From the NCBI GenBank assembly GCA_964436545.1, contig CAYTCJ010000005.1:12713-76712 (forward strand): a stretch of DNA of 64,000 nt. Direction: 5' to 3'. Under the pieces are notes generated by a model. The model did not search any database. It had not been told where the DNA came from and saw nothing but the letters and a program-made list of their open reading frames with translations. Shown one piece after another: positions 1 to 64,000 of the stretch. How positions within the stretch are numbered: position 1 is the stretch's first letter; each line of letters begins with the position of its first letter. A program made the translations under genes and the position numbers. The stretch is from an uncultured Candidatus Saccharibacteria bacterium. Lineage in GTDB: Bacteria; Patescibacteriota; Doudnabacteria; UBA920.

Positions 1-686
1 TAACGGTTAAAGCCGATACCAATGATTGGGCTTCCGGTGGTGCTTCTAACGCTCAATTTACAGTTGGTTTGAACGCGGCCGCTAACGCTACTCTTCGTGG
101 CGCTCAAAGCCAAGCTTCTATTACCCCAACTGTAACCACTTTTGCTCAGTCTTCTACTACTACAGTGGTAAGATCTACAATTACCGTAACCTCTGTTGAT
201 TCCATCACCAGTCCGGTTGGGGTAAGCGTACAAGCCACTGGCGTGCCAGCGACTGACGAAATTATGGGCATCTTTAAGGTCACTGCTTCCTCTGCAGGCG
301 ATGTAAAGCTTAACAGCATTACTTTGCAACAAGGCGGTACAGCCCCAACTGCGGTTGCCGTGCCTTACACCGTTTACGATGCTAACCAGTACTCCACTGC
401 TAATGGTACAGTCAACTTGACTGGTACCACAGCCGGTGCTCTTACTTTGACCACTGCAAGCGAAATTACAGCCGGTCAAAGCAAGTACTTCGTAGTTAAA
501 GCTTCTACCTCTGCCTTCAACACTGCTGGCACTGGTGCTGCTAAGACCTACGATTTGAAGATTACTGCCTTTAGCTTTACCGATGGCGTAACCACTCCAA
601 GCACTGTTGTTGCCAACTCATCTGATTTCATCAACGTGAGCCACGACACCACTGCTTCCGGTTCCACTGGCGGTAGAACTTACTAA
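1..686 (+). CDS. Partial Ser/Thr/Ala/Gly-rich surface protein; the 5' end lies upstream of the window. Candidate glycosylation substrate.
   Basis: The frame is open from base 3 with no stop, and the track M at 69 is a TTG. The protein is almost devoid of K/R/E/D and has long T/S/A/G/V tracts such as TPTVTTFAQSSTTTVV and TGTTAGALTLTTAS, typical of a cell-surface or pilin-like C-terminal region. A terminator follows. Confidence 0.5.
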   Translation, partial: TVKADTNDWASGGASNAQFTVGLNAAANATLRGAQSQASITPTVTTFAQSSTTTVVRSTITVTSVDSITSPVGVSVQATGVPATDEIMGIFKVTASSAGDVKLNSITLQQGGTAPTAVAVPYTVYDANQYSTANGTVNLTGTTAGALTLTTASEITAGQSKYFVVKASTSAFNTAGTGAAKTYDLKITAFSFTDGVTTPSTVVANSSDFINVSHDTTASGSTGGRTY

Positions 687-746
687 TCTTACAGAGTTTA
701 AATTAAGAGCAATCTTAATTTAATTACTAAGATGGTATAACAAATA

Positions 747-790
747 CCCCCGTTTCTCCTTTTGGAGAAGCGGGGGATTTGTTTTGCTTG
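747..790 (+). terminator. Rho-independent terminator
   Basis: cccccgtttctcc / ggagaagcggggg stem with one G-U pair, followed by tttgttttg. Confidence 0.6.
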
Positions 791-819
791 AAGATCACTT
801 TGGGCATTTTAAAGCATCC

Positions 820-848
820 TTGAAAAGAACAGCTTAATCAAGTATAAT
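820..848 (+). promoter_or_regulatory. Sigma70-like promoter
   Basis: TTGAAA, 17-nt spacer, TATAAT, ending 7 nt before the ATG at 855. Confidence 0.4.
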
Positions 849-854
849 CCCCAT

Positions 855-3083
855 ATGAAAATTACAACAGCTAAAAAATTATTTTTTGCTTTATTGGTCT
901 TGGCTTTGCTTTCGGTTTTTGGGTTGTTTAGGGATTTGGCTTATCCGTTTATTACCAGTAAAGTGTTGTGGTTTCGAAGCGCCGTGCTGTTGGCGTTGCC
1001 GATTTATTTTTATCTGCTCAGTTTGGAAAAATCCATTCGGCCCAATTTAAAACATCCTTTGCATTGGGTAGTGTTGGCTTTTTTTGCCATTAACCTTATT
1101 AGCTCCGTATGGGGGGTAAATTTTCATCGAAGCGTGTGGGGTAATTATGAACGTATGGGGGGAGTGTGGTATTTGGGGCATTTAACGTTGCTGTATTTTT
1201 ATTTGGATGCTTTGGCCAAATACAGTAATTTTAAGTTTCAACAAATTTTAAAACTCTTGGCTCTCTTGGGCGCTTTAGGCGGGTTATATGCGGTACTTAC
1301 CAAACTGGGTTTTCCTGCTTGGCCGTTTCCGGACGATTCTTTGCCGGCTCGGGCTTCCGGGTTTTTTGGAAACCCGATTTTCTTTGCCAGTTTTTTAATT
1401 TTTCCTTTTACTTTAAGTTTATTTTTTCTTAAACAAGCTGAGGACAAAAGAGCGTTTCGGTTTTGGCTTTTGGCATCGGCTTTCAATTTTTTAGGTATTT
1501 ATTTCAGCGCGACTCGGGGAGCGCTTTTGGGGTTATTGGTGGGTTTGGGTTTAGGGTTGTTAGTTTGGGCCTTAATGATTGAAGAAAAAAAATACAAGCT
1601 TTATGGCTTATTAGCCATTGCCGGGAGTTTATTAGTGGTATTAATGTTGTTTGTGTTTAGTGGTGCTTTTGCACCCGGTTCAGTGGTGCGGAGGCTTACG
1701 GATTTTGGCGATTCCAACACTCGGGCGCGTATTTTACAATGGGAGGCGGGACTGAAAGGTTTTAAAGACCATCCGGTGCTGGGGGTGGGGCCGGAAAATT
1801 ATTATGTTATTGGGAATAAATATTTTAACCCCAATATCTACCAATACGACAGAAGCTGGTTCGATAAACCACACAACTATCCTTTAGAAGTTTTACTTAC
1901 TTCCGGATTGTTAGGGTTTCTTGCCTATGTAATCTTAATTGGTATGTCCGTGGGCGGAGCGTATCGGGCTTTAAAGCACCAAATTCTTAGCCGGCTGGAA
2001 TTTGCAATTTTATTAGGCGGAATTACGGCCTACCAAGTTCAAAATTTATTTGTGTTCGATACTGTAAGTGCCAGTATGGCCTTTTATGTATTTTTGGCGT
2101 TTACCGCCTTTTTATGGCAAGCCGACAGAGTGGAGAATAAATCGGGAGAGGTTAAAGCGAGTTCCGAAATGGCCACCTACGGACTTATCCTGTGTGGCTT
2201 AGTGGTGGTTTGGGTTTGGTACATCACCAATTTTTTACCGGCCCAAGCCATGGCTAAATTAAACACCGGGGTATCTATTGGGCTAAGAAATCCGGTAGAA
2301 GCCAGAGAAGGTTTTAAAAATGCTTATCGAGCGGATATGAATTTAGATTTAACCGAAACTGCATCTAAATATGAAGAATTTGCCAGTGAGTTAGCCATTG
2401 TTAATCAAAAACCGGAAGACAGAGCTTTTGTTTTAGAGACTGTAAAAGATGTAATTGCGGTCTTGGAATCGGCATTAAAACAGAATTCCAACGATCCTAT
2501 TTTATGGTTTAAGCTCACAAATATGAAATCGACTTTAAAGCACATTACGCAAGCCGAATACTCTAAGGAGATTGAGGAAGTGGCGTTAAAGTCTGTAAGT
2601 TTGGCGCCGAATCGGGTAGAGCCCAGATATTATTTAGTGCAAGCTTTGCAAGTAAAGCGGGATTTGGACCAGGCGGTTAGGGCCCAAATTGAAGTAATTA
2701 AAATTGACTATGCCAACCCCTTTAATTTTTGGCGCATGGCCTTACTGTATAGAGATTTTGGCGATTTGCCGAGGGCATATAATTTGGCAAGGTTTGCCAG
2801 ACAAAACGGGTATGAGTTTAGAAATTTAGCCGAGGCTCAATGGATGGCCAAATATTATTCCGATTTGAACCAATTTAACGAATTACAAAAAGCTTACGAA
2901 GAGTTAATTAAAAACAATTTGGCGGATTTTCAGACTTATGCCAATTTAGCGACTGTGTATGCTAAGTTAGGGGATAAAGACAAAGCTCGCGCCACGGCGC
3001 TTAAAGTTTTGGAATTGGAACCCAAAGCCAAAGCCGATGTGGAATTGTTCTTGAAAAAACTCAACCTCGGCGAACAGTTTTAA
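855..3083 (+). CDS. Polytopic membrane protein with a Wzy_C (O-antigen ligase/PglL/TfpO-type) domain and a C-terminal TPR region; candidate O-oligosaccharyltransferase
   Basis: There are 10-12 predicted TM helices. The Wzy_C-like core is GNPIFFASF...SATRGALLGLLVGLGLG, with a periplasmic loop FKDHPVLGVGPENYYVIGNKYFNPNIYQYDRSWFDKPHNYPLEVL. The roughly 300-aa C-terminus has TPR-like repeats (LAPNRVEPRYYLVQAL..., ANLATVYAKLGDKDKA). It is a paralogue of the gene at 6337-8475. Confidence 0.7.
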   Translation: MKITTAKKLFFALLVLALLSVFGLFRDLAYPFITSKVLWFRSAVLLALPIYFYLLSLEKSIRPNLKHPLHWVVLAFFAINLISSVWGVNFHRSVWGNYERMGGVWYLGHLTLLYFYLDALAKYSNFKFQQILKLLALLGALGGLYAVLTKLGFPAWPFPDDSLPARASGFFGNPIFFASFLIFPFTLSLFFLKQAEDKRAFRFWLLASAFNFLGIYFSATRGALLGLLVGLGLGLLVWALMIEEKKYKLYGLLAIAGSLLVVLMLFVFSGAFAPGSVVRRLTDFGDSNTRARILQWEAGLKGFKDHPVLGVGPENYYVIGNKYFNPNIYQYDRSWFDKPHNYPLEVLLTSGLLGFLAYVILIGMSVGGAYRALKHQILSRLEFAILLGGITAYQVQNLFVFDTVSASMAFYVFLAFTAFLWQADRVENKSGEVKASSEMATYGLILCGLVVVWVWYITNFLPAQAMAKLNTGVSIGLRNPVEAREGFKNAYRADMNLDLTETASKYEEFASELAIVNQKPEDRAFVLETVKDVIAVLESALKQNSNDPILWFKLTNMKSTLKHITQAEYSKEIEEVALKSVSLAPNRVEPRYYLVQALQVKRDLDQAVRAQIEVIKIDYANPFNFWRMALLYRDFGDLPRAYNLARFARQNGYEFRNLAEAQWMAKYYSDLNQFNELQKAYEELIKNNLADFQTYANLATVYAKLGDKDKARATALKVLELEPKAKADVELFLKKLNLGEQF

Positions 3084-3090
3084 ACCCAAT

Positions 3091-3132
3091 AATCATTCTT
3101 ATATTCTGCAGAATATAAGAATGATTTTGTAT
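3091..3132 (+). terminator. Rho-independent terminator: 17-bp perfect palindrome followed by a T tract
   Basis: aatcattcttatattctg|cagaatataagaatgatt, then ttgtatat. Confidence 0.6.
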
Positions 3133-3206
3133 ATAAGTAACTAGAGTTGATAAAAATTTTCGGTTTGATATACTAATAAAAATTACTAAAATTTAACGAA
3201 ATAAAT

Positions 3207-3515
3207 ATGACAAAGAAACAAAAAATTTGGCTAGGGAATTTTTCAGTATTATTTTTTACTTATCTATTTCCATTATTTATATTTAATAAATATCAAAATA
3301 AAATAAATGATACGAACTTTGTAAAATATTCTGTATTTTTTATTCTATTATGTGGCTCAATATTTTTATTATATTTTAATATAAAAAATTATAACAAAGA
3401 AAAAATTAATAAGTCATTATATATATTTTTTGGACTGTTTGGGGTGTTAGGATTTTTATACTCAATCTCAATATTATTTTTGTTATTTTCATTTAGACAT
3501 GGGATTGGCTTTTAA
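3207..3515 (+). CDS. Small hypothetical three-TM membrane protein lying in an extremely AT-rich islet
   Basis: A 102-aa ORF with three hydrophobic segments. The surrounding 3084-3533 region is over 78% AT, lower in GC than its flanks. Confidence 0.35.
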   Translation: MTKKQKIWLGNFSVLFFTYLFPLFIFNKYQNKINDTNFVKYSVFFILLCGSIFLLYFNIKNYNKEKINKSLYIFFGLFGVLGFLYSISILFLLFSFRHGIGF

Positions 3516-3533
3516 TTTGTTAAGCAAAAATTT

Positions 3534-6332
3534 ATGAAACTAAAAATTGTCAAATTATTAATCTTCCTACTGCTAGTTATCGGTTTTCCTATTCAATCTT
3601 TAGCTCAAACCGCAGACCCGAATGTTTGTAGGGCAATAGATAATCATTCTCCCGTAACTAGTATTACTTACGATTATGGACTTAATGGTTTAGTAAGGTT
3701 TCACTACACTATTCCTTACGATTGGCGAAATTTAGATACTGCTGTTTTGTTAGCTACAGAAAACTGTGATATTTTAGGTGGTAGTTACATTAGTAATTCT
3801 ACTAGTTTTATTGGAGTTAGAAAATTATTAATTCAAGTAGTGGATCACGCTCCGGGCTGGTATGAATTTAGAACTTACGATGAAGATACTGGCTTGCCAT
3901 ACCCAGTCGGGGGCTTAACTCCGTTTTGGCGACCAGTGGTGGGTATTAGTTTTGGCGAAACCGGTTCAGGTCCGGGTAGGGCCTGGGTAGACAGTCCTTT
4001 AGTAAGAGTGAAAGATATTACTCAAGTCGACAAACCTCCGGTTTTAATTGTGCCTGGGGTTTTAGGCACAGAGATGTTTAAAGGAAATGAAAAATTATGG
4101 TTGGATATTAATAGAAATTTAACTGATGTAGGTGATCAATTTATGGATGGAATGCTATTTAATAGCAATTTAATACCAATTAACAATTTGAATTTAGGTG
4201 AAGTTATAAAAAAGAAAACTAAAAATATAGGGGTTGGTGATATAGTATTATTTGATTATACCGACGGTTTAATTAATGAATTTACCTCTCAAGGCTACAC
4301 TGAAGGCAAAGATTTATTTACTTTTCCTTATGACTGGCGGTATGGGGTAAATCAAATCAATATAGAAGCTCTGAAGGCAAAAATTCAAGCTATTGGTAAC
4401 GGTGGTAAAGTAAATGTCGTGGCTCATTCCACTGGAGGACTATTAGTGAAGAAGTATGTAAGGGATAACCCCACCACCCATAACATTAACAAAGCTGTGT
4501 TTGTGGGAGTGCCAAATACGGGCGCGCCTAAAGCGATTAAAGTTTTACTGCAAGGTGATAATTTTGGTGTATTAGGTTTGTCCGATGCAGAAATGAAAAA
4601 ATTGGCACAAAATTTACCCGTAGTTTATGACTTAGCCCCAAGTCAAAAGTACTTTACTAATAAAGGCAGTTTTTATAGGGTCATTGAAACATTATTAAAT
4701 CAGCCCATACAAGACAGAGGCTTAAATTATTCTGAAGCCCGGGCTCGAATGTTAACTCAAAAAGGTGCAAATTTATTAGCGTTTAATAACGCGGAAGCTT
4801 TGCATACTTTAGAGTTTGATAATTACGATTTAAGAACCGCTGGTGTGGATGTATATAATATTGTGGGTTGTAAAGCTTACACCTTAAGCCAAGTGATAGA
4901 ACGTACTTGGCAAAATCTTTCCGGAAATTATTATAGTGAATATTTAATACCAGAAATGCTTCCCGGTGATGGCACTGTACCTTTAGAAAGTGCCACCAAC
5001 TTGCCGGTGGATGAATATAAAAAATATTACTCGTTAAGTTCTGAGCATAGTAAAATGTTGAGTCAGTCCGGGACTAGGCAAAAAATTGTTAATATTATAA
5101 CCGGTTCAAATTTGTCAGTAGGGGATACTATTACTCAAGATGTCTCTAAATGTAAGTTAAATGGCAAAGCTTACAGTGTGTATAGTCCCTTGGACATTTC
5201 AGTTAAGGATAATTTAGGCAATGTGTTAGGTTTTTCTGAAGATGGTAGCTTAGAGAATCAGATTCCAAATGCCAGCTTTGAAGTTTTTGAACATAATAAA
5301 TTTGTATTTTTGCCAGAAGATGAAGGTCAAACTTACCAAATTAACCTGAAAGGCACTGGCGAGGGGACTTTTACTTTCAAAGTAGAGAACGTGGAAAATA
5401 ATCAGACTACCGAGACCCAAGTGTTTAGTAATATTCCAGTTAGTACTAGTTTGCAAGGAACAGTTAATGAAAGTAGTCATCAGGCTATATTAAACTTAGA
5501 TATTAATGGGGACAATACAATTGACCAAGTTGTTCAGCCATCTACAATATTAAACTCAGATGAGTCAAAAGATTTATTACCCCCCATTACCACTCTTGAT
5601 GTAACTGGACAAATGGGTGATAAGGGTTTTTATCGTTCTAATATAACTATCACTTTAAGTTCTCTGGACCCGATTACCTTAGGGCAGGAAATGCAAACTT
5701 CCGGGGTACTAAAAACGCAGTATAATTTAAATCAGCAAGGCTGGGTAGATTATAGTTCTCCATTTGTGTTGGAGAATGAGGGTGATTATACTTTAGAATT
5801 TTTTAGTACCGATAAAGCGGGAAATAATGAATCCGTTCAAACCTTACACTTCATAATTGATAAAACCGCTCCGGAATTGGGAATTAAGTTTAATCCTCAA
5901 ACTAAAGATTTAAGTTTTGTTGGAAAAGATAACCTTACTACTACTTCTAAACTCACTTTACTGGATTTAGATGATAATATTACTGTAAAAGATCAAGCTG
6001 GAAATATTACTGAACTAAAGTTAAAAGAAAAAGGTAGAAAAAAAACTTTGAAAGCGGAAATTAAGGCTTTAAGCTATAATGGAGTTAATCAAGATATAAA
6101 TCCCAATAGTTTAAAAGTTAATTGGCAGACCGATAAACAAGGGCAGTTAAAGGAGTTGCATCAAGCAATTCGTTCTAAAAAAGAATATAATGTAAAAGCA
6201 GAGTATAATAGTAAAATCAACAAAACTAAATTAGAAGGTAAGGATGCCTTGGGGAGAATTAATAAGACTTTAGCGGGGTTAGTATTGCTTAATACCTTTA
6301 CAGATAAAGGAGATTTAAAGTGGGAGTATTAA
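3534..6332 (+). CDS. Secreted 932-aa protein with an LCAT-like alpha/beta-hydrolase (lipase/acyltransferase) domain and a C-terminal Ig-like/adhesin-like region
   Basis: Signal peptide MKLKIVKLLIFLLLVIGFPIQSLAQT. The motif FTFPYDWRYG followed by the nucleophile elbow VVAHSTGGLL (AxSxG, as in LCAT and Bacillus LipA families). The C-terminal half is beta-rich and contains the motif YTLEFFSTDKAGNNES, as seen in bacterial Ig-like surface domains. Confidence 0.6.
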   Translation: MKLKIVKLLIFLLLVIGFPIQSLAQTADPNVCRAIDNHSPVTSITYDYGLNGLVRFHYTIPYDWRNLDTAVLLATENCDILGGSYISNSTSFIGVRKLLIQVVDHAPGWYEFRTYDEDTGLPYPVGGLTPFWRPVVGISFGETGSGPGRAWVDSPLVRVKDITQVDKPPVLIVPGVLGTEMFKGNEKLWLDINRNLTDVGDQFMDGMLFNSNLIPINNLNLGEVIKKKTKNIGVGDIVLFDYTDGLINEFTSQGYTEGKDLFTFPYDWRYGVNQINIEALKAKIQAIGNGGKVNVVAHSTGGLLVKKYVRDNPTTHNINKAVFVGVPNTGAPKAIKVLLQGDNFGVLGLSDAEMKKLAQNLPVVYDLAPSQKYFTNKGSFYRVIETLLNQPIQDRGLNYSEARARMLTQKGANLLAFNNAEALHTLEFDNYDLRTAGVDVYNIVGCKAYTLSQVIERTWQNLSGNYYSEYLIPEMLPGDGTVPLESATNLPVDEYKKYYSLSSEHSKMLSQSGTRQKIVNIITGSNLSVGDTITQDVSKCKLNGKAYSVYSPLDISVKDNLGNVLGFSEDGSLENQIPNASFEVFEHNKFVFLPEDEGQTYQINLKGTGEGTFTFKVENVENNQTTETQVFSNIPVSTSLQGTVNESSHQAILNLDINGDNTIDQVVQPSTILNSDESKDLLPPITTLDVTGQMGDKGFYRSNITITLSSLDPITLGQEMQTSGVLKTQYNLNQQGWVDYSSPFVLENEGDYTLEFFSTDKAGNNESVQTLHFIIDKTAPELGIKFNPQTKDLSFVGKDNLTTTSKLTLLDLDDNITVKDQAGNITELKLKEKGRKKTLKAEIKALSYNGVNQDINPNSLKVNWQTDKQGQLKELHQAIRSKKEYNVKAEYNSKINKTKLEGKDALGRINKTLAGLVLLNTFTDKGDLKWEY

Positions 6333-6336
6333 ATAT

Positions 6337-8475
6337 ATGTTAGATAATAAAAATAAATTGAGGTTTAATGTTTTTTTCGGTTTGGTGTGTTTGGCGTTAA
6401 CTTCACCTTTGTGGGTGAGTAAACAATTATTATTCCCTTATGTCACCACCAAGGCATTTGTTTTGCGTTTGGCCATAGAGTTGGCTTTGCCATTTTATGC
6501 GTATTTTCTACTTACTCATCCTCAGAGTCGACCGAACCTTAAAAGTCCGCTAAATTTTGCTGTGGTTGGATTTGTGTTAACCACTTGGCTTTCTGCATTT
6601 TTTGGAGAAAATCTAATTAAGAGTGTTTTTGGTAATTTTGAAAGAATGGGGGGAGCCTTGTATGTGACTCATTTAGCCTTATTGTATTTTTATATTATTT
6701 TTTTGGGTCAAACGGCCTCCAAATATTTATTTCGCATACTGCAATTTTTTATTTTGGTTAGTTTTGTAATTTGTACCAATGGCGTGGTGGGATGGCTAGG
6801 CGGACCAACTTTGGTGTTGGATCCCAGCTTACCGGGGAGGGCTTCTTCCACTTTGGGCAACCCAATTTATTTAGGGGCTTTTGCCATTGTGCCCATGTTT
6901 TTGTGTTTATATTTTTTGTTAAACCAGTCTAAACTTTCCAGTAAAATTATTTATGGAGTGTTAGCGGTTATCTTTTTTTTAGCTATGATGCAAAGTGGAA
7001 CCAGAGGGGCTTTGGTTGGTGTGTTATTGGGTTTGGCGGTAGGAGTAATTTTATATATATTTTTAAACACCAGTAAAGCATTAAAGCAAAAGGGGATTAT
7101 TTTTATTGTAATTTGTGGTGGATTTTTTGGTTATTTGTTTTGGCAACCGCAAGTTTTACCCACAGGTAGCACGGTGCGGAGGATTTTTGAGTTGCGCGAT
7201 ACCAATACCAGCTCCAGAATTATTCAATGGCAAACGGCTTTGCGCGGGTTTAAAGATTATCCGTTCTTGGGAGTCGGACCGGAAAATTATTACGTGATTT
7301 CCAACAAATATTACAATCCCGAAAGCTACCAATACGACAGAAGCTGGTTTGATAAGCCTCATAACTATCCTTTAGAAATTTTAGTTACCGGCGGAATCAT
7401 TAACTTTATTTTTTATGTCGGGATAATTCTTTTTACCCTGAAGATTTTATTGGCGTCTTATAAACAAGAGTTTTTATCTTTATTGGAATTTTGTGTTTTG
7501 GTCGCCGGGTTGGTAGCTTATTTGGGGCAAAATATGTTTGTTTTTGATACCGTACCAACCAGTGTGGCCTTTTATGTGGTAATTGGCTTGGCCGGGGTTT
7601 TGGATATTTTAATGCAGAAAAAACAAAAATCAACTGTTGTTATTCCGGATTTACCTAAAATTTTTCGGTTCTCCATGGTAGGCCTAGTATTTTTGGTAGT
7701 CGTATATAGCGGTTATTATTTAAATTGGCTACCCATTTGGGCCTCTAAAAATACGAATTATGGATTAGCTTACGCTTCGATAAATTTAGAAAAATCGGTT
7801 GGGTATTTTAACGATGTGATTAATAATCAATTTAATTTTGATGTATCTGAATCTGCATCAAAATATGCCGATGCCTTATTGCCAGCTTTAACTCCAGAAG
7901 TGCTAGCTAAATTAGATAAAAGTAAACTGCTCCAGTATTTGCAATCTTTGGAAGAATATTTAGCTTTGGCGAGTTATAAATCGCCTTTGGATCCGATTTT
8001 ATTACAAAAATTAGCCAGTGTGAGATTTCAACTGGCCTATTATTCCAATTCTTTGAATTTATTCAATAGCGCAATTACAGATTTAGAACAAGCGGTGGCT
8101 TTGGCTCCTACCCGAGTGGAGGCCAGAGAAGCTTTGGCGCAAATTCGTATTTTTCAGGGTCAAGATGCAGAAGCCTTAAAGTTAGTGGAAAAAAACGTAG
8201 AATACGATAAAGCTTATTTTAAAACACGTTGGTTGTATGCCACCTTATTAAATAAAAATAAGCAAATAGAAAAAAGTATAGAACAAGCTTCGGTAGCTTT
8301 AGCATTAGGTTATGAGCCACATACTTTAGGTGAAGTAAAATGGCTAATTGACGCGTTGGTACAAAAACAAAATTTTAAACAAGTGGTAGCTGTGTATGAA
8401 TTGGTTAATAAGGCAAATAAATTAAGTTTAGAAGACCAACAGCAGTTGTTGAAATATCGAGCTAGGGAGCAGTAG
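6337..8475 (+). CDS. Second Wzy_C (O-antigen-ligase-like) membrane protein with a C-terminal TPR region; paralogue of 855-3083
   Basis: The same architecture and near-identical loop FKDYPFLGVGPENYYVISNKYYNPESYQYDRSWFDKPHNYPLEIL. It carries the SGTRGALVGVLLGL motif and a TPR-like C-terminus (LAPTRVEAREALAQIRIFQG...). Confidence 0.7.
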   Translation: MLDNKNKLRFNVFFGLVCLALTSPLWVSKQLLFPYVTTKAFVLRLAIELALPFYAYFLLTHPQSRPNLKSPLNFAVVGFVLTTWLSAFFGENLIKSVFGNFERMGGALYVTHLALLYFYIIFLGQTASKYLFRILQFFILVSFVICTNGVVGWLGGPTLVLDPSLPGRASSTLGNPIYLGAFAIVPMFLCLYFLLNQSKLSSKIIYGVLAVIFFLAMMQSGTRGALVGVLLGLAVGVILYIFLNTSKALKQKGIIFIVICGGFFGYLFWQPQVLPTGSTVRRIFELRDTNTSSRIIQWQTALRGFKDYPFLGVGPENYYVISNKYYNPESYQYDRSWFDKPHNYPLEILVTGGIINFIFYVGIILFTLKILLASYKQEFLSLLEFCVLVAGLVAYLGQNMFVFDTVPTSVAFYVVIGLAGVLDILMQKKQKSTVVIPDLPKIFRFSMVGLVFLVVVYSGYYLNWLPIWASKNTNYGLAYASINLEKSVGYFNDVINNQFNFDVSESASKYADALLPALTPEVLAKLDKSKLLQYLQSLEEYLALASYKSPLDPILLQKLASVRFQLAYYSNSLNLFNSAITDLEQAVALAPTRVEAREALAQIRIFQGQDAEALKLVEKNVEYDKAYFKTRWLYATLLNKNKQIEKSIEQASVALALGYEPHTLGEVKWLIDALVQKQNFKQVVAVYELVNKANKLSLEDQQQLLKYRAREQ

Positions 8476-9616
8476 TGGTTAGTTGAGAATAAATTTTTTG
8501 GGTTTCAGTTAGCATTTGGGTTTGGGAAAAATTCTGGGCTCTTTGCTCAGCTAAGTTAGCCAATTTTAGTTGCTCATTGGGGTTATTTATTAAATACTTT
8601 AGGGCCTCTGCTAAGGCTGGGGGTTGGTTAGCTTCTACTAGGATTCCCGCATTGTCCACAGCTTCAGGTATGCCCCCAACTTTAGTGGTAATTATAGGCA
8701 AGCCGGCTTGCATGGCTTCCAAGAGAGTATAGGGGAAACCCTCTTTTCTGGAAGGTAGAATAAAGATATCAAAAGCTTTTAGATAAACAGAAGCGTTATC
8801 AATGCTTCCCGGAGTGAGGACGATGCCTTCCAGTTTTAAATTTTTAATTTTTAATTTTAAATTTTTAAACTCTGGTCCATTGCCAATGAGGACGATTTGC
8901 ATTTTAGATTTTATTTCATTTGGCATTAAAGCCATGGCCTGCATTAGCGTATCTAAACCTTTGGTTTTGTAAAAACCAGCTATGGTGCCAATAATAAGTT
9001 TATTGGCGGGTAATTTTAAAAAACTTTGTGCCTCAGACTTTGGCAGAAAATTAATTGGTTCAATGCCATTGTAAATGGTGGAAATTTGATGTGGGGAAAT
9101 TAGTCGGTACTTTTGGGCAGAATGTTTATCGGCATTGGATACGCAAATTATGTAATCACGAAAGTGACTGGCCAGTTTTTCCGCAATTATGTAAAATATT
9201 TTTTTAATTAAACTCATCGGTTCGTTAAAAACAAATCCGTGTGCAGTAAAAATTGTTTTAGTTTTAAGCCCAATGCTGGCAAAACTGCCGAGAATGCCGG
9301 CTTTAGAAGAGTTTAGGTGAAGAATGTCGGGATTATAATTTTTAATTAGTTGGCGGATTTCCCCAATGGCCAAAATATCATGCCAAGGATTTAGGTTTCG
9401 TTTAAGATGCTTGATTGGGAAGGTGGTGATTTCTATTTTTTTTGCATCATCAAAAAGTGTTTGGGTGTCTATGCTCTTCGAGTCTGAGCCTGAGGGTTCG
9501 TTCCTCAGAGTCGCATGACCGGAAGCAATTGCACCTTTAAAATGTTTGGCTAAAGCGAGCGTGTATTTTTGCGCTCCACCTCTGTCCGCTTGAGTAATTA
9601 AATATAAAATTTTCAT
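8462..9616 (-). CDS. GT4 family (GT-B fold) glycosyltransferase
   Basis: It has the EGFPYTLLEAMQAGLPIITTKVGGIPE motif (the EX7E region of GT4) and an N-terminal MKILYLITQADRGGAQ. Confidence 0.7.
   Translation of the reverse strand: MKILYLITQADRGGAQKYTLALAKHFKGAIASGHATLRNEPSGSDSKSIDTQTLFDDAKKIEITTFPIKHLKRNLNPWHDILAIGEIRQLIKNYNPDILHLNSSKAGILGSFASIGLKTKTIFTAHGFVFNEPMSLIKKIFYIIAEKLASHFRDYIICVSNADKHSAQKYRLISPHQISTIYNGIEPINFLPKSEAQSFLKLPANKLIIGTIAGFYKTKGLDTLMQAMALMPNEIKSKMQIVLIGNGPEFKNLKLKIKNLKLEGIVLTPGSIDNASVYLKAFDIFILPSRKEGFPYTLLEAMQAGLPIITTKVGGIPEAVDNAGILVEANQPPALAEALKYLINNPNEQLKLANLAEQRAQNFSQTQMLTETQKIYSQLTTTAP
8834..8869. repeat. Imperfect tandem heptanucleotide repeat (ttttaaa/tttttaa, five units) inside the GT4 CDS
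   Basis: ttttaaatttttaatttttaattttaaatttttaaa, which encodes KNLKLKIKNLKLE on the minus strand. Confidence 0.5.
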
Positions 9617-9692
9617 TTTTTAGGCTTTACTAAGCCGGTTAATTTATGGTATTTTATATAGTATAAAGTATTAAGCGTAAAGTATAAAGAGC

Positions 9693-10703
9693 ATGAAAAA
9701 AGCTTTAATTACTGGGATTACCGGACAAGATGGCAGTTTTCTCGCGGAATTATTACTTCATAAAGGTTACGAAGTCCATGGTGTAATTCGCCGAAGTAGC
9801 GTATTTAATACTGAACGGATAGAGAGTATTTATCAAGACCCGCATGAGCTACACAGGCGGTTGTTTTTGCATTATGGGGATTTGTCGGATGCTTCTAATT
9901 TAAATCAAATTCTGAAAACGGTTAAGCCTAATGAGATATATAATTTGGGCGCACAAAGCCACGTGCGAGTAAGTTTTGAAATTCCTGAATACACTGCCAA
10001 TGTAGACGCTTTGGGGACTTTAAGACTGCTAGATGCCGTAAGAGAAAATGGACTTACCACTAAAATTTATCAGGCAGGGAGCAGTGAAATGTTTGGTAAA
10101 GTTTTAGAAACCCCGCAAAGCGAAACCACGCCGTTTAATCCGGCTTCGCCGTATGGGGCAGCCAAAGTTTTTTCTCATCATTTATGTAAAGTTTACCGCG
10201 AAGGTTACAATATGTTTATTTGCAATGGGATCTTGTTTAACCACGAATCGCCAAGGCGGGGGAAAACTTTTGTCACGCGAAAAATTACCACCGGCATTGC
10301 GAGTATTTTAGCCGAAAAAACTGATAAGATTTATTTAGGTAATTTGGAAGCCAAGCGCGATTGGGGTTATGCTCCGGAATATGTGGAAGCTATGTGGTTA
10401 ATGCTTCAGCAAGACAAGCCTGATGATTTTGTAATTGCCACGGGCGAAACGCATACCATTAAAGAATTTTTAGAGACAGCGTTTGCGTTAGTTGGCATTA
10501 AAGATTGGGAAAAGTATATTGGGATTGACCCCAAGTACTACAGGCCGGTGGAAGTGGATATTTTGCAAGGCGATTACACCAAAGCCAAACAAATTTTAAA
10601 CTGGCAACCCAAAACCACTTTTAAGGAACTAGTAAAAATTATGCTGGAAGCCGACTTAAAAGAAGCCGGAGTTGGTGCGCATATGTTAAATTCTAAAAAT
10701 TAA
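9693..10703 (+). CDS. gmd: GDP-mannose 4,6-dehydratase
   Basis: N-terminal [30 protein letters not shown], plus [18 protein letters not shown] and [11 protein letters not shown], canonical Gmd signatures in an extended SDR. Confidence 0.85.
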
Positions 10704-10770
10704 ACCCTAAATAAGAATTGAATTATAAAAATAAACCATTTGTTTATAAAGTTTAGGGTTTATTTTTGTT
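10702..10770 (+). terminator. Putative terminator: aaaccctaaa...tttagggttt stem with a large loop, then T-run
   Basis: Inverted repeat at 10702-10711 / 10752-10761, followed by tatttttgttt. Confidence 0.3.
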
Positions 10771-10808
10771 TAGTTGTATAGAGTTTAGTCTTTAGAATTT
10801 ATATTACT

Positions 10809-11582
10809 ATGAAACTAATCTCATTAAATACCTGGGGCGCTACACAGGGGCAAATTTTTTTTGATTATGTAAAAGAACAGGCCAAAACTACGGATATTTT
10901 TTGTTTTCAAGAAATTTTTTCTGCTCAGGAGCCGTCACCGAAACTTTCATCTGGCGCTCGTTGTTTTTTATTTCAGGAGCTGGTAACGCTTTTACCCGGT
11001 TTTAAAGGTTATTTTGCCCCCCGTAGTCAAGGTTGTGACTTTACCGGTAAAGTTGATTTTGCTTTAGAGTATGGGCTCGCAGTCTTTGTTAAAGACCACT
11101 TGGAGCAACCCGAGCATTTTATAACTAATTTGCTGGAAGATGATCAAGAACCTACCATAGAAAGAAAAGTTATCGCTCAAATAATTAAGTTTAAAATCCA
11201 CAATAATTCTTTGAGTGTTATTAATTATCACGGGCCGGCTCAGCCGGGCCATAAATTGGATACACCATTAAGACTGGCTTGCTCTAAGTTTTTAAAAGGG
11301 GTATGGGAAAAAGCCAATTCCAATCATAAAATTCTTTGTGGAGATTTTAACTTAATGCCAGCTACTGAAAGTATAAAAATCTTGGAAGGTTGTGGAAAAA
11401 ATTTAATTTCCGTTTTTAATATCCAAAATACTCGGAATGAAATCTCTTGGGCCAAATACCAGAATCGGCAAAGTTTTGCGGATTTTACTTTTGTATCTTC
11501 CTTAGTTAAGGTAAAGGATTTTACCGTGCCATATAATTTAGTTTCCGACCATTTACCCATGGAGTTGGAGTTTGCAATATGA
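10809..11582 (+). CDS. Endonuclease/exonuclease/phosphatase (EEP) family protein
   Basis: ISLNTWG...IFCFQEI...CGDFNLMP...VSDHLPMELEF, the typical EEP catalytic motifs. Confidence 0.5.
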   Translation: MKLISLNTWGATQGQIFFDYVKEQAKTTDIFCFQEIFSAQEPSPKLSSGARCFLFQELVTLLPGFKGYFAPRSQGCDFTGKVDFALEYGLAVFVKDHLEQPEHFITNLLEDDQEPTIERKVIAQIIKFKIHNNSLSVINYHGPAQPGHKLDTPLRLACSKFLKGVWEKANSNHKILCGDFNLMPATESIKILEGCGKNLISVFNIQNTRNEISWAKYQNRQSFADFTFVSSLVKVKDFTVPYNLVSDHLPMELEFAI

Positions 11583-12652
11583 TTAACGTACTTTTTTGTG
11601 GCCTGAAAAATGAATATGGTAAATTAGAGGCGGGGTTGTCTTTTGAGTACCAAAATTTTTACTCAGTGCTTAAAAATATGGCCGGAGTAAATTGTGAGTT
11701 ATTTGCCATAGATGAGGTTATGCGAGAAAAGGGGAGAGAAGCCATGAATCATGCTTTAATCCGGCAAGTTGAGGACAAGCAGTATGATTTATTGTTTTGT
11801 TTTTTGTTTACCGAGGAGCTGAAAAAAAGCACGATTCGGTTTATTACCGAAAAAACCAAAACTTTAACTTTTAATTGGTTTGCCGATGATCATTGGCGGT
11901 TTCCCATTTATTCTAAGTATTGGGCGCCGTTTTTTACCAAAGTTTCCACCACCGATTCTTTAGCTGTGGCTAAATATAAAGCCATGGGTGTGGAGGTAAT
12001 TAAAACTCAGTGGGGAGCCAATACCCATTTATATAAACCCTTCAGTAATCAGCAGTCAGTAAATCAGCCAGCAGGCGATAATTACCACATTACTTTTGTG
12101 GGAAAAAATTATGGCAATCGTTCACAATATATTAACAGTTTAAAATTAGCGAATTTGCCAGCCGAAGGTTACGGGGGAGGGTGGCCTTCGGGCAGGGTGA
12201 ATTTTGAACAAATGCTGGAGATTTTTTCCCATTCCAAAATCAATTTAAATTTTACCGAAAGCTCGTTAGAATGGAAAAAAGAATTGGTAAAGTTGTTGGT
12301 TAAGAAAGAACTGGGTCGCTATAAATTCAGCGGGCATAATATTATTCAAAATTTACAAGCTTTAACCGGAAAATTAAGAAGGCAAATTAAGGGGCGAACT
12401 TTTGAGGTGCCCGCTTGTGGCGGGTTTTTATTAACCGGTCATGCGGACAATTTGTCAGAGTATTATGTAGCGGGTAAGGAAATTGTCAGTTTTACCAATA
12501 CCAGTGATTTAATTGAGAAGTGCCAATATTATTTAGCCCATGAAGCAGAACGTCAGAAAATTGCTCAAGCCGGTTATGAGCGGACTGTAAAAGAGCATAG
12601 TTATGAACACAGATTCAAACAAATTTTTTCGGCTTTGGGACTAAAAATCTAA
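11579..12652 (+). CDS. CgeB-like (Glyco_trans_1_2 / DUF3880-type) glycosyltransferase-like protein
   Basis: The C-terminal RTFEVPACGGFLLTGHADNLSEYY...ERQKIAQAGYERTVKEHSYEHRFKQI resembles the spore-maturation CgeB C-terminal domain. Confidence 0.45.
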   Translation: MINVLFCGLKNEYGKLEAGLSFEYQNFYSVLKNMAGVNCELFAIDEVMREKGREAMNHALIRQVEDKQYDLLFCFLFTEELKKSTIRFITEKTKTLTFNWFADDHWRFPIYSKYWAPFFTKVSTTDSLAVAKYKAMGVEVIKTQWGANTHLYKPFSNQQSVNQPAGDNYHITFVGKNYGNRSQYINSLKLANLPAEGYGGGWPSGRVNFEQMLEIFSHSKINLNFTESSLEWKKELVKLLVKKELGRYKFSGHNIIQNLQALTGKLRRQIKGRTFEVPACGGFLLTGHADNLSEYYVAGKEIVSFTNTSDLIEKCQYYLAHEAERQKIAQAGYERTVKEHSYEHRFKQIFSALGLKI

Positions 12653-12718
12653 TTTGGAATTTTGCGTCGATAATGTTATAATCAAGTGATAAAAATTATT
12701 TAACCATTAAAATTTTCT

Positions 12719-13690
12719 ATGAAAAAAGCCATTATAAGTGGAATTACCGGACAGGACGGGTCGTATTTGGCGGAACTACTTCTCTCTAAGGGGTACGAAG
12801 TGCATGGGATTATGCGCCGACTATCTTCGTTTGCCTCTACTCGGATTGACCATTTAATTAATCATAATTCTAATTTGCATACTTACCACGGAGATTTAAC
12901 CGATAACGCCTCCATTGCCGGTTTGATTGCCGATGTCAAGCCCGATGAATTTTATAATTTGGGCGCCATGTCGCATGTTAAAGTGTCTTTTGAGATTCCT
13001 CAATATACTTTGGAAACCAATGCAGTGGGAGTTTTAAATGTTTTGGAAGCGATTAGAAAGTTTTCGCCACACACTAAATTTTATCAAGCTTCCAGCTCGG
13101 AAATGTTTGGCGTGCCGGGCGTGCCGGCGCCTTTTAATGAAACCACACCCATGATGCCTCAAAGTCCCTATGGGGTGGCAAAATTAGCCGCCTATCATTT
13201 AACAAGGCAATACCGAGATGGGTATGGTCTTTTTGCGACTACCGGGATTTTGTTTAATCACGAAAGTCCCAGACGGGGAGGCACTTTTGTAACTAAAAAA
13301 GTTTCAAAAGCAGTGGCCAGAATTAAACAAGGATTACAAAAAGAATTGGTGTTGGGTAATTTAGATGCCAAACGCGATTGGGGTTGGTCTCCGGAATTTG
13401 TGGAGGCGATTTATTTAATTATGCAACATTCTAAGCCCGATGTCTTTGTTGTCGCCACCGGAGAAACGCACACGATTAAAGAGTTTGTGGAAGAAGCGTT
13501 TAAGTATGTAGGCCTTAATTGGCAAGATTATATTAAGATCGATGAAAAATATAAAAGGCCCAACGAAGTGCCTTTGCTACTCGGCGATGCTACTAAAACC
13601 AAGCAAGTTTTAGGTTGGGAACCCAAAATGAAATTTAATGAGATTGTCCACGCCATGGTGGATTATGATTTACAACACTTAAATGATTAG
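12719..13690 (+). CDS. gmd: GDP-mannose 4,6-dehydratase, second paralogue
   Basis: [59 protein letters not shown]. Confidence 0.8.
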   Translation: MKKAIISGITGQDGSYLAELLLSKGYEVHGIMRRLSSFASTRIDHLINHNSNLHTYHGDLTDNASIAGLIADVKPDEFYNLGAMSHVKVSFEIPQYTLETNAVGVLNVLEAIRKFSPHTKFYQASSSEMFGVPGVPAPFNETTPMMPQSPYGVAKLAAYHLTRQYRDGYGLFATTGILFNHESPRRGGTFVTKKVSKAVARIKQGLQKELVLGNLDAKRDWGWSPEFVEAIYLIMQHSKPDVFVVATGETHTIKEFVEEAFKYVGLNWQDYIKIDEKYKRPNEVPLLLGDATKTKQVLGWEPKMKFNEIVHAMVDYDLQHLND

Positions 13691-14072
13691 TCAAGTTAAA
13701 TTTGGTAAACAGGTTTTGGCGCGGGTGTATGATTTTGCCGATTTGTCGTTTGGAACTTTTCCTGTTACGTCTCCTCAGGAGTCTTTGCAGGTGTTACTCA
13801 TGAAAAGGCAAAAAGGGCATGTAGTAACTAAACACATGCACAAAAAAATTAAGAAGTTTACTGAGCAACCCGCAGAGGCTTTAGTGGTAATTAAAGGTTT
13901 ATTAACCGCTAAACTTTTTAATCGACAAGGAAAATTTGTAAAACAGGTTAAAGTTAAGCCCGGGCAATGTTTGTTAATTATCGACGGAGCCCATGAGGTG
14001 ACTATTTCCCAAACAGCATGCGTGTTTGCCTTTAAGGATGGCCCTTTTGTGGAAGATAAAATTATTTTTTAA
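13683..14072 (+). CDS. Hypothetical small protein, possibly cupin-like
   Basis: A 129-aa ORF running from the gmd stop to the methyltransferase start. It has no clear motif, although the H-x-H (KHMHKK) is cupin-like. Coding is supported only by its length and context. Confidence 0.3.
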   Translation: MISQVKFGKQVLARVYDFADLSFGTFPVTSPQESLQVLLMKRQKGHVVTKHMHKKIKKFTEQPAEALVVIKGLLTAKLFNRQGKFVKQVKVKPGQCLLIIDGAHEVTISQTACVFAFKDGPFVEDKIIF

Positions 14073-14079
14073 TAATTCT

Positions 14080-15291
14080 ATGGTAGTGAATGCTTGTCAT
14101 TTATGCGGTTCGTCACAGCTAAAGGAAGTCCTAGATTTAGGCTTTCATCCTTTGGCGGATTTTTTTATGAAGCCTGAGCAATTGGTGGCCATGGAACGCC
14201 GTTATCCTTTGTCGGTTTTATTATGCGAGGTATGCGGACATGGGATGAATAGTTTTATTGTGCCGGCTAAAGAGCGGTATCAGGAAAACGATTATTCTTA
14301 CGATTCGGGGAATTCCAAAGTTTCCATCCAGCATTTTAATGACATGGCAAAAGAGGTATGGGCCAGAGCGGGTTTAAAACCAGGGGGTTTAGTGGTTGAT
14401 ATTGGCAGTAATATTGGTACGTTGTTAAGTGCTTTTAAAAATTTGGGAGCTGAGGTGCAAGGAGTTGATCCGGCGCATAATATTGCGGTGTTAGCTGAGC
14501 AAAAAGGGATTCCGACGATTAATGATTTTTTTAATAAAGTCTCAGTTGATAAAATTTTAAAAAAAGGACAGGCAAAAGTTATTACAATAACTAACGCTTT
14601 TAACCATATTTCGCCTTTACACGAATTTATGAGCAATGTCGTGGCGCTCTTAGATAAAGAGGGTACTTTTGTGATTGAATTGCCGTATTTCTTGGAGATT
14701 ATTCGTAAAAAGCATTTTGATGTAATTTATTTGGAGCATGTGTCTTATGTTGCCATTAAACCCTTAGTCTCATTCTTTAAAAAGTACGGGCTACAGATTA
14801 CTCATGTTGAAGAAAATAATTACATGAGCGGATCCATAAGAATTTTTGTGGGCTTTGGTCAGGAAAGCGATTTGGTCAAAAAACAAATTATTTTGGAAGA
14901 AGCATTGGGACTATATGATTTTTCAGTTTGGAAAAAATTTGCCGAGGAGGTAAGAAATTGCAAAATTAATTTGTTGAACGAACTGGTGAAAGCTCGTCAG
15001 GCAAAGGGTAAAATTGTGGCAATTGGCGCCGCAGCTAAAGGGAATACCCTGTTAAATTATTGTGGGATAGATAGGACTTTAATAGATTTTGCCACCGACG
15101 CTTCACCGTTAAAAATTGGTAAATTTACGCCTGGGTCGCATTTGCCCATTTTGGCCGACGAAGCCATAGACGAGAGTGTAACTCACGCCCTCATTCTGGC
15201 TTGGAATATTGCTGAATTGTTAAAAAGTAAAATTTCTCCCAAACATCCCAATTTAAAATTTATTACCCCGCATGTGGTGGAATCCCGTTAG
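14080..15291 (+). CDS. Zn-ribbon plus class I SAM-dependent C-methyltransferase (TylCIII/NovU-like NDP-hexose C- or O-methyltransferase family)
   Basis: N-terminal CHLCGSS...LLCEVCGH (the Methyltransf_13-type putative Zn-binding domain), a Rossmann VVDIGSNIGTL, and a C-terminal C-methyltransferase-type domain. The start was moved to the ATG at 14080 in the same frame as the track ORF, removing the overlap with the upstream gene. Confidence 0.6.
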   Translation: MVVNACHLCGSSQLKEVLDLGFHPLADFFMKPEQLVAMERRYPLSVLLCEVCGHGMNSFIVPAKERYQENDYSYDSGNSKVSIQHFNDMAKEVWARAGLKPGGLVVDIGSNIGTLLSAFKNLGAEVQGVDPAHNIAVLAEQKGIPTINDFFNKVSVDKILKKGQAKVITITNAFNHISPLHEFMSNVVALLDKEGTFVIELPYFLEIIRKKHFDVIYLEHVSYVAIKPLVSFFKKYGLQITHVEENNYMSGSIRIFVGFGQESDLVKKQIILEEALGLYDFSVWKKFAEEVRNCKINLLNELVKARQAKGKIVAIGAAAKGNTLLNYCGIDRTLIDFATDASPLKIGKFTPGSHLPILADEAIDESVTHALILAWNIAELLKSKISPKHPNLKFITPHVVESR

Positions 15292-15397
15292 AAGCCGAGA
15301 TCGTGGATTTATTTATGAAACTTATTAATTTATTAAAATTTTATAATCATTAATTTTAAAGCAATCGTGATTTCGATCGCGATCTGCTTCTAACAGG

Positions 15398-15847
15398 ATG
15401 AAAAGAACCAAGCGTAAAATTAATTTTAAAGATCGCCGTGGGACCATAACGGATATTTTTGTGAATGAACCTTATGAGCATTGTGTGATTATTTTTTCTA
15501 ATAAAGGGGCGGTAAGAGGCAGTCATTATCATAAAAAATCAGTGCAGGCCGATTTTATGCTGTTTGGAAAAATGATGGCTTATTCCAGAAAAGCCGGCAG
15601 TAAAAAAATTATTAAGACTTTACTTACCCCGAACGATGTGACACATTGGGAAAAAGGAGAAGCACACCAGTTTATTGCTTTAGAGAAGTGTGCATTTTTA
15701 AGTTTTGTGAATGGTCCTAGGGGGGGAGATAAGTACGAAACCGACACTTACCGGTTAAAAATTCCGCTTCACGAACAGTTAAAACAAGGTATTACAGATT
15801 GGACTTTGTTGGCAGAGGGAAAATTTCACCAAACCGTAATTAAATAA
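15398..15847 (+). CDS. WxcM/FdtA-like cupin (candidate NDP-4-keto-6-deoxyhexose 3,4-ketoisomerase)
   Basis: GTITDIFVNEPYEHCVIIFSNKGAVRGSHYHKKSVQADFMLFGKM carries the RGxHYHxxxxQ core of the FdtA/QdtA/WxcM C-terminal domain. Confidence 0.45.
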   Translation: MKRTKRKINFKDRRGTITDIFVNEPYEHCVIIFSNKGAVRGSHYHKKSVQADFMLFGKMMAYSRKAGSKKIIKTLLTPNDVTHWEKGEAHQFIALEKCAFLSFVNGPRGGDKYETDTYRLKIPLHEQLKQGITDWTLLAEGKFHQTVIK

Positions 15848-15856
15848 AGTTGTTGT

Positions 15857-16546
15857 ATGAAAATTGCTATAATTGGGGCTAAAGGTTATGTGGGAACCGC
15901 TTTATGCAAAGCTGTTAATGCTTTAAAAACGCATCAAGTTTTGGAAATAACTCGGGATAATTATTTAGCTCACCAAAATGAAGATTACGATATAGTAATA
16001 AATTCAGCTATGCCCTCGGGTAGGTTTTGGGCAAAAAATCACCCCCAAAAAGATTTTGTGGAAACCGTACAAAAAACCGCGGATTTGGTGTATGGTTGGA
16101 AGTATAAAAAATTTATTCAGATTAGCACGGTTTCGGCTCGTTGCCAATTAGATACAGTGTATGGTCGGCACAAGCTGTCTGCGGAAAAACTTTGCGAGTT
16201 TGGAGAAAATTTAATTGTTCGGTTGGGTGCCTTATATAGTAGCAATATGCAAAAAGGGGCCCTGGCCGATATGTTAGCCGGCAAAACTATTTATATGTCA
16301 GGGGAGAGTCGTTATTCTTTTATTGCTATAGAAGTTTGTTGTCAATGGATTGCTACTCATTTGGACAGAACCGGCATAGTAGAGTTAGGCGGAAAGCACG
16401 CTATAACCTTAAAGGCTGTGGCGGATTATTTAGGCAAGCCGGTAAAGTTTGAAGGTCCCGTGAGTCATTTTGATATTGAAACCACCGAAGCAGACTTGCC
16501 AGAAGCCAAAACAGTATTAAATTTTTTAAAAGCTAATTATGTTTAA
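15857..16546 (+). CDS. Short NAD(P)-binding SDR-like sugar reductase or epimerase
   Basis: [17 protein letters not shown] Rossmann and YGRHK (YxxxK). At 229 aa it is shorter than canonical RmlD. Confidence 0.45.
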
Positions 16547-17483
16547 TTTGAAAACAGCCAAAATTTTATTAACTGGCGGACACGGGTTTTTAGGTGAGAA
16601 GGTTTACCAAGAGTTATTGTCTCATGGGGCTAAAGCAAAAAATATTATTCGTCCCAGATCAAAAGAACTAGATTTACGAGTGGTTGCCAATTGTCAAAAA
16701 GCGGTTAAAGGTAAAGATTTAGTTATTCATTTAGCAGCTAATGTCGGGGGAATTGGGTATAATCAAGCCCATCCGGGCAAATTATTTTACGATAATGCCA
16801 TAATGGGCATTCAGTTAATTGAAGAAGCTCGGAAAGCAAAAGTTAAAAAATTTGTGCAAGTGGGTACGGTTTGCGCCTATCCTAAATTTCCTCCGCATAT
16901 TCCGTTTAAAGAAGCCGATTTATGGGCAGGCTATCCGGAAGAAACCAATGCGCCTTATGGGCTCGCAAAAAAAATGTTATTAGCTCAACTCCAAGCTTAT
17001 AGACAAGAGTATAACTTTAATGGAATTTATTTGTTGCCGGTTAATTTATACGGACCGGGCGATAATTTTAATCCCCAGTCTTCTCATGTTATTCCGGCTT
17101 TAATCAAAAAATTTGTTGATGCGGTAAAATTAGGAAAATCCACAGTAGAGGTATGGGGAACTGGTAAGCCGACTCGAGAATTTTTATACGTTGATGATGC
17201 AGCTCAAGGAATAGTTTTAGCGACTTTAAAATATAATAAACCAGAACCGGTAAATTTGGGTACAAATTTTGAAATCAGCATTAAAGACTTGGTTGGAATG
17301 ATTGCAAAATTAACAGGTTTTCAAGGCAAAATAGTTTGGGATAAAACTAAACCTAACGGCCAGCCTCGAAGAAAATTAGATGTAAGCAGAGCTAAGAAAG
17401 AGTTTGGTTTTGTGGCTCAAGTAGGTTTTCAGCAAGGACTTAAGCAAACCATTGAATGGTATAAGCAAATGAACAAAAGTTAA
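16539..17483 (+). CDS. fcl: GDP-L-fucose synthase (GDP-4-keto-6-deoxy-D-mannose 3,5-epimerase/4-reductase)
   Basis: [83 protein letters not shown], the classic Fcl/WcaG motifs. Confidence 0.8.
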
Positions 17484-17566
17484 AGTAATGACAAAATTGA
17501 AAAAAATGAACTGGAAAATTAATTTTTGTTCATTTCCGTCGCTTTTGTCATTTATGTCAATTTTTT

Positions 17567-18361
17567 ATGGTGAGTATTATTACCTCTTTATATAGAACAG
17601 ATAAATATTTACAGCAGTTTGAACAACGCTTAAAGGTTTTTGCGCATGCTATGCAATCCCACCACATTGATTTTGAGTTTATTGCGATTGCCAATGATGC
17701 GACGGAAAAAGAACAAGCTTTTGGTAAAAGGCTGGCGAGTGAGCCTTGGTTTAAGTTTGAAAATGTTGGTCGGGAATCCGTTTTCGCCACATTTAACCGT
17801 GCGTTTGCAATGGCCAAAGGGGATATTTTAGGTTGGTGGAACGATGATGATGTAAGGTATCCCGAGGCAATAGTGGAAGCTGTAGAGCATTTTAAGCAGG
17901 GAGCGGATTTAGTGTATTTTCCTTTTATAATTAAAAGGTATGTTTTTGGTTTGCCAATTTGGAGTCAAAAGATCGACAAGCAAATACCGGAATTTAATAA
18001 GGAAACTCAAACACAGTTTAAAACCGGAATGTTATGCGGGCCGTTTTTTTTGTTTACTAAGGCCTTTTATAAAAAGGTGGGTCCGTTTGACGAGCAATTT
18101 AAAATTTCCGGAGATTTGGATTTTTGCATTCGATCAGCTCAGGCTGGGGGCAAGTTTATTAAAGCCAAAAATTTGGGGGGTGAGTTTCGGGTAGATGGTA
18201 CGGGTTTGTCTGCGGGTGCCAATCCCAGACGCACAGCGGAGAATAATGTAATTTATACTCGGCATCATGTATGGAAAAAGCTTGAACTTGCGGAAGATTT
18301 AATTATTATGCATTACCGAGTACATCATTTATTACACCAAGGTAAATATACGAAAATATAA
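17567..18361 (+). CDS. GT-A fold (GT2-like) glycosyltransferase
   Basis: MVSIITSLYRTDKYL...FEFIAIANDATEK...GWWNDDDVRYP, with a DxD-like acidic motif. Confidence 0.5.
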   Translation: MVSIITSLYRTDKYLQQFEQRLKVFAHAMQSHHIDFEFIAIANDATEKEQAFGKRLASEPWFKFENVGRESVFATFNRAFAMAKGDILGWWNDDDVRYPEAIVEAVEHFKQGADLVYFPFIIKRYVFGLPIWSQKIDKQIPEFNKETQTQFKTGMLCGPFFLFTKAFYKKVGPFDEQFKISGDLDFCIRSAQAGGKFIKAKNLGGEFRVDGTGLSAGANPRRTAENNVIYTRHHVWKKLELAEDLIIMHYRVHHLLHQGKYTKI

Positions 18362-18363
18362 TT

Positions 18364-19923
18364 ATGGAAAATAATTCATTATCTTACAAAACTTTTAAAA
18401 ATGTGAGTTATAGTTTTATAGGTTTTGCTGTGCCGATAATTTTTTCCGTGTTCATTACTCCGGTGATTGTGCACAAATTGGGGGTGGCGGAATACGGGGT
18501 GCTGATTTTAACCAACACCATTATGGGATTTTTGGGCTTATTGGATTTAGGTTTAACCTCCGGCGTGATAAAAAAAATTTGTGAGTATCAAGTCTTAAAG
18601 AAAATGGAAAATTTGCAACTCATGCTGAGTACTGCCAATAGTTTATTTTGGCTGATTGGCATAATTAATTTTACCGTATTTTTTATACTAGGTAAGTTTT
18701 TTTTAAGCCGGTTTAATATTATTGCCAACGAAAATTTATTTTTAGTTTTTATTCTGGTAGGTTTGACTTCCTTTTTAACCGCCATAAATTCCATTTATAC
18801 CAGCATTCCACAAGCTTTGCAAAGGTTTGATATTGTCAATAAAATCAATTTAATTCAATTGTTAGTTTATAATCTTGGCGCCTTAATTTTAGCTTTACTC
18901 GGGTTTCAGTTAAAAGCCATTTTAGGCTTAAATTTAATTACCATAATTGGGTTGAGCTTGGCTTACCGGTTTTTTAGCTATAAAATTTTACCGGAGGTAA
19001 AGCTAAAATTAGCTTGGAGTTTTTTAGAATTAAAGGAGCTTTATGGATTTGGTCTGTTTACCGCCATTGCAAATATTGGTATGGGCGCGGTTAATCAATT
19101 TGACCGATTATTAATTCCAATTTTTTTAGGACCCACTCAACTTACTTATTACAGCTTACCCGGTAACGTAGCCCAAAAAACCACCACAGTGGTAGGGAGT
19201 TTAGGCGGAACTTTTTTTCCTTTAGCCAATGAGTTAGCCACTAAAGGGGAGGTGGTTAGGTTAGGAATAATTTTTCGAAGAGTTATTGGGAATCTAGCTG
19301 TATTGGCAATGGCCACAACAGTGAGTATTATTTTGTTTGGTAAAAAGATTTTGTGGTTTTGGCTGGGTAAAGATTTTGCCTTATTGGGTACCAATATTTT
19401 ATATCTTTTAGCCATTACTTATTTTTTACTTTCTTTGTTTGGCGTAATATACAATTTTTTAATTGGCCTTAGCAGGCAAAAAGCCGTAGCCAAATGGTCG
19501 CTGTTAATGGCTGGTATTAATTTACTGTTTTTGTTAATATTATTAAAGCCTTTGGGGATTTTGGGTGCAGCCATTGCTTATTTGGCTTCCGCTTTACCCA
19601 TTGTTATTCTGTTTTATTGGTTGGAAAAAACGGTTTTTTTGGCCAAAAATATTGGGAGTTTTTATGGGCGGTTATTGCTAAGATTGGGTTTTACCAGCAT
19701 AGTTTATGGATTGATAGTAGGGTCAACTTTATGGCAATGGACTAATAGTTTTACAGAGTTGGTAATTTTTGGCCCTCTGGCAGTTGGAAGTTTTATAGTT
19801 ATCTATTGGGCGTTAGGGTATATGGATACGGAAGATGAAAAATTGTTTAGAAGTTTTAGTTTGAAAATTTTACAAAAATTTAAATTAGCCAAAATCAGTA
19901 CCAATGAAGATTTTAGAAATTAA
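18364..19923 (+). CDS. wzx: Wzx-like MOP-superfamily oligosaccharide flippase
   Basis: 519 aa with about 12-14 TM helices, the polysaccharide-biosynthesis-protein topology, and its position inside a glycan locus. Confidence 0.6.
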   Translation: MENNSLSYKTFKNVSYSFIGFAVPIIFSVFITPVIVHKLGVAEYGVLILTNTIMGFLGLLDLGLTSGVIKKICEYQVLKKMENLQLMLSTANSLFWLIGIINFTVFFILGKFFLSRFNIIANENLFLVFILVGLTSFLTAINSIYTSIPQALQRFDIVNKINLIQLLVYNLGALILALLGFQLKAILGLNLITIIGLSLAYRFFSYKILPEVKLKLAWSFLELKELYGFGLFTAIANIGMGAVNQFDRLLIPIFLGPTQLTYYSLPGNVAQKTTTVVGSLGGTFFPLANELATKGEVVRLGIIFRRVIGNLAVLAMATTVSIILFGKKILWFWLGKDFALLGTNILYLLAITYFLLSLFGVIYNFLIGLSRQKAVAKWSLLMAGINLLFLLILLKPLGILGAAIAYLASALPIVILFYWLEKTVFLAKNIGSFYGRLLLRLGFTSIVYGLIVGSTLWQWTNSFTELVIFGPLAVGSFIVIYWALGYMDTEDEKLFRSFSLKILQKFKLAKISTNEDFRN

Positions 19924-20530
19924 AAATTTAGCCCTTCCGGGCGTTAAAGTCATAAAATTTGCCAGATTTGCGGATGATCGTGGGTATTTTACGGAAACTT
20001 TCAGGCAAAGTGATGTCGTAAATAATTCGCAATGGGATTTTTTACAAGCATACAACTTCGTGCAAACCAACGAAAGTTTTTCTAAAAAAAATGTAGTGAA
20101 AGGGTTGCACTTTCAATGGGAGCCTCCACTTGGCAAGTTGCTGAGAACTATAAACGGTCATATGGTGGATATGATCTTAGATATCCGGAAGCAATCTTCC
20201 ACTTTTGGTAAAATAATTTTGTACGACTTGCCCTCCAGTAAGACCCAAGATTATGGTGAATGGATTTGGTTGCCTCCCGGTGTGGCGCATGGTAGCTTCT
20301 TTTTAGAAGATAGTTTTAATGAATATTTTTTTACTGCCGATTATAACCCAAAAGGGGAAGCGGGGATATCGCCTTTAACTGAAGATTTAGATTGGTCTTT
20401 AGCCGACGTTAAGTTAAAAGAACAGTTTGAGCAATTGAAACAAGGTTCAATATTAATTAGTGGTAAAGATAGAGCCGGAATGTCTTTGACTGATTGGCAA
20501 AAAGACGAAAGAGCAGAAAATTTCCAATAA
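19904..20530 (+). CDS. RmlC-like NDP-4-keto-6-deoxyhexose 3,5-epimerase (cupin)
   Basis: KFARFADDRGYFTETFRQ, GLHFQWEPPLGKLLRTINGHMVDMILDIRKQSSTFGKI, WLPPGVAHGSF, the RmlC family motifs. Confidence 0.65.
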   Translation: MKILEIKNLALPGVKVIKFARFADDRGYFTETFRQSDVVNNSQWDFLQAYNFVQTNESFSKKNVVKGLHFQWEPPLGKLLRTINGHMVDMILDIRKQSSTFGKIILYDLPSSKTQDYGEWIWLPPGVAHGSFFLEDSFNEYFFTADYNPKGEAGISPLTEDLDWSLADVKLKEQFEQLKQGSILISGKDRAGMSLTDWQKDERAENFQ

Positions 20531-20556
20531 TTATTAAAGCGGTAAATTTTAACGGG

Positions 20557-21786
20557 ATGTATAAACACAATACTTATTGTCGGATTTGCAAATCTCAAAA
20601 TTTGGTAAAATTTTTAGATTTGGGCAATCAACCTTTAGCCAATTCATTTTTAAAAACTAAGAGTCAATTCGCCCATGAACCAAAGTATCCTTTGGCGGTT
20701 TATTTTTGCGAGGATTGTAATTTGGCTCAACTGTTAGATGTGGTGAGCAAGGAAGAAATGTTTTCCGATTATATTTATTTTACTTCCGGGATGCCTAAAA
20801 TTTCCAACCATTTTAAAGCTTACGCCGAGGATATTATGGCTCGTTTTTTAAAGGCCGGAGAATTGGTGGTGGAAATCGCCAGTAACGATGGTATCTTGTT
20901 GAAATTTTTTCAGGATGCGGGTTTCAGAGCCTTGGGTGTGGACCCGGCAGTAAACGTGGTAAAGACTGCGGAAAAATTGGGTGTTAAGACGATTGTGGAT
21001 TTTTTTAGCGAACAGGTAGCAGAATCCATTGTGCAGACACAGGGTAAAGCTAAGGCAATTTTAGCTAACAACGTTGTAGCTCATATAGACGATCATCATG
21101 ACCTGGCCCTCGGAGTGGCAAAGCTTTTGGCAGAGGATGGGGTTTTTGTTTTGGAAGCGCCTTATTTGGTGGATATGTTTGAAAATTTAACTTATGACAC
21201 GATTTACCACGAGCATTTGTCTTTTTTGGCAGTCAGGCCCTTAAAAAAATTATTTGCACAGTTTGGTTTAGAAATTTTTGATGTTGAGGTAAATGCGGTT
21301 CAAGGACAATCTTTACGAGTTTTTATTGGACATTCAGGCAAGCACAGTCTTTCGCCCAATGTACAAAAATATATGGAGTTAGAGCAGTCCATGGGCCTTG
21401 ATCAATTTGCAACCTATCAAAAATTAGCATTAAGAGTGGAGTCGCAAAAACAACAATTGGTTAAATTACTGAACGATTTAAAAGCACAAGGAAAAAAAAT
21501 TTCAGCTTATGGGGCGCCAGCGAAAGGCAATACCATGCTTAATTATTGCCAAATCGGTACAGAAATTTTAGAGTATGTTTTGGAAGATTTACCCGCTAAG
21601 CAAGGTTTGTATACCCCCGGCATGCATATCCCGACTGTTGATGCCGGATATGCGCATAGTCATGAGCCGGATTATTACTTAATGCTTGCTTGGAATTATG
21701 AGAAAGCAATTTTAGAAAAAGAAAAAACATATTTAAGTAAGGGCGGAAAGTTTATTATTCCAGTGGAGGGTATAAGATTAATTTAA
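20557..21786 (+). CDS. Zn-ribbon plus class I SAM C-methyltransferase, second paralogue
   Basis: YCRICKSQ...YFCEDCNLAQL Zn ribbon, VVEIASNDGILL Rossmann, and a C-terminal C-methyltransferase-type domain. The start was set at the ATG at 20557, downstream of the upstream stop. Confidence 0.6.
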   Translation: MYKHNTYCRICKSQNLVKFLDLGNQPLANSFLKTKSQFAHEPKYPLAVYFCEDCNLAQLLDVVSKEEMFSDYIYFTSGMPKISNHFKAYAEDIMARFLKAGELVVEIASNDGILLKFFQDAGFRALGVDPAVNVVKTAEKLGVKTIVDFFSEQVAESIVQTQGKAKAILANNVVAHIDDHHDLALGVAKLLAEDGVFVLEAPYLVDMFENLTYDTIYHEHLSFLAVRPLKKLFAQFGLEIFDVEVNAVQGQSLRVFIGHSGKHSLSPNVQKYMELEQSMGLDQFATYQKLALRVESQKQQLVKLLNDLKAQGKKISAYGAPAKGNTMLNYCQIGTEILEYVLEDLPAKQGLYTPGMHIPTVDAGYAHSHEPDYYLMLAWNYEKAILEKEKTYLSKGGKFIIPVEGIRLI

Positions 21787-21790
21787 AAAA

Positions 21791-22873
21791 ATGACAAAGC
21801 TTGCAAAACTTAAAACCCAAAAAATCCCCGCAAAAAATATTTTAGTAACCGGTGGCGCAGGTTTTATTGGCTCAAATTTTATTCGGTATTTATATCACCG
21901 TTACCCCACGTATCGAATTTTTAATTATGATTTGCTAACCTATGCAGGCAATTTAGATAATTTGCGTGATGTGGTTAAATTAGAATCGAATAAAACTAAG
22001 GCTAATAAACGATATTTTTTTATTCAGGGTGATATTGGAGACGAAAAGCTTTTGGATAAATTATTTGCTATGTATAAGTTCGATATTGTAGTAAATTTTG
22101 CTGCCGAAAGTCACGTGGACCGTTCCATTATTAGCTCGCAAAATTTTATTAAGGTTAATGTAATGGGTGTGCATATTTTGATTGACTTAGCCAAAAAATA
22201 TCAGACACCACGGTTTGTTCATATTTCTACCGATGAAATTTACGGGGATATTGGCAAAGGTCAAAGCACAGAAAAATCACATTTAAAGCCTTCTAATCCT
22301 TATGCTGCTTCTAAAGCGGCGGCTGATTTTTTAGTTCAGTCTTATATTCGTACGCACAATTTTCCCGCGGTTATTATGCGGGGGTCAAATAATTTTGGTT
22401 TTTTTCAATATCCTGAAAAGTTGATTCCGCTTGCGATTACTAATCTTTTGGAAGGCCGGTTAGTACCGATTCATGGCGGGGGACATCATGTAAGAACGTG
22501 GCTTCATGTGGAAGATTTTTGCAGTGCTATAGATTTAGCAATGCATCGGGCTAAAAATGGAAGCATTTATAATGTTGCGGGATTGCCAAAAAAGAACCGA
22601 GATATTATTAAGGAAATTTGTCGTATGCTTGGTAAAGATTTTAATACTCACGTTCGGTTTGTATCCGATCGTCCGGGTGCGGATTTCCGCTATGCCCCCA
22701 CGGCTTCAAAATTAGAAAAAGAATTAGGTTGGCAACCCGTAAAGAGTATTAACACTAATTTGCAGGAAATTGTAAAATGGTATAGAGAGAATCATACTTG
22801 GTGGGAAAAAATAAAAAAGCAAAAAGAATTTTTGGACCATTATCATAAACAGTCACGCGCTTTGTATTATTAG
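21791..22873 (+). CDS. rfbB: dTDP-glucose 4,6-dehydratase
   Basis: ILVTGGAGFIGSNFIRYL, NFAAESHVDRSI, YAASKAAADFLVQSY (YxxxK). Confidence 0.75.
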   Translation: MTKLAKLKTQKIPAKNILVTGGAGFIGSNFIRYLYHRYPTYRIFNYDLLTYAGNLDNLRDVVKLESNKTKANKRYFFIQGDIGDEKLLDKLFAMYKFDIVVNFAAESHVDRSIISSQNFIKVNVMGVHILIDLAKKYQTPRFVHISTDEIYGDIGKGQSTEKSHLKPSNPYAASKAAADFLVQSYIRTHNFPAVIMRGSNNFGFFQYPEKLIPLAITNLLEGRLVPIHGGGHHVRTWLHVEDFCSAIDLAMHRAKNGSIYNVAGLPKKNRDIIKEICRMLGKDFNTHVRFVSDRPGADFRYAPTASKLEKELGWQPVKSINTNLQEIVKWYRENHTWWEKIKKQKEFLDHYHKQSRALYY

Positions 22874-22891
22874 CTTCATAAATCGGGTTTT

Positions 22892-23992
22892 ATGGTTGTA
22901 TCAAAAAAATTTTGGAAAAATCGAAAAGTTTTAATAACCGGCGCCAGTGGTTTTGTGGGTTCTAAATTAAGTTTGGCTCTATTTAATTTAGGTGCTCAAG
23001 TAATTGCGGTAGTCCGCCCAGGCACGCAGAAAAGTTCTTTATCCGGCATAAGTGCCAAAATTAAAATTACTGCTTGCAATCTTTCAGATATGGAGCAGGT
23101 TAAAAAACTTTTTCTAAATCAGACTATAGACACTGTCTTTCATCTCGCCGCTTCTCCCATAGTAAGTCAAGTAGCCATGCAACCTCATTTGAGTGTGGAA
23201 AATAACGTATTAAGTACTTTAAATATCTTGGAGGTTTGTCGGCTGAATAAAGTTAAACGAGTGCTGTTAGCATCTTCGGACAAGGTTTATGGTGAACATG
23301 CCAAAACAGAATTAGAATCTTTACCGTTTAAAGAAAGTTATGCTTTAAGAGGTTTAGATATATATAGCGCCTCTAAAGTTTGCGCTGATACTTTAGCACA
23401 AGCTTACGCCTATCAGTATAGAATGTTAGTGGCGGTTTTAAGGTGTGGTAATATTTATGGACCCGGGGATGTGAATTTTACTAGGCTGATTCCCAGAACC
23501 ATTATGCTCCTTTTGTCGGGACGCGCACCGGTAATTAAAGCCGGTCATGAGAAAGTTTTGCGGGAATATTTGTACATAGATGATGCCGTCAGCGCCTATA
23601 TTTTTTTAGCGGAAAAATTAGAAACTTATTACGGATTGAATTTACAGAATATGCCTAAGGTCGGCAAACAAACTTATGGTTGGTTGGCGTTTAATGTGGG
23701 CTCTTACAATCGAAGCCAAACGAAAAAGTTATCAAGTTGTACTAACATTCAAAACGTTACACAAATTATAAAGCTTTTATCTAAGAAAATTAGGTTTATT
23801 CAGCCGGTTGTAGTTTTAAAACCCCCCAAGTATATTGAAATACCCAATGAATATTTAGATTCCACAAAAATATTACAACTGGGTTTTAAAACCAGAGTTA
23901 CTTTGGAGCAGGGGATTGAAAATTCGGTGGTTTGGTATAAAGATAATTTTCAATCATTAAAATCGAAATTTTTGAAACAGGTTTCAGCCTAA
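22892..23992 (+). CDS. CDP-glucose 4,6-dehydratase-like extended SDR (RfbG-like)
   Basis: The N-terminus KKFWKNRKVLITGASGFVGSKLSLALFNLGAQV mirrors the RfbG N-terminus (FWKGKRVFVTGHTGFKGSWLSLWL). YSASK catalytic dyad. Confidence 0.5.
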   Translation: MVVSKKFWKNRKVLITGASGFVGSKLSLALFNLGAQVIAVVRPGTQKSSLSGISAKIKITACNLSDMEQVKKLFLNQTIDTVFHLAASPIVSQVAMQPHLSVENNVLSTLNILEVCRLNKVKRVLLASSDKVYGEHAKTELESLPFKESYALRGLDIYSASKVCADTLAQAYAYQYRMLVAVLRCGNIYGPGDVNFTRLIPRTIMLLLSGRAPVIKAGHEKVLREYLYIDDAVSAYIFLAEKLETYYGLNLQNMPKVGKQTYGWLAFNVGSYNRSQTKKLSSCTNIQNVTQIIKLLSKKIRFIQPVVVLKPPKYIEIPNEYLDSTKILQLGFKTRVTLEQGIENSVVWYKDNFQSLKSKFLKQVSA

Positions 23993-24007
23993 AGTTTTTT
24001 AAAGTAT

Positions 24008-24868
24008 ATGAAAAAGGTTTTAATTTTGGGAAGTGAAGGTCAGTTAGGGTTCGATAGTGCCCAGCTTTTTAAAAATGAGTATCTTGTTGCTCAGTATAAT
24101 CATAGAGAAGCGGATATTACCAATTGGCAAAATTTAAATAGTATAGTTAGCCTCGAAAAGCCGGATTTTATAATTAACGCCACAGCCTATAATAAAGTGG
24201 AAGTGGCGGAAACCGATAGCGATACGGCTTTTGCGGTGAATGCGAAAGGTGTGGAAAATTTAGTCAACGTCAGTAAAGCGGTCGGTGCTATTTTGGTACA
24301 TGTAAGTACAGACTATGTATTTGATGGGAGTAAAGATTTTTTTGTGGAAAATGATATACCCCATCCTTTAAACGTTTATGGCAAATCCAAATTAGATGGG
24401 GAGAAGTATGTTCAAGAAAGCGGTTTAAATTATTACCTCATTAGGACGAGTTCGGTGTTTGGTGCCAAACCAAGCAGTCAGAAACAAAATTTTGTAGATA
24501 AAATGATTAGCTTGGCGAAAGCCGGACAGACATTAAAAGTAGTAGATGATCAAATTATGAGTCCCACTTATTCTTTAGACTTAGCTTTTAAAATTAAAGA
24601 ATTGATAGCAAAGCCTGCGCCGTTTGGGTTATACCATATCACAAATCAGGGGAGCTGTAGTTGGTATGAGTTGGCAAAAAAAAGTTTGGAAATAATGCAG
24701 ATTAATGCTACAATAGAGCCAATTAATTCTAAAGATTCAGGGAGTAAAGTGAACAGACCTAAAAGAAGCGTGCTAAAGAATTTAGCTTTAGAGCAGGTAG
24801 GTATTAAACCTATGCCTTTATGGCAAGACGCCCTCTTAAGGTATTTAAAAGAAAAGTATAATGTATGA
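24008..24868 (+). CDS. rfbD: dTDP-4-dehydrorhamnose reductase
   Basis: MKKVLILGSEGQLG, HVSTDYVFDG, YGKSKLDGE, RTSSVFG, the RmlD motifs. Confidence 0.75.
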   Translation: MKKVLILGSEGQLGFDSAQLFKNEYLVAQYNHREADITNWQNLNSIVSLEKPDFIINATAYNKVEVAETDSDTAFAVNAKGVENLVNVSKAVGAILVHVSTDYVFDGSKDFFVENDIPHPLNVYGKSKLDGEKYVQESGLNYYLIRTSSVFGAKPSSQKQNFVDKMISLAKAGQTLKVVDDQIMSPTYSLDLAFKIKELIAKPAPFGLYHITNQGSCSWYELAKKSLEIMQINATIEPINSKDSGSKVNRPKRSVLKNLALEQVGIKPMPLWQDALLRYLKEKYNV

Positions 24869-25674
24869 TTTATCCTTTACTAAAAGCAATGGGGAGTGAT
24901 TATTCCATTGGTGTGGTGACTTACGTAAAACGGTTTGAAACTTATTTCAAACCGTTGGTTTTATCTTTGGAAAAATATTTTCCCGGAGTAGAAAAGAATT
25001 ATGTATTAAACGGATTTTATGATCCGGTTATTCAAGAGCAGTATGTAAAAGAGGCTAAGGAATTTTTAAAAGGCACTTCGGCTTCTAATGTTATAGCGTA
25101 TAACGAAAGCCAACCTTTGGCACGCTGTTTTAATCAGTTAATTTTACATTCCTCCGGAAAAAAAGTTTTAATTTTAAATGACGATTTGTTGGTTAGGGCT
25201 TGGTTTCGTCCGTGTTTGGAGATGCAAATGTGGCCGTTTGAGAATGGGGTGGTGAATAATACTTGGAGCATTAGTTGGCTTTCCAAGGAAACGGTTAGAA
25301 AAGTGGGCTGGTTTGACGAAAGATTTCCAGCCATTGGTAATGAAGACGGCGATTATGGGATGCGAATTGCTTTACAAAAAGGTCAAAAAGCAATGCAAGT
25401 TTTGCACCAACATAATATTTACTGCTTCGGCATTACCAATGTAGTTGCGGGCAATACGGATCCGGGTTGGAAAAAAGATTCTGCTATAATTGGCAGTGGT
25501 TATGCGCAAGCCAATAAAGATTATTTTGATAAGAAATGGGAAACGAGTAAAAATTTTTTAGAAAACTCAGTTTGTTTACAAGGAGTGTATTATCGAATCC
25601 GTCCCGGTTTTGAAACCCCGCAATTTTACGAATACAAGTTATTAGATAATCCTTTAAAATCCCCGGTAAAATAG
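24865..25674 (+). CDS. Putative GT-A-like glycosyltransferase; function uncertain
   Basis: KKVLILNDDLLV and GNEDGDYGMR acidic motifs; no other recognisable signature. Confidence 0.35.
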   Translation: MIYPLLKAMGSDYSIGVVTYVKRFETYFKPLVLSLEKYFPGVEKNYVLNGFYDPVIQEQYVKEAKEFLKGTSASNVIAYNESQPLARCFNQLILHSSGKKVLILNDDLLVRAWFRPCLEMQMWPFENGVVNNTWSISWLSKETVRKVGWFDERFPAIGNEDGDYGMRIALQKGQKAMQVLHQHNIYCFGITNVVAGNTDPGWKKDSAIIGSGYAQANKDYFDKKWETSKNFLENSVCLQGVYYRIRPGFETPQFYEYKLLDNPLKSPVK

Positions 25675-25680
25675 TTGAAA

Positions 25681-25716
25681 GCCCCGCCCTTTGCTGACAA
25701 AGAGCGGGGCTTTAAA
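25681..25716 (+). terminator. Rho-independent terminator
   Basis: gccccgccctttg / caaagagcggggc stem followed by tttaaatttt. Confidence 0.55.
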
Positions 25717-25745
25717 TTTTCAGTTAGAAATGGTATTATGGGATT

Positions 25746-26894
25746 ATGTCAAAAACGTTTATTTACCCAAGAACACAGTGTCCGGTTTGTGAAACCACCC
25801 AGCTTCCAGGAGCGATTTTACCCCATAAACATTTACCTTTTCCGCTTTTGCCGGTGTGCGTAGACACGCCTCAAAGCCAAGATGAATTTGCACCTTTTAG
25901 TATTACCATTTGCGAAAAGTGTGGACTGATTCAATTAGTGGATGTGGCTGATCCGGTAGTTTTATATAAAATTTTTCATTCCGATGGTATTGGTAAAGTT
26001 TGGGAAGAGCATTATGAAAAATTTTCTCGTCTTATATTCAAACATCATACTGGGGGAAGTCTGCTTGAGATTGGCTCCGGTCAGGGTAAGTTGATGAAAA
26101 AGTTATTAGAGCATTACCAGACCGGTATGGAAGTGATTGATCCGCAATACGAAGGCCCGAAAGAAAACGTGGTAGTGCATCCTACTTTGCTCAATGCTGA
26201 ATTTGCGTTACAGAATAAAAATAAGTTTTCTGCCGTGGTTTCTTCTCATACATTAGAACATTTTATAGACTTCAATGATTATTTTAGAGATGCTTGGCAG
26301 GTGTTAACCGCCGGCGGATTGCTGTTTACTTCGGTGCCAAATCAGGAGTCAAATTTTGCCAAAGGTTATGGTAATCAATTGAATTTTGAACATCCATCTA
26401 TTTGTACCAATGCCCATTGGCAATATTTACATTATAAAAATGGGTTTGAAATCAAGGAGCTTAGTTTTTTTAAAGATCATTCTGTGCAAATTGTAGCCAA
26501 AAAAGTGGAAAAAGCTATGGAGTTTAATTTAGATGTCAAAGAATTGTCCTTTGCTATTTTAAAACAGTATGAACATAGCATTCAGAATCGGATAAAAATT
26601 ATTTTAGATCAGGCAAAGCCTAACAAGCAGAATTGGATTTTTGGTGCCAGTAATTTTACTCAGCCTTTGTTTGTGTATGGGCTTGATGAAAAAATTTTTA
26701 CCGGGGTTATGGATAACAGTCCACTCAAACACAACAAGCGTCTTTACGGTACATCGTTAATCTGCCGAAAACCCGAAGAGGTGCTTAAAGAGTCGGAAAA
26801 TCTGAGAATATTTTTAAATATCGGACAATATAACATTGAAGTTCAAGAGCAACTATTGGCCATAAATAAAACTCTCGAATTAATTATGCTGTAA
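25746..26894 (+). CDS. Zn-ribbon plus class I SAM methyltransferase, third paralogue of the 14080 and 20557 family
   Basis: CPVCETTQL...CEKCGLIQL Zn ribbon, LLEIGSGQGKL Rossmann, and a C-terminal domain. Confidence 0.55.
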   Translation: MSKTFIYPRTQCPVCETTQLPGAILPHKHLPFPLLPVCVDTPQSQDEFAPFSITICEKCGLIQLVDVADPVVLYKIFHSDGIGKVWEEHYEKFSRLIFKHHTGGSLLEIGSGQGKLMKKLLEHYQTGMEVIDPQYEGPKENVVVHPTLLNAEFALQNKNKFSAVVSSHTLEHFIDFNDYFRDAWQVLTAGGLLFTSVPNQESNFAKGYGNQLNFEHPSICTNAHWQYLHYKNGFEIKELSFFKDHSVQIVAKKVEKAMEFNLDVKELSFAILKQYEHSIQNRIKIILDQAKPNKQNWIFGASNFTQPLFVYGLDEKIFTGVMDNSPLKHNKRLYGTSLICRKPEEVLKESENLRIFLNIGQYNIEVQEQLLAINKTLELIML

Positions 26895-26895
26895 T

Positions 26896-27624
26896 ATGGT
26901 TAACTTTAAAGTTTTAATTACCACTTCTGGGATAGGTTCTCGTTTAGGGGAACTAACTAAGCATACAAATAAGGCATTAATAAAAGTCGCGGGCAAACCG
27001 GCGATTGATTATATTATAGAAAGTTATCCAAAAGATGTGGAGTTTGTGGTCACTATTGGCTATTTAAAAGAACAGGTTAGGGATTATTTAAAAAGTCGAT
27101 TTCCCAGTCATAAATTTACTTTTGCTGAAGTAGATAAGTTTGATGGACTCGGCACGAGTATGGGTTATTCTATACTTCAAGCCAGACAATATTTAACTTG
27201 CCCGTTTATTATTCAATGTAATGATACTTTGGTGTTTGAACCGATTTTAGATCCCAATCTGGAAAATTGGAATGCCGGCACCTTTGGTTCATCTGCTGTA
27301 TCTTATACTTCTTTTAAAATAGTTGGAGATCGCATTTCCAAAATAGCGGATAAAGGCGCCGTGGATTATGATTTGTTGCATATTGGCTTTGTCGGGATAA
27401 AAGATCATGAATTGTTTTGGGAATGTTTGGCAGAACTCTATCATAAAAATCCTAATGATAGCGTGTTAAACGATACCCGCACTATGAATGTTATGATGGA
27501 CAGGGGTGCTACTTTTAAACCCGTGGAATATAAGTTATGGTTGGATATCGGCAATCCGCATGCTCTCAAAGAGACAGAAAAATATTTACTTGCCCATCCT
27601 AATTTACTAACACCTAACACCTAA
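26896..27624 (+). CDS. Stand-alone sugar-phosphate nucleotidyltransferase (MurU/LicC-like, non-RmlA type)
   Basis: KVLITTSGIGSRLGELTKHTNKALIKVAGKPAIDYIIE is an NTP_transferase fold with a noncanonical G-loop. It is paralogous to the N-terminal domain of the next gene. Confidence 0.6.
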   Translation: MVNFKVLITTSGIGSRLGELTKHTNKALIKVAGKPAIDYIIESYPKDVEFVVTIGYLKEQVRDYLKSRFPSHKFTFAEVDKFDGLGTSMGYSILQARQYLTCPFIIQCNDTLVFEPILDPNLENWNAGTFGSSAVSYTSFKIVGDRISKIADKGAVDYDLLHIGFVGIKDHELFWECLAELYHKNPNDSVLNDTRTMNVMMDRGATFKPVEYKLWLDIGNPHALKETEKYLLAHPNLLTPNT

Positions 27625-27642
27625 TCACTAATACCTATTCTT

Positions 27643-29229
27643 ATGACAGAACAAACTTATAAAGTTTTAATCACCACTTCCGGAGTAGGCAGGGATTTGG
27701 GTGAATTTACTAAACACGCTAACCAGAGTTTAGTTAGGTTGGCGCATAAGCCGATTTTGGCGCACATTGTTGAGCTTTACCCCAAAGAGGTGGAAATCGT
27801 TGTGACTTTAGGTTATTTTGGAAGTTTGGTAAAAGAATTTTTAACTTTGGTTTATCCCGAGAGAAGGTTTACTTTTGTGGAAGTGGATAAATACGAAGGC
27901 TTGGGTGCCAGCCAAGGTTATTCTATGCTCTGTGCAAAAGAGCATTTGCACTGCCCGTTTATTTTTCATGCCGGAGATACCATAATTAGAGAGCCGGTAC
28001 CTACGCCTTTAATTCGGAATTGGTGCGGGGGTGCTAAGGGGGAAATGAGCGCCAACTACGCTTCCTTTATTGAGTTGGATGAAAAAATTATGGCTTTTAA
28101 TGGTAAGGGTTATCCCGATTTCGATTATTTGTATATTGGATTAGCCGGAATAAAAGATTACGAAAAATTTTGGCAAATTTTGGAAAACTTGTCTCAGCAA
28201 AAACTTAGTAAGCCGTTAAATGATTTGGTGGTTTACAGTGAAATGATTAAGCAAGGGAGTGAATTTTTTTCTGAGCATTTTAAAACTTGGATAGATATTG
28301 GAAATATTGAAAGCTTAAACACAGCTAGAAAAATTTTAGGCGATGAGTTAATTAATCTGGATAAAGCCGAGGAAGCGACTTACATTTTTGAAAATAGCGT
28401 GGTTAAATTTATGGCCCAGCCTCAGGTGGTTAAAGATCGGGTGAGTCGGGCCACCGAGGTTTTATTGGGTTTGGTACCCAAAATTGAGGGGGTAACTGAA
28501 CATTTTTACAAATATAAATTTTCCGTCGGACGTTTATTTTCCAGAGTTGTCACCCCTAACGATTTTGACAGTTTTTTAGCTTGGGCTAATACGCATTTAT
28601 GGCAATTTTCTACCGAAGTTTCCGAAAATAAATTTAAGGAAGTCTGTATGGATTTTTATAAAACCAAGACTTTAAAGCGTTTAGAGGAATTTTATAATTT
28701 GACCGGAATTAAAGATTCGGCACTGGTAATTAATGGGGAAGAGGTTCCGGCTCTAAGTGAAGTTTTGAGCCAATTAGATTTTACTTGGCTCTCTATGGGT
28801 AAACAAACCGGTTTTCACGGCGATTTGATTTTAGATAATATTATTCGCACTCAGGATTCCTATGTATTGTTAGATTGGCGACAAAATTTTGGCGGACTGC
28901 TTAGAAGTGGAGATATGTATTATGATTTAGCCAAATTGAACCATAATTTATCGGTCAGTCACGATATTATTTTTAATAATAATTTTTTAGTGAAAGTTAG
29001 AGGTAAAATTATCCGGTGCGACATTTTAAGAAGTGCCAATTTAGTGGAATGTGAACGGGTGCTACATGAGTTTGTTTTAAAGCAAGGCATGGATTTGCGC
29101 AAAGTTAAAGTTTTAACGGCGATTGCTTGGCTGAATATGTCACCCTTGCATCACCATCCTTATAATTTCTTTTTGTATTATTATGGCAGATTAGCTTTAT
29201 GGCGAGCTTTAAATAATCCATCAACTTGA
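27643..29229 (+). CDS. Fusion protein: an N-terminal sugar-phosphate nucleotidyltransferase joined to a C-terminal APH/choline-kinase-fold kinase
   Basis: N-terminal YKVLITTSGVGRDLGEFTKHANQSLVRLAHKPILAHIVE. C-terminal HGDLILDNIIRTQDSYVLLDWRQNFGG, the Brenner-motif HGDxxxxN...D of APH, LicA, AmgK and NahK-type kinases. Confidence 0.55.
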   Translation: MTEQTYKVLITTSGVGRDLGEFTKHANQSLVRLAHKPILAHIVELYPKEVEIVVTLGYFGSLVKEFLTLVYPERRFTFVEVDKYEGLGASQGYSMLCAKEHLHCPFIFHAGDTIIREPVPTPLIRNWCGGAKGEMSANYASFIELDEKIMAFNGKGYPDFDYLYIGLAGIKDYEKFWQILENLSQQKLSKPLNDLVVYSEMIKQGSEFFSEHFKTWIDIGNIESLNTARKILGDELINLDKAEEATYIFENSVVKFMAQPQVVKDRVSRATEVLLGLVPKIEGVTEHFYKYKFSVGRLFSRVVTPNDFDSFLAWANTHLWQFSTEVSENKFKEVCMDFYKTKTLKRLEEFYNLTGIKDSALVINGEEVPALSEVLSQLDFTWLSMGKQTGFHGDLILDNIIRTQDSYVLLDWRQNFGGLLRSGDMYYDLAKLNHNLSVSHDIIFNNNFLVKVRGKIIRCDILRSANLVECERVLHEFVLKQGMDLRKVKVLTAIAWLNMSPLHHHPYNFFLYYYGRLALWRALNNPST

Positions 29230-29230
29230 T

Positions 29231-30226
29231 ATGCAACACATTAGTAAATTAGGAATTGGGCCTATGAGCCCGGAGATTGTAGAAGGGGTTTTTTCCCATG
29301 CGCAAAATAGCGGAGCACCCTTAATGCTAATTGCGTCAAAAAATCAAATTGATTTTGATGGCGGTTATTGTGGTAATTGGAATACAGCTCAATATGCGGA
29401 ATATCTTAGTAAAATGAAACAGAAGTATCCTAAAGCGCGTGTATTTATTTGCCGAGATCACTGTGGTCCGGGATTTAAGAATGATTCTTTAGCCGATGTG
29501 TATAAAACTATTGATGCCGATATTGAAAATCATTTTGATTTAATTCACGTAGATTTTTGTCATTTTAAGGGTGCCCGGAAAGAATTATTAGAAGAATCCA
29601 AGAAAGCAATTTTGCATATCAAACAACAAAATCCCAAAATTTTGTTGGAAGTTGGTACCGATGAAAATACCGGAGTTTTTTTAGAAGATGTTTCTGCGAT
29701 TGAAAAGGATATGGCGTATTTCTCAAATATTGCCCCGTTAGAATTTTTTGTAGTCCAAACGGGCAGTTTGGTTAAAGAACAAAATCAAGTGGGAGGTTTT
29801 AACCGTGAGTTTATTGAAAAAATAAAACTTATTTCTCAAAAATATCATGTGGGACTTAAGGAGCATAATTGTGATTACATGGAAGGTGATAAGATAAAAC
29901 ACAGGCAAGGTATAATTGACGCAGTCAATGTAGCGCCACAATTCGGAGTATTACAAACCACTTTAACTTTGCAGAAATGTATAACTTACGGCATAGATTT
30001 TACGGACTTTTTAAACGATGCCTACTTGAGCGGAAAATGGAAAAAGTGGATGTATAAACATACGGACAGTAATAAGTACTTATGTTCAGTTTTAGCCGGA
30101 CACTATATTTTTTCTAATTTAAGTTATCGAAAGCTGGTGGAAAAAATTCATCAACACGAAGATTTTAAATTGAGTTTAATGCAGGAATTAGGCAAAAATT
30201 TTGATTTATATTTAAATAATTTATAG
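29231..30226 (+). CDS. Hypothetical protein, possibly a class II aldolase or GatZ/KbaZ-like TIM-barrel
   Basis: APLMLIASKNQID...CRDHCGPG...IHVDFCH is a weak resemblance to Zn-dependent class II FBP/tagatose-BP aldolase motifs (the DHG region). Confidence 0.3.
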   Translation: MQHISKLGIGPMSPEIVEGVFSHAQNSGAPLMLIASKNQIDFDGGYCGNWNTAQYAEYLSKMKQKYPKARVFICRDHCGPGFKNDSLADVYKTIDADIENHFDLIHVDFCHFKGARKELLEESKKAILHIKQQNPKILLEVGTDENTGVFLEDVSAIEKDMAYFSNIAPLEFFVVQTGSLVKEQNQVGGFNREFIEKIKLISQKYHVGLKEHNCDYMEGDKIKHRQGIIDAVNVAPQFGVLQTTLTLQKCITYGIDFTDFLNDAYLSGKWKKWMYKHTDSNKYLCSVLAGHYIFSNLSYRKLVEKIHQHEDFKLSLMQELGKNFDLYLNNL

Positions 30227-30260
30227 TAGAGTATATCGCAAATTTGTTGGCGAGTTGATA

Positions 30261-30297
30261 AGGACGGTCTTCTGGGACTTTCCCAGAAGACCGTCCT
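30261..30297. promoter_or_regulatory. 17-bp perfect palindrome with a 4-nt loop and no flanking U-tract
   Basis: aggacggtcttctggg-actt-cccagaagaccgtcct, GC-richer than the surrounding sequence. Confidence 0.4.
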
Positions 30298-30325
30298 CAT
30301 CTAAAAGAGTCAAAGGTTTAAAATT

Positions 30326-31570
30326 ATGAACGTTAAACCAAAAGCTATTGCATTTGTAAGCCCCTTCGAAGGAGCCAGAGGGTATTTTTTAGCCGGTTTG
30401 TCGCACTATTATAATTTAACCGTTTATTACTCGGTGAGTAAACGGTTTCGTTTTTTATGGCAAATTTTTCATAAATGGGCATACAGTAACGATGTTCGAT
30501 TTGTGCAATATGCGAGCTTAGAAGCGTTATTAAAAGTTCCGGCTGGCCAAGATGCGATTTTTATTCACCCCAATAGCTTAACGCCTTTTTTTGGGTGGTA
30601 TGAAAATCAAGAAGAAATTACCGAATTTGTTTTAAAAATCAAAGAAAAAACCAAAAAACTTTATTGGATAGATAATGGTGAAAATCAGTATCATTACACG
30701 TCCAAGCCTCAGTTTTGGGATAACATAGATTTGTGTTTTAAAGGGCAAGTATTTAAACCAGAGTATGAACATATTTTTTTCGATCCAAAAAAAGTTGGGT
30801 TATTTCAAGGTAAGGATGTGATGGAAAATCCGAGGATTATTGAAGAAAATATGCGGATGGATTTTAATAAGTATCGGCATAAAATTTTGCCTGTGCCTTA
30901 TGTCCCATGTATAACCAAACCTCAAGATTTGAATTTTTCCTCACATAATAAGGTGTATGATTTGGTGGCAAACACCCGAACCTTTGGTAATGGTACTCTG
31001 CGTTATGGTTTAATAAAACAAGTTCAGAAGCAACTTAAGTCCAAATTTATTTATTCGTTTGATTATGATAATCAAGGATGGGAAACCAATTTGCCCAAAA
31101 ATCAACAGGTTTTTGATTCTTATTTAATTAAGACGGGAAAATTGGGTAAATTTTTGTTTAAATTAAAGTATGGAAAATATTTTTATCCTCAAGAATTATA
31201 TGTGCATAATTTAGCTCGGGCTAAGTGTTTTTTGGCCTTATCTTGGGTGTTATTGTCTTTCCGTACCGCCGACTGTTTTGGGGCGGGAGTGGTAATGATT
31301 AATTTTAGTCATAAAAAATTTGAATATGGAATTCCTATGGAAGACGGGGTAAACTACATCTCTCTGGGGGAGAGAGATGAAATGACCGATGATAATGAAC
31401 AAATTAAGCCGGAGTTTATTCCCGGGATTATAGATAAAATTGAACAGATCTTATCTGATACCCAAAAGCAAGCGGAAATAATAAAAAATGGCAAGGAAAT
31501 TTTTAATCAGTATTACTCTTCCCCAAAACAGTTTGTTGGAAAAGTATTTATGAGTAAAATCGGCTTATGA
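30326..31570 (+). CDS. Hypothetical protein, possibly a glycosyltransferase-like cluster protein
   Basis: A 414-aa ORF with the same codon and composition bias as its neighbours. No recognisable motif. Confidence 0.4.
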   Translation: MNVKPKAIAFVSPFEGARGYFLAGLSHYYNLTVYYSVSKRFRFLWQIFHKWAYSNDVRFVQYASLEALLKVPAGQDAIFIHPNSLTPFFGWYENQEEITEFVLKIKEKTKKLYWIDNGENQYHYTSKPQFWDNIDLCFKGQVFKPEYEHIFFDPKKVGLFQGKDVMENPRIIEENMRMDFNKYRHKILPVPYVPCITKPQDLNFSSHNKVYDLVANTRTFGNGTLRYGLIKQVQKQLKSKFIYSFDYDNQGWETNLPKNQQVFDSYLIKTGKLGKFLFKLKYGKYFYPQELYVHNLARAKCFLALSWVLLSFRTADCFGAGVVMINFSHKKFEYGIPMEDGVNYISLGERDEMTDDNEQIKPEFIPGIIDKIEQILSDTQKQAEIIKNGKEIFNQYYSSPKQFVGKVFMSKIGL

Positions 31571-32442
31571 AAATATTAGTTACGGGTGCCAGTGGCTTTT
31601 TGGGTAGAAATTTAGCGGAATCTTTATCCGCTAACTTTGATTTACTTATGCCGACTCATAAAGATTTGGACTTGCTGGATGCTCAAGCGGTAAAAAAGTT
31701 TTTAAATAAATATTTGCCGGAAGTAGTCATTCATACCGCAGGCGTGGGTTTAACTCGTGAGCAAAATAACACCTCAGAGGTAACAGAAAAAAATTTAAAA
31801 ATGTTTTATAATTTGACTGATTGCCAGGGTTTGTTTAAAAAAATGATTTTCACCGGATCGGGTGCCATTTATGATAAGTCACATTCTTTAGTTAAGGTTC
31901 CGGAAGAAGCTTTTGGTCAGAGTTTGCCTAAGGATCCTTACGGAGCATATAAATACGAGTGTTCCGAATATATTTTAGAGAGGAAAGATATTCTTGATTT
32001 AAGACTTTTTGGGGTATTTGGCAAATACGAAGATTACAAAACTCGTTTCATTTCCAATGCGATTTGTAAATCCATTCTGAATTTACCGGTCAAGATTTAT
32101 AAAAATGTGAATTTTGAATATTTATTTGTGGAAGATTTTGTGAAAATTGTGGAATGGTTCGTGCTTCATGAAGCCCATTACAATAATTACAATGTGGGTA
32201 ATGGTCAGCCAGTTAGTCTGTTACAGATTGCAGAAAAAATTCAAGCTTTATTTAATCCGGATTTGGAAATTAAAGTGCTTTCAGCTGATGGGGGTAATGA
32301 GTATTCTTGCGATCCTTCCCGACTGAAAAACGAGTTAAAAAATTTTAAATTTACCAGCATAGACGAAAGTTTAAAACAGCTTTATAATTGGTATAGTCAA
32401 AATTTATCACTTATAGATAAGGCAACATTAACCCAACAATGA
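31567..32442 (+). CDS. NAD-dependent epimerase/dehydratase family (extended SDR) sugar reductase or epimerase
   Basis: MKILVTGASGFLGRNL and YGAYKYECSEY (YxxxK). Confidence 0.55.
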   Translation: MKILVTGASGFLGRNLAESLSANFDLLMPTHKDLDLLDAQAVKKFLNKYLPEVVIHTAGVGLTREQNNTSEVTEKNLKMFYNLTDCQGLFKKMIFTGSGAIYDKSHSLVKVPEEAFGQSLPKDPYGAYKYECSEYILERKDILDLRLFGVFGKYEDYKTRFISNAICKSILNLPVKIYKNVNFEYLFVEDFVKIVEWFVLHEAHYNNYNVGNGQPVSLLQIAEKIQALFNPDLEIKVLSADGGNEYSCDPSRLKNELKNFKFTSIDESLKQLYNWYSQNLSLIDKATLTQQ

Positions 32443-33248
32443 AAATAACGGAATTGGAAAAAATAGCCAAACAAGCCAGAGGCTTGTTACTTAAAACCGC
32501 GTTTTCGGCAAAATCCGGACATATTGGCAGTGCACTTTCCACTGTGGATGTAATTACCGCTTTGTATTTTGAGTGGTTAAAAATTAACCCCCAAAAGCCT
32601 TTGGCCAAGACCCGTGATTATTTTATTTTAAGCAAAGGTCATGGTTGTTTAGGGCTTTATTCGGTATTGGCTTTAAGAGGTTTTTTTTCGCAGAATCATT
32701 TGGAAACTTATTTTCAAGATAATACGGTATTAACCGGCCATCCGGTTTTAGGTTCCTTGCCAGGCATCGAAGCTTCTACCGGTTCGTTAGGACATGGTTT
32801 TCCAACTGCAGTCGGTTTGGCTTACGGCTTGAAAAACCAAAATCTGCCCAATCGAGTAGTGGTCATGATTAGTGATGGAGAGTGCGACGAAGGCTCCACT
32901 TGGGAAGCCGTGTTGTCTGCGCCGAATTTTAAACTTAATAATTTAACTGTGATTGTGGATAATAATAAAATTCAAAGTTTTGGCACTGTGAAAGAAGTGA
33001 TGAATTTAGAACCTTTTGCGCAGAAGTGGCAGGCATTTGGTTGGCGAGTGTTAGAAATTAATGGGCATAATTTTAAGGAAATTTTGACAGCTTTTAAAAA
33101 AGCAGAAAATAATAAAATAGGACCCAGCGTGATAATCGCTCATACTGTTAAAGGTAAAGGTGTGGATTTTATGGAAAATCGAGTCGATTGGCACTATTTT
33201 AATATGAATGAGGAGCAATATCAACTAGCTATAAAACAATGCGAATAA
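32439..33248 (+). CDS. Transketolase, N-terminal (TPP-binding) subunit of a split transketolase
   Basis: GHIGSALSTVDVITALYF, GHPVLGSLPGIEASTGSLGHGFPTAVGLA, ISDGECDEGSTWEA, NLTVIVDNNKIQ. Confidence 0.8.
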   Translation: MKITELEKIAKQARGLLLKTAFSAKSGHIGSALSTVDVITALYFEWLKINPQKPLAKTRDYFILSKGHGCLGLYSVLALRGFFSQNHLETYFQDNTVLTGHPVLGSLPGIEASTGSLGHGFPTAVGLAYGLKNQNLPNRVVVMISDGECDEGSTWEAVLSAPNFKLNNLTVIVDNNKIQSFGTVKEVMNLEPFAQKWQAFGWRVLEINGHNFKEILTAFKKAENNKIGPSVIIAHTVKGKGVDFMENRVDWHYFNMNEEQYQLAIKQCE

Positions 33249-34168
33249 CTTTTGTTAAAACTTTACTCAAGCTAGCCAAAAAAGATCCTGACATTTTTTT
33301 AATTACCGGAGATTTGGGGTTTATGGCTTTGGAAGAGTTCCGCGACCAATTGCCTAAGCAGTATTTGAATGTGGGTGTAGCTGAGCAAAACATGCTAGCT
33401 ATGGCAGCCGGTTTAGCCTTGTCCGGCAAAAAAGTTTATGCCTATTCCATAATTCCTTTTGCGACCATGCGTCCGTTTGAATTTGTCAGAAATGATATTT
33501 GCTATCAAAATTTAAATGTAAAAATTATTGGCATCGGTGCCGGATTTTCTTATTCACTTTATGGTTCCACCCATCATGGGATAGAAGATATTTCCATTAT
33601 GCGTAGTCTGCCCAATATGACCGTAGTCTGTCCGGGGGATCCTTTGGAAGTGGAAAAAACTACTTTAGCTTCAGTTAAGCATGTGGGGCCAATGTATATT
33701 CGGCTGGGAAAAGCCGGCGAGCCGGTGTTGCATCAAAATTTAAATAATTTTCAAATTGGCCAGGCAGTGGAAATGGGTAAGGGCAAAGATGTGTGTATTA
33801 TAGCCACAAGTAATATTTTAGGGGAAGCGGTTGAAGCATCTAAGCTTTTAAAAGCAAACAAAATTCAGGCATCAGTCTTAAGTATGCACACCATAAAACC
33901 TATAGATACACAGGCCATAATTAAGTCGGCTAAAAAAGCAAAATTGATTGTAACTTTAGAGGAACATAATGTGATTGGGGGCCTCGGCAGTGCTGTGGCT
34001 GAAGTGTTAGCCGATAATCAACTACAGGTAAAGTTTATCCGCTTAGGTATCCCAGACGAATACCCACATAGGATTGGGAGTCAAAAATTTTTTAGAGAAA
34101 AATATAATTTATCCGCCGGTAAGGTTACGGAAATAATACTTAATGCTTCCAAAAAAGGATTTAAATAG
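33239..34168 (+). CDS. Transketolase, C-terminal (pyrimidine-binding) subunit
   Basis: ITGDLGFMALEEFRDQLPKQYLNVGVAEQNMLAMAAGLA plus the C-terminal transketolase domain. It overlaps the N-subunit gene by 10 nt. Confidence 0.8.
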   Translation: MRITFVKTLLKLAKKDPDIFLITGDLGFMALEEFRDQLPKQYLNVGVAEQNMLAMAAGLALSGKKVYAYSIIPFATMRPFEFVRNDICYQNLNVKIIGIGAGFSYSLYGSTHHGIEDISIMRSLPNMTVVCPGDPLEVEKTTLASVKHVGPMYIRLGKAGEPVLHQNLNNFQIGQAVEMGKGKDVCIIATSNILGEAVEASKLLKANKIQASVLSMHTIKPIDTQAIIKSAKKAKLIVTLEEHNVIGGLGSAVAEVLADNQLQVKFIRLGIPDEYPHRIGSQKFFREKYNLSAGKVTEIILNASKKGFK

Positions 34169-34607
34169 TTTAAAAAACATTATTAGTAAAATTAAAAATC
34201 CTGAAAGAGGTATTGAGCAGGAAGTTTTTGATATTTTATGTAAAATTATCACTCACTTGGCTTGTGAGCTAATTGTAATTAATCGACGCAAAGAAATACT
34301 GTTAACTTTTCGTCAAGATAAAATTTGGCAGGGTTGGCATTTTCCCGGAGGTCTTTTAAGATATAGAGAAGCTTTTAAAAGTAGGTTAGAGCAGGTAGCT
34401 AAGCTTGAACTGCAGACCAAATTGAAAACTGCAAAATTTTTGTTTCCCATTAATTACGTAAAAAGCCAAAGAGGTCACGATGTCTCTTTGGTGTTTTTAT
34501 GTGAGTTAAAAGGGGAACCTAAAACCGGTCAATGGTTTAAACAGATGCCCAAAAACATTATTCCGGAACATCGAGCGCTTTGGAAAAAAGTTAAATATAT
34601 GGTCTAA
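34143..34607 (+). CDS. Nudix-like hydrolase with a degenerate Nudix box
   Basis: GWHFPGGLLRYREAFKSRLEQVAKLELQ approximates Gx5Ex7REUxEExGU. Confidence 0.35.
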   Translation: MLPKKDLNSLKNIISKIKNPERGIEQEVFDILCKIITHLACELIVINRRKEILLTFRQDKIWQGWHFPGGLLRYREAFKSRLEQVAKLELQTKLKTAKFLFPINYVKSQRGHDVSLVFLCELKGEPKTGQWFKQMPKNIIPEHRALWKKVKYMV

Positions 34608-34675
34608 TATTAAGTAGACAATTTGTAATTTATCCATTATGATTTATTAATAATCAAGCTAAAAAATCCACACAT

Positions 34676-35929
34676 ATGAACATTTTATTAAACCCAGATT
34701 GGAAATTTAAACCAGGCGAAGATTGGATTTATTACACTAAGGCAGTTTATGGGCAAGAGGAGATTGATGCCGTAGTCAAGTGTTTAAAAGAAGATTGGCT
34801 TGGAAATGGTAAATATACAGATGAATTTGAAGAAAAAATGTCCGCTGAGTTTGGGAAAAAGTATGGGTTGTTTGTAAACTCGGGTTCTTCGGCAAATTTA
34901 TTGGCTTTAGAAATTTGTGATTTTAAACCGGGGAGTGAAATTATTACTCCGGCTTGTACTTTTGGTACCACCATGGGTCCCATTATTATGAAAGGCTTGG
35001 TCCCAGTGGTGGTAGATTCACAGGTAGGAACTTACAACATTGACATCGACTTAATTGAGAAGGCCATTACATCTAAAACCGTGGCGATTATGGTGCCTCA
35101 TGCGGTGGGGAGTTTAAACGATATGCCACGTTTAAGAGAAATTTGTAATAAACACAAATTAAAATTAATTGAAGACAGTTGCGATACTCATGGCTCCAGA
35201 CTGGATGGAAAACCAACGGGAATTTGGTCTGATATTACGACAACGAGTTTTTATGCGTCTCATAACATGACAGCAGGTGGTGGTGGAGGAATGGTAATGG
35301 TAGATGATCCGGAATTAAAACGCCGGGCCAAGATGTTTCGGGATTGGGGGAGAGCTTTGCCAGAAAGGTATGAGCACTATGAAGGAGCGTTTGAAGAGCG
35401 TTATAATTTTAAATTGGACAATATAGATTACGATGGTAAGTTTGTGTTCATGGAACTGGGTTACAATATGAAAGCGGTAGAAATGCAAGCGGCATTTGCT
35501 CTGGTTCAGCTGGGGAGGCTAAAGGAGTTTAATAAAATTCGTATGGCTAATTTTAATAAGATTTACGAATTTTTTAAAAGATACGAAAAATATTTTATTT
35601 TACCCGAAAGTCTGCCCAAGGCGGAAATTTATTGGTTGTCTTTTCCGGTTACACTGCGGGAAGAAGCCGGCATAGAAAGAAAAGCGATGCTTAAATTTTT
35701 TGAGACCAATAAAATTCAGACTCGGCTCTTATTTGCCGGAAATTTATTAAGACACCCGGCTTACAAAACCCTACAAGAGAAAGTGCGGGTAGTGGGGGAC
35801 TTAAAGAATGCCGATTATATAATGAAAAATACTTTTTTAATTGCTTGTCACCATGGTTTGAATGACGAGATGATTAATTATTTAACCGGCAAAATTGAAG
35901 AGTTCTTAAAAGTTAAAAATTTAATTTAG
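34676..35929 (+). CDS. DegT/DnrJ/EryC1 fold sugar 3-dehydratase (ColD/E1-like, PMP-dependent) in which His replaces the Schiff-base Lys
   Basis: YGLFVNSGSSANLLALE. At the conserved SFHxxKxxxxGEGG position the sequence reads SFYASHNMTAGGGGG (Lys to His), the hallmark of GDP-4-keto-6-deoxymannose 3-dehydratase ColD and CDP-4-keto-6-deoxyglucose 3-dehydrase E1. There is no clustered-Cys [2Fe-2S] motif, which favours the ColD type. Confidence 0.6.
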   Translation: MNILLNPDWKFKPGEDWIYYTKAVYGQEEIDAVVKCLKEDWLGNGKYTDEFEEKMSAEFGKKYGLFVNSGSSANLLALEICDFKPGSEIITPACTFGTTMGPIIMKGLVPVVVDSQVGTYNIDIDLIEKAITSKTVAIMVPHAVGSLNDMPRLREICNKHKLKLIEDSCDTHGSRLDGKPTGIWSDITTTSFYASHNMTAGGGGGMVMVDDPELKRRAKMFRDWGRALPERYEHYEGAFEERYNFKLDNIDYDGKFVFMELGYNMKAVEMQAAFALVQLGRLKEFNKIRMANFNKIYEFFKRYEKYFILPESLPKAEIYWLSFPVTLREEAGIERKAMLKFFETNKIQTRLLFAGNLLRHPAYKTLQEKVRVVGDLKNADYIMKNTFLIACHHGLNDEMINYLTGKIEEFLKVKNLI

Positions 35930-35933
35930 CTTC

Positions 35934-36779
35934 ATGACATCCAATATATCTTTTATTCTGTTTACTTATAACGATGCTTATCGTTTAGAATATATTATTC
36001 GTAATTTAAAACCTTTTGGGGAAGTAATTATTTCCGACCAAGAAAGCACGGACAATAGTAAAGCCATTGCAGAAAAATTGGGAGCTAAATTCACTACGCG
36101 GAAAGCCACCGGTCAACCGTTTATTGAAAGACAAGAACTGTTAGATACAGTAACCGCCCTAGCCTCTCACGATTGGATTTATTGGGGTTACGTGGATAAT
36201 TTTTTACCCAAATCGCTGTGTGAAAAATTAGTAGAAATTTCTTTGCAAGACAAAATAAAATATGTTTATCTTCCCGTGCATACTTATTTGTGGGGCGATA
36301 TCGAGCATGTAATTGCTAAGGCGGAGTATCCTTGTTTTTTTAAAAAAGGCATGGTGGATTTTACCAATAATCGGATTCACGGCATGGGTAAATTTTTAGG
36401 CACAGAAGCGGAAAAGTTACATTTGCCCCAAACTGAGGCTATGGCCATGAAGCACTTTAGTTTGTACGATTTAAATAAATTTATCCCGGCGCATTTGAAA
36501 TATGCCAATGCGGAAGCCGAACAAAAATTTCAAGAGGGTAAAAGGGTGTCTTTAGTTTATTTGTTGGGGAGTATGGGTAGATATTTTTATTTATTTTACT
36601 TAAAGGGTGGCCTTCGGGCGGGGATGCGCGGACTTATGATTGGTTTTTTGTATTCCGCTTTTCGAGTAATGCTCTCCATGAGACTGTATGAACTGGAACA
36701 CGGTTTGAATTTGGAAACCATTGAAGCGGAGTATGTAAAAGCTAAGCAAAAAATTGTTGCAGACATAGAAAAACCATAG
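35934..36779 (+). CDS. GT2 family glycosyltransferase
   Basis: ISFILFTYNDAYRLEYIIRNL...ISDQESTDNSKAIAE. Confidence 0.5.
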   Translation: MTSNISFILFTYNDAYRLEYIIRNLKPFGEVIISDQESTDNSKAIAEKLGAKFTTRKATGQPFIERQELLDTVTALASHDWIYWGYVDNFLPKSLCEKLVEISLQDKIKYVYLPVHTYLWGDIEHVIAKAEYPCFFKKGMVDFTNNRIHGMGKFLGTEAEKLHLPQTEAMAMKHFSLYDLNKFIPAHLKYANAEAEQKFQEGKRVSLVYLLGSMGRYFYLFYLKGGLRAGMRGLMIGFLYSAFRVMLSMRLYELEHGLNLETIEAEYVKAKQKIVADIEKP

Positions 36780-36783
36780 TTAT

Positions 36784-38010
36784 ATGAGTTTTCATGAAAA
36801 ATTAAAACAAGACAGTAAACTGTATTGGCACATACGAGAATGGTATGTGGTTTTTATTTTGTTTTGGAAAAAGTTTTTTGATCGTCCTCAGAAACAAAAA
36901 AAGCGGATTTTATTTTACTATGTCTACGCCTTAGCTTACGGCGGAACTTCCTCTTTAATGCAGATTTTGGCTAAATATTTGAATAAAGATGAATATGAAG
37001 TGTTTGTGATGTATTCAAGTAAGGTGGAGTCTACAGTGGGTCAAAGTATTCCCGGAAACAGTAGGTTACAATATGTTTTAGAGAGTGGGGTATTTCCCAT
37101 ACCTTTTGATTATGCCTATATAGATAAACGTTTGCCATATTTTATTCACAATACTTCGCCGAGGGTAGAAGAGGTTATTAAGGCGTTTCAGATTGATTTA
37201 TTAGTGGTAACCGGAGCTGGTCATGCTGAGTATCCGTTTAGTCAAATAAAAAATATTCCCATTATACTTTTAAATATTTTTGGTCAAGCCAATGTACAGA
37301 GCAATATTAAGTATCACTTATGTATCTCGGAAGAGGTGGCCAATAAATTGGAGCCTATTGTACCTAAGGAAAAAGTCAAGGTAATTTATGTCCCCAGTGA
37401 AGGCCCTATGAATATGGCTCTGCGAGGACAACAAATTAGAGAGCGTTTTGGCATTAAACCAGAGGATTTGGTATTTGGGAGAATTGGACGTGGGTCAGAT
37501 TGGATTTTTGACCCAATTGGAATTTTGGCTTTTGAAAAAATAGTAAAAAAATATCCCCATACGCATTATTTAATCGTTTGTCCGCCACCAGCTCTGGTAA
37601 AATTACAAACAGAAAAAAATATTCCCAATGTGCATTTTATGGAAGAATTAGGGAAGAAAGAAGAATTATGGGCTTTTTACTACGCTTTGGATGTCTATGC
37701 GCATTTTCGGCACGATGGAGAATCGTTCGGCTTAAATATTGTAGAGGCAATGTTTAAAGGTATGCCAATTATTTCTCATAAATCTAAAATTTGGAATGCG
37801 CATTTGGAATATTTAGATCCTAGTTTTGCTTTTGTGGCAGATATTGATAACGTCAGTCAATACGAACAATTTATGGAGTTTTTTGCTAAAGACACTCAGC
37901 GAGTTCATATTCAAGCAATGAGTGAAAAAGCCAAAGCAAAAGCACAAAAATTTCATATTCATAATCATATTGGAGCTTTTGAAAGCTATATTGAGGAGGC
38001 ACTGAAATGA
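36784..38010 (+). CDS. GT4-like (GT-B fold) glycosyltransferase
   Basis: GESFGLNIVEAMFKGMPIISHKSKIW, an EX7E-like motif. Confidence 0.55.
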   Translation: MSFHEKLKQDSKLYWHIREWYVVFILFWKKFFDRPQKQKKRILFYYVYALAYGGTSSLMQILAKYLNKDEYEVFVMYSSKVESTVGQSIPGNSRLQYVLESGVFPIPFDYAYIDKRLPYFIHNTSPRVEEVIKAFQIDLLVVTGAGHAEYPFSQIKNIPIILLNIFGQANVQSNIKYHLCISEEVANKLEPIVPKEKVKVIYVPSEGPMNMALRGQQIRERFGIKPEDLVFGRIGRGSDWIFDPIGILAFEKIVKKYPHTHYLIVCPPPALVKLQTEKNIPNVHFMEELGKKEELWAFYYALDVYAHFRHDGESFGLNIVEAMFKGMPIISHKSKIWNAHLEYLDPSFAFVADIDNVSQYEQFMEFFAKDTQRVHIQAMSEKAKAKAQKFHIHNHIGAFESYIEEALK

Positions 38011-38834
38011 AAATTGGGATTATCGGGTTAGGTTTTGTGGGGGGAGCTATGCGGAAATTTTTTTTAAATAAAAAAGTCAACGCATTAGTCTTTGATAAAT
38101 ATAAAAATATTGGTTCGGTAACTGAAGTAAACGAAGCGGATGTGGTTTTTATTTGCGTGCCAACTCCGTATCGCACCCAGCATGGGTTTGATATATCGGC
38201 GGTAGTGGATGCCATTAGTATCTTAGTTAAGCCAAAAATTATTGTAATCAAATCCTCAATTATTCCCGGTACTACGGAGAAATTACAGAAACAATTTTCT
38301 CAGCATAAGTTTTTATTCAACCCGGAGTTTTTAACTGAAAAAAAAGCTTATTATGATTTAACTCATCCCGATAGGCAAATTTTGGGCTGGACTCAAAAGA
38401 GTAAATCAGTAGCTAAAAAAGTTTTAAATATTTTGCCAAAGTCCCATCAGAGTTTAATTATACCCAGTCAAGAAGCGGAAATGATAAAGTATATGGCCAA
38501 TACCTTTTTGGCATTAAAGGTGGTGTATGCTAACCAGTTTGCGGATTTGTGTAAAAAATTAAAGATCAATTACTCCGTAGTGGCAAACGGAGTGGGTTTA
38601 GATAAGCGAATTGGATTATCTCACCTGAATGTTTTAGACGGCGGTTATAAAGGTTATGGGGGAAGTTGTTTTCCCAAAGATGTTAATGCCATTATTGAAT
38701 TAGCGCAAGCCAAAAAATTACCTTTCGATTTATTGGTGACCATGCGTACAATTAACCAAAAATATTTACAGCAAAGTGGTTTGACCGAAGAGTATTTTTT
38801 AAACAATTTACACAAAAGTAATGAGAAAAAGTAA
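38007..38834 (+). CDS. Nucleotide-sugar dehydrogenase (UDP-glucose 6-dehydrogenase family), a short form lacking the C-terminal UDP-binding domain
   Basis: MKIGIIGLGFVGGAM, VVFICVPTP, and the catalytic GYGGSCFPKD. At only 275 aa it compares with about 390-440 aa for canonical Ugd. Confidence 0.6.
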   Translation: MKIGIIGLGFVGGAMRKFFLNKKVNALVFDKYKNIGSVTEVNEADVVFICVPTPYRTQHGFDISAVVDAISILVKPKIIVIKSSIIPGTTEKLQKQFSQHKFLFNPEFLTEKKAYYDLTHPDRQILGWTQKSKSVAKKVLNILPKSHQSLIIPSQEAEMIKYMANTFLALKVVYANQFADLCKKLKINYSVVANGVGLDKRIGLSHLNVLDGGYKGYGGSCFPKDVNAIIELAQAKKLPFDLLVTMRTINQKYLQQSGLTEEYFLNNLHKSNEKK

Positions 38835-39780
38835 TCAGAAAACAGTTTTAGTGGCTGGGGGAGCGGGGTTTGTGGGGAGTAATTTATGCGAATATTTAAT
38901 TTCGCGGGGTGATTGGGTAATTGCTCTAGATAATTTGAGCACCGGAAATAAAAGTAATATTAAGCATTTATTGGAGCATCCGAGATTTGGGTTTATAAAA
39001 TGTGATGTAACTCACCCCTCCCTTGCCCTCCCCCTCAAGGGGAGGGAACTATATCAGATTTACCATTTGGCCTCTCCGGCCAGTCCACCACATTATCAAA
39101 AAGAACCAATTGCCACTTGGCAGGCAAATACTTTAGGTACTTTAAATTTGTTGGAGTTGGCCAAACAGCATAAGGCGAAGTTTTTATTTGCTTCCACCAG
39201 TGAGGTTTACGGTGATCCTAAAGTGCATCCGCAAACAGAAAGTTATTGGGGAAATGTTAATCCGGTTGGTATAAGAGCGTGTTATGATGAAAGTAAAAGA
39301 GCCGGGGAAAGTTTGGTAATGAGTTATGTAAGGCAATTTAAGCTAGAAGCCAAAGTGGTACGGATTTTTAACACTTATGGTCCTAAAATGGATAGTAATG
39401 ATGGACGAGTAGTGTCTAATTTCATTAATCAAGCTTTAGAGAATCAGCCTATAACCATTTACGGTAAGGGGAAGCAAACCCGCAGTTTTATGTATATAGA
39501 TGATCTGGTGTTAGGGTTAACCAAAATGATGCAAGCCAAATTTTCCGGCCCGATAAATTTAGGTAATCCGGAAGAATTTACGATTCTAGAGTTGGCAAAA
39601 AAAGTTCTTGTATTGACCAAATCATCATCAAAACTGGTTTATAAACCTTTGCCCCAAGACGACCCCAAGCAAAGAAAACCCGAGATTACTTTAGCCAAAA
39701 CCAAATTAATGTGGGCTCCAAAAGTTAAATTAGAGGCAGGTTTAATTAAGACAATCAATTATTTTAAAAATGTTAGATAG
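38821..39780 (+). CDS. uxs: UDP-glucuronate decarboxylase (UDP-xylose synthase)
   Basis: VLVAGGAGFVGSNLCEYL, IYHLASPASPPHY, YDESKRAGESL, the UXS/ArnA-decarboxylase motifs. Confidence 0.7.
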   Translation: MRKSNQKTVLVAGGAGFVGSNLCEYLISRGDWVIALDNLSTGNKSNIKHLLEHPRFGFIKCDVTHPSLALPLKGRELYQIYHLASPASPPHYQKEPIATWQANTLGTLNLLELAKQHKAKFLFASTSEVYGDPKVHPQTESYWGNVNPVGIRACYDESKRAGESLVMSYVRQFKLEAKVVRIFNTYGPKMDSNDGRVVSNFINQALENQPITIYGKGKQTRSFMYIDDLVLGLTKMMQAKFSGPINLGNPEEFTILELAKKVLVLTKSSSKLVYKPLPQDDPKQRKPEITLAKTKLMWAPKVKLEAGLIKTINYFKNVR

Positions 39781-40555
39781 TGAAATTAAAATTCATCCAT
39801 ATCCCAAAATCCCACTTTTGCCCGAAGAGCGAGAGGTCATGGTTAGCCAAGGGGAAGAAAAATTACCCGGGACTCCCAAAAGTGCCGAAGCCTCATTATT
39901 ATTAGACAGAGAAATAAATAAGGTTTTGAGATTTGATGGAAAAAATTCTCAAGATATAAAAAATTTTTGCAGAAGTCTTTTAGAAGACTGGGTAAACAAT
40001 CCGGACAACATGGTGGGATTTTTTAGTAGAGCTTATGAGCAATCTCAGAATAGCCAAGATTTTGCAACAAGAGTTAAAACATTGGAAACATGTCTAACTC
40101 AAAATTTAGCAGATTTGCTGAAGCGAGTGGAAAGTCCAAAGGCGAATGCCATTGGCAAATTTATGAAATTAGCCGTGACAAATCCAATATACGGAGATCG
40201 TGCCCGGGCGATTTTAAGAGGATTTTTTGAAAATGCTCACACCCCGGCTCAATTTATTGATTTATTATATGAGTTTGGTATTGCTTTTATGAAAGAAAGC
40301 GATAGGCAGATGTCAGATGAGTTGTGTAAAATTTTATTGTGGGATTCTGATATTTGTCCTAGATCGCGCGAAAGGGCAATGCGATATCTCTTAGCATTAT
40401 ATATGCAAGGTGGTGAAGTAGTATTTAAGAAATGGACGGAAATAGATGCAGTAATTGCCATGTTTTGTAAAAAGCAACTGCCAGAATCTTCCCAATTATT
40501 TATTGAACAAATAAATGATATCGGTGATGATCGTGAGCTATGGATGTGGGATTGA
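39770..40555 (+). CDS. Hypothetical cytoplasmic protein with no recognisable domain
   Basis: A 261-aa ORF. Its composition (R/E/D/C/W-rich) differs from the neighbouring glycan enzymes. Confidence 0.35.
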   Translation: MLDSEIKIHPYPKIPLLPEEREVMVSQGEEKLPGTPKSAEASLLLDREINKVLRFDGKNSQDIKNFCRSLLEDWVNNPDNMVGFFSRAYEQSQNSQDFATRVKTLETCLTQNLADLLKRVESPKANAIGKFMKLAVTNPIYGDRARAILRGFFENAHTPAQFIDLLYEFGIAFMKESDRQMSDELCKILLWDSDICPRSRERAMRYLLALYMQGGEVVFKKWTEIDAVIAMFCKKQLPESSQLFIEQINDIGDDRELWMWD

Positions 40556-41568
40556 AATTTTGTAGAGATAATCCAGACAAAAAGGATGGCTATATAACAT
40601 ACCGTAGCTTAACAATAGAAGCAGAAAAAAAATTTGGTTTAGTTAAAGTAAGTGGTGAGACATTAGGAAATGTATGGCCATTTACTTTATTTTCCAACCC
40701 TGGGCCTTTAAAAGTTTTGTATAATAAACGATTGGAGCAAGAAAATCCCAACATTGTTCGCATTAGAGTTCCAAATTCACAGACGGGTGAGAGTTTATTA
40801 AAAGTTAAATCACAAAATGAAATAAATAGATATATAATTGAGAATTTAGCTTCTGCTAGAGAACTGACCTTAATTGGCAGAGCTGATGTGGAATTTTTGT
40901 TTTATTTAAGGCCAGAGATTACAAGTGATAAATTAGATGAATTAGCTTTGACAAATTCAAATATCAAACAAAAAATTGTTGTAAGTAAGATTTACGGAAT
41001 TAGTCCAAGGGGCGATAGGGTGTTAGTGACGGCAGATGAAGCTAAGAAGTTAAAATATCATAATGTTTGTTATGAGTTGAGTCCGTCTAACGTGGAAGTA
41101 CCTATAAAATGCACGGTTTTAGTGGATAGAACACAAGTTGTCTTTGGTATAAATAAAAATTATGATGTTGTAGAATTTCCTACTGGAGCAGAGTTGGAGG
41201 TTGAGGCAAAAAAAAGAGCTTTTTTAGATTATTTTATTTTAAGTCATTTATATGAACTACAGTGTTCCGAAAGAATACAACATGGATCAGATCGGCAAGG
41301 AGTTAGTAGAGAAAGTGAATTTAGAGATCGTAGAGCCCATTTACGGCGTTTACCTCAAGGCCAAAAGCCATCAGCTGATGCAATCGGACGAGCAAATCAA
41401 GATCCAAATAGGTTTAATTTAATTGAAATAAACCGAATGAATGACATAGCTGGTAACTCTTCACAAACTTATGTCAGTCCTGTTCATAAGCCAGCACCAG
41501 GGGATCAGCCACTATTATCTTATGCGCCAAACGCATTTGATACTTTTAGAAGTATTATTACTAAGTAG
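40540..41568 (+). CDS. Hypothetical protein with no recognisable domain
   Basis: A 342-aa ORF overlapping the previous gene by 16 nt. Its C-terminal third is R/Q/D-rich and low-complexity. Confidence 0.35.
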   Translation: MDVGLKFCRDNPDKKDGYITYRSLTIEAEKKFGLVKVSGETLGNVWPFTLFSNPGPLKVLYNKRLEQENPNIVRIRVPNSQTGESLLKVKSQNEINRYIIENLASARELTLIGRADVEFLFYLRPEITSDKLDELALTNSNIKQKIVVSKIYGISPRGDRVLVTADEAKKLKYHNVCYELSPSNVEVPIKCTVLVDRTQVVFGINKNYDVVEFPTGAELEVEAKKRAFLDYFILSHLYELQCSERIQHGSDRQGVSRESEFRDRRAHLRRLPQGQKPSADAIGRANQDPNRFNLIEINRMNDIAGNSSQTYVSPVHKPAPGDQPLLSYAPNAFDTFRSIITK

Positions 41569-41571
41569 TTT

Positions 41572-42465
41572 ATGCTTTATTTATATAACGAATATTTTTC
41601 TTTTTTGCCAAAGCTAAAGCGGTTTTTGGGTAAACCTTCTCGGGGCCCGGAAGCGGTTTTTAATAATTTAATTTTAGGACTTAAGGAAATTGGCCAGGAG
41701 TTTTTAGTTAATCAGCCTTTTTCTGAAAGAATGGACAAGGTTTGTGTTTTAAGCGGAATAGAAGTTTTAAAAAAGGCCATAAAACAAAAAAAATTGGGAA
41801 AAATTAACACACTCATTGCCGGGCCAAATATTGTGGTGCATCCTAACGAAGCCGAAGGGATTTTAAAATCATCGGAAATTGATTGTCTGATAGTACCCAG
41901 TCTTTGGGTAAAAGATTTTTATATTTCACTTGCTCCGGAATTAAAAAATAAAATTCAAATTTGGGCATCCGGAGTTGCCGACCAGGGTAGTAAATTAGCG
42001 ACTACCGAGGAAGTTTTTGTTTATGATAAATCACCTAATGGGTGCTTGCCGGAAAAAATCAATCAATTTTTACAAGCTCAAGGACAGCGGGTAAATTATC
42101 AGGTGTACGGCAAAATCAATCATGAGGCATATTTGGCTAAGCTCAAAAAGACTGCGTTTATGGTATATTTAAGTGGAAGCGAAAGCCAAGGGTTAACCTT
42201 GTTTGAAGCATGGATGGCTAATGTGCCGACTTTGGTTTGGGATAGGGGGTATATGCAGTATAAGAACTTAACCTGGCAAGGCAATACTTCTGCTCCATAT
42301 TTAAGTAAAGAAACCGGGTTATTTTTTAGAGATCTGGAAGATTTTAAAGAAAAATATCAATATATGTTGGCGCATTATGCTGAGTTTAATCCCCGAGTAT
42401 ATATGCTGAAAAATTTTACTAATAAAATTACCACTGAAAATTTTTTAAAACTTATTAGTCTTTAA
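41572..42465 (+). CDS. GT-B-like glycosyltransferase fragment or short form
   Basis: SESQGLTLFEAWMANVPTLVWDRG resembles the GT4 EX7E region. Confidence 0.35.
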   Translation: MLYLYNEYFSFLPKLKRFLGKPSRGPEAVFNNLILGLKEIGQEFLVNQPFSERMDKVCVLSGIEVLKKAIKQKKLGKINTLIAGPNIVVHPNEAEGILKSSEIDCLIVPSLWVKDFYISLAPELKNKIQIWASGVADQGSKLATTEEVFVYDKSPNGCLPEKINQFLQAQGQRVNYQVYGKINHEAYLAKLKKTAFMVYLSGSESQGLTLFEAWMANVPTLVWDRGYMQYKNLTWQGNTSAPYLSKETGLFFRDLEDFKEKYQYMLAHYAEFNPRVYMLKNFTNKITTENFLKLISL

Positions 42466-42510
42466 TTTTAGTAGACTTTAATACTTTGGGGTATCGAAGT
42501 CTAAACCTAC

Positions 42511-43248
42511 ATGCTACGAAAAATAATCAAAAAACTTTATAGGATAATTATCGCCTTAATTAGCAGTTTATTTTGGTATACGAGGGATTGGTTTAAATAT
42601 AAAAATTTGTTAAATCAAGGGGGTAAAGAAGAAAATTTAAAGGTATTTCCGCAAATTTTTGACAGTGCTCCGGGAAGTCATACTTTTGATAAACATTATG
42701 TATATATGGACAGGTGGGCATTTAAACAAATTTTAAAACATAAGCCCTCGGTCCATATTGATGTGGGATCTTCCATTCGGTTTTTATCTATGGTATCGGC
42801 CATTACTCAGCTTAAGTTTGTAGATATTCGTCCCATTAAAACCGATTTTGATAATTTTGAATGCATTACCGGAAGTATTTTAAAGATGCCTTTTGAGAGC
42901 GAATCAGTAGTGTCTTTGTCGTGTTTGCATGTGGCTGAACATATTGGTTTGGGCAGATACGGGGATCCTTTAGATATTTTAGGTACGCAAAAAGCTTGTA
43001 GTGAATTGGCCAGAGTTTTAGCCCCGGGTGGACGTTTATATTTTGCTTTACCGATTGGGAAATCGGCAATATATTTTAATGCTCATCGGGTGCATAGTCC
43101 GGAGATAATTTTAACATATTTTAAAGATTTGCAACTCCAGAGTTTTTCGGTAATTACTGATCAAGGTCATTTTATGGAAAGAGCTAATATTGAAGATTAC
43201 AAGGACGCCACTTATGCTTGCGAGTGTTTTGAATTTACAAAAGATTAG
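42511..43248 (+). CDS. Class I SAM-dependent methyltransferase-like protein (DUF268-like)
   Basis: HIDVGSSIRFL...GSILKMPFESESVVSLSCLHVAEHIGLGRYGDPLD...LAPGGRLYFALPIG. Confidence 0.4.
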   Translation: MLRKIIKKLYRIIIALISSLFWYTRDWFKYKNLLNQGGKEENLKVFPQIFDSAPGSHTFDKHYVYMDRWAFKQILKHKPSVHIDVGSSIRFLSMVSAITQLKFVDIRPIKTDFDNFECITGSILKMPFESESVVSLSCLHVAEHIGLGRYGDPLDILGTQKACSELARVLAPGGRLYFALPIGKSAIYFNAHRVHSPEIILTYFKDLQLQSFSVITDQGHFMERANIEDYKDATYACECFEFTKD

Positions 43249-43289
43249 ATCTATTTTTTAATACCTTACTCTGCTTGTAGACAAAAATT

Positions 43290-44054
43290 ATGAAAAATTT
43301 TTTAAAGTTTTTTTTAGGCAAAAGATTTGGACAAAAGTTTTTTAGACTGCTTTATGTTTTGAGTTTAAAAGGTATGAACTATGGTGGGGGGAGTAATTAT
43401 CAAGAGAGCGGGGAAGAGTGGGTGTTAAAATATATCGCCAAACAGACACCGGTTGCATCAATGGTGGTTTTTGATGTGGGTGGAAATGTAGGTAATTATG
43501 CAACTCAAGTGGCTAAAATTTTACCTTTGGCTAAAATTTTTAGTTTTGAGCCGGCTAAAAAAACCTTTGAAAGGTTACAGAAACACACTCAGGGCTACAA
43601 AAGTATTACCGCTTACAATTTGGCATTAGGTAATCAAACCGGCAAGGCGGTTTTATATTCTCACACTCACGAGTCAGGTTTGGCATCGGTGTATGACCGA
43701 GTCGGTTTAGATTTAAATTATCGGGAAGAAATTCAAATTAGTACTATTGATAATTTTTGTGAAGAACATAACCTAACCCGAATAGATTTTTTAAAGTTAG
43801 ATATTGAAGGGAATGAATATCGAGCATTAGAGGGGGCTCTTAAGATGCTAAAGGGGAATAAAATAAAATATATTCAATTTGAGTTTGGCGGAACCGATAT
43901 TGACGCCAGGATATTTTTTAGAGATTTTTATAAGTTACTCGCGCCTCAATACCAGCTGTTCAGGATTTTAAAAAATGGTTTGCACCCCATAGTTACTTAT
44001 CAAGAGACGGAAGAAATTTTTATTACCACTAATTATTTTGCAGAATTGAAATAA
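43290..44054 (+). CDS. FkbM-family methyltransferase
   Basis: MVVFDVGGNVGNYA, FSFEPAKKTFERL, KLDIEGNEYRALEGA. Confidence 0.6.
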   Translation: MKNFLKFFLGKRFGQKFFRLLYVLSLKGMNYGGGSNYQESGEEWVLKYIAKQTPVASMVVFDVGGNVGNYATQVAKILPLAKIFSFEPAKKTFERLQKHTQGYKSITAYNLALGNQTGKAVLYSHTHESGLASVYDRVGLDLNYREEIQISTIDNFCEEHNLTRIDFLKLDIEGNEYRALEGALKMLKGNKIKYIQFEFGGTDIDARIFFRDFYKLLAPQYQLFRILKNGLHPIVTYQETEEIFITTNYFAELK

Positions 44055-44055
44055 T

Positions 44056-44829
44056 ATGCCCAAGGTCTCTGTAAATATTTTAACCAAGAATCGAGCCCGG
44101 CTGATACAGCGGTGCTTGGCCAGTGTGCAAAAACAGAGCTTTGCGGATTTTGAGATTGTGGTGGTAAATGATGGTTCTAACGATGAGACTGAGAAAATTT
44201 TAGAAGATTTTAAGGCCTCCGGCTCAAATTATAAAATTATTCAACATAAAATATCTTTGGGGATTACGCAAAGTCGACAAGAGGCTTTAGTAGCTTCGCA
44301 GGGCGAGTATATTGCCTTATTGGATGATGATGATGAATGGTTGGATATTGATAAATTAACAAAACAAGTAAATTTTTTAGACGAGCATCAAGAGTATGTT
44401 TTGGTGGGAGGAGGAATAAAAATAGAGTTAGGCATTAAGTCCACCAGAGGTGGATCCTCCTTTGGTGGAAATTATGAATTAAGAATGAGACCAGAGACAG
44501 ATGAGCAAATAAGAAAAACAATGTTGTTGAAAAATAACTTTTTTACTTCCACGGTTATGTTTAGAAGGGCAGAGGCAATAAAAGCGGGGGGATTCATAAA
44601 AGATGAACTGGATTTGGTAGAAGATTACGATTTGTGGCTTAGACTCGGCAAAGTGGGTAAGTTGTATAATTTTTCGGATGTATTTACCAAATATGCACAA
44701 AATGGTTATAATAAAGACAGGTTTAAAAGGTTTTTAATCAAACAGGGTTGGTTGGTTAAGCGATATAGTAAGGCTTACCCGTATGCCACAGTATCCCAAT
44801 TAATAATTAAGTTACGGCAATTAATGTGA
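44056..44829 (+). CDS. GT2 family glycosyltransferase
   Basis: VSVNILTKNRARLIQRCLASVQKQSFADFEIVVVNDGSNDET...LLDDDDEW. Confidence 0.6.
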   Translation: MPKVSVNILTKNRARLIQRCLASVQKQSFADFEIVVVNDGSNDETEKILEDFKASGSNYKIIQHKISLGITQSRQEALVASQGEYIALLDDDDEWLDIDKLTKQVNFLDEHQEYVLVGGGIKIELGIKSTRGGSSFGGNYELRMRPETDEQIRKTMLLKNNFFTSTVMFRRAEAIKAGGFIKDELDLVEDYDLWLRLGKVGKLYNFSDVFTKYAQNGYNKDRFKRFLIKQGWLVKRYSKAYPYATVSQLIIKLRQLM

Positions 44830-44841
44830 TGGAGTTGGATT

Positions 44842-46152
44842 ATGTTAAATAAAAGAAATTCCATTGGCTTTTGGTTAATTTTTATCCCGGACGTATGTTT
44901 ATTGTATCTAAGCTTGTTTTTAGCTTTGCGGATTCGCTATGGGCAAGGTTTGACTCCGGAAATTCAAGATACGCATATTAAGGCTTTTTCATTAGTTTTT
45001 ATTTTTTGGCTAGTCGTGTTATTTAGTCATGGCTTGTTTGATTTTTCGGTTTTAAGGCGATATACCAAATTGTTTTTTAGTCTGCTTTCCGCCAGTGTGG
45101 TTAATATTGTTATTGCCATAATTATTTTTTATTTACAATCTAATTGGCTCCTAAGACCGGGCAGATTTTTAATTTTGCAAGTTGCTTTGGCCTTTGGGCT
45201 GTTATTTTTATGGTATTTGCTGATTAAATATATTTTTAAAAACCGATTAACTCAGGGTTTGTATCTGTTTTCATTCAACAACGAACTGCGGGAGTTAGAA
45301 CAGGAGATTTTAGCTAATAGCTTTTTAGGCTTTAAAGTTTTAGGTCATTTAAATGCCGAGACGTTAGGTAGTATTAAATTTAATTCTTCCGTAGGGATTA
45401 TTTTGCCCGACAATTTACAAGCTAATCCGGAAATATTAAAAAAGTTTTACGAATTAAGGACTTTAGGGGTGAATTTTTATAACCATAAAAATTTTTACGA
45501 ACAGTTGTTACGCCGAGTGTACTTATCGCAAATAAATGAAATTTGGTTTTTGGAAAATATTGAATATAGAGAAAAACGCATCTATAATTTGGTTAAACGT
45601 TTGGTAGATATATTTTTAGGTTTGGTGGGTGTGATTTTGTTTTTTATTTCTTTGCCTTTTGTGTCGCTGGTGATTTTATTAAATTCTCGGGGCGGGGTAT
45701 TCTTTGCTCAAGAAAGAATCGGTCAGCATGGTAAGAAATTTAAGGTATATAAATATCGTTCTATGAAGCAGGGTACCGCAACCAATACTTGGACTTCGGT
45801 TAATGACCCGCGAATTACCTCGGTGGGAAAATTTTTAAGAATGTCTCGGATTGATGAACTGCCCCAGTTTATTAATTTAATTTTGGGGAATATGAGTTTA
45901 GTCGGCCCTAGGCCGGAGCAACCGCATTTGGTGGAAGACTTAAAACGCACGGTGCCGTTTTATGACGAAAGGCATTTGGTTAAACCCGGACTTACCGGTT
46001 GGGCCCAATTGAATATTTACGCTTCCACTTTGGAGGAAACCAAATTAAAACTTCAGTATGATTTATATTACATTAAACATAGAAGCATTTTGTTTGATTT
46101 GGAAATCATTATTAAGACCATTTATTATATTTTTACTTGGCAAGGGAGATAA
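44842..46152 (+). CDS. Initiating polyprenyl-phosphate sugar-1-phosphate transferase (bacterial sugar transferase, WbaP/PglC family)
   Basis: N-terminal TM helices. The C-terminal domain carries KYRSM, DELPQFINLILGNMSLVGPRPE and GLTGWAQ, the PF02397 signature. Confidence 0.75.
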   Translation: MLNKRNSIGFWLIFIPDVCLLYLSLFLALRIRYGQGLTPEIQDTHIKAFSLVFIFWLVVLFSHGLFDFSVLRRYTKLFFSLLSASVVNIVIAIIIFYLQSNWLLRPGRFLILQVALAFGLLFLWYLLIKYIFKNRLTQGLYLFSFNNELRELEQEILANSFLGFKVLGHLNAETLGSIKFNSSVGIILPDNLQANPEILKKFYELRTLGVNFYNHKNFYEQLLRRVYLSQINEIWFLENIEYREKRIYNLVKRLVDIFLGLVGVILFFISLPFVSLVILLNSRGGVFFAQERIGQHGKKFKVYKYRSMKQGTATNTWTSVNDPRITSVGKFLRMSRIDELPQFINLILGNMSLVGPRPEQPHLVEDLKRTVPFYDERHLVKPGLTGWAQLNIYASTLEETKLKLQYDLYYIKHRSILFDLEIIIKTIYYIFTWQGR

Positions 46153-46252
46153 CGGAGTTTAATTAAACTGATTAAATTTCTCATTTTTTGTAAAATTTGG
46201 TATAATAATGAAGTATTTTTAGCATTATTAAATTGATGAAACTAAAACAAAA

Positions 46253-48010
46253 ATGGATGCTAAACAGCTTAATGAGGCTCTAGTTAAACAAAAACTTTTA
46301 AATTTAGAGCAAATTACAGCCTTGGAACAGGAAAAATTTCAAGCCAAAGGAGTGGTGGCTTGGGAAGATTTTTTAGTTGATAAGAAAATTATTCAGGAAA
46401 AAGATTTGTTGAGCGTGAAGTCTGAATTGTTAAAGGTGCCTGTTGTAGATTTGCAAAGCTTAGAAATTAAACAAGACGTCCTAAATTTAGTTCCCGAACC
46501 CATTGCGCACCGACATAAAGTAATTAGTTTTCAAAAGGATAGCGAAAACTTGTCTTTAGCCATGGTGGATCCGGAGGATTTACAGACACGGGAATTTATA
46601 AAAAAGAAAACCGGTTTAAATATAAAGACTTTTCTAATTGGGCGTGTGAGTTTAGATTTTGGTTTGTCTAAGTACCATACTTCTCTGGAAAAAGAAATCA
46701 ATCATTTATTCAAACCCACTGACAAACCGTTAACTGAAGGAGCTAAAGCTACCGGGGAGAGTGCGGATGATTCGTTAAAGAAGATGGCGGAAGAAATTCC
46801 GGTCATTCGGGTAGTGGATACACTTTTGGAATATGCCATTTTTGAAAAAGCTTCCGATATTCATATTGAACCTCAGGAAAATTCTGTGGTAGTACGTTAT
46901 AGAATCGATGGAGTACTCCACGATGTGATGACTCTGCCAAAAGTGATTCAAGCGGCAATTGTAGCCAGAATTAAAGTTTTATCTAATTTAAAAATTGACG
47001 AGCATAGATTACCGCAAGACGGGAGATTTAAAGTGGAAAAAGAAGGTTTAAAATTTTCTTTACGTATTTCCACTATCCCGATTTTTGATGGAGAAAAAGT
47101 GGTGATTCGTTTATTGCAAGAATCCAGCAAAGTGGCCAGCTTGGACGATTTAGGGTTTCGAACTGTAAATGCCGAAGTGATATTAAGAAGTATCAAAAAA
47201 CCCCACGGAATGTTATTGGTTACCGGCCCTACGGGAAGTGGTAAATCCACTACTTTATATACGGTGTTATCGATTTTAAATACTAAATCCGTAAATATTT
47301 CCACCATTGAAGATCCGGTAGAATACCGGGTGGTGGGAGCCAATCAAATGCAAGTTAACCCGAAAATCGGGCTTACCTTTGCAATGGGTTTAAGAGCACT
47401 GTTAAGACAAGATCCGAATGTAATTATGATTGGAGAAATTCGCGATAAGGAAACCGCGGAAGAAGCAGTGCACGCGGCGATGACTGGGCATGTAGTTTTT
47501 AGTACTTTGCATACCAATAATTCTGCCGGAGCTTTACCGAGACTTTTGGATATTGGAGTAGAACCTTACTTGATTGCTTCCACTGTAAATGCGGTTTTGG
47601 CTCAAAGATTAGTGAGGTCAATTTGTCCTGAATGCAAGACGGAATATAAGTTAGATACCGCTAACATTGAAGCTTTAAGCAAGGAATTTCATATAGAAAA
47701 GTTAATTGCAGTTTTGATTAAAGAAAAAATAATTCCGGCCAAAACTAAAGATATTAAAGAAATTAAGTTTTTCAAAGGCAAGGGGTGCGATAAGTGCGGT
47801 CACACCGGTTATAAAGGTAGGTTGGGTATTCATGAGATTTTAGAAATGACACCCAAAATCGGAGAAATGATAATGTCCCACAAATCTTCGGGCGAAATTC
47901 AAGATGAGGCGGAAAAGAATGGCATGACACTAATGTGGGAGGATGGCTTTATTAAAGCAGTCAAAGGGATTACCACAGTAGATGAAATTTTAAGAGTAAG
48001 CAAAGAATAA
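46253..48010 (+). CDS. pilB: Type IV pilus/T2SS assembly ATPase (PilB/GspE family)
   Basis: MshEN-like N-terminal domain, Walker A LVTGPTGSGKSTTLY, Asp and His boxes, and the tetracysteine CPECK...CDKCGHTGYKGR. Confidence 0.8.
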   Translation: MDAKQLNEALVKQKLLNLEQITALEQEKFQAKGVVAWEDFLVDKKIIQEKDLLSVKSELLKVPVVDLQSLEIKQDVLNLVPEPIAHRHKVISFQKDSENLSLAMVDPEDLQTREFIKKKTGLNIKTFLIGRVSLDFGLSKYHTSLEKEINHLFKPTDKPLTEGAKATGESADDSLKKMAEEIPVIRVVDTLLEYAIFEKASDIHIEPQENSVVVRYRIDGVLHDVMTLPKVIQAAIVARIKVLSNLKIDEHRLPQDGRFKVEKEGLKFSLRISTIPIFDGEKVVIRLLQESSKVASLDDLGFRTVNAEVILRSIKKPHGMLLVTGPTGSGKSTTLYTVLSILNTKSVNISTIEDPVEYRVVGANQMQVNPKIGLTFAMGLRALLRQDPNVIMIGEIRDKETAEEAVHAAMTGHVVFSTLHTNNSAGALPRLLDIGVEPYLIASTVNAVLAQRLVRSICPECKTEYKLDTANIEALSKEFHIEKLIAVLIKEKIIPAKTKDIKEIKFFKGKGCDKCGHTGYKGRLGIHEILEMTPKIGEMIMSHKSSGEIQDEAEKNGMTLMWEDGFIKAVKGITTVDEILRVSKE

Positions 48011-48016
48011 CATTAA

Positions 48017-49246
48017 TTGAATATAGTTGTGTTTGATTTTGTTTACAACGCCATCACCAAGACCGGACAAAGGGTTTCGGGGAATATTCAAGCTCTAAAC
48101 CCCGAATCTGCCGGACATATGCTTAAAGAGCAAGGACTTTTACCTATAGAAATTTCTTTGGCTAAAAGCAATGCTTCGGTTTTTAGTTTTTTTAAAAATA
48201 TTACCACCATTTCTTTAGAAGAAAAAATTGTGTTTGTGGATAATTTGGCCATTATGCTTAAAAGTGGCATTGCGATCACCCGAGCTTTACAAATTCAGGT
48301 TAAACAAACGCAAAATCCAAGATTTAAAACTATCCTGTCGGATATTGCCAGCTTGGTTGAAGCTGGAAAATCTTTGGGTGAAAGTTTAGAAAAACACAAC
48401 AATATTTTCTCCAATATTTTTATTAGCATGGTCAAAGTGGGGGAGTTATCGGGAAATTTAGATAAATCCTTAGAGTATTTAACTATCCAGCTTCACCGGG
48501 AAGCGGATTTAAAATCTAAAGTCCGGGGCGCCATGATTTATCCCGCAGTCATTATTAGTGCTATGGTGATTATTGGAATCCTGATGTCGATTTTTGTTTT
48601 ACCTAAGCTTACCAGTATTTTTAAAGATTTTGGTTCGGCTAAACTACCAGTGATGACCAGAGTGGTTATAACCATTGCAGATTTTATGAGTGCTAACGGA
48701 GTGTTGATGATTGGTTTATTAGTCGCCAGTATTTTTGGCATAATTTTTGCAAATCGGACTTATCAAGGAAAAAAGTTTTTTGATTGGTTATTTATTAAAA
48801 TGTTGGTAATCGGTCCGATTGTTAAAAAAATTAATTTAGCCGTTTTTGCCAGAGTTTTAAGTTCCTTGCTTAAAAGTGGAATTTCGGTGGTTGAGGCCTT
48901 GGAGGTATCGGCTAATTCCATAGACAGTTTACCGTATAGGGAGTTGGTTTTGGAGAGTTCTAACCAGGTCCGATTGGGAAAAAATTTAACTCAAGTGTTA
49001 AGTCAAGATGAGCAATTATTTCCGGTATTAGTGGTGCAAATGCTTCAAGTTGGAGAAGAATCGGGTACGGTGGAGGAAATTTTAGGCCAGTTAGCCGTGC
49101 ATTATGAGGAAGAAGTTGATACAATAATGAAGAACCTCTCTTCAATTATTGAACCTTTGTTATTGTTAGTAATTGGTGGGGTAGTGGGGATTCTAGCCGT
49201 AGCTTTAATTTCCCCCATATATAATATTAGTCAATCGATTAAATAA
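48017..49246 (+). CDS. pilC: Type IV pilus platform protein (PilC/GspF family)
   Basis: Two GspF repeats and three TM segments, N-terminal VYNAITKTGQRVSGNIQALNPESAGHMLKEQGLLPIEI. Confidence 0.75.
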   Translation: MNIVVFDFVYNAITKTGQRVSGNIQALNPESAGHMLKEQGLLPIEISLAKSNASVFSFFKNITTISLEEKIVFVDNLAIMLKSGIAITRALQIQVKQTQNPRFKTILSDIASLVEAGKSLGESLEKHNNIFSNIFISMVKVGELSGNLDKSLEYLTIQLHREADLKSKVRGAMIYPAVIISAMVIIGILMSIFVLPKLTSIFKDFGSAKLPVMTRVVITIADFMSANGVLMIGLLVASIFGIIFANRTYQGKKFFDWLFIKMLVIGPIVKKINLAVFARVLSSLLKSGISVVEALEVSANSIDSLPYRELVLESSNQVRLGKNLTQVLSQDEQLFPVLVVQMLQVGEESGTVEEILGQLAVHYEEEVDTIMKNLSSIIEPLLLLVIGGVVGILAVALISPIYNISQSIK

Positions 49247-50296
49247 ATGAAGTTTTTTAATTCCATACAAAAAGGTTTTGGATTAGACATTGGCGGAAAT
49301 TCCATAAAATTTTTGGAAATTCAGGCAACGCAGAATGCAACTAAAATTATGGGGATGAGCGATGTGGCTTTACCTAAGGGTTTAATAGTGAACGATACCA
49401 TATCTGATCCCAAAACTTTAATTTATTTGTTGCACTCGGCGTTACAAAAGCCAGAGTTTGGCAAGTTCAGTAATTTACCAGTCTGTGTTTCTTTGCCAGA
49501 GTCAAAATCTTTTGTGCGGGTTATACAATTACCTTTAATGCGTGAGAGTGAAATTGAAACCGCAGTACCAGTTGAGGCGGAGAGTTTTATTCCGTTACCG
49601 ATTAATCAAGTGTATTTAGATTGGCAAGTGTTGGCTACTAAGGAAGATAAGCTGGAAATTTTAATTATTGCTTCACCTAGGAGTTTTGTTGATGGGTATT
49701 TGAGCATTTTTGATGAAGCCAAATTAGATGTTTGTGCTATGGAAGTGGAATCACAAAGTTGTCATCGAGCTTTGATTCCGCGCAAGTCCCAGACCACCAG
49801 CCTGATAGTGGATATAGATAGCTTTCGAACCAGTTTAATAATGATAGAAAAGGGCAGTTTACAATTTACTTCCTCAATTCCCATAGCCGGAAGCAGTTTT
49901 ACCGATTCCATTGCTAAAACTTTGGGCGTGTCAGGACAAAAGGCGGAATTAATTAAACGGACAGTCGGTTTGGCCAATACTCCTGAGTATCCTAATTTAA
50001 GATCTTCGCTGGATAATTTAATTAAGAGTTTGTCTGCGGAAATTAAAAATATATTAAAATTTCATGCCGAACACTCCAATAATAAGATTGAAAGTTTAAT
50101 TTTAGCCGGTGGGGGAGCCAAAGCTAAAAATCTTGCCGAAATTTTAAAAAATGAATTTTTGAACGAACAAATTAATGTAGAATTAGGCGACCCGTTTATT
50201 AATTTATCCAATTTGGTTTCTCCGCCTTTAGCTAAATTTGAAGCTTTAAATTTTACAACAGCCGTCGGTTTGGCTTTAAGAAACTTACATTTATAA
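49247..50296 (+). CDS. pilM: PilM (actin-like ATPase-fold pilus assembly protein)
   Basis: GLDIGGNSIKFLEI at the N-terminus, about 350 aa, in position after pilC. Confidence 0.7.
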   Translation: MKFFNSIQKGFGLDIGGNSIKFLEIQATQNATKIMGMSDVALPKGLIVNDTISDPKTLIYLLHSALQKPEFGKFSNLPVCVSLPESKSFVRVIQLPLMRESEIETAVPVEAESFIPLPINQVYLDWQVLATKEDKLEILIIASPRSFVDGYLSIFDEAKLDVCAMEVESQSCHRALIPRKSQTTSLIVDIDSFRTSLIMIEKGSLQFTSSIPIAGSSFTDSIAKTLGVSGQKAELIKRTVGLANTPEYPNLRSSLDNLIKSLSAEIKNILKFHAEHSNNKIESLILAGGGAKAKNLAEILKNEFLNEQINVELGDPFINLSNLVSPPLAKFEALNFTTAVGLALRNLHL

Positions 50297-50328
50297 TCAA
50301 CTAATGAACCCAGTAATACAACCCCCAT

Positions 50329-50609
50329 ATGTTCTTTTGGATTTATGTTTTAGAAAGTATAAAGAATGGAGAAAGATATATTGGTTATACAAATAATCTG
50401 AAAAGAAGATTAGAAGAACATAACAAGGGATGGCTCTAAGCACAAAATTTATGATACCATTTAAATTAATATATTTTGAAGGATGTACTAATTCCGAAGA
50501 TGCCCAGCGTCGGGAAAGATATTTAAAAACCCATCAAGGTCGCAAATTTTTGGGATTAAGATTAATCAAATATAAATATTCCAGACAACCGTTTGGAATG
50601 GGAGGTTGA
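50329..50609 (+). pseudogene. GIY-YIG nuclease (UPF0213-like small endonuclease) gene disrupted by a 1-nt frameshift, inserted between pilM and the pilN-like gene
   Basis: Frame 1: MFFWIYVLESIKNGERYIGYTNNLKRRLEEHNKGWL*, a textbook GIY...YIG motif. The continuation is in the -1 frame: ...LSTKFMIPFKLIYFEGCTNSEDAQRRERYLKTHQGRKFL, matching the C-terminal half of the domain. A one-base insertion near 50433 would restore a ~93-aa ORF. Confidence 0.6.
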
Positions 50610-51172
50610 TATACTGGGTGAAAATTATTAATTTATTACCAAAAAGCCGTCAAGTTGAATTTTTTTATAGCAAGCTTTTTGTATTGGTATTAAAATTGTT
50701 TTGGATTACCGGATTCGCTTTTGCTTTAGTGTTAATTGGGCAGTTTGGCGTTAAAATCGCTTTACAGTCTAAAATTAAGCACGTGGAAGCTAACATTAGT
50801 GAATTACAAGCCTTTTCCAATTTGGCAGATAATGCCAAGGTTAAAAATCTACTTACTGAAAAAAACGCCTTAATTTTGGATTATAAAACTTTAAGCCAAA
50901 ATATACCCAAGAATTCTAAAGTAATTAGAGCTTTTGCTCCTTTAGTTCCGGAAGGTGTGAAAATTAAACAAATGAAGATTAATGCAACGAGTAAACAAAT
51001 AGAAATTTACGGTTTTGCTTTAACCAGAGAATTAGTAATTAAACTTTACGACAATGTGGTTGAACAAAGTAAATTGTTCCCCAATATAGACTACCCCTTA
51101 GAAAACGTGGCTAAACCGGCTGAAATTAATTTTCATTTTACTTTTAACATTAGTCCGGAATTATTGCAATGA
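50606..51172 (+). CDS. PilN-like bitopic membrane protein
   Basis: TTG start. Single N-terminal TM helix (LFVLVLKLFWITGFAFALVLIGQF) followed by about 140 aa extracytoplasmic, in position after pilM. Confidence 0.45.
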   Translation: MIYWVKIINLLPKSRQVEFFYSKLFVLVLKLFWITGFAFALVLIGQFGVKIALQSKIKHVEANISELQAFSNLADNAKVKNLLTEKNALILDYKTLSQNIPKNSKVIRAFAPLVPEGVKIKQMKINATSKQIEIYGFALTRELVIKLYDNVVEQSKLFPNIDYPLENVAKPAEINFHFTFNISPELLQ

Positions 51173-51723
51173 ATAAGCATTTCACCAAAAAACAAAAATT
51201 CTTTGTCGGTATGAGCGTTTGGCTCGCGTTTACTTTTTTGGTATTTGTTTATTTTTTACCCATTGAGCATAAAAGCAATTTGGAAGTCATTGAAACCATT
51301 AAGACTTTAAGCACGAAAGAACAAGGTTTATTAGCCGAAAAAAATTCCTACTTACAGGCCAAGCAGGCGTTGGATGATTTGGCCAAATTAGAAATTCAAC
51401 CAGAGAATTTTTTTAGTAAAAATATTACCTTAGTAAAAGAAATAAAAAAGTTAGAGAGTATGGCGAGAGATTTAACTGTGGAATTTACTTTGTCCGGGAT
51501 TTCCGGAAATTTACAATCTGCCACCAAGGCCCCAACTGTTTCCAATATTTTTTTGGTGCCTTATTCCATTCATTTAGAAGGAAGTCTGGATAAATTAGTT
51601 ACCTATATTGAATATTTGGAAAACTTGGAATACATAAATACAGTAAGCAGTTTGGACATTAGTGCCACCAATGATAATTCGGTAAGTGTAAATTTATCCG
51701 CTAATTTTTACGTAATCAAATGA
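51169..51723 (+). CDS. PilO-like bitopic membrane protein
   Basis: N-terminal TM helix, a coiled-coil segment, about 184 aa, overlaps the previous gene by 4 nt. Confidence 0.4.
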   Translation: MNKHFTKKQKFFVGMSVWLAFTFLVFVYFLPIEHKSNLEVIETIKTLSTKEQGLLAEKNSYLQAKQALDDLAKLEIQPENFFSKNITLVKEIKKLESMARDLTVEFTLSGISGNLQSATKAPTVSNIFLVPYSIHLEGSLDKLVTYIEYLENLEYINTVSSLDISATNDNSVSVNLSANFYVIK

Positions 51724-52010
51724 CGTTAAAAGGATTAAAAATTCAAATAATAAATCAAGTTTCCGTTATTAAAAATAATGTTTATATTTTGTTGTATTTA
51801 GTCTTGGGCGGAATATTATGTTTTATGGTTTTGGCTTTTTATACTTCTATAAAAGTTTTATGGTTACCTATGCAAACAACTCCGGAGGTTTCCGGTGCGA
51901 ATAAGGCCATTAGCTTACGGCTTGAGGATTACGAGTTCTCGGTTAAACGAATAAAGGCGGGAATTAATTTTTTACCTCCTGCACCTTTGTTTCAAAATCC
52001 TTTTAAATAA
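51720..52010 (+). CDS. Small membrane protein, possibly a pilus-associated accessory protein
   Basis: 96 aa, one TM helix, translationally coupled to the PilO-like gene. Confidence 0.3.
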   Translation: MTLKGLKIQIINQVSVIKNNVYILLYLVLGGILCFMVLAFYTSIKVLWLPMQTTPEVSGANKAISLRLEDYEFSVKRIKAGINFLPPAPLFQNPFK

Positions 52011-52099
52011 CATCTATTGAATTGCGATTTAGGCCCAAACCAAGCTTTTATTGTCCTTAGACTCGGGAAGTCATATAAAACAGAATAAGCAGTTATTCC

Positions 52100-52129
52100 T
52101 TGCATTAATTACCTGTTTTTTAGTATAAT
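52100..52129 (+). promoter_or_regulatory. Putative promoter for the tRNA pair
   Basis: TTGCAT, 18-nt spacer, TATAAT, about 54 nt upstream of tRNA-Arg. Confidence 0.3.
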
Positions 52130-52182
52130 ATGCAAAGTGTTTTAATATTGATCCTTTGCTCCTAGGTTTATAGTATTTGTAT

Positions 52183-52259
52183 GCACTCGTAGCTCATTTG
52201 GATAGAGCGCTTGGCTTCGAACCAAGAGGTAGTAGGTTCAAATCCTACCGAGTGCACCA
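52183..52259 (+). tRNA. tRNA-Arg (anticodon TCG)
   Basis: Cloverleaf with acceptor gcactcg/cgagtgc, D-arm agctcatttggatagagc, anticodon loop cuUCGaa, T-arm ggttcaaatcc, and 3' CCA. Confidence 0.85.
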
Positions 52260-52396
52260 TTTTTTGGGTCAATAGCTCCCTCCTTCCACCGTCGCCAAGG
52301 CTATAGTGGACAAATTGCCGAGGCTACAGAGGGCGAGACGTTAAAATATCATTTTTAATTTGAGTAGTCTTGTCTCGCGAAGTATTTACGAAGTAG

Positions 52397-52472
52397 GGGT
52401 CGGTAGCTCAGTTGGTAGAGCAGCGGACTCTTAATCCGCTTGTCGTGGGTTCGATCCCCACCCGACCCACCA
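52397..52472 (+). tRNA. tRNA-Lys (anticodon CTT)
   Basis: Acceptor gggtcgg/ccgaccc, D-arm tagctcagttggtagagc, anticodon loop cuCUUaa, T-arm gtgggttcgatccccac, CCA. Confidence 0.85.
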
Positions 52473-52647
52473 CTTCTTCGCTCCTTTGGAGCTATGAAGT
52501 GCAAGCACTTATTGATTGTTGACAAAAAATTTATATTTGATAAGCTATAGGTAATATGTTGAATTTACAAGCACAATCTACTAAGAAGACACTCATTGAC
52601 CCGTTTTCGAGTCAGTAGTGTTTAAGTTGTAACTAAACTAAACTTTA

Positions 52648-52676
52648 CTGCCCCAAAACGGGGCAGTTTTTTTATT
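52648..52676 (+). terminator. Rho-independent terminator
   Basis: ctgcccc-aaaac-ggggcag followed by ttttttt. Confidence 0.55.
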
Positions 52677-52831
52677 TTTTTATGGGACAAATTACCATTC
52701 AAATTACCAAAAACAAACAAAAGGCATCTGTAAAGATGCGTTTTGGTTTTGGTAATAGATGGTTTTGGATTTTAGATAAATCTTTCTCCACCTGCTGCCA
52801 AAACAGCAAGGACAATTTAAAGGAGAAATCA

Positions 52832-53818
52832 ATGAATATTGCTATCGTAGGTGCGACTGGCGCCGTTGGGCAGGAGATGCTCAAGGTGTTAGAAGTCAGG
52901 CGTTTTCCTGTGTGGCGCTTGTCGCTTCTGGCATCCGCGCGTTCCGTGGGCAAGAAGTTAAATTTCTGTGGGCAGGACATCGCCATCACCGAGCTGACTC
53001 AGGATTCGTTCAAGGGCATTGACATAGCGCTCTTTAGCGCTGGTGGGAGGGTTTCCAAGGAGTTTGCTTCGCACGCGGTGCGGGCAGGCTCTATAGTGAT
53101 TGACAACTCCAGCGCGTTTCGGCAGGACCCCGAGGTGCCACTCGTGGTGCCGGAAATCAACGCCAAGGACATGAAGTGGCACAAAGGAATCATCGCCAAC
53201 CCGAACTGCACCACGGCCATCACACTCATGGCACTTTGGCCACTGCACCAGTCGTTCGGCGTGAAGCGCATCTTTGCCTCCAGCTACCAAGCCGTCTCCG
53301 GTACGGGCGCCAAGGCAATTGAGGAACTGAAGCGTCAGGTCGGCCAGATCGCCAATGGCCAGCCGGTGACGAAGGAAGTTTATCCGCACCAGATCGCCTT
53401 CAACGTCCTGCCCCACGTGGACTCGTTTCTCGACACCGGCTATACGAGGGAGGAGATAAAGATGCAGAACGAAGGGCGAAAGATTATGCACCACGCGACG
53501 TTCCGCGCGAGCGTGACATGCGTGCGCGTGCCCGTATATCGGGCGCATTCGGTCGCAGTGAGCGCGGAGTTTGAAAGGCCGGTGACGGTGGAGGAGGCGC
53601 GCGCGGTGTTGGCAAGAGCGTCGGGGTTGGATGTTCTCGATGACCCGGCGAACAACATTTATCCAATGCCACTGGATGTGGCAGGTCGGGACAACTGCGC
53701 CGTGGGTCGGCTCCGTCTTGATTGCGCACTGGACAACGGTCTCACCTTCTGGGTCTGTGGAGACCAGCTCCTCAAAGGCGCGGCGCTCAATGCCGTGCAG
53801 ATTGCCGAATTGCTGTAG
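52832..53818 (+). CDS. asd: Aspartate-semialdehyde dehydrogenase
   Basis: MNIAIVGATGAVGQEM and the active-site IIANPNCTTAI, with RBS aaaggag 7 nt upstream. The start was set at the ATG at 52832, since the 5' extension in the track is low-GC non-coding leader. The CDS is about 65% GC against about 35% in the flanks. Confidence 0.85.
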   Translation: MNIAIVGATGAVGQEMLKVLEVRRFPVWRLSLLASARSVGKKLNFCGQDIAITELTQDSFKGIDIALFSAGGRVSKEFASHAVRAGSIVIDNSSAFRQDPEVPLVVPEINAKDMKWHKGIIANPNCTTAITLMALWPLHQSFGVKRIFASSYQAVSGTGAKAIEELKRQVGQIANGQPVTKEVYPHQIAFNVLPHVDSFLDTGYTREEIKMQNEGRKIMHHATFRASVTCVRVPVYRAHSVAVSAEFERPVTVEEARAVLARASGLDVLDDPANNIYPMPLDVAGRDNCAVGRLRLDCALDNGLTFWVCGDQLLKGAALNAVQIAELL

Positions 53819-53828
53819 AGCAATCAAC

Positions 53829-53861
53829 CCGTAAGCTTGAGTTCCACCCTCAAGCTTACGG
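53829..53861 (+). terminator. 13-bp perfect hairpin followed by a U-rich stretch
   Basis: ccgtaagcttgag-ttccacc-ctcaagcttacgg, then caaatctttt. Confidence 0.4.
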
Positions 53862-53967
53862 CAAATCTTTTGAGTTATGGGAGAGATGTTTATTTCTCCC
53901 ATGCCCCAAAGGCAGTAGATTTCAAAAAGAAAAGGAGGTCCTCATCTACAAGGGTGGGGGCAAAAAT

Positions 53968-55296
53968 ATGATAGTTATGAAATTCGGCGGTAGCTCGGTC
54001 GCCAACGCGGAAAAGATCCGTCAGGTCTTCGAGATCGTCAAGGGCCGGCTTCCGCGGAAACCGCTGGTGATTGCCAGCGCGTTCCGCGGCGTGACGGACG
54101 ACCTCTTCAAGCTGGGCGAGGAGGCGGTCCGGGGTGTCGCCCCCTCCATCGACCCCATCCGCAAACGCCACCGGGACTGCCTGAAGGAGATGGGGCTTGA
54201 CCTCGACCTGCTCAAGAGGGAGCTGGACGAGCTTGATGTCCTGCTCAAGGGCATCTCTCTGGTCAAGGAGCTCAGTCCCCGGTCGCTGGACTACGTCGTC
54301 TCGTTCGGCGAACGGTTCTCGACCCGCATCATCGCGGCCTACTTCACGAAGCTCGGTATCGCGGCCGAGCAGCACGACGCGTTCGACCTGGGCCTTCTCA
54401 CGTCGGACGACTTCGGCGGCGCGCAGCCCCTGCCCGAGGCCGACTCCGAGATCAAGAAGAACGTCCTGAAGCTGACGAAGCTCCCTATCGTGACTGGCTA
54501 CATCGGCAAGACGAAGAGCGGGAGCATCACGACGCTGGGCCGGAACGGCTCGGACTACTCCGCCACGACCTTCGGCGCCGCGATCGACGCCGAGGAGATC
54601 GAGATCTGGAGCGACGTGGATGGCATCATGACCGCCGATCCGCGCCTCGCCCCCAGCGCGAAACCGCTCGAGGCACTCACGTTCGACGAGGCCAGCGAGC
54701 TCGCGTACTACGGCGGGAAGGTGCTCCATCCGGCCACCATCGGGCCGGCGATCCGTAAGGGTATCACGGTGCGGTGCCTCAACACGTTCAAGCCCGACCA
54801 CCCCGGCACGGTGATCGTCTCCAGGATCAAGCAGGGCGGGCCAGCGATCAAATCGATCGCCCACAACCTGAATAACCTGATCATCACGATCTCGTCGGCG
54901 CGGATGCTCCAGGGTCACGGCTTCCTGGCCCGCATCTTCGAGGTCTTCGGTCGCCACAGGATCTCGATCGACATGATCGCCACCAGCGAGGTGTCGGTCT
55001 CGGTGACGCTCGACTCCAACCGTAACCTCGAGCTGGCCGTCGAGGAGCTTAAGAGGTTCGCTGACGTATCGATCGAGAAGGATAAGTGCATCATCTGCCT
55101 GGTCGGCGAGGGGATCCGCACCACGCCGGGGATCGCGGGCGATGTGTTCCAGGCGCTGAAGGACGCGCAGGTAAATATCTTGATGATATCCCATGGCGCC
55201 TCTAAGATTAACATCGCCTTCGTGGTGGATGACGCCGACTGCGGCCGGGCCGTTCAGGCGCTCCACCGCAAGTTTTTCGAGCGGGCTGGGGGGTAG
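53968..55296 (+). CDS. lysC: Aspartate kinase
   Basis: MIVMKFGGSSVANAEKI, the amino-acid kinase fold and C-terminal ACT domains. The start was set at the ATG at 53968 (in frame with the track ORF), removing 82 non-homologous residues. High GC. Confidence 0.85.
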   Translation: MIVMKFGGSSVANAEKIRQVFEIVKGRLPRKPLVIASAFRGVTDDLFKLGEEAVRGVAPSIDPIRKRHRDCLKEMGLDLDLLKRELDELDVLLKGISLVKELSPRSLDYVVSFGERFSTRIIAAYFTKLGIAAEQHDAFDLGLLTSDDFGGAQPLPEADSEIKKNVLKLTKLPIVTGYIGKTKSGSITTLGRNGSDYSATTFGAAIDAEEIEIWSDVDGIMTADPRLAPSAKPLEALTFDEASELAYYGGKVLHPATIGPAIRKGITVRCLNTFKPDHPGTVIVSRIKQGGPAIKSIAHNLNNLIITISSARMLQGHGFLARIFEVFGRHRISIDMIATSEVSVSVTLDSNRNLELAVEELKRFADVSIEKDKCIICLVGEGIRTTPGIAGDVFQALKDAQVNILMISHGASKINIAFVVDDADCGRAVQALHRKFFERAGG

Positions 55297-55354
55297 CCCC
55301 CGGCTCGCTCCACACACCAAAGGAGGTGATTATATAGAGTTAGGTTAAGCGAAG

Positions 55355-55414
55355 GGCGGTCATTGGTCGGAAAGCTCACAAGAGCCTACTGGGAAAGCCA
55401 TGACCGCCTTTTCC
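55355..55414 (+). terminator. Terminator-like structure: 9-bp GC stem with a large loop, followed by a T tract
   Basis: ggcggtcat ... atgaccgcc, then ttttcc. Confidence 0.4.
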
Positions 55415-55539
55415 ATTGGTAATATTTTGTGTGTATGTTAGTATATTTAGGCATAGAAGTAGGGAAAAAATTAACTCCCCCTAACCCTCTCCCATTCGGC
55501 AAGCTCAGGACATGCTTTGGAAAAGAGGGGAAGATAATT

Positions 55540-56514
55540 ATGTTATATATTTTTTTAGGTCCGGATGATTATACCAAAAAACAACACATTAAAACTCTGG
55601 TCAAAGACCTGAGTGCGGATTTGATAGTCTACGAAAAACCGGAAACTTTGCCTTACTTTTCCGAGTTGTTGGAGACTGATTTATTTAATAAACCCAAAGT
55701 TTTGGTTGTGGAGTTTTTTTTACCCGAAGTTTTAGAACATTTGGAAACATTGACTAAATCCGCCAACATCATTATTTTTTCTTTAACCGCTTTAGATAAA
55801 CGTAAAAAAGACAGCAAGGAACTACTGAGCCAGCCATTGGTTACGGTTAAAGAATTTAATTTGCCTCACGGACTGGAATTAAATAAGTGGATAATTTCGC
55901 GAGTGGCAGAACTTAGAGGGAAGATAGCTAAGCCGGCAGTAGAGGAATTAGCCATTAGACTAGGCAGGGATAATTTTAAAGAAACCAAATTTGGCGGTAA
56001 GGTGGTAGAATGGGTAGAAGCTTATAATTTGTGGCAGGTAGAGAATGAAATTAATAAGTTGCTTGCTTTTGCTCATGGAAGAGAAATCACCGAAGCCGAC
56101 GTAAAATTATTAGTGGAAAATAATTTAGAGATTGATGTTTTTTTAATTACCAATGCCATTGGGGAAGGGGATAAAGCCTTAGCTTGGCAATTAATGGAAA
56201 AATTTATTATTTTAGAAAATGAGAGTGAAGAAAAAGGCGGGATTATTCATTTAAACGCTTTATTGTCTGAACAAATGAGGAATCTTTTAGTTATTCAAAA
56301 TAGTTTAGAGCAAAAAGCTTCTGACGCGGAAATTTTAAGTTTAACAGGTTGGAAGCCGGGAAGGTTATTTATTTTAAAAAAGTTAGCACAGAAAATTAAA
56401 TCGGCCAAAATTTTAGAAATTTTACCCAAACTGGAAGCGCTCGATGAAGAATTAAAAACCTCTCAAACGCCTCCTAGGGTGCTGTGGGATTTAATTATGG
56501 CTCAGATTTTTTAA
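55540..56514 (+). CDS. holA: DNA polymerase III delta subunit-like protein
   Basis: MLYIFLGPDDYTKKQHIKTLVK resembles the HolA N-terminus (xIYLLYGEDxFL). It is about 325 aa with an RBS-like aaagagggga upstream. The start was set at 55540 in the same frame as the track ORF. Confidence 0.55.
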   Translation: MLYIFLGPDDYTKKQHIKTLVKDLSADLIVYEKPETLPYFSELLETDLFNKPKVLVVEFFLPEVLEHLETLTKSANIIIFSLTALDKRKKDSKELLSQPLVTVKEFNLPHGLELNKWIISRVAELRGKIAKPAVEELAIRLGRDNFKETKFGGKVVEWVEAYNLWQVENEINKLLAFAHGREITEADVKLLVENNLEIDVFLITNAIGEGDKALAWQLMEKFIILENESEEKGGIIHLNALLSEQMRNLLVIQNSLEQKASDAEILSLTGWKPGRLFILKKLAQKIKSAKILEILPKLEALDEELKTSQTPPRVLWDLIMAQIF

Positions 56515-56531
56515 AGTACTTAAATATTTAG

Positions 56532-56560
56532 TTGTCAGATTGCTTTAAATATGCTATAAT
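56532..56560 (+). promoter_or_regulatory. Near-consensus sigma70 promoter
   Basis: TTGTCA, 17-nt spacer, TATAAT. A 7-1-7 palindrome ataacct-t-aggttat at 56630-56644 lies in the 5' UTR. Confidence 0.45.
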
Positions 56561-56657
56561 ATTAGAAATGAGTCCAAAATTGGGCTTTTCTTTTGTCCAA
56601 GCATTTGGCAGAAACAAAAATTAATTACTATAACCTTAGGTTATAGCGGAGAATTAT

Positions 56658-57377
56658 ATGACCCCAAAACAACAAAAGCTTACCAAAATCGCTACTGCGG
56701 TAGCTATTATGGCTTCGATAGTTTTTCCCGGAGCTGCGGCTTTAGCTCAAAATCGTCCACCTTTAGAAAGAAAGCAAGAAATGGAAAATAAAAAGCAAGA
56801 GTTTAAACAGCAGTTAGAGCAAAAGAAGACAGAAGTAAAGAATCAAATAGAACAGAGAAAGCAAGAGATGGAAAAAAAGAAAGAAGAAATGAAGGCTAAG
56901 GCTGAAGAAAAGAAACAGCAAATGCAAGATAGAGCAAAAAATATTAAAGAGTGTTTAAAAGCCAATCAAACTTTGAGGGATACCTACCGAACTTCGGTTA
57001 AGGGTAATGATAAAGATTATGTGAGTGGTTTAAAAGAAGCAGAAAAAACCCACCGAGAAGCCCAAAAAAAGGCTAACGAAGACTTTAAAGCCAGTCTTAA
57101 AACCGCAGAAGAGAAATTGAAAACCGATTTAGCCACGGCAACCGATGAAGCTGGTAAGAAAACCGCAAGAGAAACTTTTAAAAATGCAAAAAAGACGGCT
57201 ATGGAAACCAGGCAGAATGCCCTGAAGCAAGCTAACGAAGCTTTTAAGAGCGCTCGAGAAGCTTTGCTCAAAGATAGAAAATCGGACAATGAAGAGGCGC
57301 AAAAAACTCGTGATGGGGCAATAAAAAAATGTTATGAAGCCACTGCTACCTCAACTCCTACTACAACCAGCAATTAA
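56658..57377 (+). CDS. Secreted Lys/Glu-rich coiled-coil protein
   Basis: Signal peptide MTPKQQKLTKIATAVAIMASIVFPGAAALAQ, then repetitive KQE/EKK heptad-like segments, and a C-terminus TATSTPTTTSN. Confidence 0.55.
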   Translation: MTPKQQKLTKIATAVAIMASIVFPGAAALAQNRPPLERKQEMENKKQEFKQQLEQKKTEVKNQIEQRKQEMEKKKEEMKAKAEEKKQQMQDRAKNIKECLKANQTLRDTYRTSVKGNDKDYVSGLKEAEKTHREAQKKANEDFKASLKTAEEKLKTDLATATDEAGKKTARETFKNAKKTAMETRQNALKQANEAFKSAREALLKDRKSDNEEAQKTRDGAIKKCYEATATSTPTTTSN

Positions 57378-57380
57378 GTT

Positions 57381-57415
57381 AAAAAAACCCTCCGAAGTTT
57401 TGGAGGGTTTTTTAA
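57381..57415. terminator. Bidirectional rho-independent terminator between convergent genes
   Basis: aaaaaaaccctccgaagttttggagggttttttaa, flanked by an A-run and a T-run. Confidence 0.6.
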
Positions 57416-57798
57416 TTGAAGTTGATGGTAAAGTTATACATACCCATAGAACATACTCCGGTAAGACTGGTGCCGGGTTTTTGCGGAGGAATATTTATTT
57501 CAGTTGTGCCTTGTGGGGGTAAAAATTGTTTATAGCCCAAATCGGGAATTAATAAACTGGCGCTACAATCAAAAGTGCCTTGAGTATTAACCTTTAACAC
57601 AGCGGGTGTGTTGGCTTTGGCATTGGTATTTTTGGGTACGTAACCACCTTTGGCATTAATGGAAATGGTTTGTTGGTTACCCGTTATAACAACATTTTCT
57701 GTGCTGGGTGAAAGTTGAGTAGAGTCGGTTTTAAGTAGTAAGAATAAAACTGCACCTAAAAAAAATAGAGTAAAAATAATCGCGTGAGTTTTTGACAT
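57412..57798 (-). CDS. Small membrane-anchored protein, the last gene of the copper operon; possible extracytoplasmic metal-binding protein
   Basis: N-terminal TM helix (AIIFTLFFLGAVLFLLL) and a beta-rich C-terminus ending TGVCSMGMYNFTINFN (Cys/Met-rich). Confidence 0.4.
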   Translation of the reverse strand: MSKTHAIIFTLFFLGAVLFLLLKTDSTQLSPSTENVVITGNQQTISINAKGGYVPKNTNAKANTPAVLKVNTQGTFDCSASLLIPDLGYKQFLPPQGTTEINIPPQKPGTSLTGVCSMGMYNFTINFN

Positions 57799-57799
57799 A

Positions 57800-58816
57800 T
57801 TAAAAAGTAAATAGGGGTTTTATTAAACCAATAAGGCTGAAGCTGTTGAATAAATTAATTATACCAAAAATGAGTACAATTAAGCCAGCGGTTTTAAAAA
57901 AGAGATTTTTTGAATTTGGCGAGTGCAGTAATTTAACTCCAAAGCTAAGCAGTAAAAGCATAGGTAGGGTGCCGAGAGCAAAAAAGAACATAAGTTTTGC
58001 GCCCGAATAAAAATTTCTGGTAGAAATTGCATAAATTTGCATAGATTGCGTAAAACCACAAGGCAAAAAGAAAGTTAAAATCCCGGCTAGGACAGGCATC
58101 AAATTATGGTTTAGGTTTTTTAGCCAATAAAACGGTTTGGCAAAACTACGAGGTAAGGTAATTTGCAAATGTTTGGACCACACAAACACATCAATCAAAT
58201 TTAAGCCTAAAATAATTAAGACAAAAGCTAACACTAAATTGATTATAAAAGTTCCCGTAATATTCAGATTGAAAATGGCACCTAAGGCTCCAATACTGCC
58301 ACCCAATACAAAGAAGGCAATTAACCGGGAAAGATGAAAGAGCAAGTGCGGTTTTATGGTTTTTTCGGTTTTGGCCAAATTTGCCGAAAGTGATAGGACT
58401 AATCCGCCGACTACTGCCATACAAGTGGAAAGCGAGGCAATAATGCCAAGAATTAAAGCTGAGAGAGGGTTGATTTTGCTAGCATTCACTAAATTAACCA
58501 AGCCTAATTTTTGCAGAATAATAAAAATTAAAAAAAAGCCAATGGTTAATAAGCCGGCGTAAAAAAAATCTGCGTTGTTTGACTTGGAGGGAGTGTCTGT
58601 AGTGGCATGGTAGCCATAGGGCTTTAATAGCAGATTAATTTGCTCGAGTAATTTTGTGGCCGGAAGATTTTCAAAATTACCGGTTAATTCCATAAGATGA
58701 TTAGCCAGCGAGACATTGACTCGGGTTACTTCCGGCAGAGTTTTTAGTTGACTTTCGGTCAAAACCACACAGGCTTTACAGTGCATGCCTTGAATATGGA
58801 AAGTGTAGGTTTGCAT
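57800..58816 (-). CDS. HMA (heavy-metal-associated) domain fused to a polytopic CcdA/DsbD- or TauE-like membrane domain
   Basis: N-terminal MQTYTFHIQGMHCKACVVLTES (GMxCxxC). About 7 TM helices with intramembrane Cys (LSTCMAVVGG, FFLPCGFTQS). Confidence 0.5.
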   Translation of the reverse strand: MQTYTFHIQGMHCKACVVLTESQLKTLPEVTRVNVSLANHLMELTGNFENLPATKLLEQINLLLKPYGYHATTDTPSKSNNADFFYAGLLTIGFFLIFIILQKLGLVNLVNASKINPLSALILGIIASLSTCMAVVGGLVLSLSANLAKTEKTIKPHLLFHLSRLIAFFVLGGSIGALGAIFNLNITGTFIINLVLAFVLIILGLNLIDVFVWSKHLQITLPRSFAKPFYWLKNLNHNLMPVLAGILTFFLPCGFTQSMQIYAISTRNFYSGAKLMFFFALGTLPMLLLLSFGVKLLHSPNSKNLFFKTAGLIVLIFGIINLFNSFSLIGLIKPLFTF

Positions 58817-58819
58817 AAA

Positions 58820-61054
58820 TTAGAGTTTAAAACTTTTTAATCTTAAAGCATTGGCGACTACCGAGACGCTGGAAAAGGCCATAGCCAGTCCGGCAAAAAC
58901 AGGGGAGAGTGTCCAGCCTAACAGCGGGTAAAGTAAACCACTGGCAATTGGTATCCCAATAATATTATAAATAAACGCCCAAAACAAGTTTTGCTTAACT
59001 ATTCGCAAAGTAAGTTTAGATAGCTTAAAAGCTTTTAAGAGTTTGGTTAAATCCCCATGGAGTAAAGTTATACCCGCAGACTCTATGGCAATATCTGAAC
59101 CGGTGGCCATGGCAATACCCACATCGGCTTGGGTGAGCGCGGGGGCGTCATTAATACCATCTCCCAGCATGGCTACTTTTTTGCCTTGGTGTTGCAAGGC
59201 CTTAATTTTTTCCGCTTTGTCTTGAGGTAAGATTTCCGCAATTACATTTTTTACGCCGACTTCACTGGCCATGGCCTGAGCGGTTAAATGGTTATCGCCG
59301 GTTAAAATAATGGTTTCAATATTCAAATTTTTTAATTGAGCAATTACAGTTTTGGCTGTGGGTTTTAATTCGTCGCTTACAGTCAATAGCCCGATAATTT
59401 GGCTATCTGCTTCTAAGATCATTACAGTCTTGCCTTGGTGTTGCAGAGCTTGAATTCTATCGTTATGGTCAGAGGCTGTCGGCTTACGAACGTGCACGGT
59501 ATGCTCATTAATTTTACCGGTTACTCCAATGCCCGGAATTTGTTTAAAGTCAGTTACCTTTAATAAAGTCAGTTCTTGAGCTTGAGCCTGTTTAACTATT
59601 GGTTCTGCTAACGGATGATTAGATAAATTTTCTAAACTGGCGGAGTATTGTAAAATTTTTTCTTGAGTCCAAGCCGGGTTGATAATTACAATTTCTTTAA
59701 ATTGGGGTTTGCCCAGTGTGAGGGTGCCGGTTTTATCCAAGACCACGGTATCAATCCCGTTTAATTTTTGTAGGGTTTCAGCATTTTTTATTAGAATACC
59801 ATTTTGCGCACCTTTACCCACGCCGGCAATAATTGCCGTAGGGGTGGCTAAGCCCAAAGCGCATGGACAAGCAATAATTAAGACACTCACAAACGCAACT
59901 AAACCCAAAGCAAACGCTTGGTTAAGGCTTAGCCATTGACTGCCAATTATTAACCACAGGGCAAATGTCACAAATGCGATAATCAATACCGTGGGCACAA
60001 AATAATAAGAAATTTTATCTGCCAAATGTTGAATGGGGGCTTTGGAATTTTGGGCAGTTTCGACCAGTTGAATGATTTTAGATAGGAGAGTATCTTTTCC
60101 AACTTTACTGGCGATAAATTTAATGTAGCCATTTAAGTTAATGGTTCCGCCAATAACATTTTGATGAATGGTTTTGTCCACGGGTATGGCTTCGCCGGTA
60201 ATCATAGATTCGTCTATTGAGGTAAAGCCTTCAATAATTTTGCCGTCCACGGGGATTTTATCTCCGGGTTTTACAATTAAAATATTGCCCGGTTGAATAG
60301 TTTCTATGGCAACAATGTGTTCTTGTCCGTTGTGCCACAAGCTTGCGGTTTTGGCTTGTAAGCCTAAAAGTTTTTTAATAGCTTCCGAGGTTTTGGCTTT
60401 AGAAGTGCTTTCCAAGTATTTGCCAAATAAGACAAAACCAATCACTACAATGGTTACATCGAAATAAGTATAAACGGGTAAATTAAGAGTTAGAGGAATT
60501 TGTGGAAATAGAGTAATAGTTAAGCTGTATACATACGCGGTTACAGTTCCCAGTCCCACTAAGGAATCCATGTTAGCGTTACCGGAACGGACAAACAGTA
60601 CTAAGCCTTTAATAAACCGTTGACCTGAGCCAAAGAGAATTAAGCTGGCTAAAATAAGATTGATTCGGTTCCATGCTTCCATGCCTAAGGGGGGATTGGG
60701 AATTGACCAAACTAATTTGGCTAAAATTTCCCAGAGCATAGTTAAAAAAATAAACAAGGCTAAAGGAAAAGCAAATAAACTCCACCGGTCTATGTGGGAG
60801 TCGGTTGAATCGTCGGGTGTTGAGGGTGAGTTTTGGGTTTCGGAGTGAGCGCTTAGTTCATAACCCAAAGGTTTTAGTGCTTGGTTAATTTCGGGTGTAG
60901 GCAGAGTTTGGCCATTGAATTCTATATTGGCAGTTTCAGTGGCAAAATTTACTGAGGCGGTTTTTATGCTCTTAAATTTGGCCAATTGCTTTTCAATAAG
61001 ATTGGCGCAGCTTACACAGTGCATCCCGATGATTTTATAGTTTTGGTTAGACAT
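58820..61054 (-). CDS. copA: Copper-translocating P1B-type ATPase
   Basis: N-terminal HMA domain YKIIGMHCVSCANLIEKQ, the CPC motif (IACPCALGLATP), DKTGTLT phosphorylation site, GDGINDAPAL hinge. Confidence 0.9.
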   Translation of the reverse strand: MSNQNYKIIGMHCVSCANLIEKQLAKFKSIKTASVNFATETANIEFNGQTLPTPEINQALKPLGYELSAHSETQNSPSTPDDSTDSHIDRWSLFAFPLALFIFLTMLWEILAKLVWSIPNPPLGMEAWNRINLILASLILFGSGQRFIKGLVLFVRSGNANMDSLVGLGTVTAYVYSLTITLFPQIPLTLNLPVYTYFDVTIVVIGFVLFGKYLESTSKAKTSEAIKKLLGLQAKTASLWHNGQEHIVAIETIQPGNILIVKPGDKIPVDGKIIEGFTSIDESMITGEAIPVDKTIHQNVIGGTINLNGYIKFIASKVGKDTLLSKIIQLVETAQNSKAPIQHLADKISYYFVPTVLIIAFVTFALWLIIGSQWLSLNQAFALGLVAFVSVLIIACPCALGLATPTAIIAGVGKGAQNGILIKNAETLQKLNGIDTVVLDKTGTLTLGKPQFKEIVIINPAWTQEKILQYSASLENLSNHPLAEPIVKQAQAQELTLLKVTDFKQIPGIGVTGKINEHTVHVRKPTASDHNDRIQALQHQGKTVMILEADSQIIGLLTVSDELKPTAKTVIAQLKNLNIETIILTGDNHLTAQAMASEVGVKNVIAEILPQDKAEKIKALQHQGKKVAMLGDGINDAPALTQADVGIAMATGSDIAIESAGITLLHGDLTKLLKAFKLSKLTLRIVKQNLFWAFIYNIIGIPIASGLLYPLLGWTLSPVFAGLAMAFSSVSVVANALRLKSFKL

Positions 61055-61082
61055 AAGTTAAGTAAGGTTTAAAAATTCAAGT

Positions 61083-61646
61083 TTAGATTCCATACCATTC
61101 GCTTCGCCAAGTTTGGAGAATTTTTAAAGTCGTTTTTAAAAAAATGTCCACCGCATTGGCATTATTTAAAGTCTCGGTTCGGGTACTTTTTAATAAGGTT
61201 TCTTTAGTCATTCGCAAACCTTCTTCGTGGTGGGTAATAAGCGCGTTTAAAAATCTTAAATCAAATTTTTCGTCAGCTGTACCCAAATTGGCCACTTGAG
61301 GTTTTTTAACTTGCCTTTTGTCTTTGTACCAAGTTTGTTTGTAATCATAAAGTTCTTTTATGGCCGTAGGTTCGTCGGCTAAAATCTTATTAGCCAATTC
61401 CCGAATTTCCACCCGCGTGGTTTGTGTTTGGGCTTGCTCTGCTAATAACATTGCCGCCGTGTGGTGGCTAATCATGGCATTTAGGTAATTCAAATCAAAT
61501 AATTTACCCGCATTACCCAAGCTCATGGGAGTTTTATTAAACATTTCGGTGCGGTATTCCGCAGTTTGGGAAAAGCCCAGCATATAGCCGGCAATACCGG
61601 CAATAATCATAAACGCCAAAGCCAAAGGAGTGGAGATTTTATGCAT
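61083..61646 (-). CDS. DUF305-family protein, copper-resistance associated
   Basis: N-terminal TM/signal, then FDLNYLNAMISHHTAAMLLAE and FDLRFLNALITHHEEGLRMTKE, the duplicated DUF305 HH motifs. Confidence 0.7.
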   Translation of the reverse strand: MHKISTPLALAFMIIAGIAGYMLGFSQTAEYRTEMFNKTPMSLGNAGKLFDLNYLNAMISHHTAAMLLAEQAQTQTTRVEIRELANKILADEPTAIKELYDYKQTWYKDKRQVKKPQVANLGTADEKFDLRFLNALITHHEEGLRMTKETLLKSTRTETLNNANAVDIFLKTTLKILQTWRSEWYGI

Positions 61647-61650
61647 AGAA

Positions 61651-61920
61651 TTAGGTTCTTTTTAATTTATAAACTTTTAATATTTCATTTTTTGCCTTTT
61701 TTTCCTGTCCGGATTGTATTTGCTTTAGAATGCAACTGCTTAAATGGTTTTCCATAAGCAAGTTTTCCACAGTGGATAACGCTTGTTTAACTGCGGAAGT
61801 CTGCGTGATAATATCTATGCAGTAAACGTCGTTTTCCAGCATTTTCTGAAGCCCTCTCACTTGACCCTCAATTAACTTTAGGCGGTTTATAAGTTTATGT
61901 TTTGGATTGATATGGTTCAT
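61651..61920 (-). CDS. csoR: CsoR/RcnR-family copper-sensing transcriptional repressor
   Basis: LIEGQVRGLQKMLENDVYCIDIITQTSAV...MENHLSSC, the CsoR x-C-H-C metal-ligand pattern in a DUF156 fold. Confidence 0.75.
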   Translation of the reverse strand: MNHINPKHKLINRLKLIEGQVRGLQKMLENDVYCIDIITQTSAVKQALSTVENLLMENHLSSCILKQIQSGQEKKAKNEILKVYKLKRT

Positions 61921-61928
61921 ATATTTCT

Positions 61929-61957
61929 AGTATATACCCCCTAGGGGTATTTGTCAA
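61929..61957 (-). promoter_or_regulatory. Copper-operon promoter with a CsoR-type operator in the spacer
   Basis: On the minus strand: TTGACA, then aatACCCCtagGGGGTAta (a GC-rich inverted repeat of CsoR-box type) as the 17-nt spacer, then TATACT. It lies 9 nt upstream of the csoR start. Confidence 0.55.
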
Positions 61958-61966
61958 GAAAAATAA

Positions 61967-61990
61967 AATCTAGTTATAAAACTAGATTTT
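61967..61990 (-). terminator. typA terminator on the minus strand
   Basis: aaatctagtt-ataaa-actagattt, a 10-bp perfect stem followed on the minus strand by tattttt. Confidence 0.5.
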
Positions 61991-62006
61991 ATTAGTCGCA
62001 AGATAG

Positions 62007-63845
62007 TTATCTTTTGGCGCGTTTTCTTTCCGTGGCGCTTAAGATTTTTTTACGGATTCTAAGGTTTTGCGGAGTAACTTCTAAGAGTTCGTCTTTCCCA
62101 ATATATTCCATAGCGAAATCGAGTTCTATTGGATGAGGCGGGGTAAGGATAATGGCTTCGTCAGCTCCGGAAGAACGCATATTGGTAAGTTTTTTGGTTT
62201 TACAAACATTGAGTTCCAAATCGTCGTTTAAAGCATTTTTACCCACCACCATACCTTCGTAGACTTCGGTAGCCGGACCAATAAACAAAGTCCCGCGTTC
62301 TTGAGCATTATTCAAGCCGTAAGCGTTGGAAGTGCCGGATTCGCTGGCAATCAGACTCCCATGATCATTAGCATGTTCATCAACTTCGTGAATGGGTTTG
62401 TAGCTATCAAATAAGTTATTAAGAATAATGGTGCCTCGGGTGCGGGTGAGTAAGAGGTTTTTCAGGCCAATGAGCCCGCGAGTGGGAATAAGATATTCGG
62501 CATGGATTTCGCCACTGGGGCTCATATCCATTACTTGCATTTCACCTCCGCGTCTGCCCAGTTCCTCAATCATGGCGCCTTGGTATTCCGCCGGCACATC
62601 TATGGTGACGATTTCATAAGGTTCATGTTTGACGCCATCAACTTCGTGATAAATTACTTGAGGTTGGCTTACTTGCAGTTCAAAACCTTCGCGTCGCATG
62701 GTTTCAATTAAAACGCCTAAATGCAGTTCGCCCCGCCCGCTCACCAAAAAGCTTTCCGCGCCTTCTTCCGAGGGTTCCACTTTTAAGGCCACGTTAGTTT
62801 CTAATTCTTTTTCCAAACGGTCGCGGATGTTGCGGGAGGTGACAAATTTACCTTCGCGTCCGGCAAAGGGACTGGTGTTAACCCCAAAAGTCATTTTAAT
62901 GGTGGGGGGTTCAATTTCCACCGGAGGTAAGACAACCGGGCTCGTGGGATCGGTAAGAGTGTCGCCAATATGGACATCATTAAAACCGGCAATGGAAACA
63001 ATGTCTCCGGCCACGGCTTCTTCTACATCGGTGGGTTTTAAGCCTTGGTACATTTGCAAACCGGAAATTTTACCGGAAATTTTTTCACCGTTTACTTTAA
63101 CCAGTAGAGCGTTTTGAGATTTTTTTATGGCTCCGGAAATAATTTTTCCAATCCCCATTTTACCTTTGTAATTGTCGTAAAATAAAGCCAAGACTAAAAG
63201 CGCAAAGGGTTCTTCGGGTTTTACGTCGGGCGCTGGGATATGGGTAATAATGGTTTCAAATAGGGGAGAAACGTCTGCCGGGGCGGAATTTTTAATTTTC
63301 AATTTTAAATTTTCAATTTCGGTATCGGCCAGACCCAGTTTGCCCGCGGAGTAAATAATCGGGAAATCTAACTGAGTATCGTTAGCGTTTAATTTAACAA
63401 ATAAATCAAAAGTTTTGTTAATGGTGTGTTCCGGATCCGCTCCTTCTTTATCGACTTTATTAATTACCACGATCGCCTTAAGTCCAAGTTCTAAAGCTTT
63501 TTTAAGCACAAATTTGGTTTGGGGCATAGGGCCTTCTTTGGCATCCACCAATAATAAAACTCCATCGGCCATTCTTAAAGTGCGTTCGACTTCACCACCA
63601 AAATCTGCGTGGCCTGGCGTGTCCACAATATTAATTTTGGTGCCCTTATAAACCAAACTGGCATTTTTGGCACGAATGGTAATGCCTCGTTCGCGTTCTA
63701 AATCCATACTGTCCATAATTAAGTCCTTCGTTTCCGGATTGTCCTTAACGGTTTGGGTTTGCTTGAGCATGGCATCCACTAACGTGGTTTTGCCATGGTC
63801 CACGTGAGCTATAATGGCAATATTTCTAATGTTATCTCTTTTCAT
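62007..63845 (-). CDS. typA: Translational GTPase TypA/BipA
   Basis: MKRDNIRNIAIIAHVDHGKTTLVDAMLKQ, G-domain motifs DTPGHADF and NKVD, and EF-G-like domains. Confidence 0.9.
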   Translation of the reverse strand: MKRDNIRNIAIIAHVDHGKTTLVDAMLKQTQTVKDNPETKDLIMDSMDLERERGITIRAKNASLVYKGTKINIVDTPGHADFGGEVERTLRMADGVLLLVDAKEGPMPQTKFVLKKALELGLKAIVVINKVDKEGADPEHTINKTFDLFVKLNANDTQLDFPIIYSAGKLGLADTEIENLKLKIKNSAPADVSPLFETIITHIPAPDVKPEEPFALLVLALFYDNYKGKMGIGKIISGAIKKSQNALLVKVNGEKISGKISGLQMYQGLKPTDVEEAVAGDIVSIAGFNDVHIGDTLTDPTSPVVLPPVEIEPPTIKMTFGVNTSPFAGREGKFVTSRNIRDRLEKELETNVALKVEPSEEGAESFLVSGRGELHLGVLIETMRREGFELQVSQPQVIYHEVDGVKHEPYEIVTIDVPAEYQGAMIEELGRRGGEMQVMDMSPSGEIHAEYLIPTRGLIGLKNLLLTRTRGTIILNNLFDSYKPIHEVDEHANDHGSLIASESGTSNAYGLNNAQERGTLFIGPATEVYEGMVVGKNALNDDLELNVCKTKKLTNMRSSGADEAIILTPPHPIELDFAMEYIGKDELLEVTPQNLRIRKKILSATERKRAKR

Positions 63846-64000
63846 AAAAGCTGATCTTCTCGCGGATTTTTACTGCAACGCTGATCTAAATACAGATCTG
63901 CGTGGTTTACCGTGATTAATAAAAAAGTGCCCAAAACTGCGCGGGCAATTGCCTAAAACATAACAGAAACTTTATTATTTGTCAATTATCTGTTATACTT

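What the first reader, a model, noticed from the sequence alone, without database searches (positions are those of the whole stretch)
1..8475. Candidate protein O-glycosylation module: a Ser/Thr-rich surface protein followed by two Wzy_C+TPR 'O-antigen-ligase-like' paralogues (PglL/TfpO-type O-oligosaccharyltransferases?)
The first gene encodes a surface-type protein made almost entirely of T/S/A/G/V tracts. Directly downstream, two paralogous polytopic proteins carry a Wzy_C core (GNPIF/Y..., SxTRGAL) and a near-identical periplasmic loop (GVGPENYYVI.NKY.NP..YQYDRSWFDKPHNYPLE.L), each extended by a roughly 300-aa TPR region. In Pseudomonas (TfpO/PilO) and Neisseria (PglL), Wzy_C-family enzymes transfer undecaprenyl-linked glycans onto Ser/Thr of pilins and other periplasmic proteins. 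The adjacent glycan locus has an initiating transferase, GTs and a Wzx flippase but no Wzy polymerase, Wzz or ABC exporter, which fits a short oligosaccharide made for protein modification. The type IV pilus assembly operon sits at the distal end of the same locus. The TPR extension, possibly a substrate-recognition module, is not a feature of characterised PglL or TfpO.
Basis: partly seen in the sequence, partly recalled or inferred. Interest (0 to 1): 0.8.

Follow-up and report, generated by a model that had tools for sequence, protein, structure and literature searches.

The report
Surface-protein glycosylation module of Patescibacteria
A large, Ser/Thr-rich, wall-anchored surface protein sits next to two WaaL-fold glycan transferases carrying an outward-facing TPR domain and a big sugar-synthesis locus; this gene order is conserved across the uncultured Patescibacteria and most likely glycosylates their main surface protein, as in Gram-positive S-layer systems.

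Summary
Window 3-686 is the 3' end of a T/S/A/G/V-rich gene. Genes 855-3083 and 6337-8475 are true paralogues (36% identity, E 2e-124), each with a Wzy_C core and about 260 aa of TPR.

The upstream protein is not a pilin. Its full-length orthologue (1203 aa) has a Sec signal peptide, a conserved three-repeat wall-anchor domain and an S/T-rich body.

The order surface protein, Wzy_C-TPR (one or two copies), GT4 on the opposite strand, then glycan genes recurs in 34 of 47 testable loci, down to 25% enzyme identity. It persists across anchor-domain swaps and across both Wzx and ABC export routes.

The best reading (about 0.55) is an en bloc O-oligosaccharyltransferase for the adjacent surface protein, organised like the Geobacillus and Paenibacillus S-layer glycosylation clusters. 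A lipid or wall-polymer ligase role is not excluded. I rate it a new variant of a known kind, of moderate interest.

The parts
3..686 (+). 3' end (227 aa) of the gene for a large secreted, wall-anchored, S/T-rich surface protein ('Surf'); the 5' part lies outside the window
   Evidence: Open frame with no Pfam hit; 30.7% S+T. It is 96% identical to the C-terminus of a 1203-aa orthologue (L001:6139-9750). That orthologue has a Sec signal peptide, a three-repeat N-terminal domain, a P/T/G linker and a beta-rich body. The family has at least 340 members, all 'hypothetical'.
747..776 (+). Intrinsic-terminator-like hairpin (13-bp stem, 9 G-C pairs, T tail) ending the surface-protein transcript
820..848 (+). 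Near-consensus sigma-70-type promoter (TTGAAA-17-TATAAT) immediately before the ATG of paralogue A
   Evidence: consensus match only
855..3083 (+). Paralogue A: Wzy_C/WaaL-fold glycan transferase (12 TM) + TM13 + extracytoplasmic TPR superhelix, 742 aa
1473..1931 (+). Wzy_C core of paralogue A (aa 207-359): TM7-9 and the external catalytic loop with R221, R292, P307-x-x-G310-x-G312 and H340
   Evidence: residue spacing matches E. coli WaaL R215/R288/H338 and PglL R224/R298/P313/G316/G318/H349 as listed in PMC3643930
2163..3080 (+). TM13/stalk helix (aa 437-478) and TPR domain (aa 479-742) of paralogue A, placed outside the membrane by topology counting
   Evidence: Helix list of the AF2 model. 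TPR hits to consensus TPR, OGT and SPINDLY TPR domains. 14 positions are at least 90% conserved.
3207..3515 (+). 102-aa ORF with three predicted TM segments, conserved just upstream of the LCAT-like gene in related loci
   Evidence: L004; L012
3534..6332 (+). 932-aa secreted LCAT/PGAP1-like alpha/beta serine hydrolase (AHSTG motif) with an OmpL47-type beta-barrel/Ig-like domain; accessory member of the module
   Evidence: Pfam LCAT 2.5e-17; NCBIfam barrel_OmpL47 8.1e-17. Present in L001, L004 and L005 and in at least 8 of 69 genome loci.
6337..8475 (+). Paralogue B: same architecture, 712 aa, 36% identical to A; all family-invariant residues kept (R223/R294/H342)
   Evidence: In a rough NJ tree, A and B fall in different, old paralogue clades.
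8462..9616 (-). GT4 glycosyltransferase on the opposite strand, the most conserved downstream neighbour
   Evidence: Pfam Glycos_transf_1 3.8e-35. Present on the opposite strand just downstream in 40 of 55 testable loci.
9693..46152 (+). Glycan biosynthesis locus: NDP-sugar dehydratases, epimerases and reductases, two C-methyltransferases, an aminotransferase, a split transketolase, about 7 further GTs, a Wzx flippase (18364-19923) and the initiating Bac_transf phosphoglycosyltransferase (44842-46152)
46253..51723 (+). Type IV pilus assembly genes pilB, pilC, pilM and two single-TM genes; positional neighbour only, no pilin gene in the window
   Evidence: PilB also follows the locus in L043 and L047.

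Best explanation
The window holds a conserved cell-surface glycoprotein module of Patescibacteria (CPR).

Shown or strongly supported steps. A phosphoglycosyltransferase (44842-46152) and about 8 glycosyltransferases are encoded in the locus and would build a rare-sugar oligosaccharide on a polyprenyl phosphate carrier. A Wzx-type flippase (18364-19923) is present to move it to the outer face of the membrane. The two Wzy_C-TPR proteins have the WaaL fold and the R/R/H active-site residues on the external face. They are therefore enzymes that take a polyprenyl-diphosphate-linked glycan and transfer it en bloc to an acceptor.

Inferred steps. The acceptor is Ser/Thr (possibly Tyr) of the large Sec-exported surface protein encoded just upstream. 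That protein is held on the wall by its conserved N-terminal anchor and exposes a variable, S/T-rich body. The extracytoplasmic TPR superhelix, joined through the extra TM13 helix, would act as the protein-docking module that presents the acceptor to the catalytic loop. The two ancient paralogues would divide the work, either by acceptor (major surface protein versus other secreted proteins or pilins) or by glycan donor.

The organisation mirrors the S-layer glycosylation (slg) clusters of Geobacillus stearothermophilus and Paenibacillus alvei.

For: Topology: 12 TM helices plus a 13th put the TPR domain on the same side as the catalytic loop.

Substrate candidate: the upstream protein's orthologue has a Sec signal peptide and 26-31% S+T.

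Linkage: a homologue of this protein lies directly upstream, on the same strand, in 34 of 47 loci with enough flank. It is also upstream in L001, L004, L005 and L006. L077 and L078, at about 26% enzyme identity, have large unannotated proteins in the same position; only L077's was compared with Surf, and the match was weak (23% identity, E 5e-4). 27 contig lengths are shared between the two top-120 hit lists.

The linkage follows the S/T-rich body, not the anchor. In Azambacteria-type loci the upstream protein keeps the body, but its N-terminal domain is PG_binding_1 or another repeat type. Because the anchor can be a peptidoglycan binder, the locus glycan is not needed as the anchor's ligand.

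Not a polymerase: three loci with Wzm/Wzt ABC export keep one copy of the enzyme, and copy number is unrelated to export route.

No LCP ligase, Wzz or other candidate ligase is encoded in the 45-kb locus.

Precedent: the predicted S-layer O-OTases WsaB and WsfB are Wzy_C proteins inside glycan clusters beside the S-layer gene. Their TPR is either fused (WsfB) or encoded just upstream (WsaA) (PMC2943079; WsfB role also described in 10.1101/2020.05.20.105809). Stand-alone TPR genes sit between the surface-protein gene and the enzyme gene in L004, L006 and L077. Substrates of TfpO, TfpM and PglS are typically encoded next to the enzyme (PMC12645811).
Confidence: 0.55

Rival explanations
1. The Wzy_C-TPR proteins ligate (and perhaps also polymerise) the glycan onto a non-protein acceptor. 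This could be a membrane glycolipid, in the manner of the lipoteichoic-acid ligase TacL, or a wall-linked secondary cell-wall polymer, as proposed for WpaA/WpaB of Bacillus anthracis. The polymer would coat the cell or help hold the surface protein in place, and gene linkage would reflect a shared envelope-assembly pathway rather than an enzyme-substrate pair.
For: The fold and catalytic residues are those of WaaL, a ligase with a lipid acceptor. B. anthracis has two paralogous clan-CL0499 proteins, WpaA and WpaB. Their depletion disturbs S-layer assembly, and they are proposed to polymerise or ligate the S-layer-anchoring polymer (PMC6030368). The surface protein has a conserved three-repeat N-terminal anchor with weak structural similarity to endolysin wall-binding domains, and this anchor module recurs in other ORFs directly upstream of the enzyme genes. 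A conserved gene core (GT4, Gmd, EEP, GT1_2) could make a conserved glycan element. The TPR domain has conserved positions that would fit a conserved partner.
Against: The linkage persists when the anchor is replaced by PG_binding_1, which binds peptidoglycan itself. The glycan gene content and even the export route vary between loci, while the anchor is the most conserved part of the protein. Neither paralogue matches PF13425, the WpaA/B family. No LCP ligase or teichoic-acid genes are found in the window. A fused extracytoplasmic TPR domain of about 260 aa has no obvious role with a lipid acceptor.
Confidence: 0.25
2. One paralogue is the Wzy polymerase of a Wzx/Wzy-dependent pathway and the other is the ligase, so the product is a long polymer (capsule or S-layer glycan chain).
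For: Pfam Wzy_C covers both polymerases and ligases. There is no other polytopic candidate polymerase in the locus. The paralogues are ancient and are never sisters within a genome, which implies non-redundant roles.
Against: Both copies keep an identical catalytic loop and the same TPR architecture. No Wzz is present. Six of seven related Wzx loci have only one copy, and three ABC-route loci, which need no polymerase, still keep one.
Confidence: 0.07
3. At least one paralogue is a pilin-specific O-oligosaccharyltransferase (TfpO/TfpM-like) serving the type IV pilus encoded at the far end of the locus. This would resemble Acinetobacter, which has one pilin-specific and one general enzyme. It is compatible with the best explanation for the other paralogue.
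Against: No pilin gene or class III signal motif is found in the 64-kb window. The gene next to the enzyme is a Sec-type surface protein in most loci. PilB adjacency is seen in only 2 of 69 loci.
Confidence: 0.1

Closest known systems
S-layer glycosylation (slg) clusters of Gram-positive bacteria with the predicted O-oligosaccharyltransferases WsaB (Geobacillus stearothermophilus NRS 2004/3a) and WsfB (Paenibacillus alvei)
   Same: A Wzy_C-family transferase sits inside a glycan cluster (Bac_transf initiating enzyme, NDP-sugar genes, GTs, Wzx or ABC exporter) beside the gene for the major wall-anchored surface protein. The TPR is fused (WsfB) or encoded just upstream (WsaA). The host is monoderm and lacks LPS (PMC2943079).
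   Different: The phylum is different (Patescibacteria). The architecture is fixed at about 740 aa, with a 13th TM helix and a TPR superhelix of about 260 aa rather than 'a TPR motif'. There are usually two ancient paralogues. The surface-protein family is unrelated and unannotated, with its own anchor domain instead of SLH.
Gram-negative O-oligosaccharyltransferases PglL, PglS, TfpO/PilO and TfpM
   Same: Wzy_C core; Arg/Arg/His residues and the P-x-x-G-x-G element with PglL-like spacing; the substrate gene is often adjacent (TfpO, TfpM, PglS); two enzymes per genome are known in Acinetobacter (PMC3643930, PMC12645811).
   Different: No PglL_A or Wzy_C_2 domain. The adjacent protein is not a pilin. 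The large TPR domain is extra.
WaaL O-antigen ligase (cryo-EM structures 7TPG/7TPJ)
   Different: 15% identity, with no sequence-level hit by phmmer or profile search against the PDB. Not in an LPS core locus. By established knowledge the host group lacks lipid A-core. TM13 and the TPR domain are extra.
WpaA/WpaB (B. anthracis secondary cell-wall polymer) and TacL (pneumococcal lipoteichoic-acid ligase)
   Same: Clan-related polytopic ligase/polymerase-like proteins in monoderms; WpaA/B are a paralogue pair tied to S-layer assembly (PMC6030368; TacL from my own knowledge).
   Different: No match to PF13425. Those proteins have no TPR fusion. No LCP or teichoic-acid genes are in the window.
TPR-bearing protein glycosyltransferases (OGT, SPINDLY; eukaryotic TMTC O-mannosyltransferases, the last from my own knowledge)
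   Same: A TPR superhelix joined to a glycosyltransferase is used to select protein substrates. The TPR domain here is most similar to consensus TPR, OGT and SPY TPR domains.
   Different: The catalytic domains are unrelated (GT-B for OGT). This is an analogy of mechanism only.

Membership tests
Wzy_C / O-antigen-ligase-like superfamily (Pfam PF04932, WaaL fold) | Significant match to the Wzy_C profile | tested here: met
   77.8 and 76.0 bits against a cut-off of 31.7 for the two paralogues
Wzy_C / O-antigen-ligase-like superfamily (Pfam PF04932, WaaL fold) | 12-TM WaaL-type fold with a large external loop between TM9 and TM10 | tested here: met
Wzy_C / O-antigen-ligase-like superfamily (Pfam PF04932, WaaL fold) | Conserved Arg, Arg and His needed for activity (E. 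coli WaaL R215/R288/H338; PglL R224/R298/H349) | tested here: met
   R221, R292 and H340 are invariant in 64 sequences and present in paralogue B. The equivalence rests on matching spacing to the residues listed in PMC3643930, not on a direct alignment with those proteins.
Bona fide WaaL (LPS O-antigen ligase) | Gene lies in an LPS core (waa) locus and the organism makes lipid A-core | tested here: not met
   No lpx or waa genes are in the 64-kb window; the neighbours are a surface-protein gene and a glycan locus. All named relatives are Patescibacteria, a group known to lack LPS (my own knowledge). The whole genome could not be checked.
PglL / PglS class O-oligosaccharyltransferases | PglL_A (PF15864) and Wzy_C_2 domains flanking Wzy_C | tested here: not met
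   Neither family is listed at E<=0.1 for either paralogue; the criteria come from PMC3643930 and PMC12645811
PglL / PglS class O-oligosaccharyltransferases | Residues conserved in PglL but not WaaL (G316, G318 after P313) | tested here: inconclusive
   P307-x-x-G310-x-G312 is invariant, with the same spacing from the second Arg. The other PglL-specific residues (H400/E404/P406) have no counterpart.
TfpO / TfpM pilin-specific O-oligosaccharyltransferases | Encoded next to the pilin gene it modifies | tested here: not met
   The upstream protein has a Sec-type signal peptide and is about 1200 aa. No class III signal motif is found in any frame of the window.
Gram-positive S-layer O-oligosaccharyltransferases (WsaB/WsfB type, slg clusters) | Wzy_C enzyme with a fused or adjacent TPR, inside a glycan cluster next to the major surface-protein gene | tested here: met
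   criteria from PMC2943079
Gram-positive S-layer O-oligosaccharyltransferases (WsaB/WsfB type, slg clusters) | Specific sequence relatedness to WsaB/WsfB | not tested
Gram-positive S-layer O-oligosaccharyltransferases (WsaB/WsfB type, slg clusters) | The neighbouring protein is O-glycosylated and forms a lattice | not testable with these tools
   Requires glycoproteomics and cryo-EM of the organism
WpaA/WpaB-type polymer polymerase/ligase (PF13425) | Match to PF13425 | tested here: not met
   Not listed at E<=0.1
Wzy O-unit polymerase | Present only with Wzx-dependent export and usually with a Wzz chain-length regulator | tested here: not met
   The enzyme is kept in 3 loci with Wzm/Wzt export, and no Wzz is found
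IctB family (TIGR00947) | Score above the NCBIfam cut-off | tested here: not met
   54.6 and 42.8 bits against a cut-off of 366.4

The most novel reading that the evidence does not exclude
The Wzy_C-TM13-TPR proteins would be a fifth, Patescibacteria-wide class of O-oligosaccharyltransferase. Its fused extracytoplasmic TPR superhelix would dock secreted proteins, and its conserved partner would be the previously unrecognised major envelope (S-layer-like) glycoprotein of these ultra-small episymbionts. The ancient paralogues would split substrates (surface protein versus pilins or other secreted proteins), and the hypervariable glycan island would set host or phage specificity.
Probability: 0.35. 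Interest if true: 0.65.

Novelty: new variant of a known kind. Interest (0 to 1): 0.5.

Why it matters
Patescibacteria are a large share of bacterial diversity, are almost entirely uncultured and live attached to host cells, yet the composition of their envelope is essentially unknown. This analysis identifies a deeply conserved candidate for their main surface protein: at least 340 members, no Pfam domain, all annotated 'hypothetical'. It also ties that protein to a fixed-architecture WaaL-fold enzyme family (1,252 clusters at 50% identity with E<=1e-30) and to a variable glycan island. This yields a concrete, testable model for how these cells build and diversify their surface. If the enzymes do transfer glycans to proteins, they would also be new candidates for bioconjugate glycoengineering, with a built-in protein-docking domain.

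Tried and rejected
- Sequence searches of the PDB with the single protein and with the 64-sequence profile found only TPR proteins, not WaaL. The relationship to WaaL is visible only at fold level.
- The afdb50 structure library was unavailable. I therefore could not survey annotated structural neighbours or find WsfB-like proteins outside Patescibacteria.
- The WaaL structure paper (PMC9884178) was not held. The catalytic-residue comparison rests on PMC3643930 instead.
- Literature searches for O-antigen ligase, S-layer or glycosylation in Patescibacteria/CPR returned nothing relevant.
- The IctB bicarbonate-transporter reading was rejected because scores were far below the cut-off.
- The pilin reading of the upstream gene was rejected.
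- The polymerase reading was down-weighted.
- The NJ tree of paralogues has no support values and is only indicative.
- Counting shared contig lengths is only a proxy for co-location. The tblastn synteny count is the firmer figure.


Full report
**What is in the window**

Window 1-8475 contains, on the + strand:
- the last 227 codons of a gene running in from the left edge (3-686);
- a strong terminator-like hairpin (747-776) and a near-consensus promoter (820-848);
- a 742-aa gene (855-3083);
- a 102-aa three-TM ORF (3207-3515);
- a 932-aa gene (3534-6332);
- a 712-aa gene (6337-8475).

The fragment is 63.6% T+S+A+G+V and 30.7% S+T, and it has no Pfam match. The 742-aa and 712-aa proteins both match Wzy_C (77.8 and 76.0 bits, cut-off 31.7) and several TPR families.

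Two corrections apply. The paralogues are separated by the small membrane ORF and by a secreted LCAT/PGAP1-like serine hydrolase with an OmpL47-type domain. The surface-protein gene also looks like its own transcription unit.

**The rest of the window**

From 8.4 to 46.2 kb lies a glycan locus. It contains:
- a GT4 on the opposite strand;
- GDP-mannose-dehydratase-like enzymes, RmlC- and RmlD-like enzymes, two C-methyltransferases, a DegT aminotransferase and a split transketolase;
- about seven more glycosyltransferases;
- one Wzx-type flippase (18364-19923);
- a Bac_transf initiating transferase (44842-46152).

A hydropathy scan found no further polytopic protein. No Wzz, ABC exporter or LCP ligase appeared among ORFs of at least 120 aa. 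pilB, pilC, pilM and two single-TM genes follow. No class III (pilin) signal motif exists in any frame of the 64 kb.

**The enzymes**

An AlphaFold2 model of paralogue A, built on a 64-sequence alignment, is very confident (pLDDT 93.4, pTM 0.90). It shows twelve TM helices, a large loop between helices 9 and 10 (residues 268-341), a long 13th helix (437-478) and an all-helical repeat domain (480-738).

In the alignment, R166, R221, R292, D337, H340 and E345 are invariant, and all are present in paralogue B. R221, R292 and H340 have the same spacing as the three residues required in E. coli WaaL (R215/R288/H338) and conserved in PglL (R224/R298/H349). The element P307-x-x-G310-x-G312 has the spacing of PglL P313/G316/G318 (PMC3643930).

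Counting helices from the external catalytic loop places the TPR domain outside the membrane, on the same side as the active site. This placement is an inference from the model.

The PglL_A and Wzy_C_2 domains that mark PglL and PglS are absent, as is PF13425 (WpaA/B). The IctB model scores far below its cut-off.

**How common the enzyme is**

The indexed search gave at least 235 hits, almost all 730-760 aa, with source names from Patescibacteria and Candidatus Doudnabacteria. The exhaustive search of 1.84 billion cluster representatives gave 1,252 clusters with E<=1e-30. The best 150 are mostly collinear over the full length. Ten of the most distant of these (25-30% identity) were looked up. 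The five that carry a source name are labelled O-antigen ligase family or TPR protein, and where an organism is given it is Patescibacteria or Parcubacteria. This is a large family, so far seen only in Patescibacteria, with an unusually fixed architecture.

Many contigs carry two copies. In a rough NJ tree the two copies from one genome are never sisters, which suggests an old duplication with retained, non-redundant roles.

**The upstream protein**

In a related contig (L001, enzyme 68% identical) the gene upstream encodes a 1203-aa protein whose last 227 residues are 96% identical to the window fragment. This protein has four parts:
- a Sec-type signal peptide;
- an N-terminal domain of about 190 aa made of three repeats of roughly 60 aa;
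- a P/T/G-rich linker;
- a long, beta-rich, S/T-rich body.

It is not a pilin. The family has at least 340 members of 1150-1220 aa, none of them annotated. Column conservation falls from 0.71-0.80 in the N-terminal domain to 0.33-0.37 at the C-terminus, while S+T rises from 0.17 to about 0.30. That is the pattern expected for a cell-proximal anchor and an exposed variable part.

**Linkage**

I fetched 69 loci from species-representative genomes using the enzyme profile and scanned them by tblastn.
- A homologue of the surface protein lies directly upstream on the same strand in 34 of 47 loci with at least 4.5 kb of upstream sequence.
- A GT4 lies on the opposite strand just downstream in 40 of 55.
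- Two enzyme copies occur in 21 of 69.

The same order appears in metagenomic contigs L001, L004, L005 and L006. It also appears in L077 and L078, at about 26% enzyme identity. There the upstream proteins are 1306 and 1346 aa with no Pfam hit. Only L077's was compared with Surf, and the match was weak but collinear.

Three details matter for interpretation.
- In the distant loci the upstream protein shares the S/T-rich body but not the anchor. The linkage therefore follows the body.
- Three loci export the glycan by a Wzm/Wzt ABC transporter and still keep the enzyme, and copy number is unrelated to the export route. The enzyme is therefore a ligase, not a dedicated polymerase.
- A stand-alone TPR protein lies between the surface-protein gene and the enzyme gene in L004, L006 and L077.

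**Interpretation**

What is well supported is that these are WaaL-fold enzymes that transfer a polyprenyl-diphosphate-linked glycan, made by the adjacent locus, to an acceptor on the outer face of the membrane. The acceptor is inferred.

I favour Ser/Thr of the adjacent surface protein (confidence 0.55), for four reasons:
- the deep and body-specific linkage;
- the fact that the anchor can be a plain peptidoglycan binder, so the glycan is not needed as the anchor's ligand;
- the absence of any other ligase in the locus;
- the close match to Gram-positive S-layer glycosylation clusters.

In those clusters the predicted O-OTases WsaB and WsfB are Wzy_C proteins beside the S-layer gene, with a fused TPR motif (WsfB) or an adjacent TPR protein (WsaA) (PMC2943079). 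The TPR superhelix would dock the protein substrate, by analogy with OGT.

The main rival (0.25) is ligation to a lipid or wall polymer. An example is the WpaA/WpaB pair of B. anthracis, which is tied to S-layer anchoring (PMC6030368). The conserved positions in the TPR domain and the recurrence of the anchor module next to enzyme genes keep this rival alive. A polymerase-plus-ligase split (0.07) and a pilin-specific role for one paralogue (0.10, compatible with the main model) are less likely.

The core idea, a protein O-glycosylation module, is reasonable and is now backed by comparative evidence, but it is still unproven. The comparison to PglL and TfpO is not the best one: the PglL signatures are absent and there is no pilin. 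The closest known system is the Gram-positive S-layer glycosylation cluster. The statement that a TPR extension is unknown in characterised enzymes is contradicted by the S-layer literature. What differs here is its size (about 260 aa), the extra TM helix, and its constancy across a whole phylum-level group.

**Novelty and score**

No paper in the searchable library discusses this family or a surface glycoprotein in Patescibacteria. The mechanism proposed is a known kind. The architecture, the paralogue pair, the new surface-protein family with swappable anchors and the phylum-wide conservation make it a new variant of that kind. Interest is moderate (0.5). It would not astonish a glycobiologist, but it gives CPR biology a concrete, testable model of the cell surface.

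Noticed in passing
window 52682-55296 (after tRNA-Arg 52183-52259 and tRNA-Lys 52397-52472): Aspartate-semialdehyde dehydrogenase and aspartokinase-ACT genes lie in an island of 58-67% GC within a genome of about 36% GC. This points to recent horizontal acquisition or a chimeric assembly. No flanking direct repeat of at least 14 nt was found.
   Followed up: partly
window 3534-6332 and 3207-3515: A 932-aa secreted LCAT/PGAP1-like serine hydrolase (AHSTG motif) with an OmpL47-type beta-barrel domain, preceded by a 102-aa three-TM ORF, sits between the two Wzy_C-TPR genes. It recurs in the same module in L001, L004, L005, L012 and others. Its role (lipid scavenging, or acyl transfer to the surface protein or glycan?) is unknown.
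   Followed up: partly
L001:6139-6840 and homologues (N-terminal ~30-225 aa of the surface protein); also L014:14865-15407, L023:9235-9549, L027:7747-8361, L037:3905-4510: A three-repeat domain of about 190 aa with no Pfam match is the most conserved part of the surface protein. It also occurs in other ORFs directly upstream of Wzy_C-TPR genes and is exchanged for PG_binding_1 in some lineages. It is a candidate new cell-wall-anchoring domain of Patescibacteria.
   Followed up: partly
window 10809-11582: An endonuclease/exonuclease/phosphatase-family gene is a conserved member of the core order surface protein, Wzy_C-TPR, GT4, Gmd, EEP, GT1_2 in many loci. This is an unusual enzyme class for a glycan cluster.
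   Followed up: no
window 15398-15847: A 149-aa ORF matches only the C-terminal part of a polysaccharide-synthesis (flippase) domain and has no predicted TM segment. It is probably the remnant of a second flippase gene.
   Followed up: no
window 14026-15291, 20494-21786, 32439-34168, 27643-30226: Two TylC3-like sugar C-methyltransferases, a split transketolase, an APH-like kinase and a GatZ-like protein lie inside the glycan locus. Together they suggest branched-chain or otherwise rare sugars.
   Followed up: no
window 57412-61646 (- strand): A copper-handling cluster: a cupredoxin-like protein, a DsbD_2 membrane protein with an HMA domain, a P-type ATPase with HMA, and a DUF305 protein.
   Followed up: no
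window 56658-57377: A 239-aa secreted, extremely K/E-rich, predicted coiled-coil protein with a T/S-rich tail and no family match.
   Followed up: no
L077:3011-4937 and L078:3185-5115: In distant Parcubacteria, an ECF sigma factor and a DUF5667 protein lie directly upstream of the surface-protein gene. This hints at dedicated regulation of the module.
   Followed up: no

Follow-up and report, generated by a model that had tools for sequence, protein, structure and literature searches.

How a bacterium could use a large set of nucleotide-sugar genes that has neither a polymerase nor an exporter is the question raised by a 38-kb glycan gene cluster in the 64,000-nucleotide stretch of DNA analysed here (the window). 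The host is an uncultured, ultra-small, Candidatus Doudnabacteria-like member of the Patescibacteria/CPR, and Candidatus Doudnabacteria MAGs are the nearest genomes to the window. The cluster spans positions 8462-46152 and holds 39 ORFs (g06-g44 in the ORF list), 38 of which lie on the plus strand, spaced by about 100 bp or less or overlapping. This packing, together with domain calls from Pfam, NCBIfam and PDB searches (scores being judged against family cut-offs), bears out the original prediction of a composite glycan locus of this size. Judging from its genes, the region is reasonably probable to be a Doudnabacteria-like surface-glycan locus working as a Wzx-dependent protein O-glycosylation system, whose product would most likely be a methylated, deoxysugar-rich oligosaccharide passed from a lipid carrier to a surface protein. 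Gene content, folds, conserved residues and synteny are directly established; from these we infer all of the biochemical steps and the identity of the acceptor.

The predicted lack of Wzy, Wzz, Wza/Wzc and ABC-transporter genes held for the locus in domain and hydropathy scans. Pfam gave no match to the ABC, Wzz, Poly_export or LCP families among the locus ORFs, and only g17 (Wzx) and g44 (the initiating phosphoglycosyltransferase, PGT) are polytopic, so that no Wzy is hidden there. A polymerase or export machinery was also sought outside the locus, and no Wzy, ABC transporter, Wzz, Wza/Wzc or LCP was found in the flanks (8.4 kb to the left, 18 kb to the right). Absence of Wza/Wzc is anticipated in this lineage and carries little weight.

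Predicted sugar donors, decoration and assembly

The locus comprises the following genes:

8462..9616, minus strand: g06, divergent GT4 glycosyltransferase, first head gene (Pfam Glycos_transf_1, 121 bits)
9693..12652, plus strand: g07-g09, GDP-mannose 4,6-dehydratase (GMD), EEP-family phosphoesterase and Glyco_trans_1_2 glycosyltransferase; conserved head
12719..16546, plus strand: g10-g14, second GMD, WbuC-like cupin, NDP-hexose C-methyltransferase, small cupin-like protein and short SDR
16539..19923, plus strand: g15-g17, Fcl-like GDP-4-keto-6-deoxymannose epimerase/reductase, GT2 and Wzx flippase (12 TM)
19904..25674, plus strand: g18-g23, RmlC-like protein, C-methyltransferase, RfbB, extended SDR, RmlD and g23 (no family assigned)
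25746..31570, plus strand: g24-g28, methyltransferase, sugar-phosphate nucleotidyltransferase, nucleotidyltransferase fused to an APH-like kinase, GatZ/KbaZ-like protein and g28
31567..35929, plus strand: g29-g33, SDR, split transketolase (g30/g31), Nudix protein g32 (Gmm-like, weak) and PMP-dependent NDP-4-keto-6-deoxyhexose 3-dehydratase (g33)
35934..42465, plus strand: g34-g40, GT2, GT4-like protein, short UDP-glucose dehydrogenase, UDP-xylose synthase, soluble g38 and g39, and sub-threshold GT1-like g40
42511..46152, plus strand: g41-g44, DUF268-type methyltransferase, FkbM methyltransferase, GT2 and initiating PGT (Bac_transf, WbaP/WsaP-like); conserved tail

Synthesis would be started by g44 on a polyprenyl phosphate, and the chain would be extended by some seven to nine glycosyltransferases from donors made in the locus. 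Six glycosyltransferases score above Pfam cut-offs (g06, g09, g16, g34, g35 and g43), with one to three weak extras, among them the sub-threshold g40 and the weakly GT-B-like g28; an earlier count of about eight is therefore fair. All five methyltransferases foreseen were confirmed (g12 and g19 of the C-methyltransferase type, g24, g41 and g42) and may decorate the sugars or the glycan. Domain searches thus upheld both sets of calls, as well as one Wzx and one initiating PGT.

Several nucleotide-sugar branches can be distinguished. GDP donors would comprise GDP-6-deoxyhexoses, a C-methyl branch included. The two GMDs score 467 bits (g07) and 413 bits (g10) against PF16363, while the top PDB matches of g15 are GDP-fucose synthases (1e-54); its NCBIfam Fcl score of 264 lies below the cut-off of 500. 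The expected pair of gmd genes is present, and fcl is represented by an Fcl-like gene. The cassette g10-g14 is specific to the window, being missing from the collinear relative L051, and its product is likely GDP-6-deoxy-C-methyl-hexose; g11 and g13 are small cupins, which corrects their earlier description. Genes g18-g23 would form a dTDP-6-deoxy(-C-methyl)hexose branch and supply a dTDP-6-deoxy-C-methylhexose or rhamnose-type sugar. In the dTDP-rhamnose-like branch as first proposed, RfbB (g20, 392 bits against a cut-off of 365), RmlD (RfbD; g22, 277 against 224) and the PMP-type 3-dehydratase stand, whereas the RmlC-like g18 (121 bits) and the weakly CDP-glucose-4,6-dehydratase-like g21 (155 bits) fall below their cut-offs of 156 and 278. 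Between g18 and g20, identity to the counterparts in the related locus L052 is 85-92%.

Further donors would be a 3-deoxygenated 6-deoxyhexose and UDP-xylose. The 3-dehydratase g33 (312 bits) aligns end to end with Yersinia E1 and has His at the aminotransferase Lys position, the mark of PMP-dependent 3-dehydratases, as in E1 (RfbH/DdhC) and ColD. Unlike E1, in which three [2Fe-2S] cysteines are clustered (RDCYCAPGCDNTC), g33 lacks them (RALPERYEHYEGAF), and the E3 reductase of the CDP-6-deoxy-L-threo-D-glycero-4-hexulose 3-dehydrase E1 system is missing from its locus; g33 probably works in the manner of ColD. The anticipated UDP-xylose pair was recovered as g36, a short Ugd of 275 aa that keeps the catalytic GGSCFPKD motif and is missing the C-terminal UDP-binding domain, and g37, which matches human UXS1 (E = 6e-107). 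None of the feeder enzymes ManB/ManC, RmlA, GalU or an E3-type reductase was found in the window.

An unusual branch has g24-g28 as its core and is centred on the fusion gene g26. Genes g25-g28 occur together in the window and in two related loci (L048 and L052), the GatZ-like match of g27 is weak, and g28 belongs to a rare family. Fusions of the g26 type are widespread in CPR, and g26 itself matches neither a curated family nor a solved structure significantly. Its architecture, an RmlA-like nucleotidyltransferase joined to a kinase of the APH/choline-kinase fold, is comparable to those of the salvage enzymes Bacteroides Fkp, AmgK/MurU and Treponema LicCA (LicC-LicA). By analogy, g26 would phosphorylate a substrate and convert the product to an NDP derivative. 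In contrast to those kinase/pyrophosphorylase enzymes, it has partners whose substrates are ketose phosphates (GatZ-like, HxlB-like, RPE and a KdsC-like phosphatase), and unlike LicC-LicA the system has no LicD. The module would supply one sugar or polyol, and its genes may feed the other sugar branches. Of the kinase/nucleotidyltransferase branch in the original prediction, the kinase/nucleotidyltransferase, split transketolase and Nudix calls stand, and the GatZ-like match is weak; the division into four pathways is approximate.

Candidate transferases and acceptor

Once complete, the unit would be flipped by the Wzx g17; g02 and/or g05 would then attach it en bloc, on the outer side of the membrane, to Ser/Thr residues in surface proteins. 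Both are encoded to the left of the locus, together with g01, g03 and g04:

1..686, plus strand: g01, large secreted, Ser/Thr-rich surface protein, of which the C-terminal 227 aa lie in the window (frame open to base 3)
855..3083, plus strand: g02, Wzy_C (WaaL/PglL-type) membrane transferase with C-terminal TPR, paralogue 1 (Pfam Wzy_C 77.8 bits, plus TPR)
3207..3515, plus strand: g03, small membrane protein with 3 TM segments
3534..6332, plus strand: g04, secreted LCAT-like alpha/beta hydrolase with Ig-like domains (Pfam LCAT 63.6 bits, Big_13)
6337..8475, plus strand: g05, Wzy_C transferase with TPR, paralogue 2 (Pfam, AF2, Foldseek)

The two paralogues share 36% identity and score 76-78 bits against Pfam Wzy_C, and g02 has every invariant residue of the family. 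The family profile matched a single PDB entry, WaaL of Cupriavidus metallidurans (7TPG, E = 1e-9), which was also the only membrane-protein fold match in a Foldseek search with the g05 model (target-normalised TM-score 0.59). That AF2 model (pLDDT 91) shares with WaaL a 12-TM core and catalytic Arg/His, whereas a 13th TM helix and a TPR of about 230 aa predicted to be extracytoplasmic (residues 484-710 in g05) are found in the window proteins and not in WaaL. The extra helix is predicted to place the TPR on the outer face, next to the catalytic loop, and the Lys/Arg-rich loops alternate along the sequence as expected for an outward TPR. R223, R294 and H342 are unchanged across 42 homologues; their counterparts in WaaL (R215/R288/H338) and PglL (R224/R298/H349) are essential (PMC3643930). 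Wzy_C-TPR genes are syntenic with glycan genes in Doudnabacteria and across CPR often stand beside an initiating PGT, which adjoins Wzy_C homologues on at least 20 CPR metagenome contigs. Homologues of g04 adjoin them in six related loci (L003, L006, L010, L014, L028 and L036). The profile and fold matches, the invariant Arg-Arg-His, the outward TPR and the synteny together support the original prediction of en bloc transfer by the Wzy_C/TPR proteins.

The Wzy_C fold is common to ligases, O-OTases and polymerases and does not tell them apart. One paralogue could instead be a Wzy-like polymerase and the other a ligase, giving a long O-antigen-like chain. PF04932 does span the ligase/polymerase superfamily, the depositors of 7TPG, the sole solved relative, titled it 'polymerase/ligase', and the two ancient paralogues stand side by side in many genomes (both copies in 17 of 44 loci, within the stretch retrieved). 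Such a polymer is nevertheless unlikely: both paralogues have the same Arg-Arg-His and outward TPR, a better fit to two acceptor-binding transferases, no chain-length regulator occurs in the window, and a set of some seven to nine glycosyltransferases with one PGT is in keeping with a single long unit. A TPR domain is not known from any Wzy polymerase. Since some polymerases share the Wzy_C fold and two paralogues are present, a short chain is a tentative reading.

For a protein acceptor, g01 would be the first choice and the prime candidate. Its gene continues past the left end of the window, and Ser and Thr make up 30.8% of the encoded residues, compared with 10.6% for the other window proteins. 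It has no Pfam family or known domain, and may be S-layer-like though outside recognised S-layer families. The L003 homologue has 1215 aa and a signal peptide, and g01 homologues lie directly upstream of g02 homologues in L003 and L023; the DNA further upstream in relatives codes for housekeeping proteins and a large secreted protein rich in Ser and Thr. Pilins would be a second possibility, and a search of the window for pilin genes with the class III signal motif gave none. The right flank is occupied by a pilus operon:

46253..51723, plus strand: type IV pilus assembly operon downstream of the locus (PilB, PilC, PilM, PilN-like, PilO-like)

Both this operon and the Ser/Thr-rich protein gene had been left out of the earlier description of the region.

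Alternatively, the transferases might ligate the glycan to a lipid anchor or cell-wall polymer, which would yield a glycoconjugate of the secondary cell-wall or lipoglycan type, with g01 and the pilus as bystanders. WaaL, the nearest solved fold, is a lipid-acceptor ligase; Pfam detected only Wzy_C and TPR in these proteins, and no PglL-specific motifs; and synteny is by itself no proof of a substrate relationship. Attachment of this kind also seems improbable, as the window has no lipid A/LPS core, LCP ligase or teichoic-acid genes. Furthermore, the TPR is a protein-binding module found on the S-layer O-OTase WsfB (PMC2943079), and O-OTase genes are typically beside their target gene (PMC3643930), as g02 is beside g01.

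A conserved frame and its known counterparts

Comparison with related loci reveals a mosaic, in which a conserved head (g06-g09, g15; GT4-GMD-EEP-GT-Fcl) and tail (g40-g44; GT-PGT-PilB) surround a variable, genome-specific centre, as in O-antigen and capsule loci. Among 29 related loci that extend 6 kb or more downstream, g06 is present in 24, g09 in 19, GMD in 15, the Fcl-like gene in 14 and EEP in 13, and the order g07-g09 is kept. At the other end, the order g40/g41/g43/g44 followed by PilB recurs in L055, L057, L058 and L059; the PGT-PilB adjacency is kept in close relatives, and the pilus operon is a conserved right neighbour (L033, L040, L055 and L059). Between the window and its collinear relative, identity varies from 52% to 93%, and cassettes have been gained or replaced.

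Such modularity could mean two or more systems, the head making a lineage-wide core glycan and the centre and tail a strain-specific one, each with its own Wzy_C-TPR protein. The head is kept alone in most relatives, identity differs module by module over the range given above, and there are two transferase paralogues. This division is nonetheless very unlikely given the single Wzx and single initiating PGT in the window and the one strand shared, with minimal gaps, by all genes but one. A core and a variable extension can moreover form one glycan, as a Tannerella forsythia study shows (PMC6120980). There, a 27-kb cluster for general O-glycosylation yields a complex methylated decasaccharide on S-layer and other proteins, and resembles the present locus as a large polycistronic set of glycosyltransferases, methyltransferases, sugar-synthesis genes and a flippase, in which a core is conserved and another part differs between strains or species. 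The Tannerella core is encoded elsewhere, and the abstract mentions no OTase gene for the cluster (PMC6120980), whereas in the window the candidate transferases adjoin an unbroken run of head, centre and tail.

Returning to a single protein O-glycosylation system, the layout matches, by analogy, that of S-layer and protein O-glycosylation clusters. Gram-positive S-layer clusters combine a Wzy_C O-OTase, whose TPR is C-terminal (WsfB) or supplied by a separate protein (WsaA/WsaB), with a WsaP-type PGT, rml-type genes and methyltransferases, mostly polycistronic on one strand and near a surface-protein gene (PMC2943079). The window differs in having two tandem TPR transferases, a much larger locus (38 kb) with GDP-, dTDP-, UDP- and unassigned sugar branches, Wzx only (unlike Geobacillus, with an ABC transporter), a candidate acceptor of no recognised S-layer family, a CPR host and, on the opposite flank, type IV pilus genes. 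The PglL/TfpO/PilO systems of Neisseria, Acinetobacter and Pseudomonas likewise use a PGT and glycosyltransferases to build an Und-PP-linked oligosaccharide, which, once flipped, a Wzy_C-family enzyme with conserved Arg-Arg-His transfers en bloc, and some Acinetobacter species have two OTases. Unlike in those systems, PglL_A/PglL_B motifs were not detected in the window proteins, a giant protein rich in Ser/Thr, not a pilin, is the candidate target, and the host envelope is presumed monoderm. Thus, the locus most likely represents a familiar kind of glycosylation system, here in the CPR.

Layout of the glycan locus and its surroundings

All 60 ORFs of the window were scanned against Pfam, and selected ORFs were also compared with NCBIfam and with PDB sequences. 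The proposal that 8462-46152 forms a composite glycan locus was upheld: the interval holds 39 ORFs (g06-g44), 38 of them on the plus strand, which overlap or are separated by gaps of about 100 bp or less. The G+C content is about 36% all along the locus and its flanks.

Features of the window referred to in the text

Left of the locus: 3' end of g01, which runs off the window; two Wzy_C/TPR genes (g02 and g05); small membrane protein gene
3534-6332: LCAT-like secreted hydrolase gene, also left of the locus
12719-16546: cassette g10-g14
27643-29229: g26, fused nucleotidyltransferase and kinase-fold gene
30326-31570: g28, rare gene
34676-35929: g33, PMP-type 3-dehydratase gene
38007-38834: g36, short ugd
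Right of the locus, in order from here: PilB, PilC, PilM, PilN-like and PilO-like genes
Two tRNA genes, tRNA-Arg(tcg) and tRNA-Lys(ctt)
52682-53818: asd
53722-55296: aspartokinase gene
holA
57412-61646, minus strand: copper-resistance cluster
typA

Most of the enzyme calls in the original prediction were borne out. Five methyltransferases are present (g12, g19, g24, g41, and g42), of which g12 and g19 are NDP-hexose C-methyltransferases bearing Methyltransf_13 and Methyltransf_14 domains. About eight glycosyltransferases had been proposed; six (g06, g09, g16, g34, g35, and g43) exceed their Pfam cut-offs, and g40 falls below threshold. The flippase Wzx (g17), with 12 TM segments, matches Polysacc_synt_3 at 53 bits; the initiating phosphoglycosyltransferase (PGT; g44) matches Bac_transf at 202 bits and carries TM segments at its N-terminus. 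A Wzx remnant was considered and rejected for g13, which matches Polysacc_synt_C at 26 bits, below the cut-off; this protein lacks any TM segment and contains a cupin-like RGSHYHKK motif.

The locus had also been read as devoid of Wzy, Wzz, Wza/Wzc, and ABC-transporter genes, and the Pfam and hydropathy results over the window ORFs agree. In the hydropathy scan of the 60 ORFs, only Wzx and the PGT emerged as polytopic proteins inside the locus; the five ORFs lacking a Pfam match (g11, g23, g28, g38, and g39), any of which might have hidden a Wzy, are all soluble by this measure. Pfam found no ABC, Wzz, Poly_export, or LCP domain across the 60 window ORFs, nor any match to a Wzz/PCP chain-length regulator or to Wza/Wzc export proteins. 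No Wzm/Wzt pair (ABC2_membrane plus ABC_tran) was found in the window; the same method detected such a pair in an unrelated Moranbacteria locus (L045) and is thus able to find them. No dedicated Wzy polymerase was found within 8462-46152, and the sole candidates are the Wzy_C/TPR proteins outside it. A rival explanation is that one of these two paralogues acts as a polymerase.

Several neighboring genes merit separate mention. Between the two Wzy_C/TPR genes lies the gene for the LCAT-like alpha/beta hydrolase, a secreted protein of 932 aa with Ig-like domains, and this gene recurs beside Wzy_C/TPR genes in at least seven relatives. On the other flank, asd and the aspartokinase gene occupy a 2.8-kb island (52600-55400) with a G+C content of 56-64% in a 35% G+C genome, directly after the two tRNA genes. 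In L033, a syntenic relative, these two tRNAs also lie between PilO and holA, without asd and aspartokinase genes. The island was either inserted at a tRNA site by a recent horizontal transfer or created by a chimeric assembly. An rRNA origin of the GC-rich stretch (52.6-55.4 kb) was rejected, as Rfam reports only the two tRNAs and the stretch codes for the two enzymes. The copper/heavy-metal resistance cluster encodes a cupredoxin-like protein, a DsbD_2 plus HMA membrane protein, a P-type ATPase with HMA, and a DUF305 protein.

Wzy_C/TPR proteins as candidate transferases

Pfam assigns both g02 and g05, which are 36% identical to each other, to Wzy_C (PF04932), with 77.8 and 76.0 bits, respectively, against a gathering cut-off of 31.7. 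In a PDB search with a full-length family profile, TPR proteins dominated the matches; when the search was repeated with the membrane domain alone, one solved relative was recovered, the WaaL ligase 7TPG (E = 1e-9), with which the GTRGA and HN motifs of the family align. An AlphaFold (AF2) model of g05 built from 42 homologues (pLDDT 91, pTM 0.89) displays a WaaL-like 12-TM fold with a large outward TM9-TM10 loop; the 12-helix core is followed by a 13th TM helix (441-478) and a TPR solenoid (484-710). In a Foldseek search with this model, 7tpg_B was matched with a TMt of 0.59, and WaaL was the sole membrane protein among the fold matches. Residues R223, R294, and H342 are invariant in 42/42 sequences, both paralogues included, and line up with residues that are essential in E. 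coli WaaL (R215, R288, H338) and Neisseria PglL (R224, R298, H349) (PMC3643930).

Lys/Arg-rich loops alternate as expected for a cytoplasmic N-terminus, which predicts an outer-face position for the conserved loops, for the catalytic loop (residues 270-343), and for the TPR domain. The C-terminal TPR module, located after the 13th TM helix and predicted to point outward, is of the kind found in WsfB, a Wzy_C O-oligosaccharyltransferase (O-OTase) with a C-terminal TPR (PMC2943079). Neither the PglL_A nor the PglL_B motif was detected in g02 or g05, for which Pfam reports only Wzy_C and TPR families; they are thus members of the Wzy_C superfamily outside the proteobacterial PglL subfamily. PilO likewise lacks both motifs (PMC3643930), so their absence is compatible with O-OTase activity. 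Both g02 and g05 are candidate O-oligosaccharyltransferases.

A possible acceptor is encoded next to them. Directly upstream of g02 lies the gene of a Ser/Thr-rich secreted protein, g01, in which Ser and Thr make up 31% of residues versus 10.6% in the other window proteins. A g01 homologue also stands directly upstream of the g02 homologue in two related loci (L003 and L023); in L003, it is a protein of 1215 aa with a signal peptide and without a known domain. Against a protein acceptor stands the rival view that the glycan is passed to a non-protein acceptor. If proteins are indeed the acceptors, the twin outward-facing TPR transferases may divide the work, one serving the S-layer-like protein and the other type IV pilins, and would then represent the first protein-glycosylation machinery defined in Patescibacteria; we offer this as a tentative suggestion that is rather unlikely to hold in full. 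A six-frame search of the window for the pilin motif G-F/W/Y/M-S/T-L/I/V/M-L/I/V/M/P-E gave zero matches.

Sugar-nucleotide branches

For the GDP-6-deoxyhexose branch, Pfam confirmed two GDP-mannose 4,6-dehydratases (GMD; g07 and g10, 55% identical to each other). The fcl call (g15) held in part: its best PDB matches are GDP-fucose synthases (~1e-54), but its score of 264 is below the NCBIfam equivalog cut-off of 500. ManB and ManC were not found in the window. One of the two dehydratases belongs to a cassette (g10-g14) that comprises the second GMD, a WbuC-like cupin, a C-methyltransferase, a small cupin-like protein, and a 229-aa SDR. This cassette is missing from the otherwise collinear relative L051, and looks like a self-contained GDP-6-deoxy-C-methyl-hexose module gained by recombination.

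The dTDP-rhamnose-like branch was likewise only partly sustained: RfbB (g20) and RmlD (g22) score above their cut-offs, but the RmlC-like g18 does not (121 versus 156). Evidence for the CDP-glucose 4,6-dehydratase-like call (g21) is weak: the score is 155 bits and the cut-off 278. NCBIfam found no RmlA equivalog in the window, only the generic nucleotidyltransferase g25. Because a C-methyltransferase gene (g19) lies between the RmlC-like gene and rfbB, the product of this branch is probably other than plain rhamnose. The call of a PMP-type 3-dehydratase proved right: g33, of the DegT family, aligns end to end with Yersinia E1 and has His at the aminotransferase Lys position, its SFYASHNMT aligning with SFYPAHHIT of E1 at the residue marked by the H220K mutant 3BB8. 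The three clustered [2Fe-2S] cysteines of E1 are missing from g33, and no E3-type reductase was found in the window; a ColD-like mechanism is therefore more likely. As a separate observation, g33 is the most conserved protein of the locus, with 93% identity in the relative L048.

The UDP-xylose branch was sustained in part. The UXS (g37) matches human UXS1 over its full length (E = 5.6e-107). In the short Ugd (g36), the Rossmann motif and the catalytic cysteine of GGSCFPKD are retained, but the C-terminal UDP-binding domain is missing. The same short form (275-283 aa, NAD-binding plus central domains) occurs in the window, in L048 (20368-21219), and in L039 (3589-4353), always followed by UXS. 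Its retention in relatives indicates that it is not a casual pseudogene.

The unusual branch centers on g26, in which an RmlA-like nucleotidyltransferase domain is fused to an APH/choline-kinase-fold domain; the first of these domains also occurs on its own, as g25 (44% identity). A PDB sequence search returned no solved relative of g26, and no curated relative was found either. Its homologues number more than 2,300 at E <= 1e-5, with named sources including Moranbacteria, Parcubacteria, Gribaldobacteria, and Azambacteria. In the Doudnabacteria type (window, L048, and L052), the neighbors are g25, the GatZ/KbaZ-like g27, and the rare g28; transketolase and Nudix genes join them in the window and L048 only. 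In Moranbacteria and Parcubacteria, the neighbors are an HxlB-like isomerase, a ribulose-phosphate 3-epimerase, a KdsC-like phosphatase, and a g24-like methyltransferase, the first two scoring above their NCBIfam cut-offs (195 versus 160 and 225 versus 213). In L054 (6072-7316), a g25-like nucleotidyltransferase is itself fused to an HxlB-like isomerase. Since all partners of g26 act on ketose phosphates, we infer that the module starts from a ketose phosphate and yields a sugar or polyol in NDP-activated form. It is possible, though still doubtful, that g25-g28 around g26 constitute an undescribed, CPR-wide route to such a product from the ketose-phosphate pool.

Two known pathways were considered for this branch and rejected. 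A classical NDP-heptose pathway does not fit, as the SIS partner in relatives is HxlB-like (GmhA score, 20 bits) and the HAD partner KdsC-like; neither a GmhA-type sedoheptulose-7-P isomerase nor a GmhB phosphatase was found in the window. For a LicC/LicA phosphocholine route, there is a weak APH match (23.6 bits), no match to a choline-kinase or LicC model, and no LicD in the window. A literature search on transketolase in glycan loci, CPR glycosylation, and LicCA fusions found nothing directly applicable.

The g28 family, always found near the g26 fusion, is very small: among 5.8 billion proteins, 15 members were detected, with identities of 36% or more. No relative of g28 was found in Pfam, NCBIfam, or the PDB. 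Its AF2 model is confident only in the N-terminal, Rossmann-like half, the C-terminal half being poor (pLDDT 64), and the fold matches of this poor model are weakly GT-B- or Rossmann-like at best. The genes of unnamed function beside the fusion in Moranbacteria were examined as homologues of g27 and g28 and showed no similarity to them.

Conserved ends, a variable center, and the proposed pathway

A degenerate-pattern scan with g05 over 185,579 species genomes returned 44 loci (top match, 77% identity), nearly all from Patescibacteria (CPR) MAGs and mostly from Candidatus Doudnabacteria; the same gene order is seen in many records that bear the label 'uncultured Candidatus Saccharibacteria'. 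Among the 29 related loci that extend 6 kb or more beyond the last Wzy_C/TPR gene on its downstream side, the divergent GT4 (g06) occurs in 24/29, g09 in 19/29, GMD in 15/29, an Fcl-like gene in 14/29, and EEP in 13/29. This GT4-GMD-EEP-g09-Fcl set is a conserved head. At the other end, metagenome contigs with close PGT orthologues (62-65% identity) have the tail g40/g41/g43/g44 followed by PilB-PilC-PilM-N-O (L055, L057, L058, and L059). In L033, PilB stands almost directly after the Wzy_C/TPR gene, and in L040 the Wzy_C/TPR gene is followed by a 7-kb mini-locus ending in PGT-PilB.

Between these ends the content changes. One closely related contig (L051 + L048) follows the gene order of the window, with protein identities of 52-93%; it lacks g10-g14 and carries other genes in place of g20/g21. 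In L052, g18-g20 are shared at 85-92%, and g25/g26 at only 50-56%. These comparisons argue that the locus is truly composite, with conserved ends and a recombining center. In L051, a 23S-rRNA-intervening-sequence-type gene (PF05635; 5790-6182) is also inserted between the head EEP and glycosyltransferase genes.

At least 20 of the more distant CPR contigs have the PGT beside a Wzy_C homologue of divergent orientation. Within the metagenome contigs L063-L127, the PGT-adjacent Wzy_C homologues are 23-31% identical to g02/g05, and a Ugd/UXS pair often adjoins. This arrangement suggests that a minimal set of PGT, transferase, and xylose genes may be widespread in the CPR radiation.

The observations comprise gene content, folds, conserved residues, and synteny only. 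A chain that fits all of them would begin with the PGT, which would start the glycan on polyprenyl phosphate; seven to nine glycosyltransferases would extend it, methylation would follow, and Wzx would flip the product. One or both outward-facing TPR transferases would then move it en bloc to Ser/Thr of the neighboring surface protein, with pilins as possible additional acceptors. The glycan, its length, its acceptor, and the enzyme specificities in this scheme are deduced from genes, and a further rival view is that two separate glycans are made. The proposed chain follows the logic of two documented systems. In Gram-positive S-layer glycan clusters, a Wzy_C O-OTase is paired with rml genes, a PGT of the WsaP type, and an S-layer gene close by; the O-OTase is either WsfB, whose C-terminus bears the TPR, or WsaB, for which the TPR is on a separate protein (PMC2943079). 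The second system is the Tannerella cluster, whose product is a methylated decasaccharide composed of a conserved core and a variable portion (PMC6120980).

The type of system is thus already known, namely a conventional Wzx-dependent glycosylation cluster. The novelty lies in the host lineage; in the TPR transferases, encoded in tandem at a fixed site bounded by the gene of a giant Ser/Thr-rich protein and by the pilus operon; and in an E1-like dehydratase without the Fe-S cluster cysteines, a conserved Ugd of two domains, and the CPR-wide kinase-nucleotidyltransferase module. A 2024 study of Saccharibacteria pili described glycosylation in that group as 'unexplored' (PMC11623550). Much of bacterial diversity belongs to the Patescibacteria, which live in attachment to other microbes and whose surface chemistry is essentially unknown. 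The TPR-bearing putative O-OTases, the cluster-less 3-dehydratase, the two-domain Ugd, and the kinase-nucleotidyltransferase fusion are clonable test enzymes. Judging from the present results, Doudnabacteria seem to maintain a hypervariable island of surface-glycan genes at one fixed position in the chromosome, flanked on one side by the giant Ser/Thr-rich surface protein and the two candidate O-oligosaccharyltransferases and on the other by the pilus machinery. Host recognition, phage evasion, and strain typing thereby gain concrete candidates in this locus and its relatives.

Follow-up and report, generated by a model that had tools for sequence, protein, structure and literature searches.

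A surface-glycan locus of a probable CPR bacterium with three predicted nucleotide-sugar tailoring cassettes, each centred on a methyltransferase of the TcaB9/MtmC/KijD1 fold

A surface-glycan locus of ~36 kb (9693-46152) lies within the window, the 64,000-nucleotide stretch of DNA analysed here; all its genes are on one strand (+, as are all features below), with short or overlapping junctions between them. As the first-pass annotation had proposed, this is a surface-glycan locus, and it is of the Wzx type: alongside ~8 glycosyltransferases it encodes one Wzx-type flippase (18364-19923; PF13440, 53.3 bits) and one initiating polyprenyl glycosylphosphotransferase (44842-46152; PF02397, 202 bits; TIGR03025, 308.1 bits against a cut-off of 295.55). 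All five methyltransferase reading frames that had been called were found: MT1 (14080-15291), MT2 (20557-21786) and MT3 (25746-26894), whose region forms the front half of the locus, and two further genes encoding a DUF268-family enzyme (42511-43248) and an FkbM-family enzyme (43290-44054). The locus carries neither an RmlA nor a ManC nucleotidyltransferase, so dTDP-glucose and GDP-mannose would be supplied from elsewhere, and no 2,3-dehydratase was seen in it. Two Wzy_C+TPR proteins are encoded upstream, with genes for type IV pili on the downstream side.

Positions 22658-36281 of the window are syntenic, at 80-90% DNA identity, with a contig of a Candidatus Saccharibacteria metagenome-assembled genome (MAG), and close homologues with names belong to CPR bacteria or DPANN archaea. 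We rejected a Gram-negative O-antigen reading on both grounds; the organism is probably a monoderm member of the CPR, of the Saccharibacteria, for which 'O-antigen' is the wrong frame.

The domains, the fold, the conserved residues and the gene neighbourhoods, with their recurrence elsewhere, could be read directly. Enzymes of the TcaB9/MtmC/KijD1 fold have three domains: a zinc domain with four cysteines at the N-terminus, a class I SAM domain, and a nucleotide-binding domain at the C-terminus; MtmC, TcaB9 and KijD1 themselves are actinomycete dTDP-sugar C3-methyltransferases, acting on the dTDP 2,6-dideoxy or 3-amino-2,3,6-trideoxy 4-keto sugars of antibiotics. MT1 and MT2 are canonical NDP-hexose C-methyltransferases. 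MT1 exceeds all three Pfam cut-offs (PF08421, 57.7 bits, cut-off 31.3; PF13489, 51.5; PF08484, 121, cut-off 23.5), and MT2 scores 82.5, 66.3 and 178.5 bits against the same families. At 32-43% identity to MtmC (4rv9), TcaB9 (3ndi) and KijD1 (5t64), both share the three-domain architecture, the four zinc cysteines (C6, C9, C49 and C52 in MT1; C8, C11, C51 and C54 in MT2), SAM motif I and all five pocket residues defined by the TcaB9 mutant structures (4e31, Y76F; 4e2w, H181N; 4e2x, Y222F; 4e2y, E224Q; 4e2z, H225N), which are Y72, H176, Y217, E219 and H220 in MT1 and MT2 alike. Motif I reads VVDIGSNIG in MT1 and VVEIASNDG in MT2, the latter being the majority form among 120 orthologues; each of the two is either intact or a conserved natural variant. 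Database proteins P0095 (403 aa) and P0215 (409 aa) are 100% identical to MT1 and MT2, respectively, with identical starts. Among the matches listed at E <= 1e-20, MT1 has >6,500 relatives and MT2 >7,900, and those with names among the best 120 of each are all CPR bacteria. C-methyltransferases of this fold are thus abundant outside actinomycetes, and the rarity first ascribed to them was overstated. Published non-actinomycete precedents are Coxiella virenose and Helicobacter pylori 3-C-methylmannose (PMC3539893, PMC12961483).

MT1 sits in a cassette (12719-17483) headed by Gmd2, a GDP-mannose 4,6-dehydratase (12719-13690; TIGR01472, 430.7 bits, cut-off 415), and a 129-aa WbuC/DUF6016-like small cupin (13683-14072; TIGR04366, 33.4 bits, below the cut-off of 42). 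After MT1 come a 149-aa cupin-like protein and possible epimerase (15398-15847), a 229-aa short SDR that is the candidate ketoreductase of the cassette (15857-16546; Pfam Epimerase, 32.3 bits; GxxGxxG and YxxxK motifs; no PDB relative found by sequence), and a GDP-L-fucose-synthase-like SDR of the 3,5-epimerase/4-reductase type (16539-17483; NF047922, 263.6 bits, below the cut-off of 500). The 149-aa protein had been taken for an FdtA/WxcM-like cupin, but profile searches returned no such match: it is only weakly RmlC/CapF-cupin-like, its family profile reaching the archaeal RmlC-like structure 2b9u at E 1.1e-3 and the CapF cupin domain 2zkl at E 3.4e-3, with PF14667 sub-threshold and Cupin_2 at E 0.15.

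The order of Gmd-like enzyme, 129-aa cupin, methyltransferase, ~130-149-aa cupin and 230-aa SDR is repeated in a Parcubacteria genome (locus L027) and in locus L028. Both have a 324-aa Gmd2 orthologue upstream of the MT1 orthologue, a 129/130-aa cupin with a weak DUF6016 match just before it, and a 230-aa orthologue of the short SDR in the matching position; L028 adds a 313-aa orthologue of the GDP-fucose-synthase-like SDR. The 149-aa cupin has an orthologue directly after the MT1 orthologue in L027, L028 and L031, always behind MT1-type genes, and L031 still keeps the methyltransferase and small-cupin pair at 58% identity. The enzyme set also matches the GDP-L-virenose route proposed in silico for Coxiella burnetii with CBU_0691 (PMC3539893; the same source reports MtmC, there named TylCIII of S. 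argillaceus, to be a 4-ketoreductase as well). The cassette goes beyond that route in its two extra small cupins and 229-aa SDR, which are conserved in CPR bacteria, and Coxiella is a Gram-negative with LPS, unlike the CPR host here. Because Gmd2 passes its equivalog cut-off, a GDP-fucose-synthase-like SDR lies downstream, the gene order recurs and the Coxiella set matches, the substrate of MT1 is probably a GDP-4-keto-6-deoxyhexose, as predicted from its neighbours. This GDP-mannose-derived setting distinguishes MT1 from the actinomycete enzymes.

We infer the substrates, regiochemistry and products of all cassettes. In the first, Gmd2 would feed GDP-4-keto-6-deoxy-D-mannose to MT1, which would remove a proton beside the 4-keto group and methylate the resulting enolate, most likely at C3. 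Epimerisation by the two small cupins and/or the GDP-fucose-synthase-like SDR, and C4 reduction by an SDR, would then yield a GDP-6-deoxy-3-C-methylhexose of the virenose/evalose type.

MT2 lies in a second cassette (19904-24868), between an RmlC-like dTDP-4-keto-6-deoxyhexose epimerase (19904-20530; PF00908, 124.3 bits; TIGR01221, 121.4 bits, below the cut-off of 155.75), which had been recognised as RmlC-like from the start, and RmlB, a dTDP-glucose 4,6-dehydratase (21791-22873; TIGR01181, 392.1 bits, cut-off 365.1). RmlD, a dTDP-4-dehydrorhamnose reductase, follows (24008-24868; TIGR01214, 276.9 bits, cut-off 224.05). Since RmlB and RmlD both score above their equivalog thresholds, the RmlC-like gene adjoins and L028 has the same order, with the position of the RmlC-like gene filled there too, MT2 probably acts on a dTDP-4-keto-6-deoxyhexose. 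RmlB would generate dTDP-4-keto-6-deoxy-D-glucose, MT2 would C-methylate it, and the RmlC-like enzyme and RmlD would epimerise and reduce the product to a dTDP-C-methyl-6-deoxy-L-hexose.

C3 is the favoured position, with C5 possible. NovU methylates C5 in noviose biosynthesis, and the cassette's content (RmlC-like, methyltransferase, RmlB, RmlD) is that of the noviose genes NovW/U/T/S, so that gene context does not fix C3 for MT2; nor does anything computed separate C3 from C5. A NovU/CloU-type MT2 (and possibly MT1) would make a 5-C-methyl, gem-dimethyl, noviose-like 6-deoxyhexose. We regard this as distinctly unlikely: among solved structures, those nearest to MT2 all belong to C3-methyltransferases (MtmC, 43% identity, E 6e-102; TcaB9, 36%), and MT2 keeps the full TcaB9 pocket.

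The three methyltransferases had been described as paralogous. In the family sense this stands, and the four zinc cysteines align across MT1, MT2 and MT3; as copies of one another it does not, since each falls in an orthologous group of its own and has a distinct conserved cassette. MT2 is closer to MtmC (43%) than to MT1 (37%), MT1 itself matches MtmC at E 2.2e-72, and MT3 is only 18-22% identical to MT1, MT2 and MtmC. The zinc-ribbon, Rossmann and C-terminal domains first seen in all three are confirmed by Pfam in MT1 and MT2, but MT3 passes only the Rossmann family PF13489 (53.9 bits), falling below the cut-offs for PF08421 (22.4 against 31.3 bits) and PF08484 (17.4 against 23.5). Its full-length homology emerges by other means: a colinear BLASTP alignment to MT2 (22% identity over 358 aa, E 7e-11), a 23-sequence family profile that matches MtmC (4rv9) over residues 12-367 at E 1.2e-17, and an AF2 model (pLDDT 93.4) for which Foldseek ranks MtmC, KijD1 and TcaB9 structures in the first 18 places at TM 0.78-0.82, the next being ~0.36. 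Judged by these profiles and the model, MT3 is a true three-domain homologue of the NDP-hexose C-methyltransferase fold and forms an uncharacterised divergent branch, a CPR/DPANN subfamily. Nothing in the analysis supports the likeness to MycE or WbdD that had been suggested; MycE is an O-methyltransferase not known to have this architecture, and the locus contains no WbdD-like kinase-methyltransferase.

MT3 differs from MtmC, TcaB9 and KijD1 (18-21% identity) in its gene partners as well. Its module (25746-30226) continues with NT242, a sugar-phosphate nucleotidyltransferase (26896-27624; Arch_glmU, 58.9 bits, sub-threshold); NTK528, an N-terminal nucleotidyltransferase (weak NCBIfam matches) fused to a C-terminal APH/choline-kinase-type kinase (27643-29229; Pfam APH, 23.6 bits); and Ald331, a GatZ/KbaZ-like member of the class II ketose-bisphosphate-aldolase superfamily (29231-30226; PF08013, 27.7 bits; PDB 3txv, E 2.7e-4). 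The module is found again in ~22 of 28 other loci with MT3 homologues. A tblastn census of those 28 found homologues of NT242 near MT3 in 23, of NTK528 in 22, of a small HAD phosphatase in 20, and of Ald331 and a PMI-type cupin in 14 each; SIS and ribulose-phosphate 3-epimerase genes occurred together in five loci, none overlapping the Ald331 or cupin loci. Across loci the module brings together a SIS/SIS_2 or PMI-type cupin isomerase, a kinase, a HAD phosphatase of small size and nucleotidyltransferases, in some cases joined by a transketolase or transaldolase, in the manner of the NDP-heptose pathway (GmhA isomerase, HddA kinase, GmhB HAD phosphatase, HddC nucleotidyltransferase). It departs from that pathway in its APH-type kinase fused to a nucleotidyltransferase, where NDP-heptose kinases are GHMP- or PfkB-type, and in its added methyltransferase and GatZ-like or ribulose-phosphate-3-epimerase partners; no partner reaches an equivalog cut-off, and the Saccharibacteria copy in the window has neither the HAD phosphatase nor the SIS/cupin isomerase seen elsewhere. 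The window's SDR291 has heptose 6-epimerase as its best NCBIfam match, a weak one (67 bits). Fusions in the MT3 family join it to NTP_transferase (P0017 and P0031, both sub-threshold matches) or Ribul_P_3_epim (P0034, 204 bits).

The GatZ-like protein may reshape a sugar phosphate, which NTK528 and NT242 would turn into an NDP-activated sugar that MT3 most likely methylates, using His172 and Glu215-His216. Because MT3 has no counterpart of TcaB9 Y76 or Y222 (the latter is N213) and the conserved module lacks a 4,6-dehydratase, a keto substrate is not guaranteed. These two features also suit an enzyme that places its methyl on O or N rather than C, its target being an NDP-sugar, the glycan while it is transferred, or a CDP-linked phospho-alcohol (e.g. 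a CDP-ethanolamine-type head group) made by a LicC/LicA-like NTK528, whose N-terminus has CTP:phosphocholine cytidylyltransferase LicC as its best PDB match (1jyk, E 0.013) and whose C-terminus is choline-kinase-like; remoter, ~30% identical MT3 relatives include fusions to GT2 glycosyltransferases. This is possible, if somewhat doubtful, as the family shows no variation at H172, E215 and H216, which make up the His/Glu-His set of the C-methyltransferases, or in motif I (LLEIGSGQG), the C-terminal nucleotide-binding domain is retained with a TM of 0.8 over the whole protein, and the partners are sugar-phosphate rather than amino-alcohol enzymes, with the ribulose-phosphate 3-epimerase occurring even as a fusion.

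Both remaining methyltransferases belong to the families first assigned: the DUF268 enzyme matches PF03269 (49.4 bits, cut-off 25, with partial profile coverage) and PF08241 (25.6 bits), and the FkbM enzyme passes PF05050 (67.3 bits) and TIGR01444 (94.8 bits, cut-off 37.7); its closest known counterparts are FkbM-family and V. cholerae RfbT-type glycan methyltransferases, and it has a weak RfbT match (17.7 bits). L027 has a DUF268 gene two genes past its MT1 cassette, and L028 and L031 also carry FkbM genes. These enzymes would methylate sugars or the completed glycan further, probably at oxygen.

Whether all five serve one polymer bears on how the locus is read. With ~8 glycosyltransferases, Wzy_C+TPR and pilus genes on its flanks, and cassettes that turn up singly elsewhere (L027, L031, L032, L002), it could encode several unrelated glycans side by side, such as a polysaccharide of the cell wall next to an O-glycan on a protein or pilin. 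We think this rather unlikely given the single flippase and initiating phosphotransferase, the single strand with short or overlapping junctions, and the MT1-MT2-MT3 order kept in L028. In place of the single 3,4-ketoisomerase and C-methylation route first envisaged, the locus probably holds three independent nucleotide-sugar tailoring cassettes, one for a GDP-sugar, one for a dTDP-sugar and a third for an NDP-sugar, with predicted products that include C-methyl sugars. MT1 and MT2 are ordinary; the novelty lies in MT3 and its module. Coupled with the DUF268 and FkbM enzymes, the C-methyltransferase cassettes and the divergent third methyltransferase suggest that the surface glycan of this bacterium probably contains methyl-branched and methylated sugars.

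The glycan locus lies in a same-strand gene run of about 36 kb (9693-46152; GC about 36%, strong positive GC skew). The first-pass annotation had singled out three methyltransferase ORFs in it, which translate as described there: MT1 (14080-15291), MT2 (20557-21786) and MT3 (25746-26894), all on the plus strand. The locus further encodes about eight glycosyltransferases, a Wzx flippase, an initiating phosphotransferase, a split transketolase and a NUDIX protein, and a second Gmd sits at 9693 (531 bits); neither RmlA nor ManC was found in it. In L028, one of the loci from other genomes that we compared, the order MT1-MT2-MT3 is kept and an FkbM gene follows.

MT1 and MT2 add two members to a well-known enzyme family, which is abundant in this lineage. 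Both pass all three Pfam models of the zinc-ribbon, Rossmann and C-terminal C-methyltransferase architecture assigned to them earlier: PF08421 (57.7 bits for MT1 and 82.5 for MT2, cut-off 31.3), PF13489 (51.5 and 66.3) and the C-terminal PF08484 (121 and 178.5, cut-off 23.5). Database proteins identical to each have the same start codons. MtmC, the mithramycin-pathway enzyme whose structure (PDB 4rv9) is titled 'D-mycarose 3-C-methyltransferase', matches over the full length (E 2e-72 for MT1, 6e-102 for MT2), and the two other actinomycete sugar C3-methyltransferases used as references, TcaB9 and KijD1, match at E 1e-50 to 1e-75. TcaB9 and MtmC were reconstructed from printed alignments for comparison with the window proteins, and we took as the pocket set the residues that have TcaB9 mutant structures by PDB titles (Y76, H181, Y222, E224 and H225). 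Both MT1 and MT2 have the four zinc cysteines and all five pocket residues (Y72, H176, Y217, E219 and H220). SAM motif I reads VVDIGSNIG in MT1 and VVEIASNDG in MT2; most of the 120 best MT2 orthologues share the latter form, whose Ala, where Gly is usual in methyltransferases, is thus not a sign of decay. Given intact motifs and conserved orthologues, we rejected pseudogene or degenerate-motif readings. NCBIfam offers no specific model for MT1, MT2 or MT3, only weak UbiG/BioC matches. Identities are 37% between MT1 and MT2, 43% between MT2 and MtmC and 35% between MT1 and MtmC, and we judge from sequence that the two are old family members rather than recent duplicates.

Database matches number at least 6,500 for MT1 and at least 7,900 for MT2, and the named near homologues, among the matches listed, come from Parcubacteria, Kaiserbacteria, Taylorbacteria, Magasanikbacteria and Uhrbacteria. 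3-C-methyl sugars are moreover known from surface glycans of Coxiella (PMC3539893) and H. pylori (PMC12961483). Because of this abundance and these precedents, the earlier argument that such methylation is rare outside actinomycetes is unsupported; a MycE-like architecture and a single route of ketoisomerization and C-methylation, both suggested with it, likewise find no support.

Instead, each of the two enzymes is accompanied by a 4,6-dehydratase in its own cassette: Gmd2 (12719-13690; 430.7 bits, cut-off 415) two genes 5' of MT1, and RmlB (392.1 bits, cut-off 365.1) directly 3' of MT2. In the first cassette, a 129-aa WbuC-like cupin (33 bits, below 42) lies 5' of MT1, and a 149-aa protein, a 229-aa SDR and a GDP-L-fucose-synthase-like SDR (263.6 bits, below 500) lie 3' of it. 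A Parcubacteria genome (L027) has a matching gene string of 324, 129, 402, 149 and 230 aa, with a DUF268 methyltransferase two genes on; the string is also present in L028, and in L031, at 58% identity, the small protein still directly follows the methyltransferase. An in-silico proposal for a GDP route to L-virenose in Coxiella comprises Gmd, a TylCIII-type methyltransferase and a GDP-4-keto-6-deoxymannose epimerase/reductase (PMC3539893), which is the enzyme set of this cassette; by that analogy, we infer its product to be a GDP-6-deoxy-3-C-methylhexose. MT1 would then be a GDP-sugar-specific member of its family, in which, to our knowledge, dTDP sugars are the sole substrates studied so far.

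The 149-aa protein (15398-15847) had been called FdtA/WxcM-like, a label for which we found no family match: FdtA gave no Pfam match at E <= 10, and the only Pfam matches were to PF14667 (26.1 bits, below 28.7) and Cupin_2 (E 0.15). The sub-threshold PF14667 'Polysacc_synt_C' match recurs independently in L031 (L031:7218-7610). The protein has a cupin-type GxxxxxHxH...H pattern, and a four-sequence profile of its family (A2) weakly matched two PDB entries, an archaeal RmlC-like protein (2b9u) at E 1.1e-3 and, at E 3.4e-3, the cupin domain of CapF; against the RmlC-like and 129-aa cupins of the window, hhalign was insignificant (probability 2% and 0.6%), and a single-sequence AF2 model was too poor for use (pLDDT 36.5). 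We considered the ORFs at 15398 and 15857 as a split CapF (cupin plus SDR), which found no support from the SDR half, the 229-aa SDR having no PDB relative by sequence.

The second cassette follows a dTDP route, in the order RmlC-like (19904), MT2, RmlB, an extra SDR (22892, CDP-glucose-dehydratase-like) and RmlD (276.9 bits, above the 224 cut-off); L028 has RmlC, MT2, RmlB and RmlD without the extra SDR. Pfam bears out the annotation of the ORF at 19904-20530 as an RmlC family member (PF00908, 124.3 bits, cut-off 27). It is a putative dTDP-4-dehydrorhamnose 3,5-epimerase whose exact function is not assured, as TIGR01221 scores 121.4 bits against an equivalog cut-off of 155.75. The cassette as a whole points to a dTDP-C-methyl-6-deoxy-L-hexose. 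Noviose-type methylation at C5 by MT2 would be compatible with this gene context, but we favour C3 because MT2 is close to the C3 enzymes.

MT3 passes PF13489 (53.9 bits) but falls below the thresholds of PF08421 (22.4 against 31.3) and PF08484 (17.4 against 23.5), so that its C-terminal domain is identified by profile and structure only. Pairwise, MT3 and MT2 are colinear (22% over 358 aa, E 7e-11), and the 94 MT3 homologues retrieved have generic annotations only. A single-sequence PDB search gave E 0.011 at best, and a family profile was therefore needed: built from a 23-sequence alignment (A1), it matched MtmC over residues 12-367 at E 1.2e-17. With A1 as input, AF2 gave a confident model (pLDDT 93.4, pTM 0.91), which retrieved MtmC, KijD1 and TcaB9 as its top 18 Foldseek matches in the PDB (TM 0.78-0.82, about 405 columns), after which matches dropped to TM about 0.36 and covered the Rossmann domain only. 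All four MT3 cysteines align with the zinc cysteines of TcaB9 and MtmC; these are gone in the most distant relatives (P0091-93). Motif I, LLEIGSGQG, is intact, as in MT1 and MT2, and the residues invariant in A1 include E108, G110 and G114 of this motif, H168, E171 and H172, the pair E215-H216, and a C-terminal pattern G300...D323-N324...K328...R332. Profile and model together make MT3 a genuine three-domain relative of the TcaB9/MtmC fold.

Its pocket, however, is altered. H172, E215 and H216, which correspond to TcaB9 H181, E224 and H225, are invariant across the 23 sequences, but in place of Y222 MT3, like almost all of its family, has Asn (N213), and nothing in it corresponds to Y76. With only three of the five pocket residues kept, we class MT3 as a fold relative that falls, by its sequence, outside the characterised C3-methyltransferase group; it would be a natural active-site variant of enzymological interest. 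Among 1.84 billion cluster representatives, MT3 retrieved 170 at E <= 1e-30, 640 at <= 1e-10 and 2102 at <= 1e-3, a small family beside those of MT1 and MT2. Scanning one genome per species with A1 yielded 21 loci, the closest in a Candidatus Saccharibacteria MAG (89% protein identity) and the others in DPANN archaea (Micrarchaeota, Woesearchaeota, Pacearchaeota), other CPR bacteria and a few other MAGs. At the DNA level, 22658-36281 is 80-90% identical to the Saccharibacteria MAG contig (L006). On synteny with this one MAG, the window most probably belongs to a Saccharibacteria/CPR genome.

Directly after MT3 come a nucleotidyltransferase, NT242 (26896-27624); NTK528 (27643-29229), with an N-terminal nucleotidyltransferase (best PDB match LicC, E 0.013) and a C-terminal APH-type kinase; and Ald331 (29231-30226), which is GatZ/KbaZ-like (3txv, E 2.7e-4). 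We searched 28 other loci with an MT3 relative by tblastn for such partners. NT242 homologues occur in 23 of the 28 and NTK528 homologues in 22, a small HAD phosphatase in 20, and Ald331 homologues and a PMI-type cupin in 14 each. Five loci have SIS and ribulose-phosphate 3-epimerase genes, and none of these five is among those with Ald331 or the cupin. None of these partners reaches an equivalog cut-off, and the conserved module has no 4,6-dehydratase. The HAD-like phosphatase (about 158 aa, 41-75% identity; for example, L029:4784-5260) is missing from the window and its close syntenic relatives L006 and L028; the Saccharibacteria version lacks both phosphatase and isomerase. Some database proteins fuse MT3 to such partners: NTP_transferase in P0017 and P0031 (sub-threshold matches) and Ribul_P_3_epim in P0034 (204 bits); more distant relatives (about 30% identity) include GT2 glycosyltransferase fusions. 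Further genes in the Pfam-annotated contexts encode transketolase, transaldolase, SIS_2 and inositol-monophosphatase-like proteins. The 414-aa ORF after Ald331, whose size had suggested a conserved partner, was dropped as such, with homologues in the closest relatives only. In the closely related L028, small GIY-YIG and PDDEXK_3 genes sit between the sugar cassettes and two ORFs take the place of the single kinase-nucleotidyltransferase (these features together occupy 9122-9382, 13989-14246, 16466-18050 and 18078-18455).

The module has the logic of NDP-heptose synthesis (sugar-phosphate to bisphosphate to 1-phosphate to NDP-sugar) with a methyltransferase added, and from this resemblance we infer that MT3 most likely methylates the NDP-sugar produced by its neighbours. 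A bolder proposal, to which we give a low probability, is that MT3, NTK528, NT242 and Ald331 form an undescribed pathway that builds and methylates a new NDP-hexose or NDP-heptose, the locus then making three methyl-branched sugars. Elsewhere the pathway would include the small HAD phosphatase and either SIS and ribulose-phosphate 3-epimerase or the PMI-type cupin; it would be common almost exclusively to ultra-small episymbionts, namely CPR bacteria and DPANN archaea, and MT3 might C-methylate beside a ketose or keto carbonyl.

In the same low-probability proposal, the locus might also yield a two-carbon-branched 3,6-dideoxyhexose by way of an RfbH-like dehydratase, the split transketolase and an SDR. 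A CDP-glucose-4,6-dehydratase-like SDR, the RfbH-like 3-dehydratase (407 bits, below the 423 cut-off), the split transketolase and the latter SDR occupy 22892-23992, 31567-34168 and 34676-35929. The last-named SDR is 47% identical to one found downstream of a YerE-like ThDP enzyme in two Micrarchaeia loci, L002 and L007. Taken together, these genes may point to a 3,6-dideoxy sugar, perhaps with a two-carbon branch as in yersiniose; another possibility is that the transketolase supplies sedoheptulose-7-P.

Further along, Pfam confirms the two additional methyltransferases annotated earlier: a DUF268 protein (42511-43248; PF03269, 49.4 bits, cut-off 25, over profile positions 70-127 of 176 only; PF08241 also matched, with no NCBIfam match) and an FkbM protein (43290-44054; PF05050, 67.3 bits, cut-off 22.7; TIGR01444, 94.8 bits, cut-off 37.7). 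A nucleotide-sugar dehydrogenase of 275 aa (38007-38834; TIGR03026, 186.7 bits, below 189.8) is missing its C-terminal domain, and a UDP-xylose-synthase-like SDR comes after it. In L031 (L031:3511-4299) a dehydrogenase truncated in the same way (262 aa) again stands with an SDR, beside an MT1 homologue, and the truncation thus appears conserved. For two adjoining ORFs inside the glycan locus at 39770-41568 (261 and 342 aa), Pfam gave nothing even at E 10, and none of the compared loci has a homologue.

An LCAT-like/Ig-domain protein lies between two large Wzy_C (O-antigen-ligase-like) proteins that carry TPR repeats at their C-termini (855-3083, 3534-6332, 6337-8475); all three are preceded by a Ser/Thr/Ala-rich ORF (69-686) that runs off the window start. 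The Wzy_C proteins might act as polymerases or as protein O-oligosaccharyltransferases, with a glycoprotein as the target of the locus glycan. Directly after the glycan locus come type IV pilus genes pilB, pilC and pilM and two small single-pass membrane proteins, possibly PilN/O-like (46253-51723). Beyond these and tRNA-Arg (52183-52259) and tRNA-Lys (52397-52472), a stretch of 49-55% GC in this genome of about 36% GC (52682-55296) carries asd, an aspartokinase with ACT domains and long spurious antisense ORFs. No rRNA was found at 52-56 kb as a cause of the high GC, and the stretch resembles either an island gained by horizontal transfer beside tRNA genes or a chimera of the assembly.

CPR and DPANN cells live attached to hosts, and surface chemistry is central to their biology. 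We know of no CPR bacterium or DPANN archaeon in which a surface glycan has been chemically characterised, and our search of the literature on Saccharibacteria glycans found none. What is new here is the CPR-wide conserved GDP cassette, the presence of three cassettes together in a reduced-genome episymbiont and, most of all, the MT3 subfamily, in which an altered pocket goes with a kinase-nucleotidyltransferase module common to CPR bacteria and DPANN archaea. If the predictions drawn from these fail, the locus would be merely a well-annotated glycan cluster. They are that 3-C-methyl-6-deoxyhexoses would occur across Patescibacteria, made by the conserved Gmd/cupin/methyltransferase/cupin/SDR cassette; that a dTDP-linked C-methyl sugar would be made alongside them; and that divergent TcaB9-fold methyltransferases, a compact family of some 170 clusters at 50% identity, would work with the kinase-nucleotidyltransferase module.
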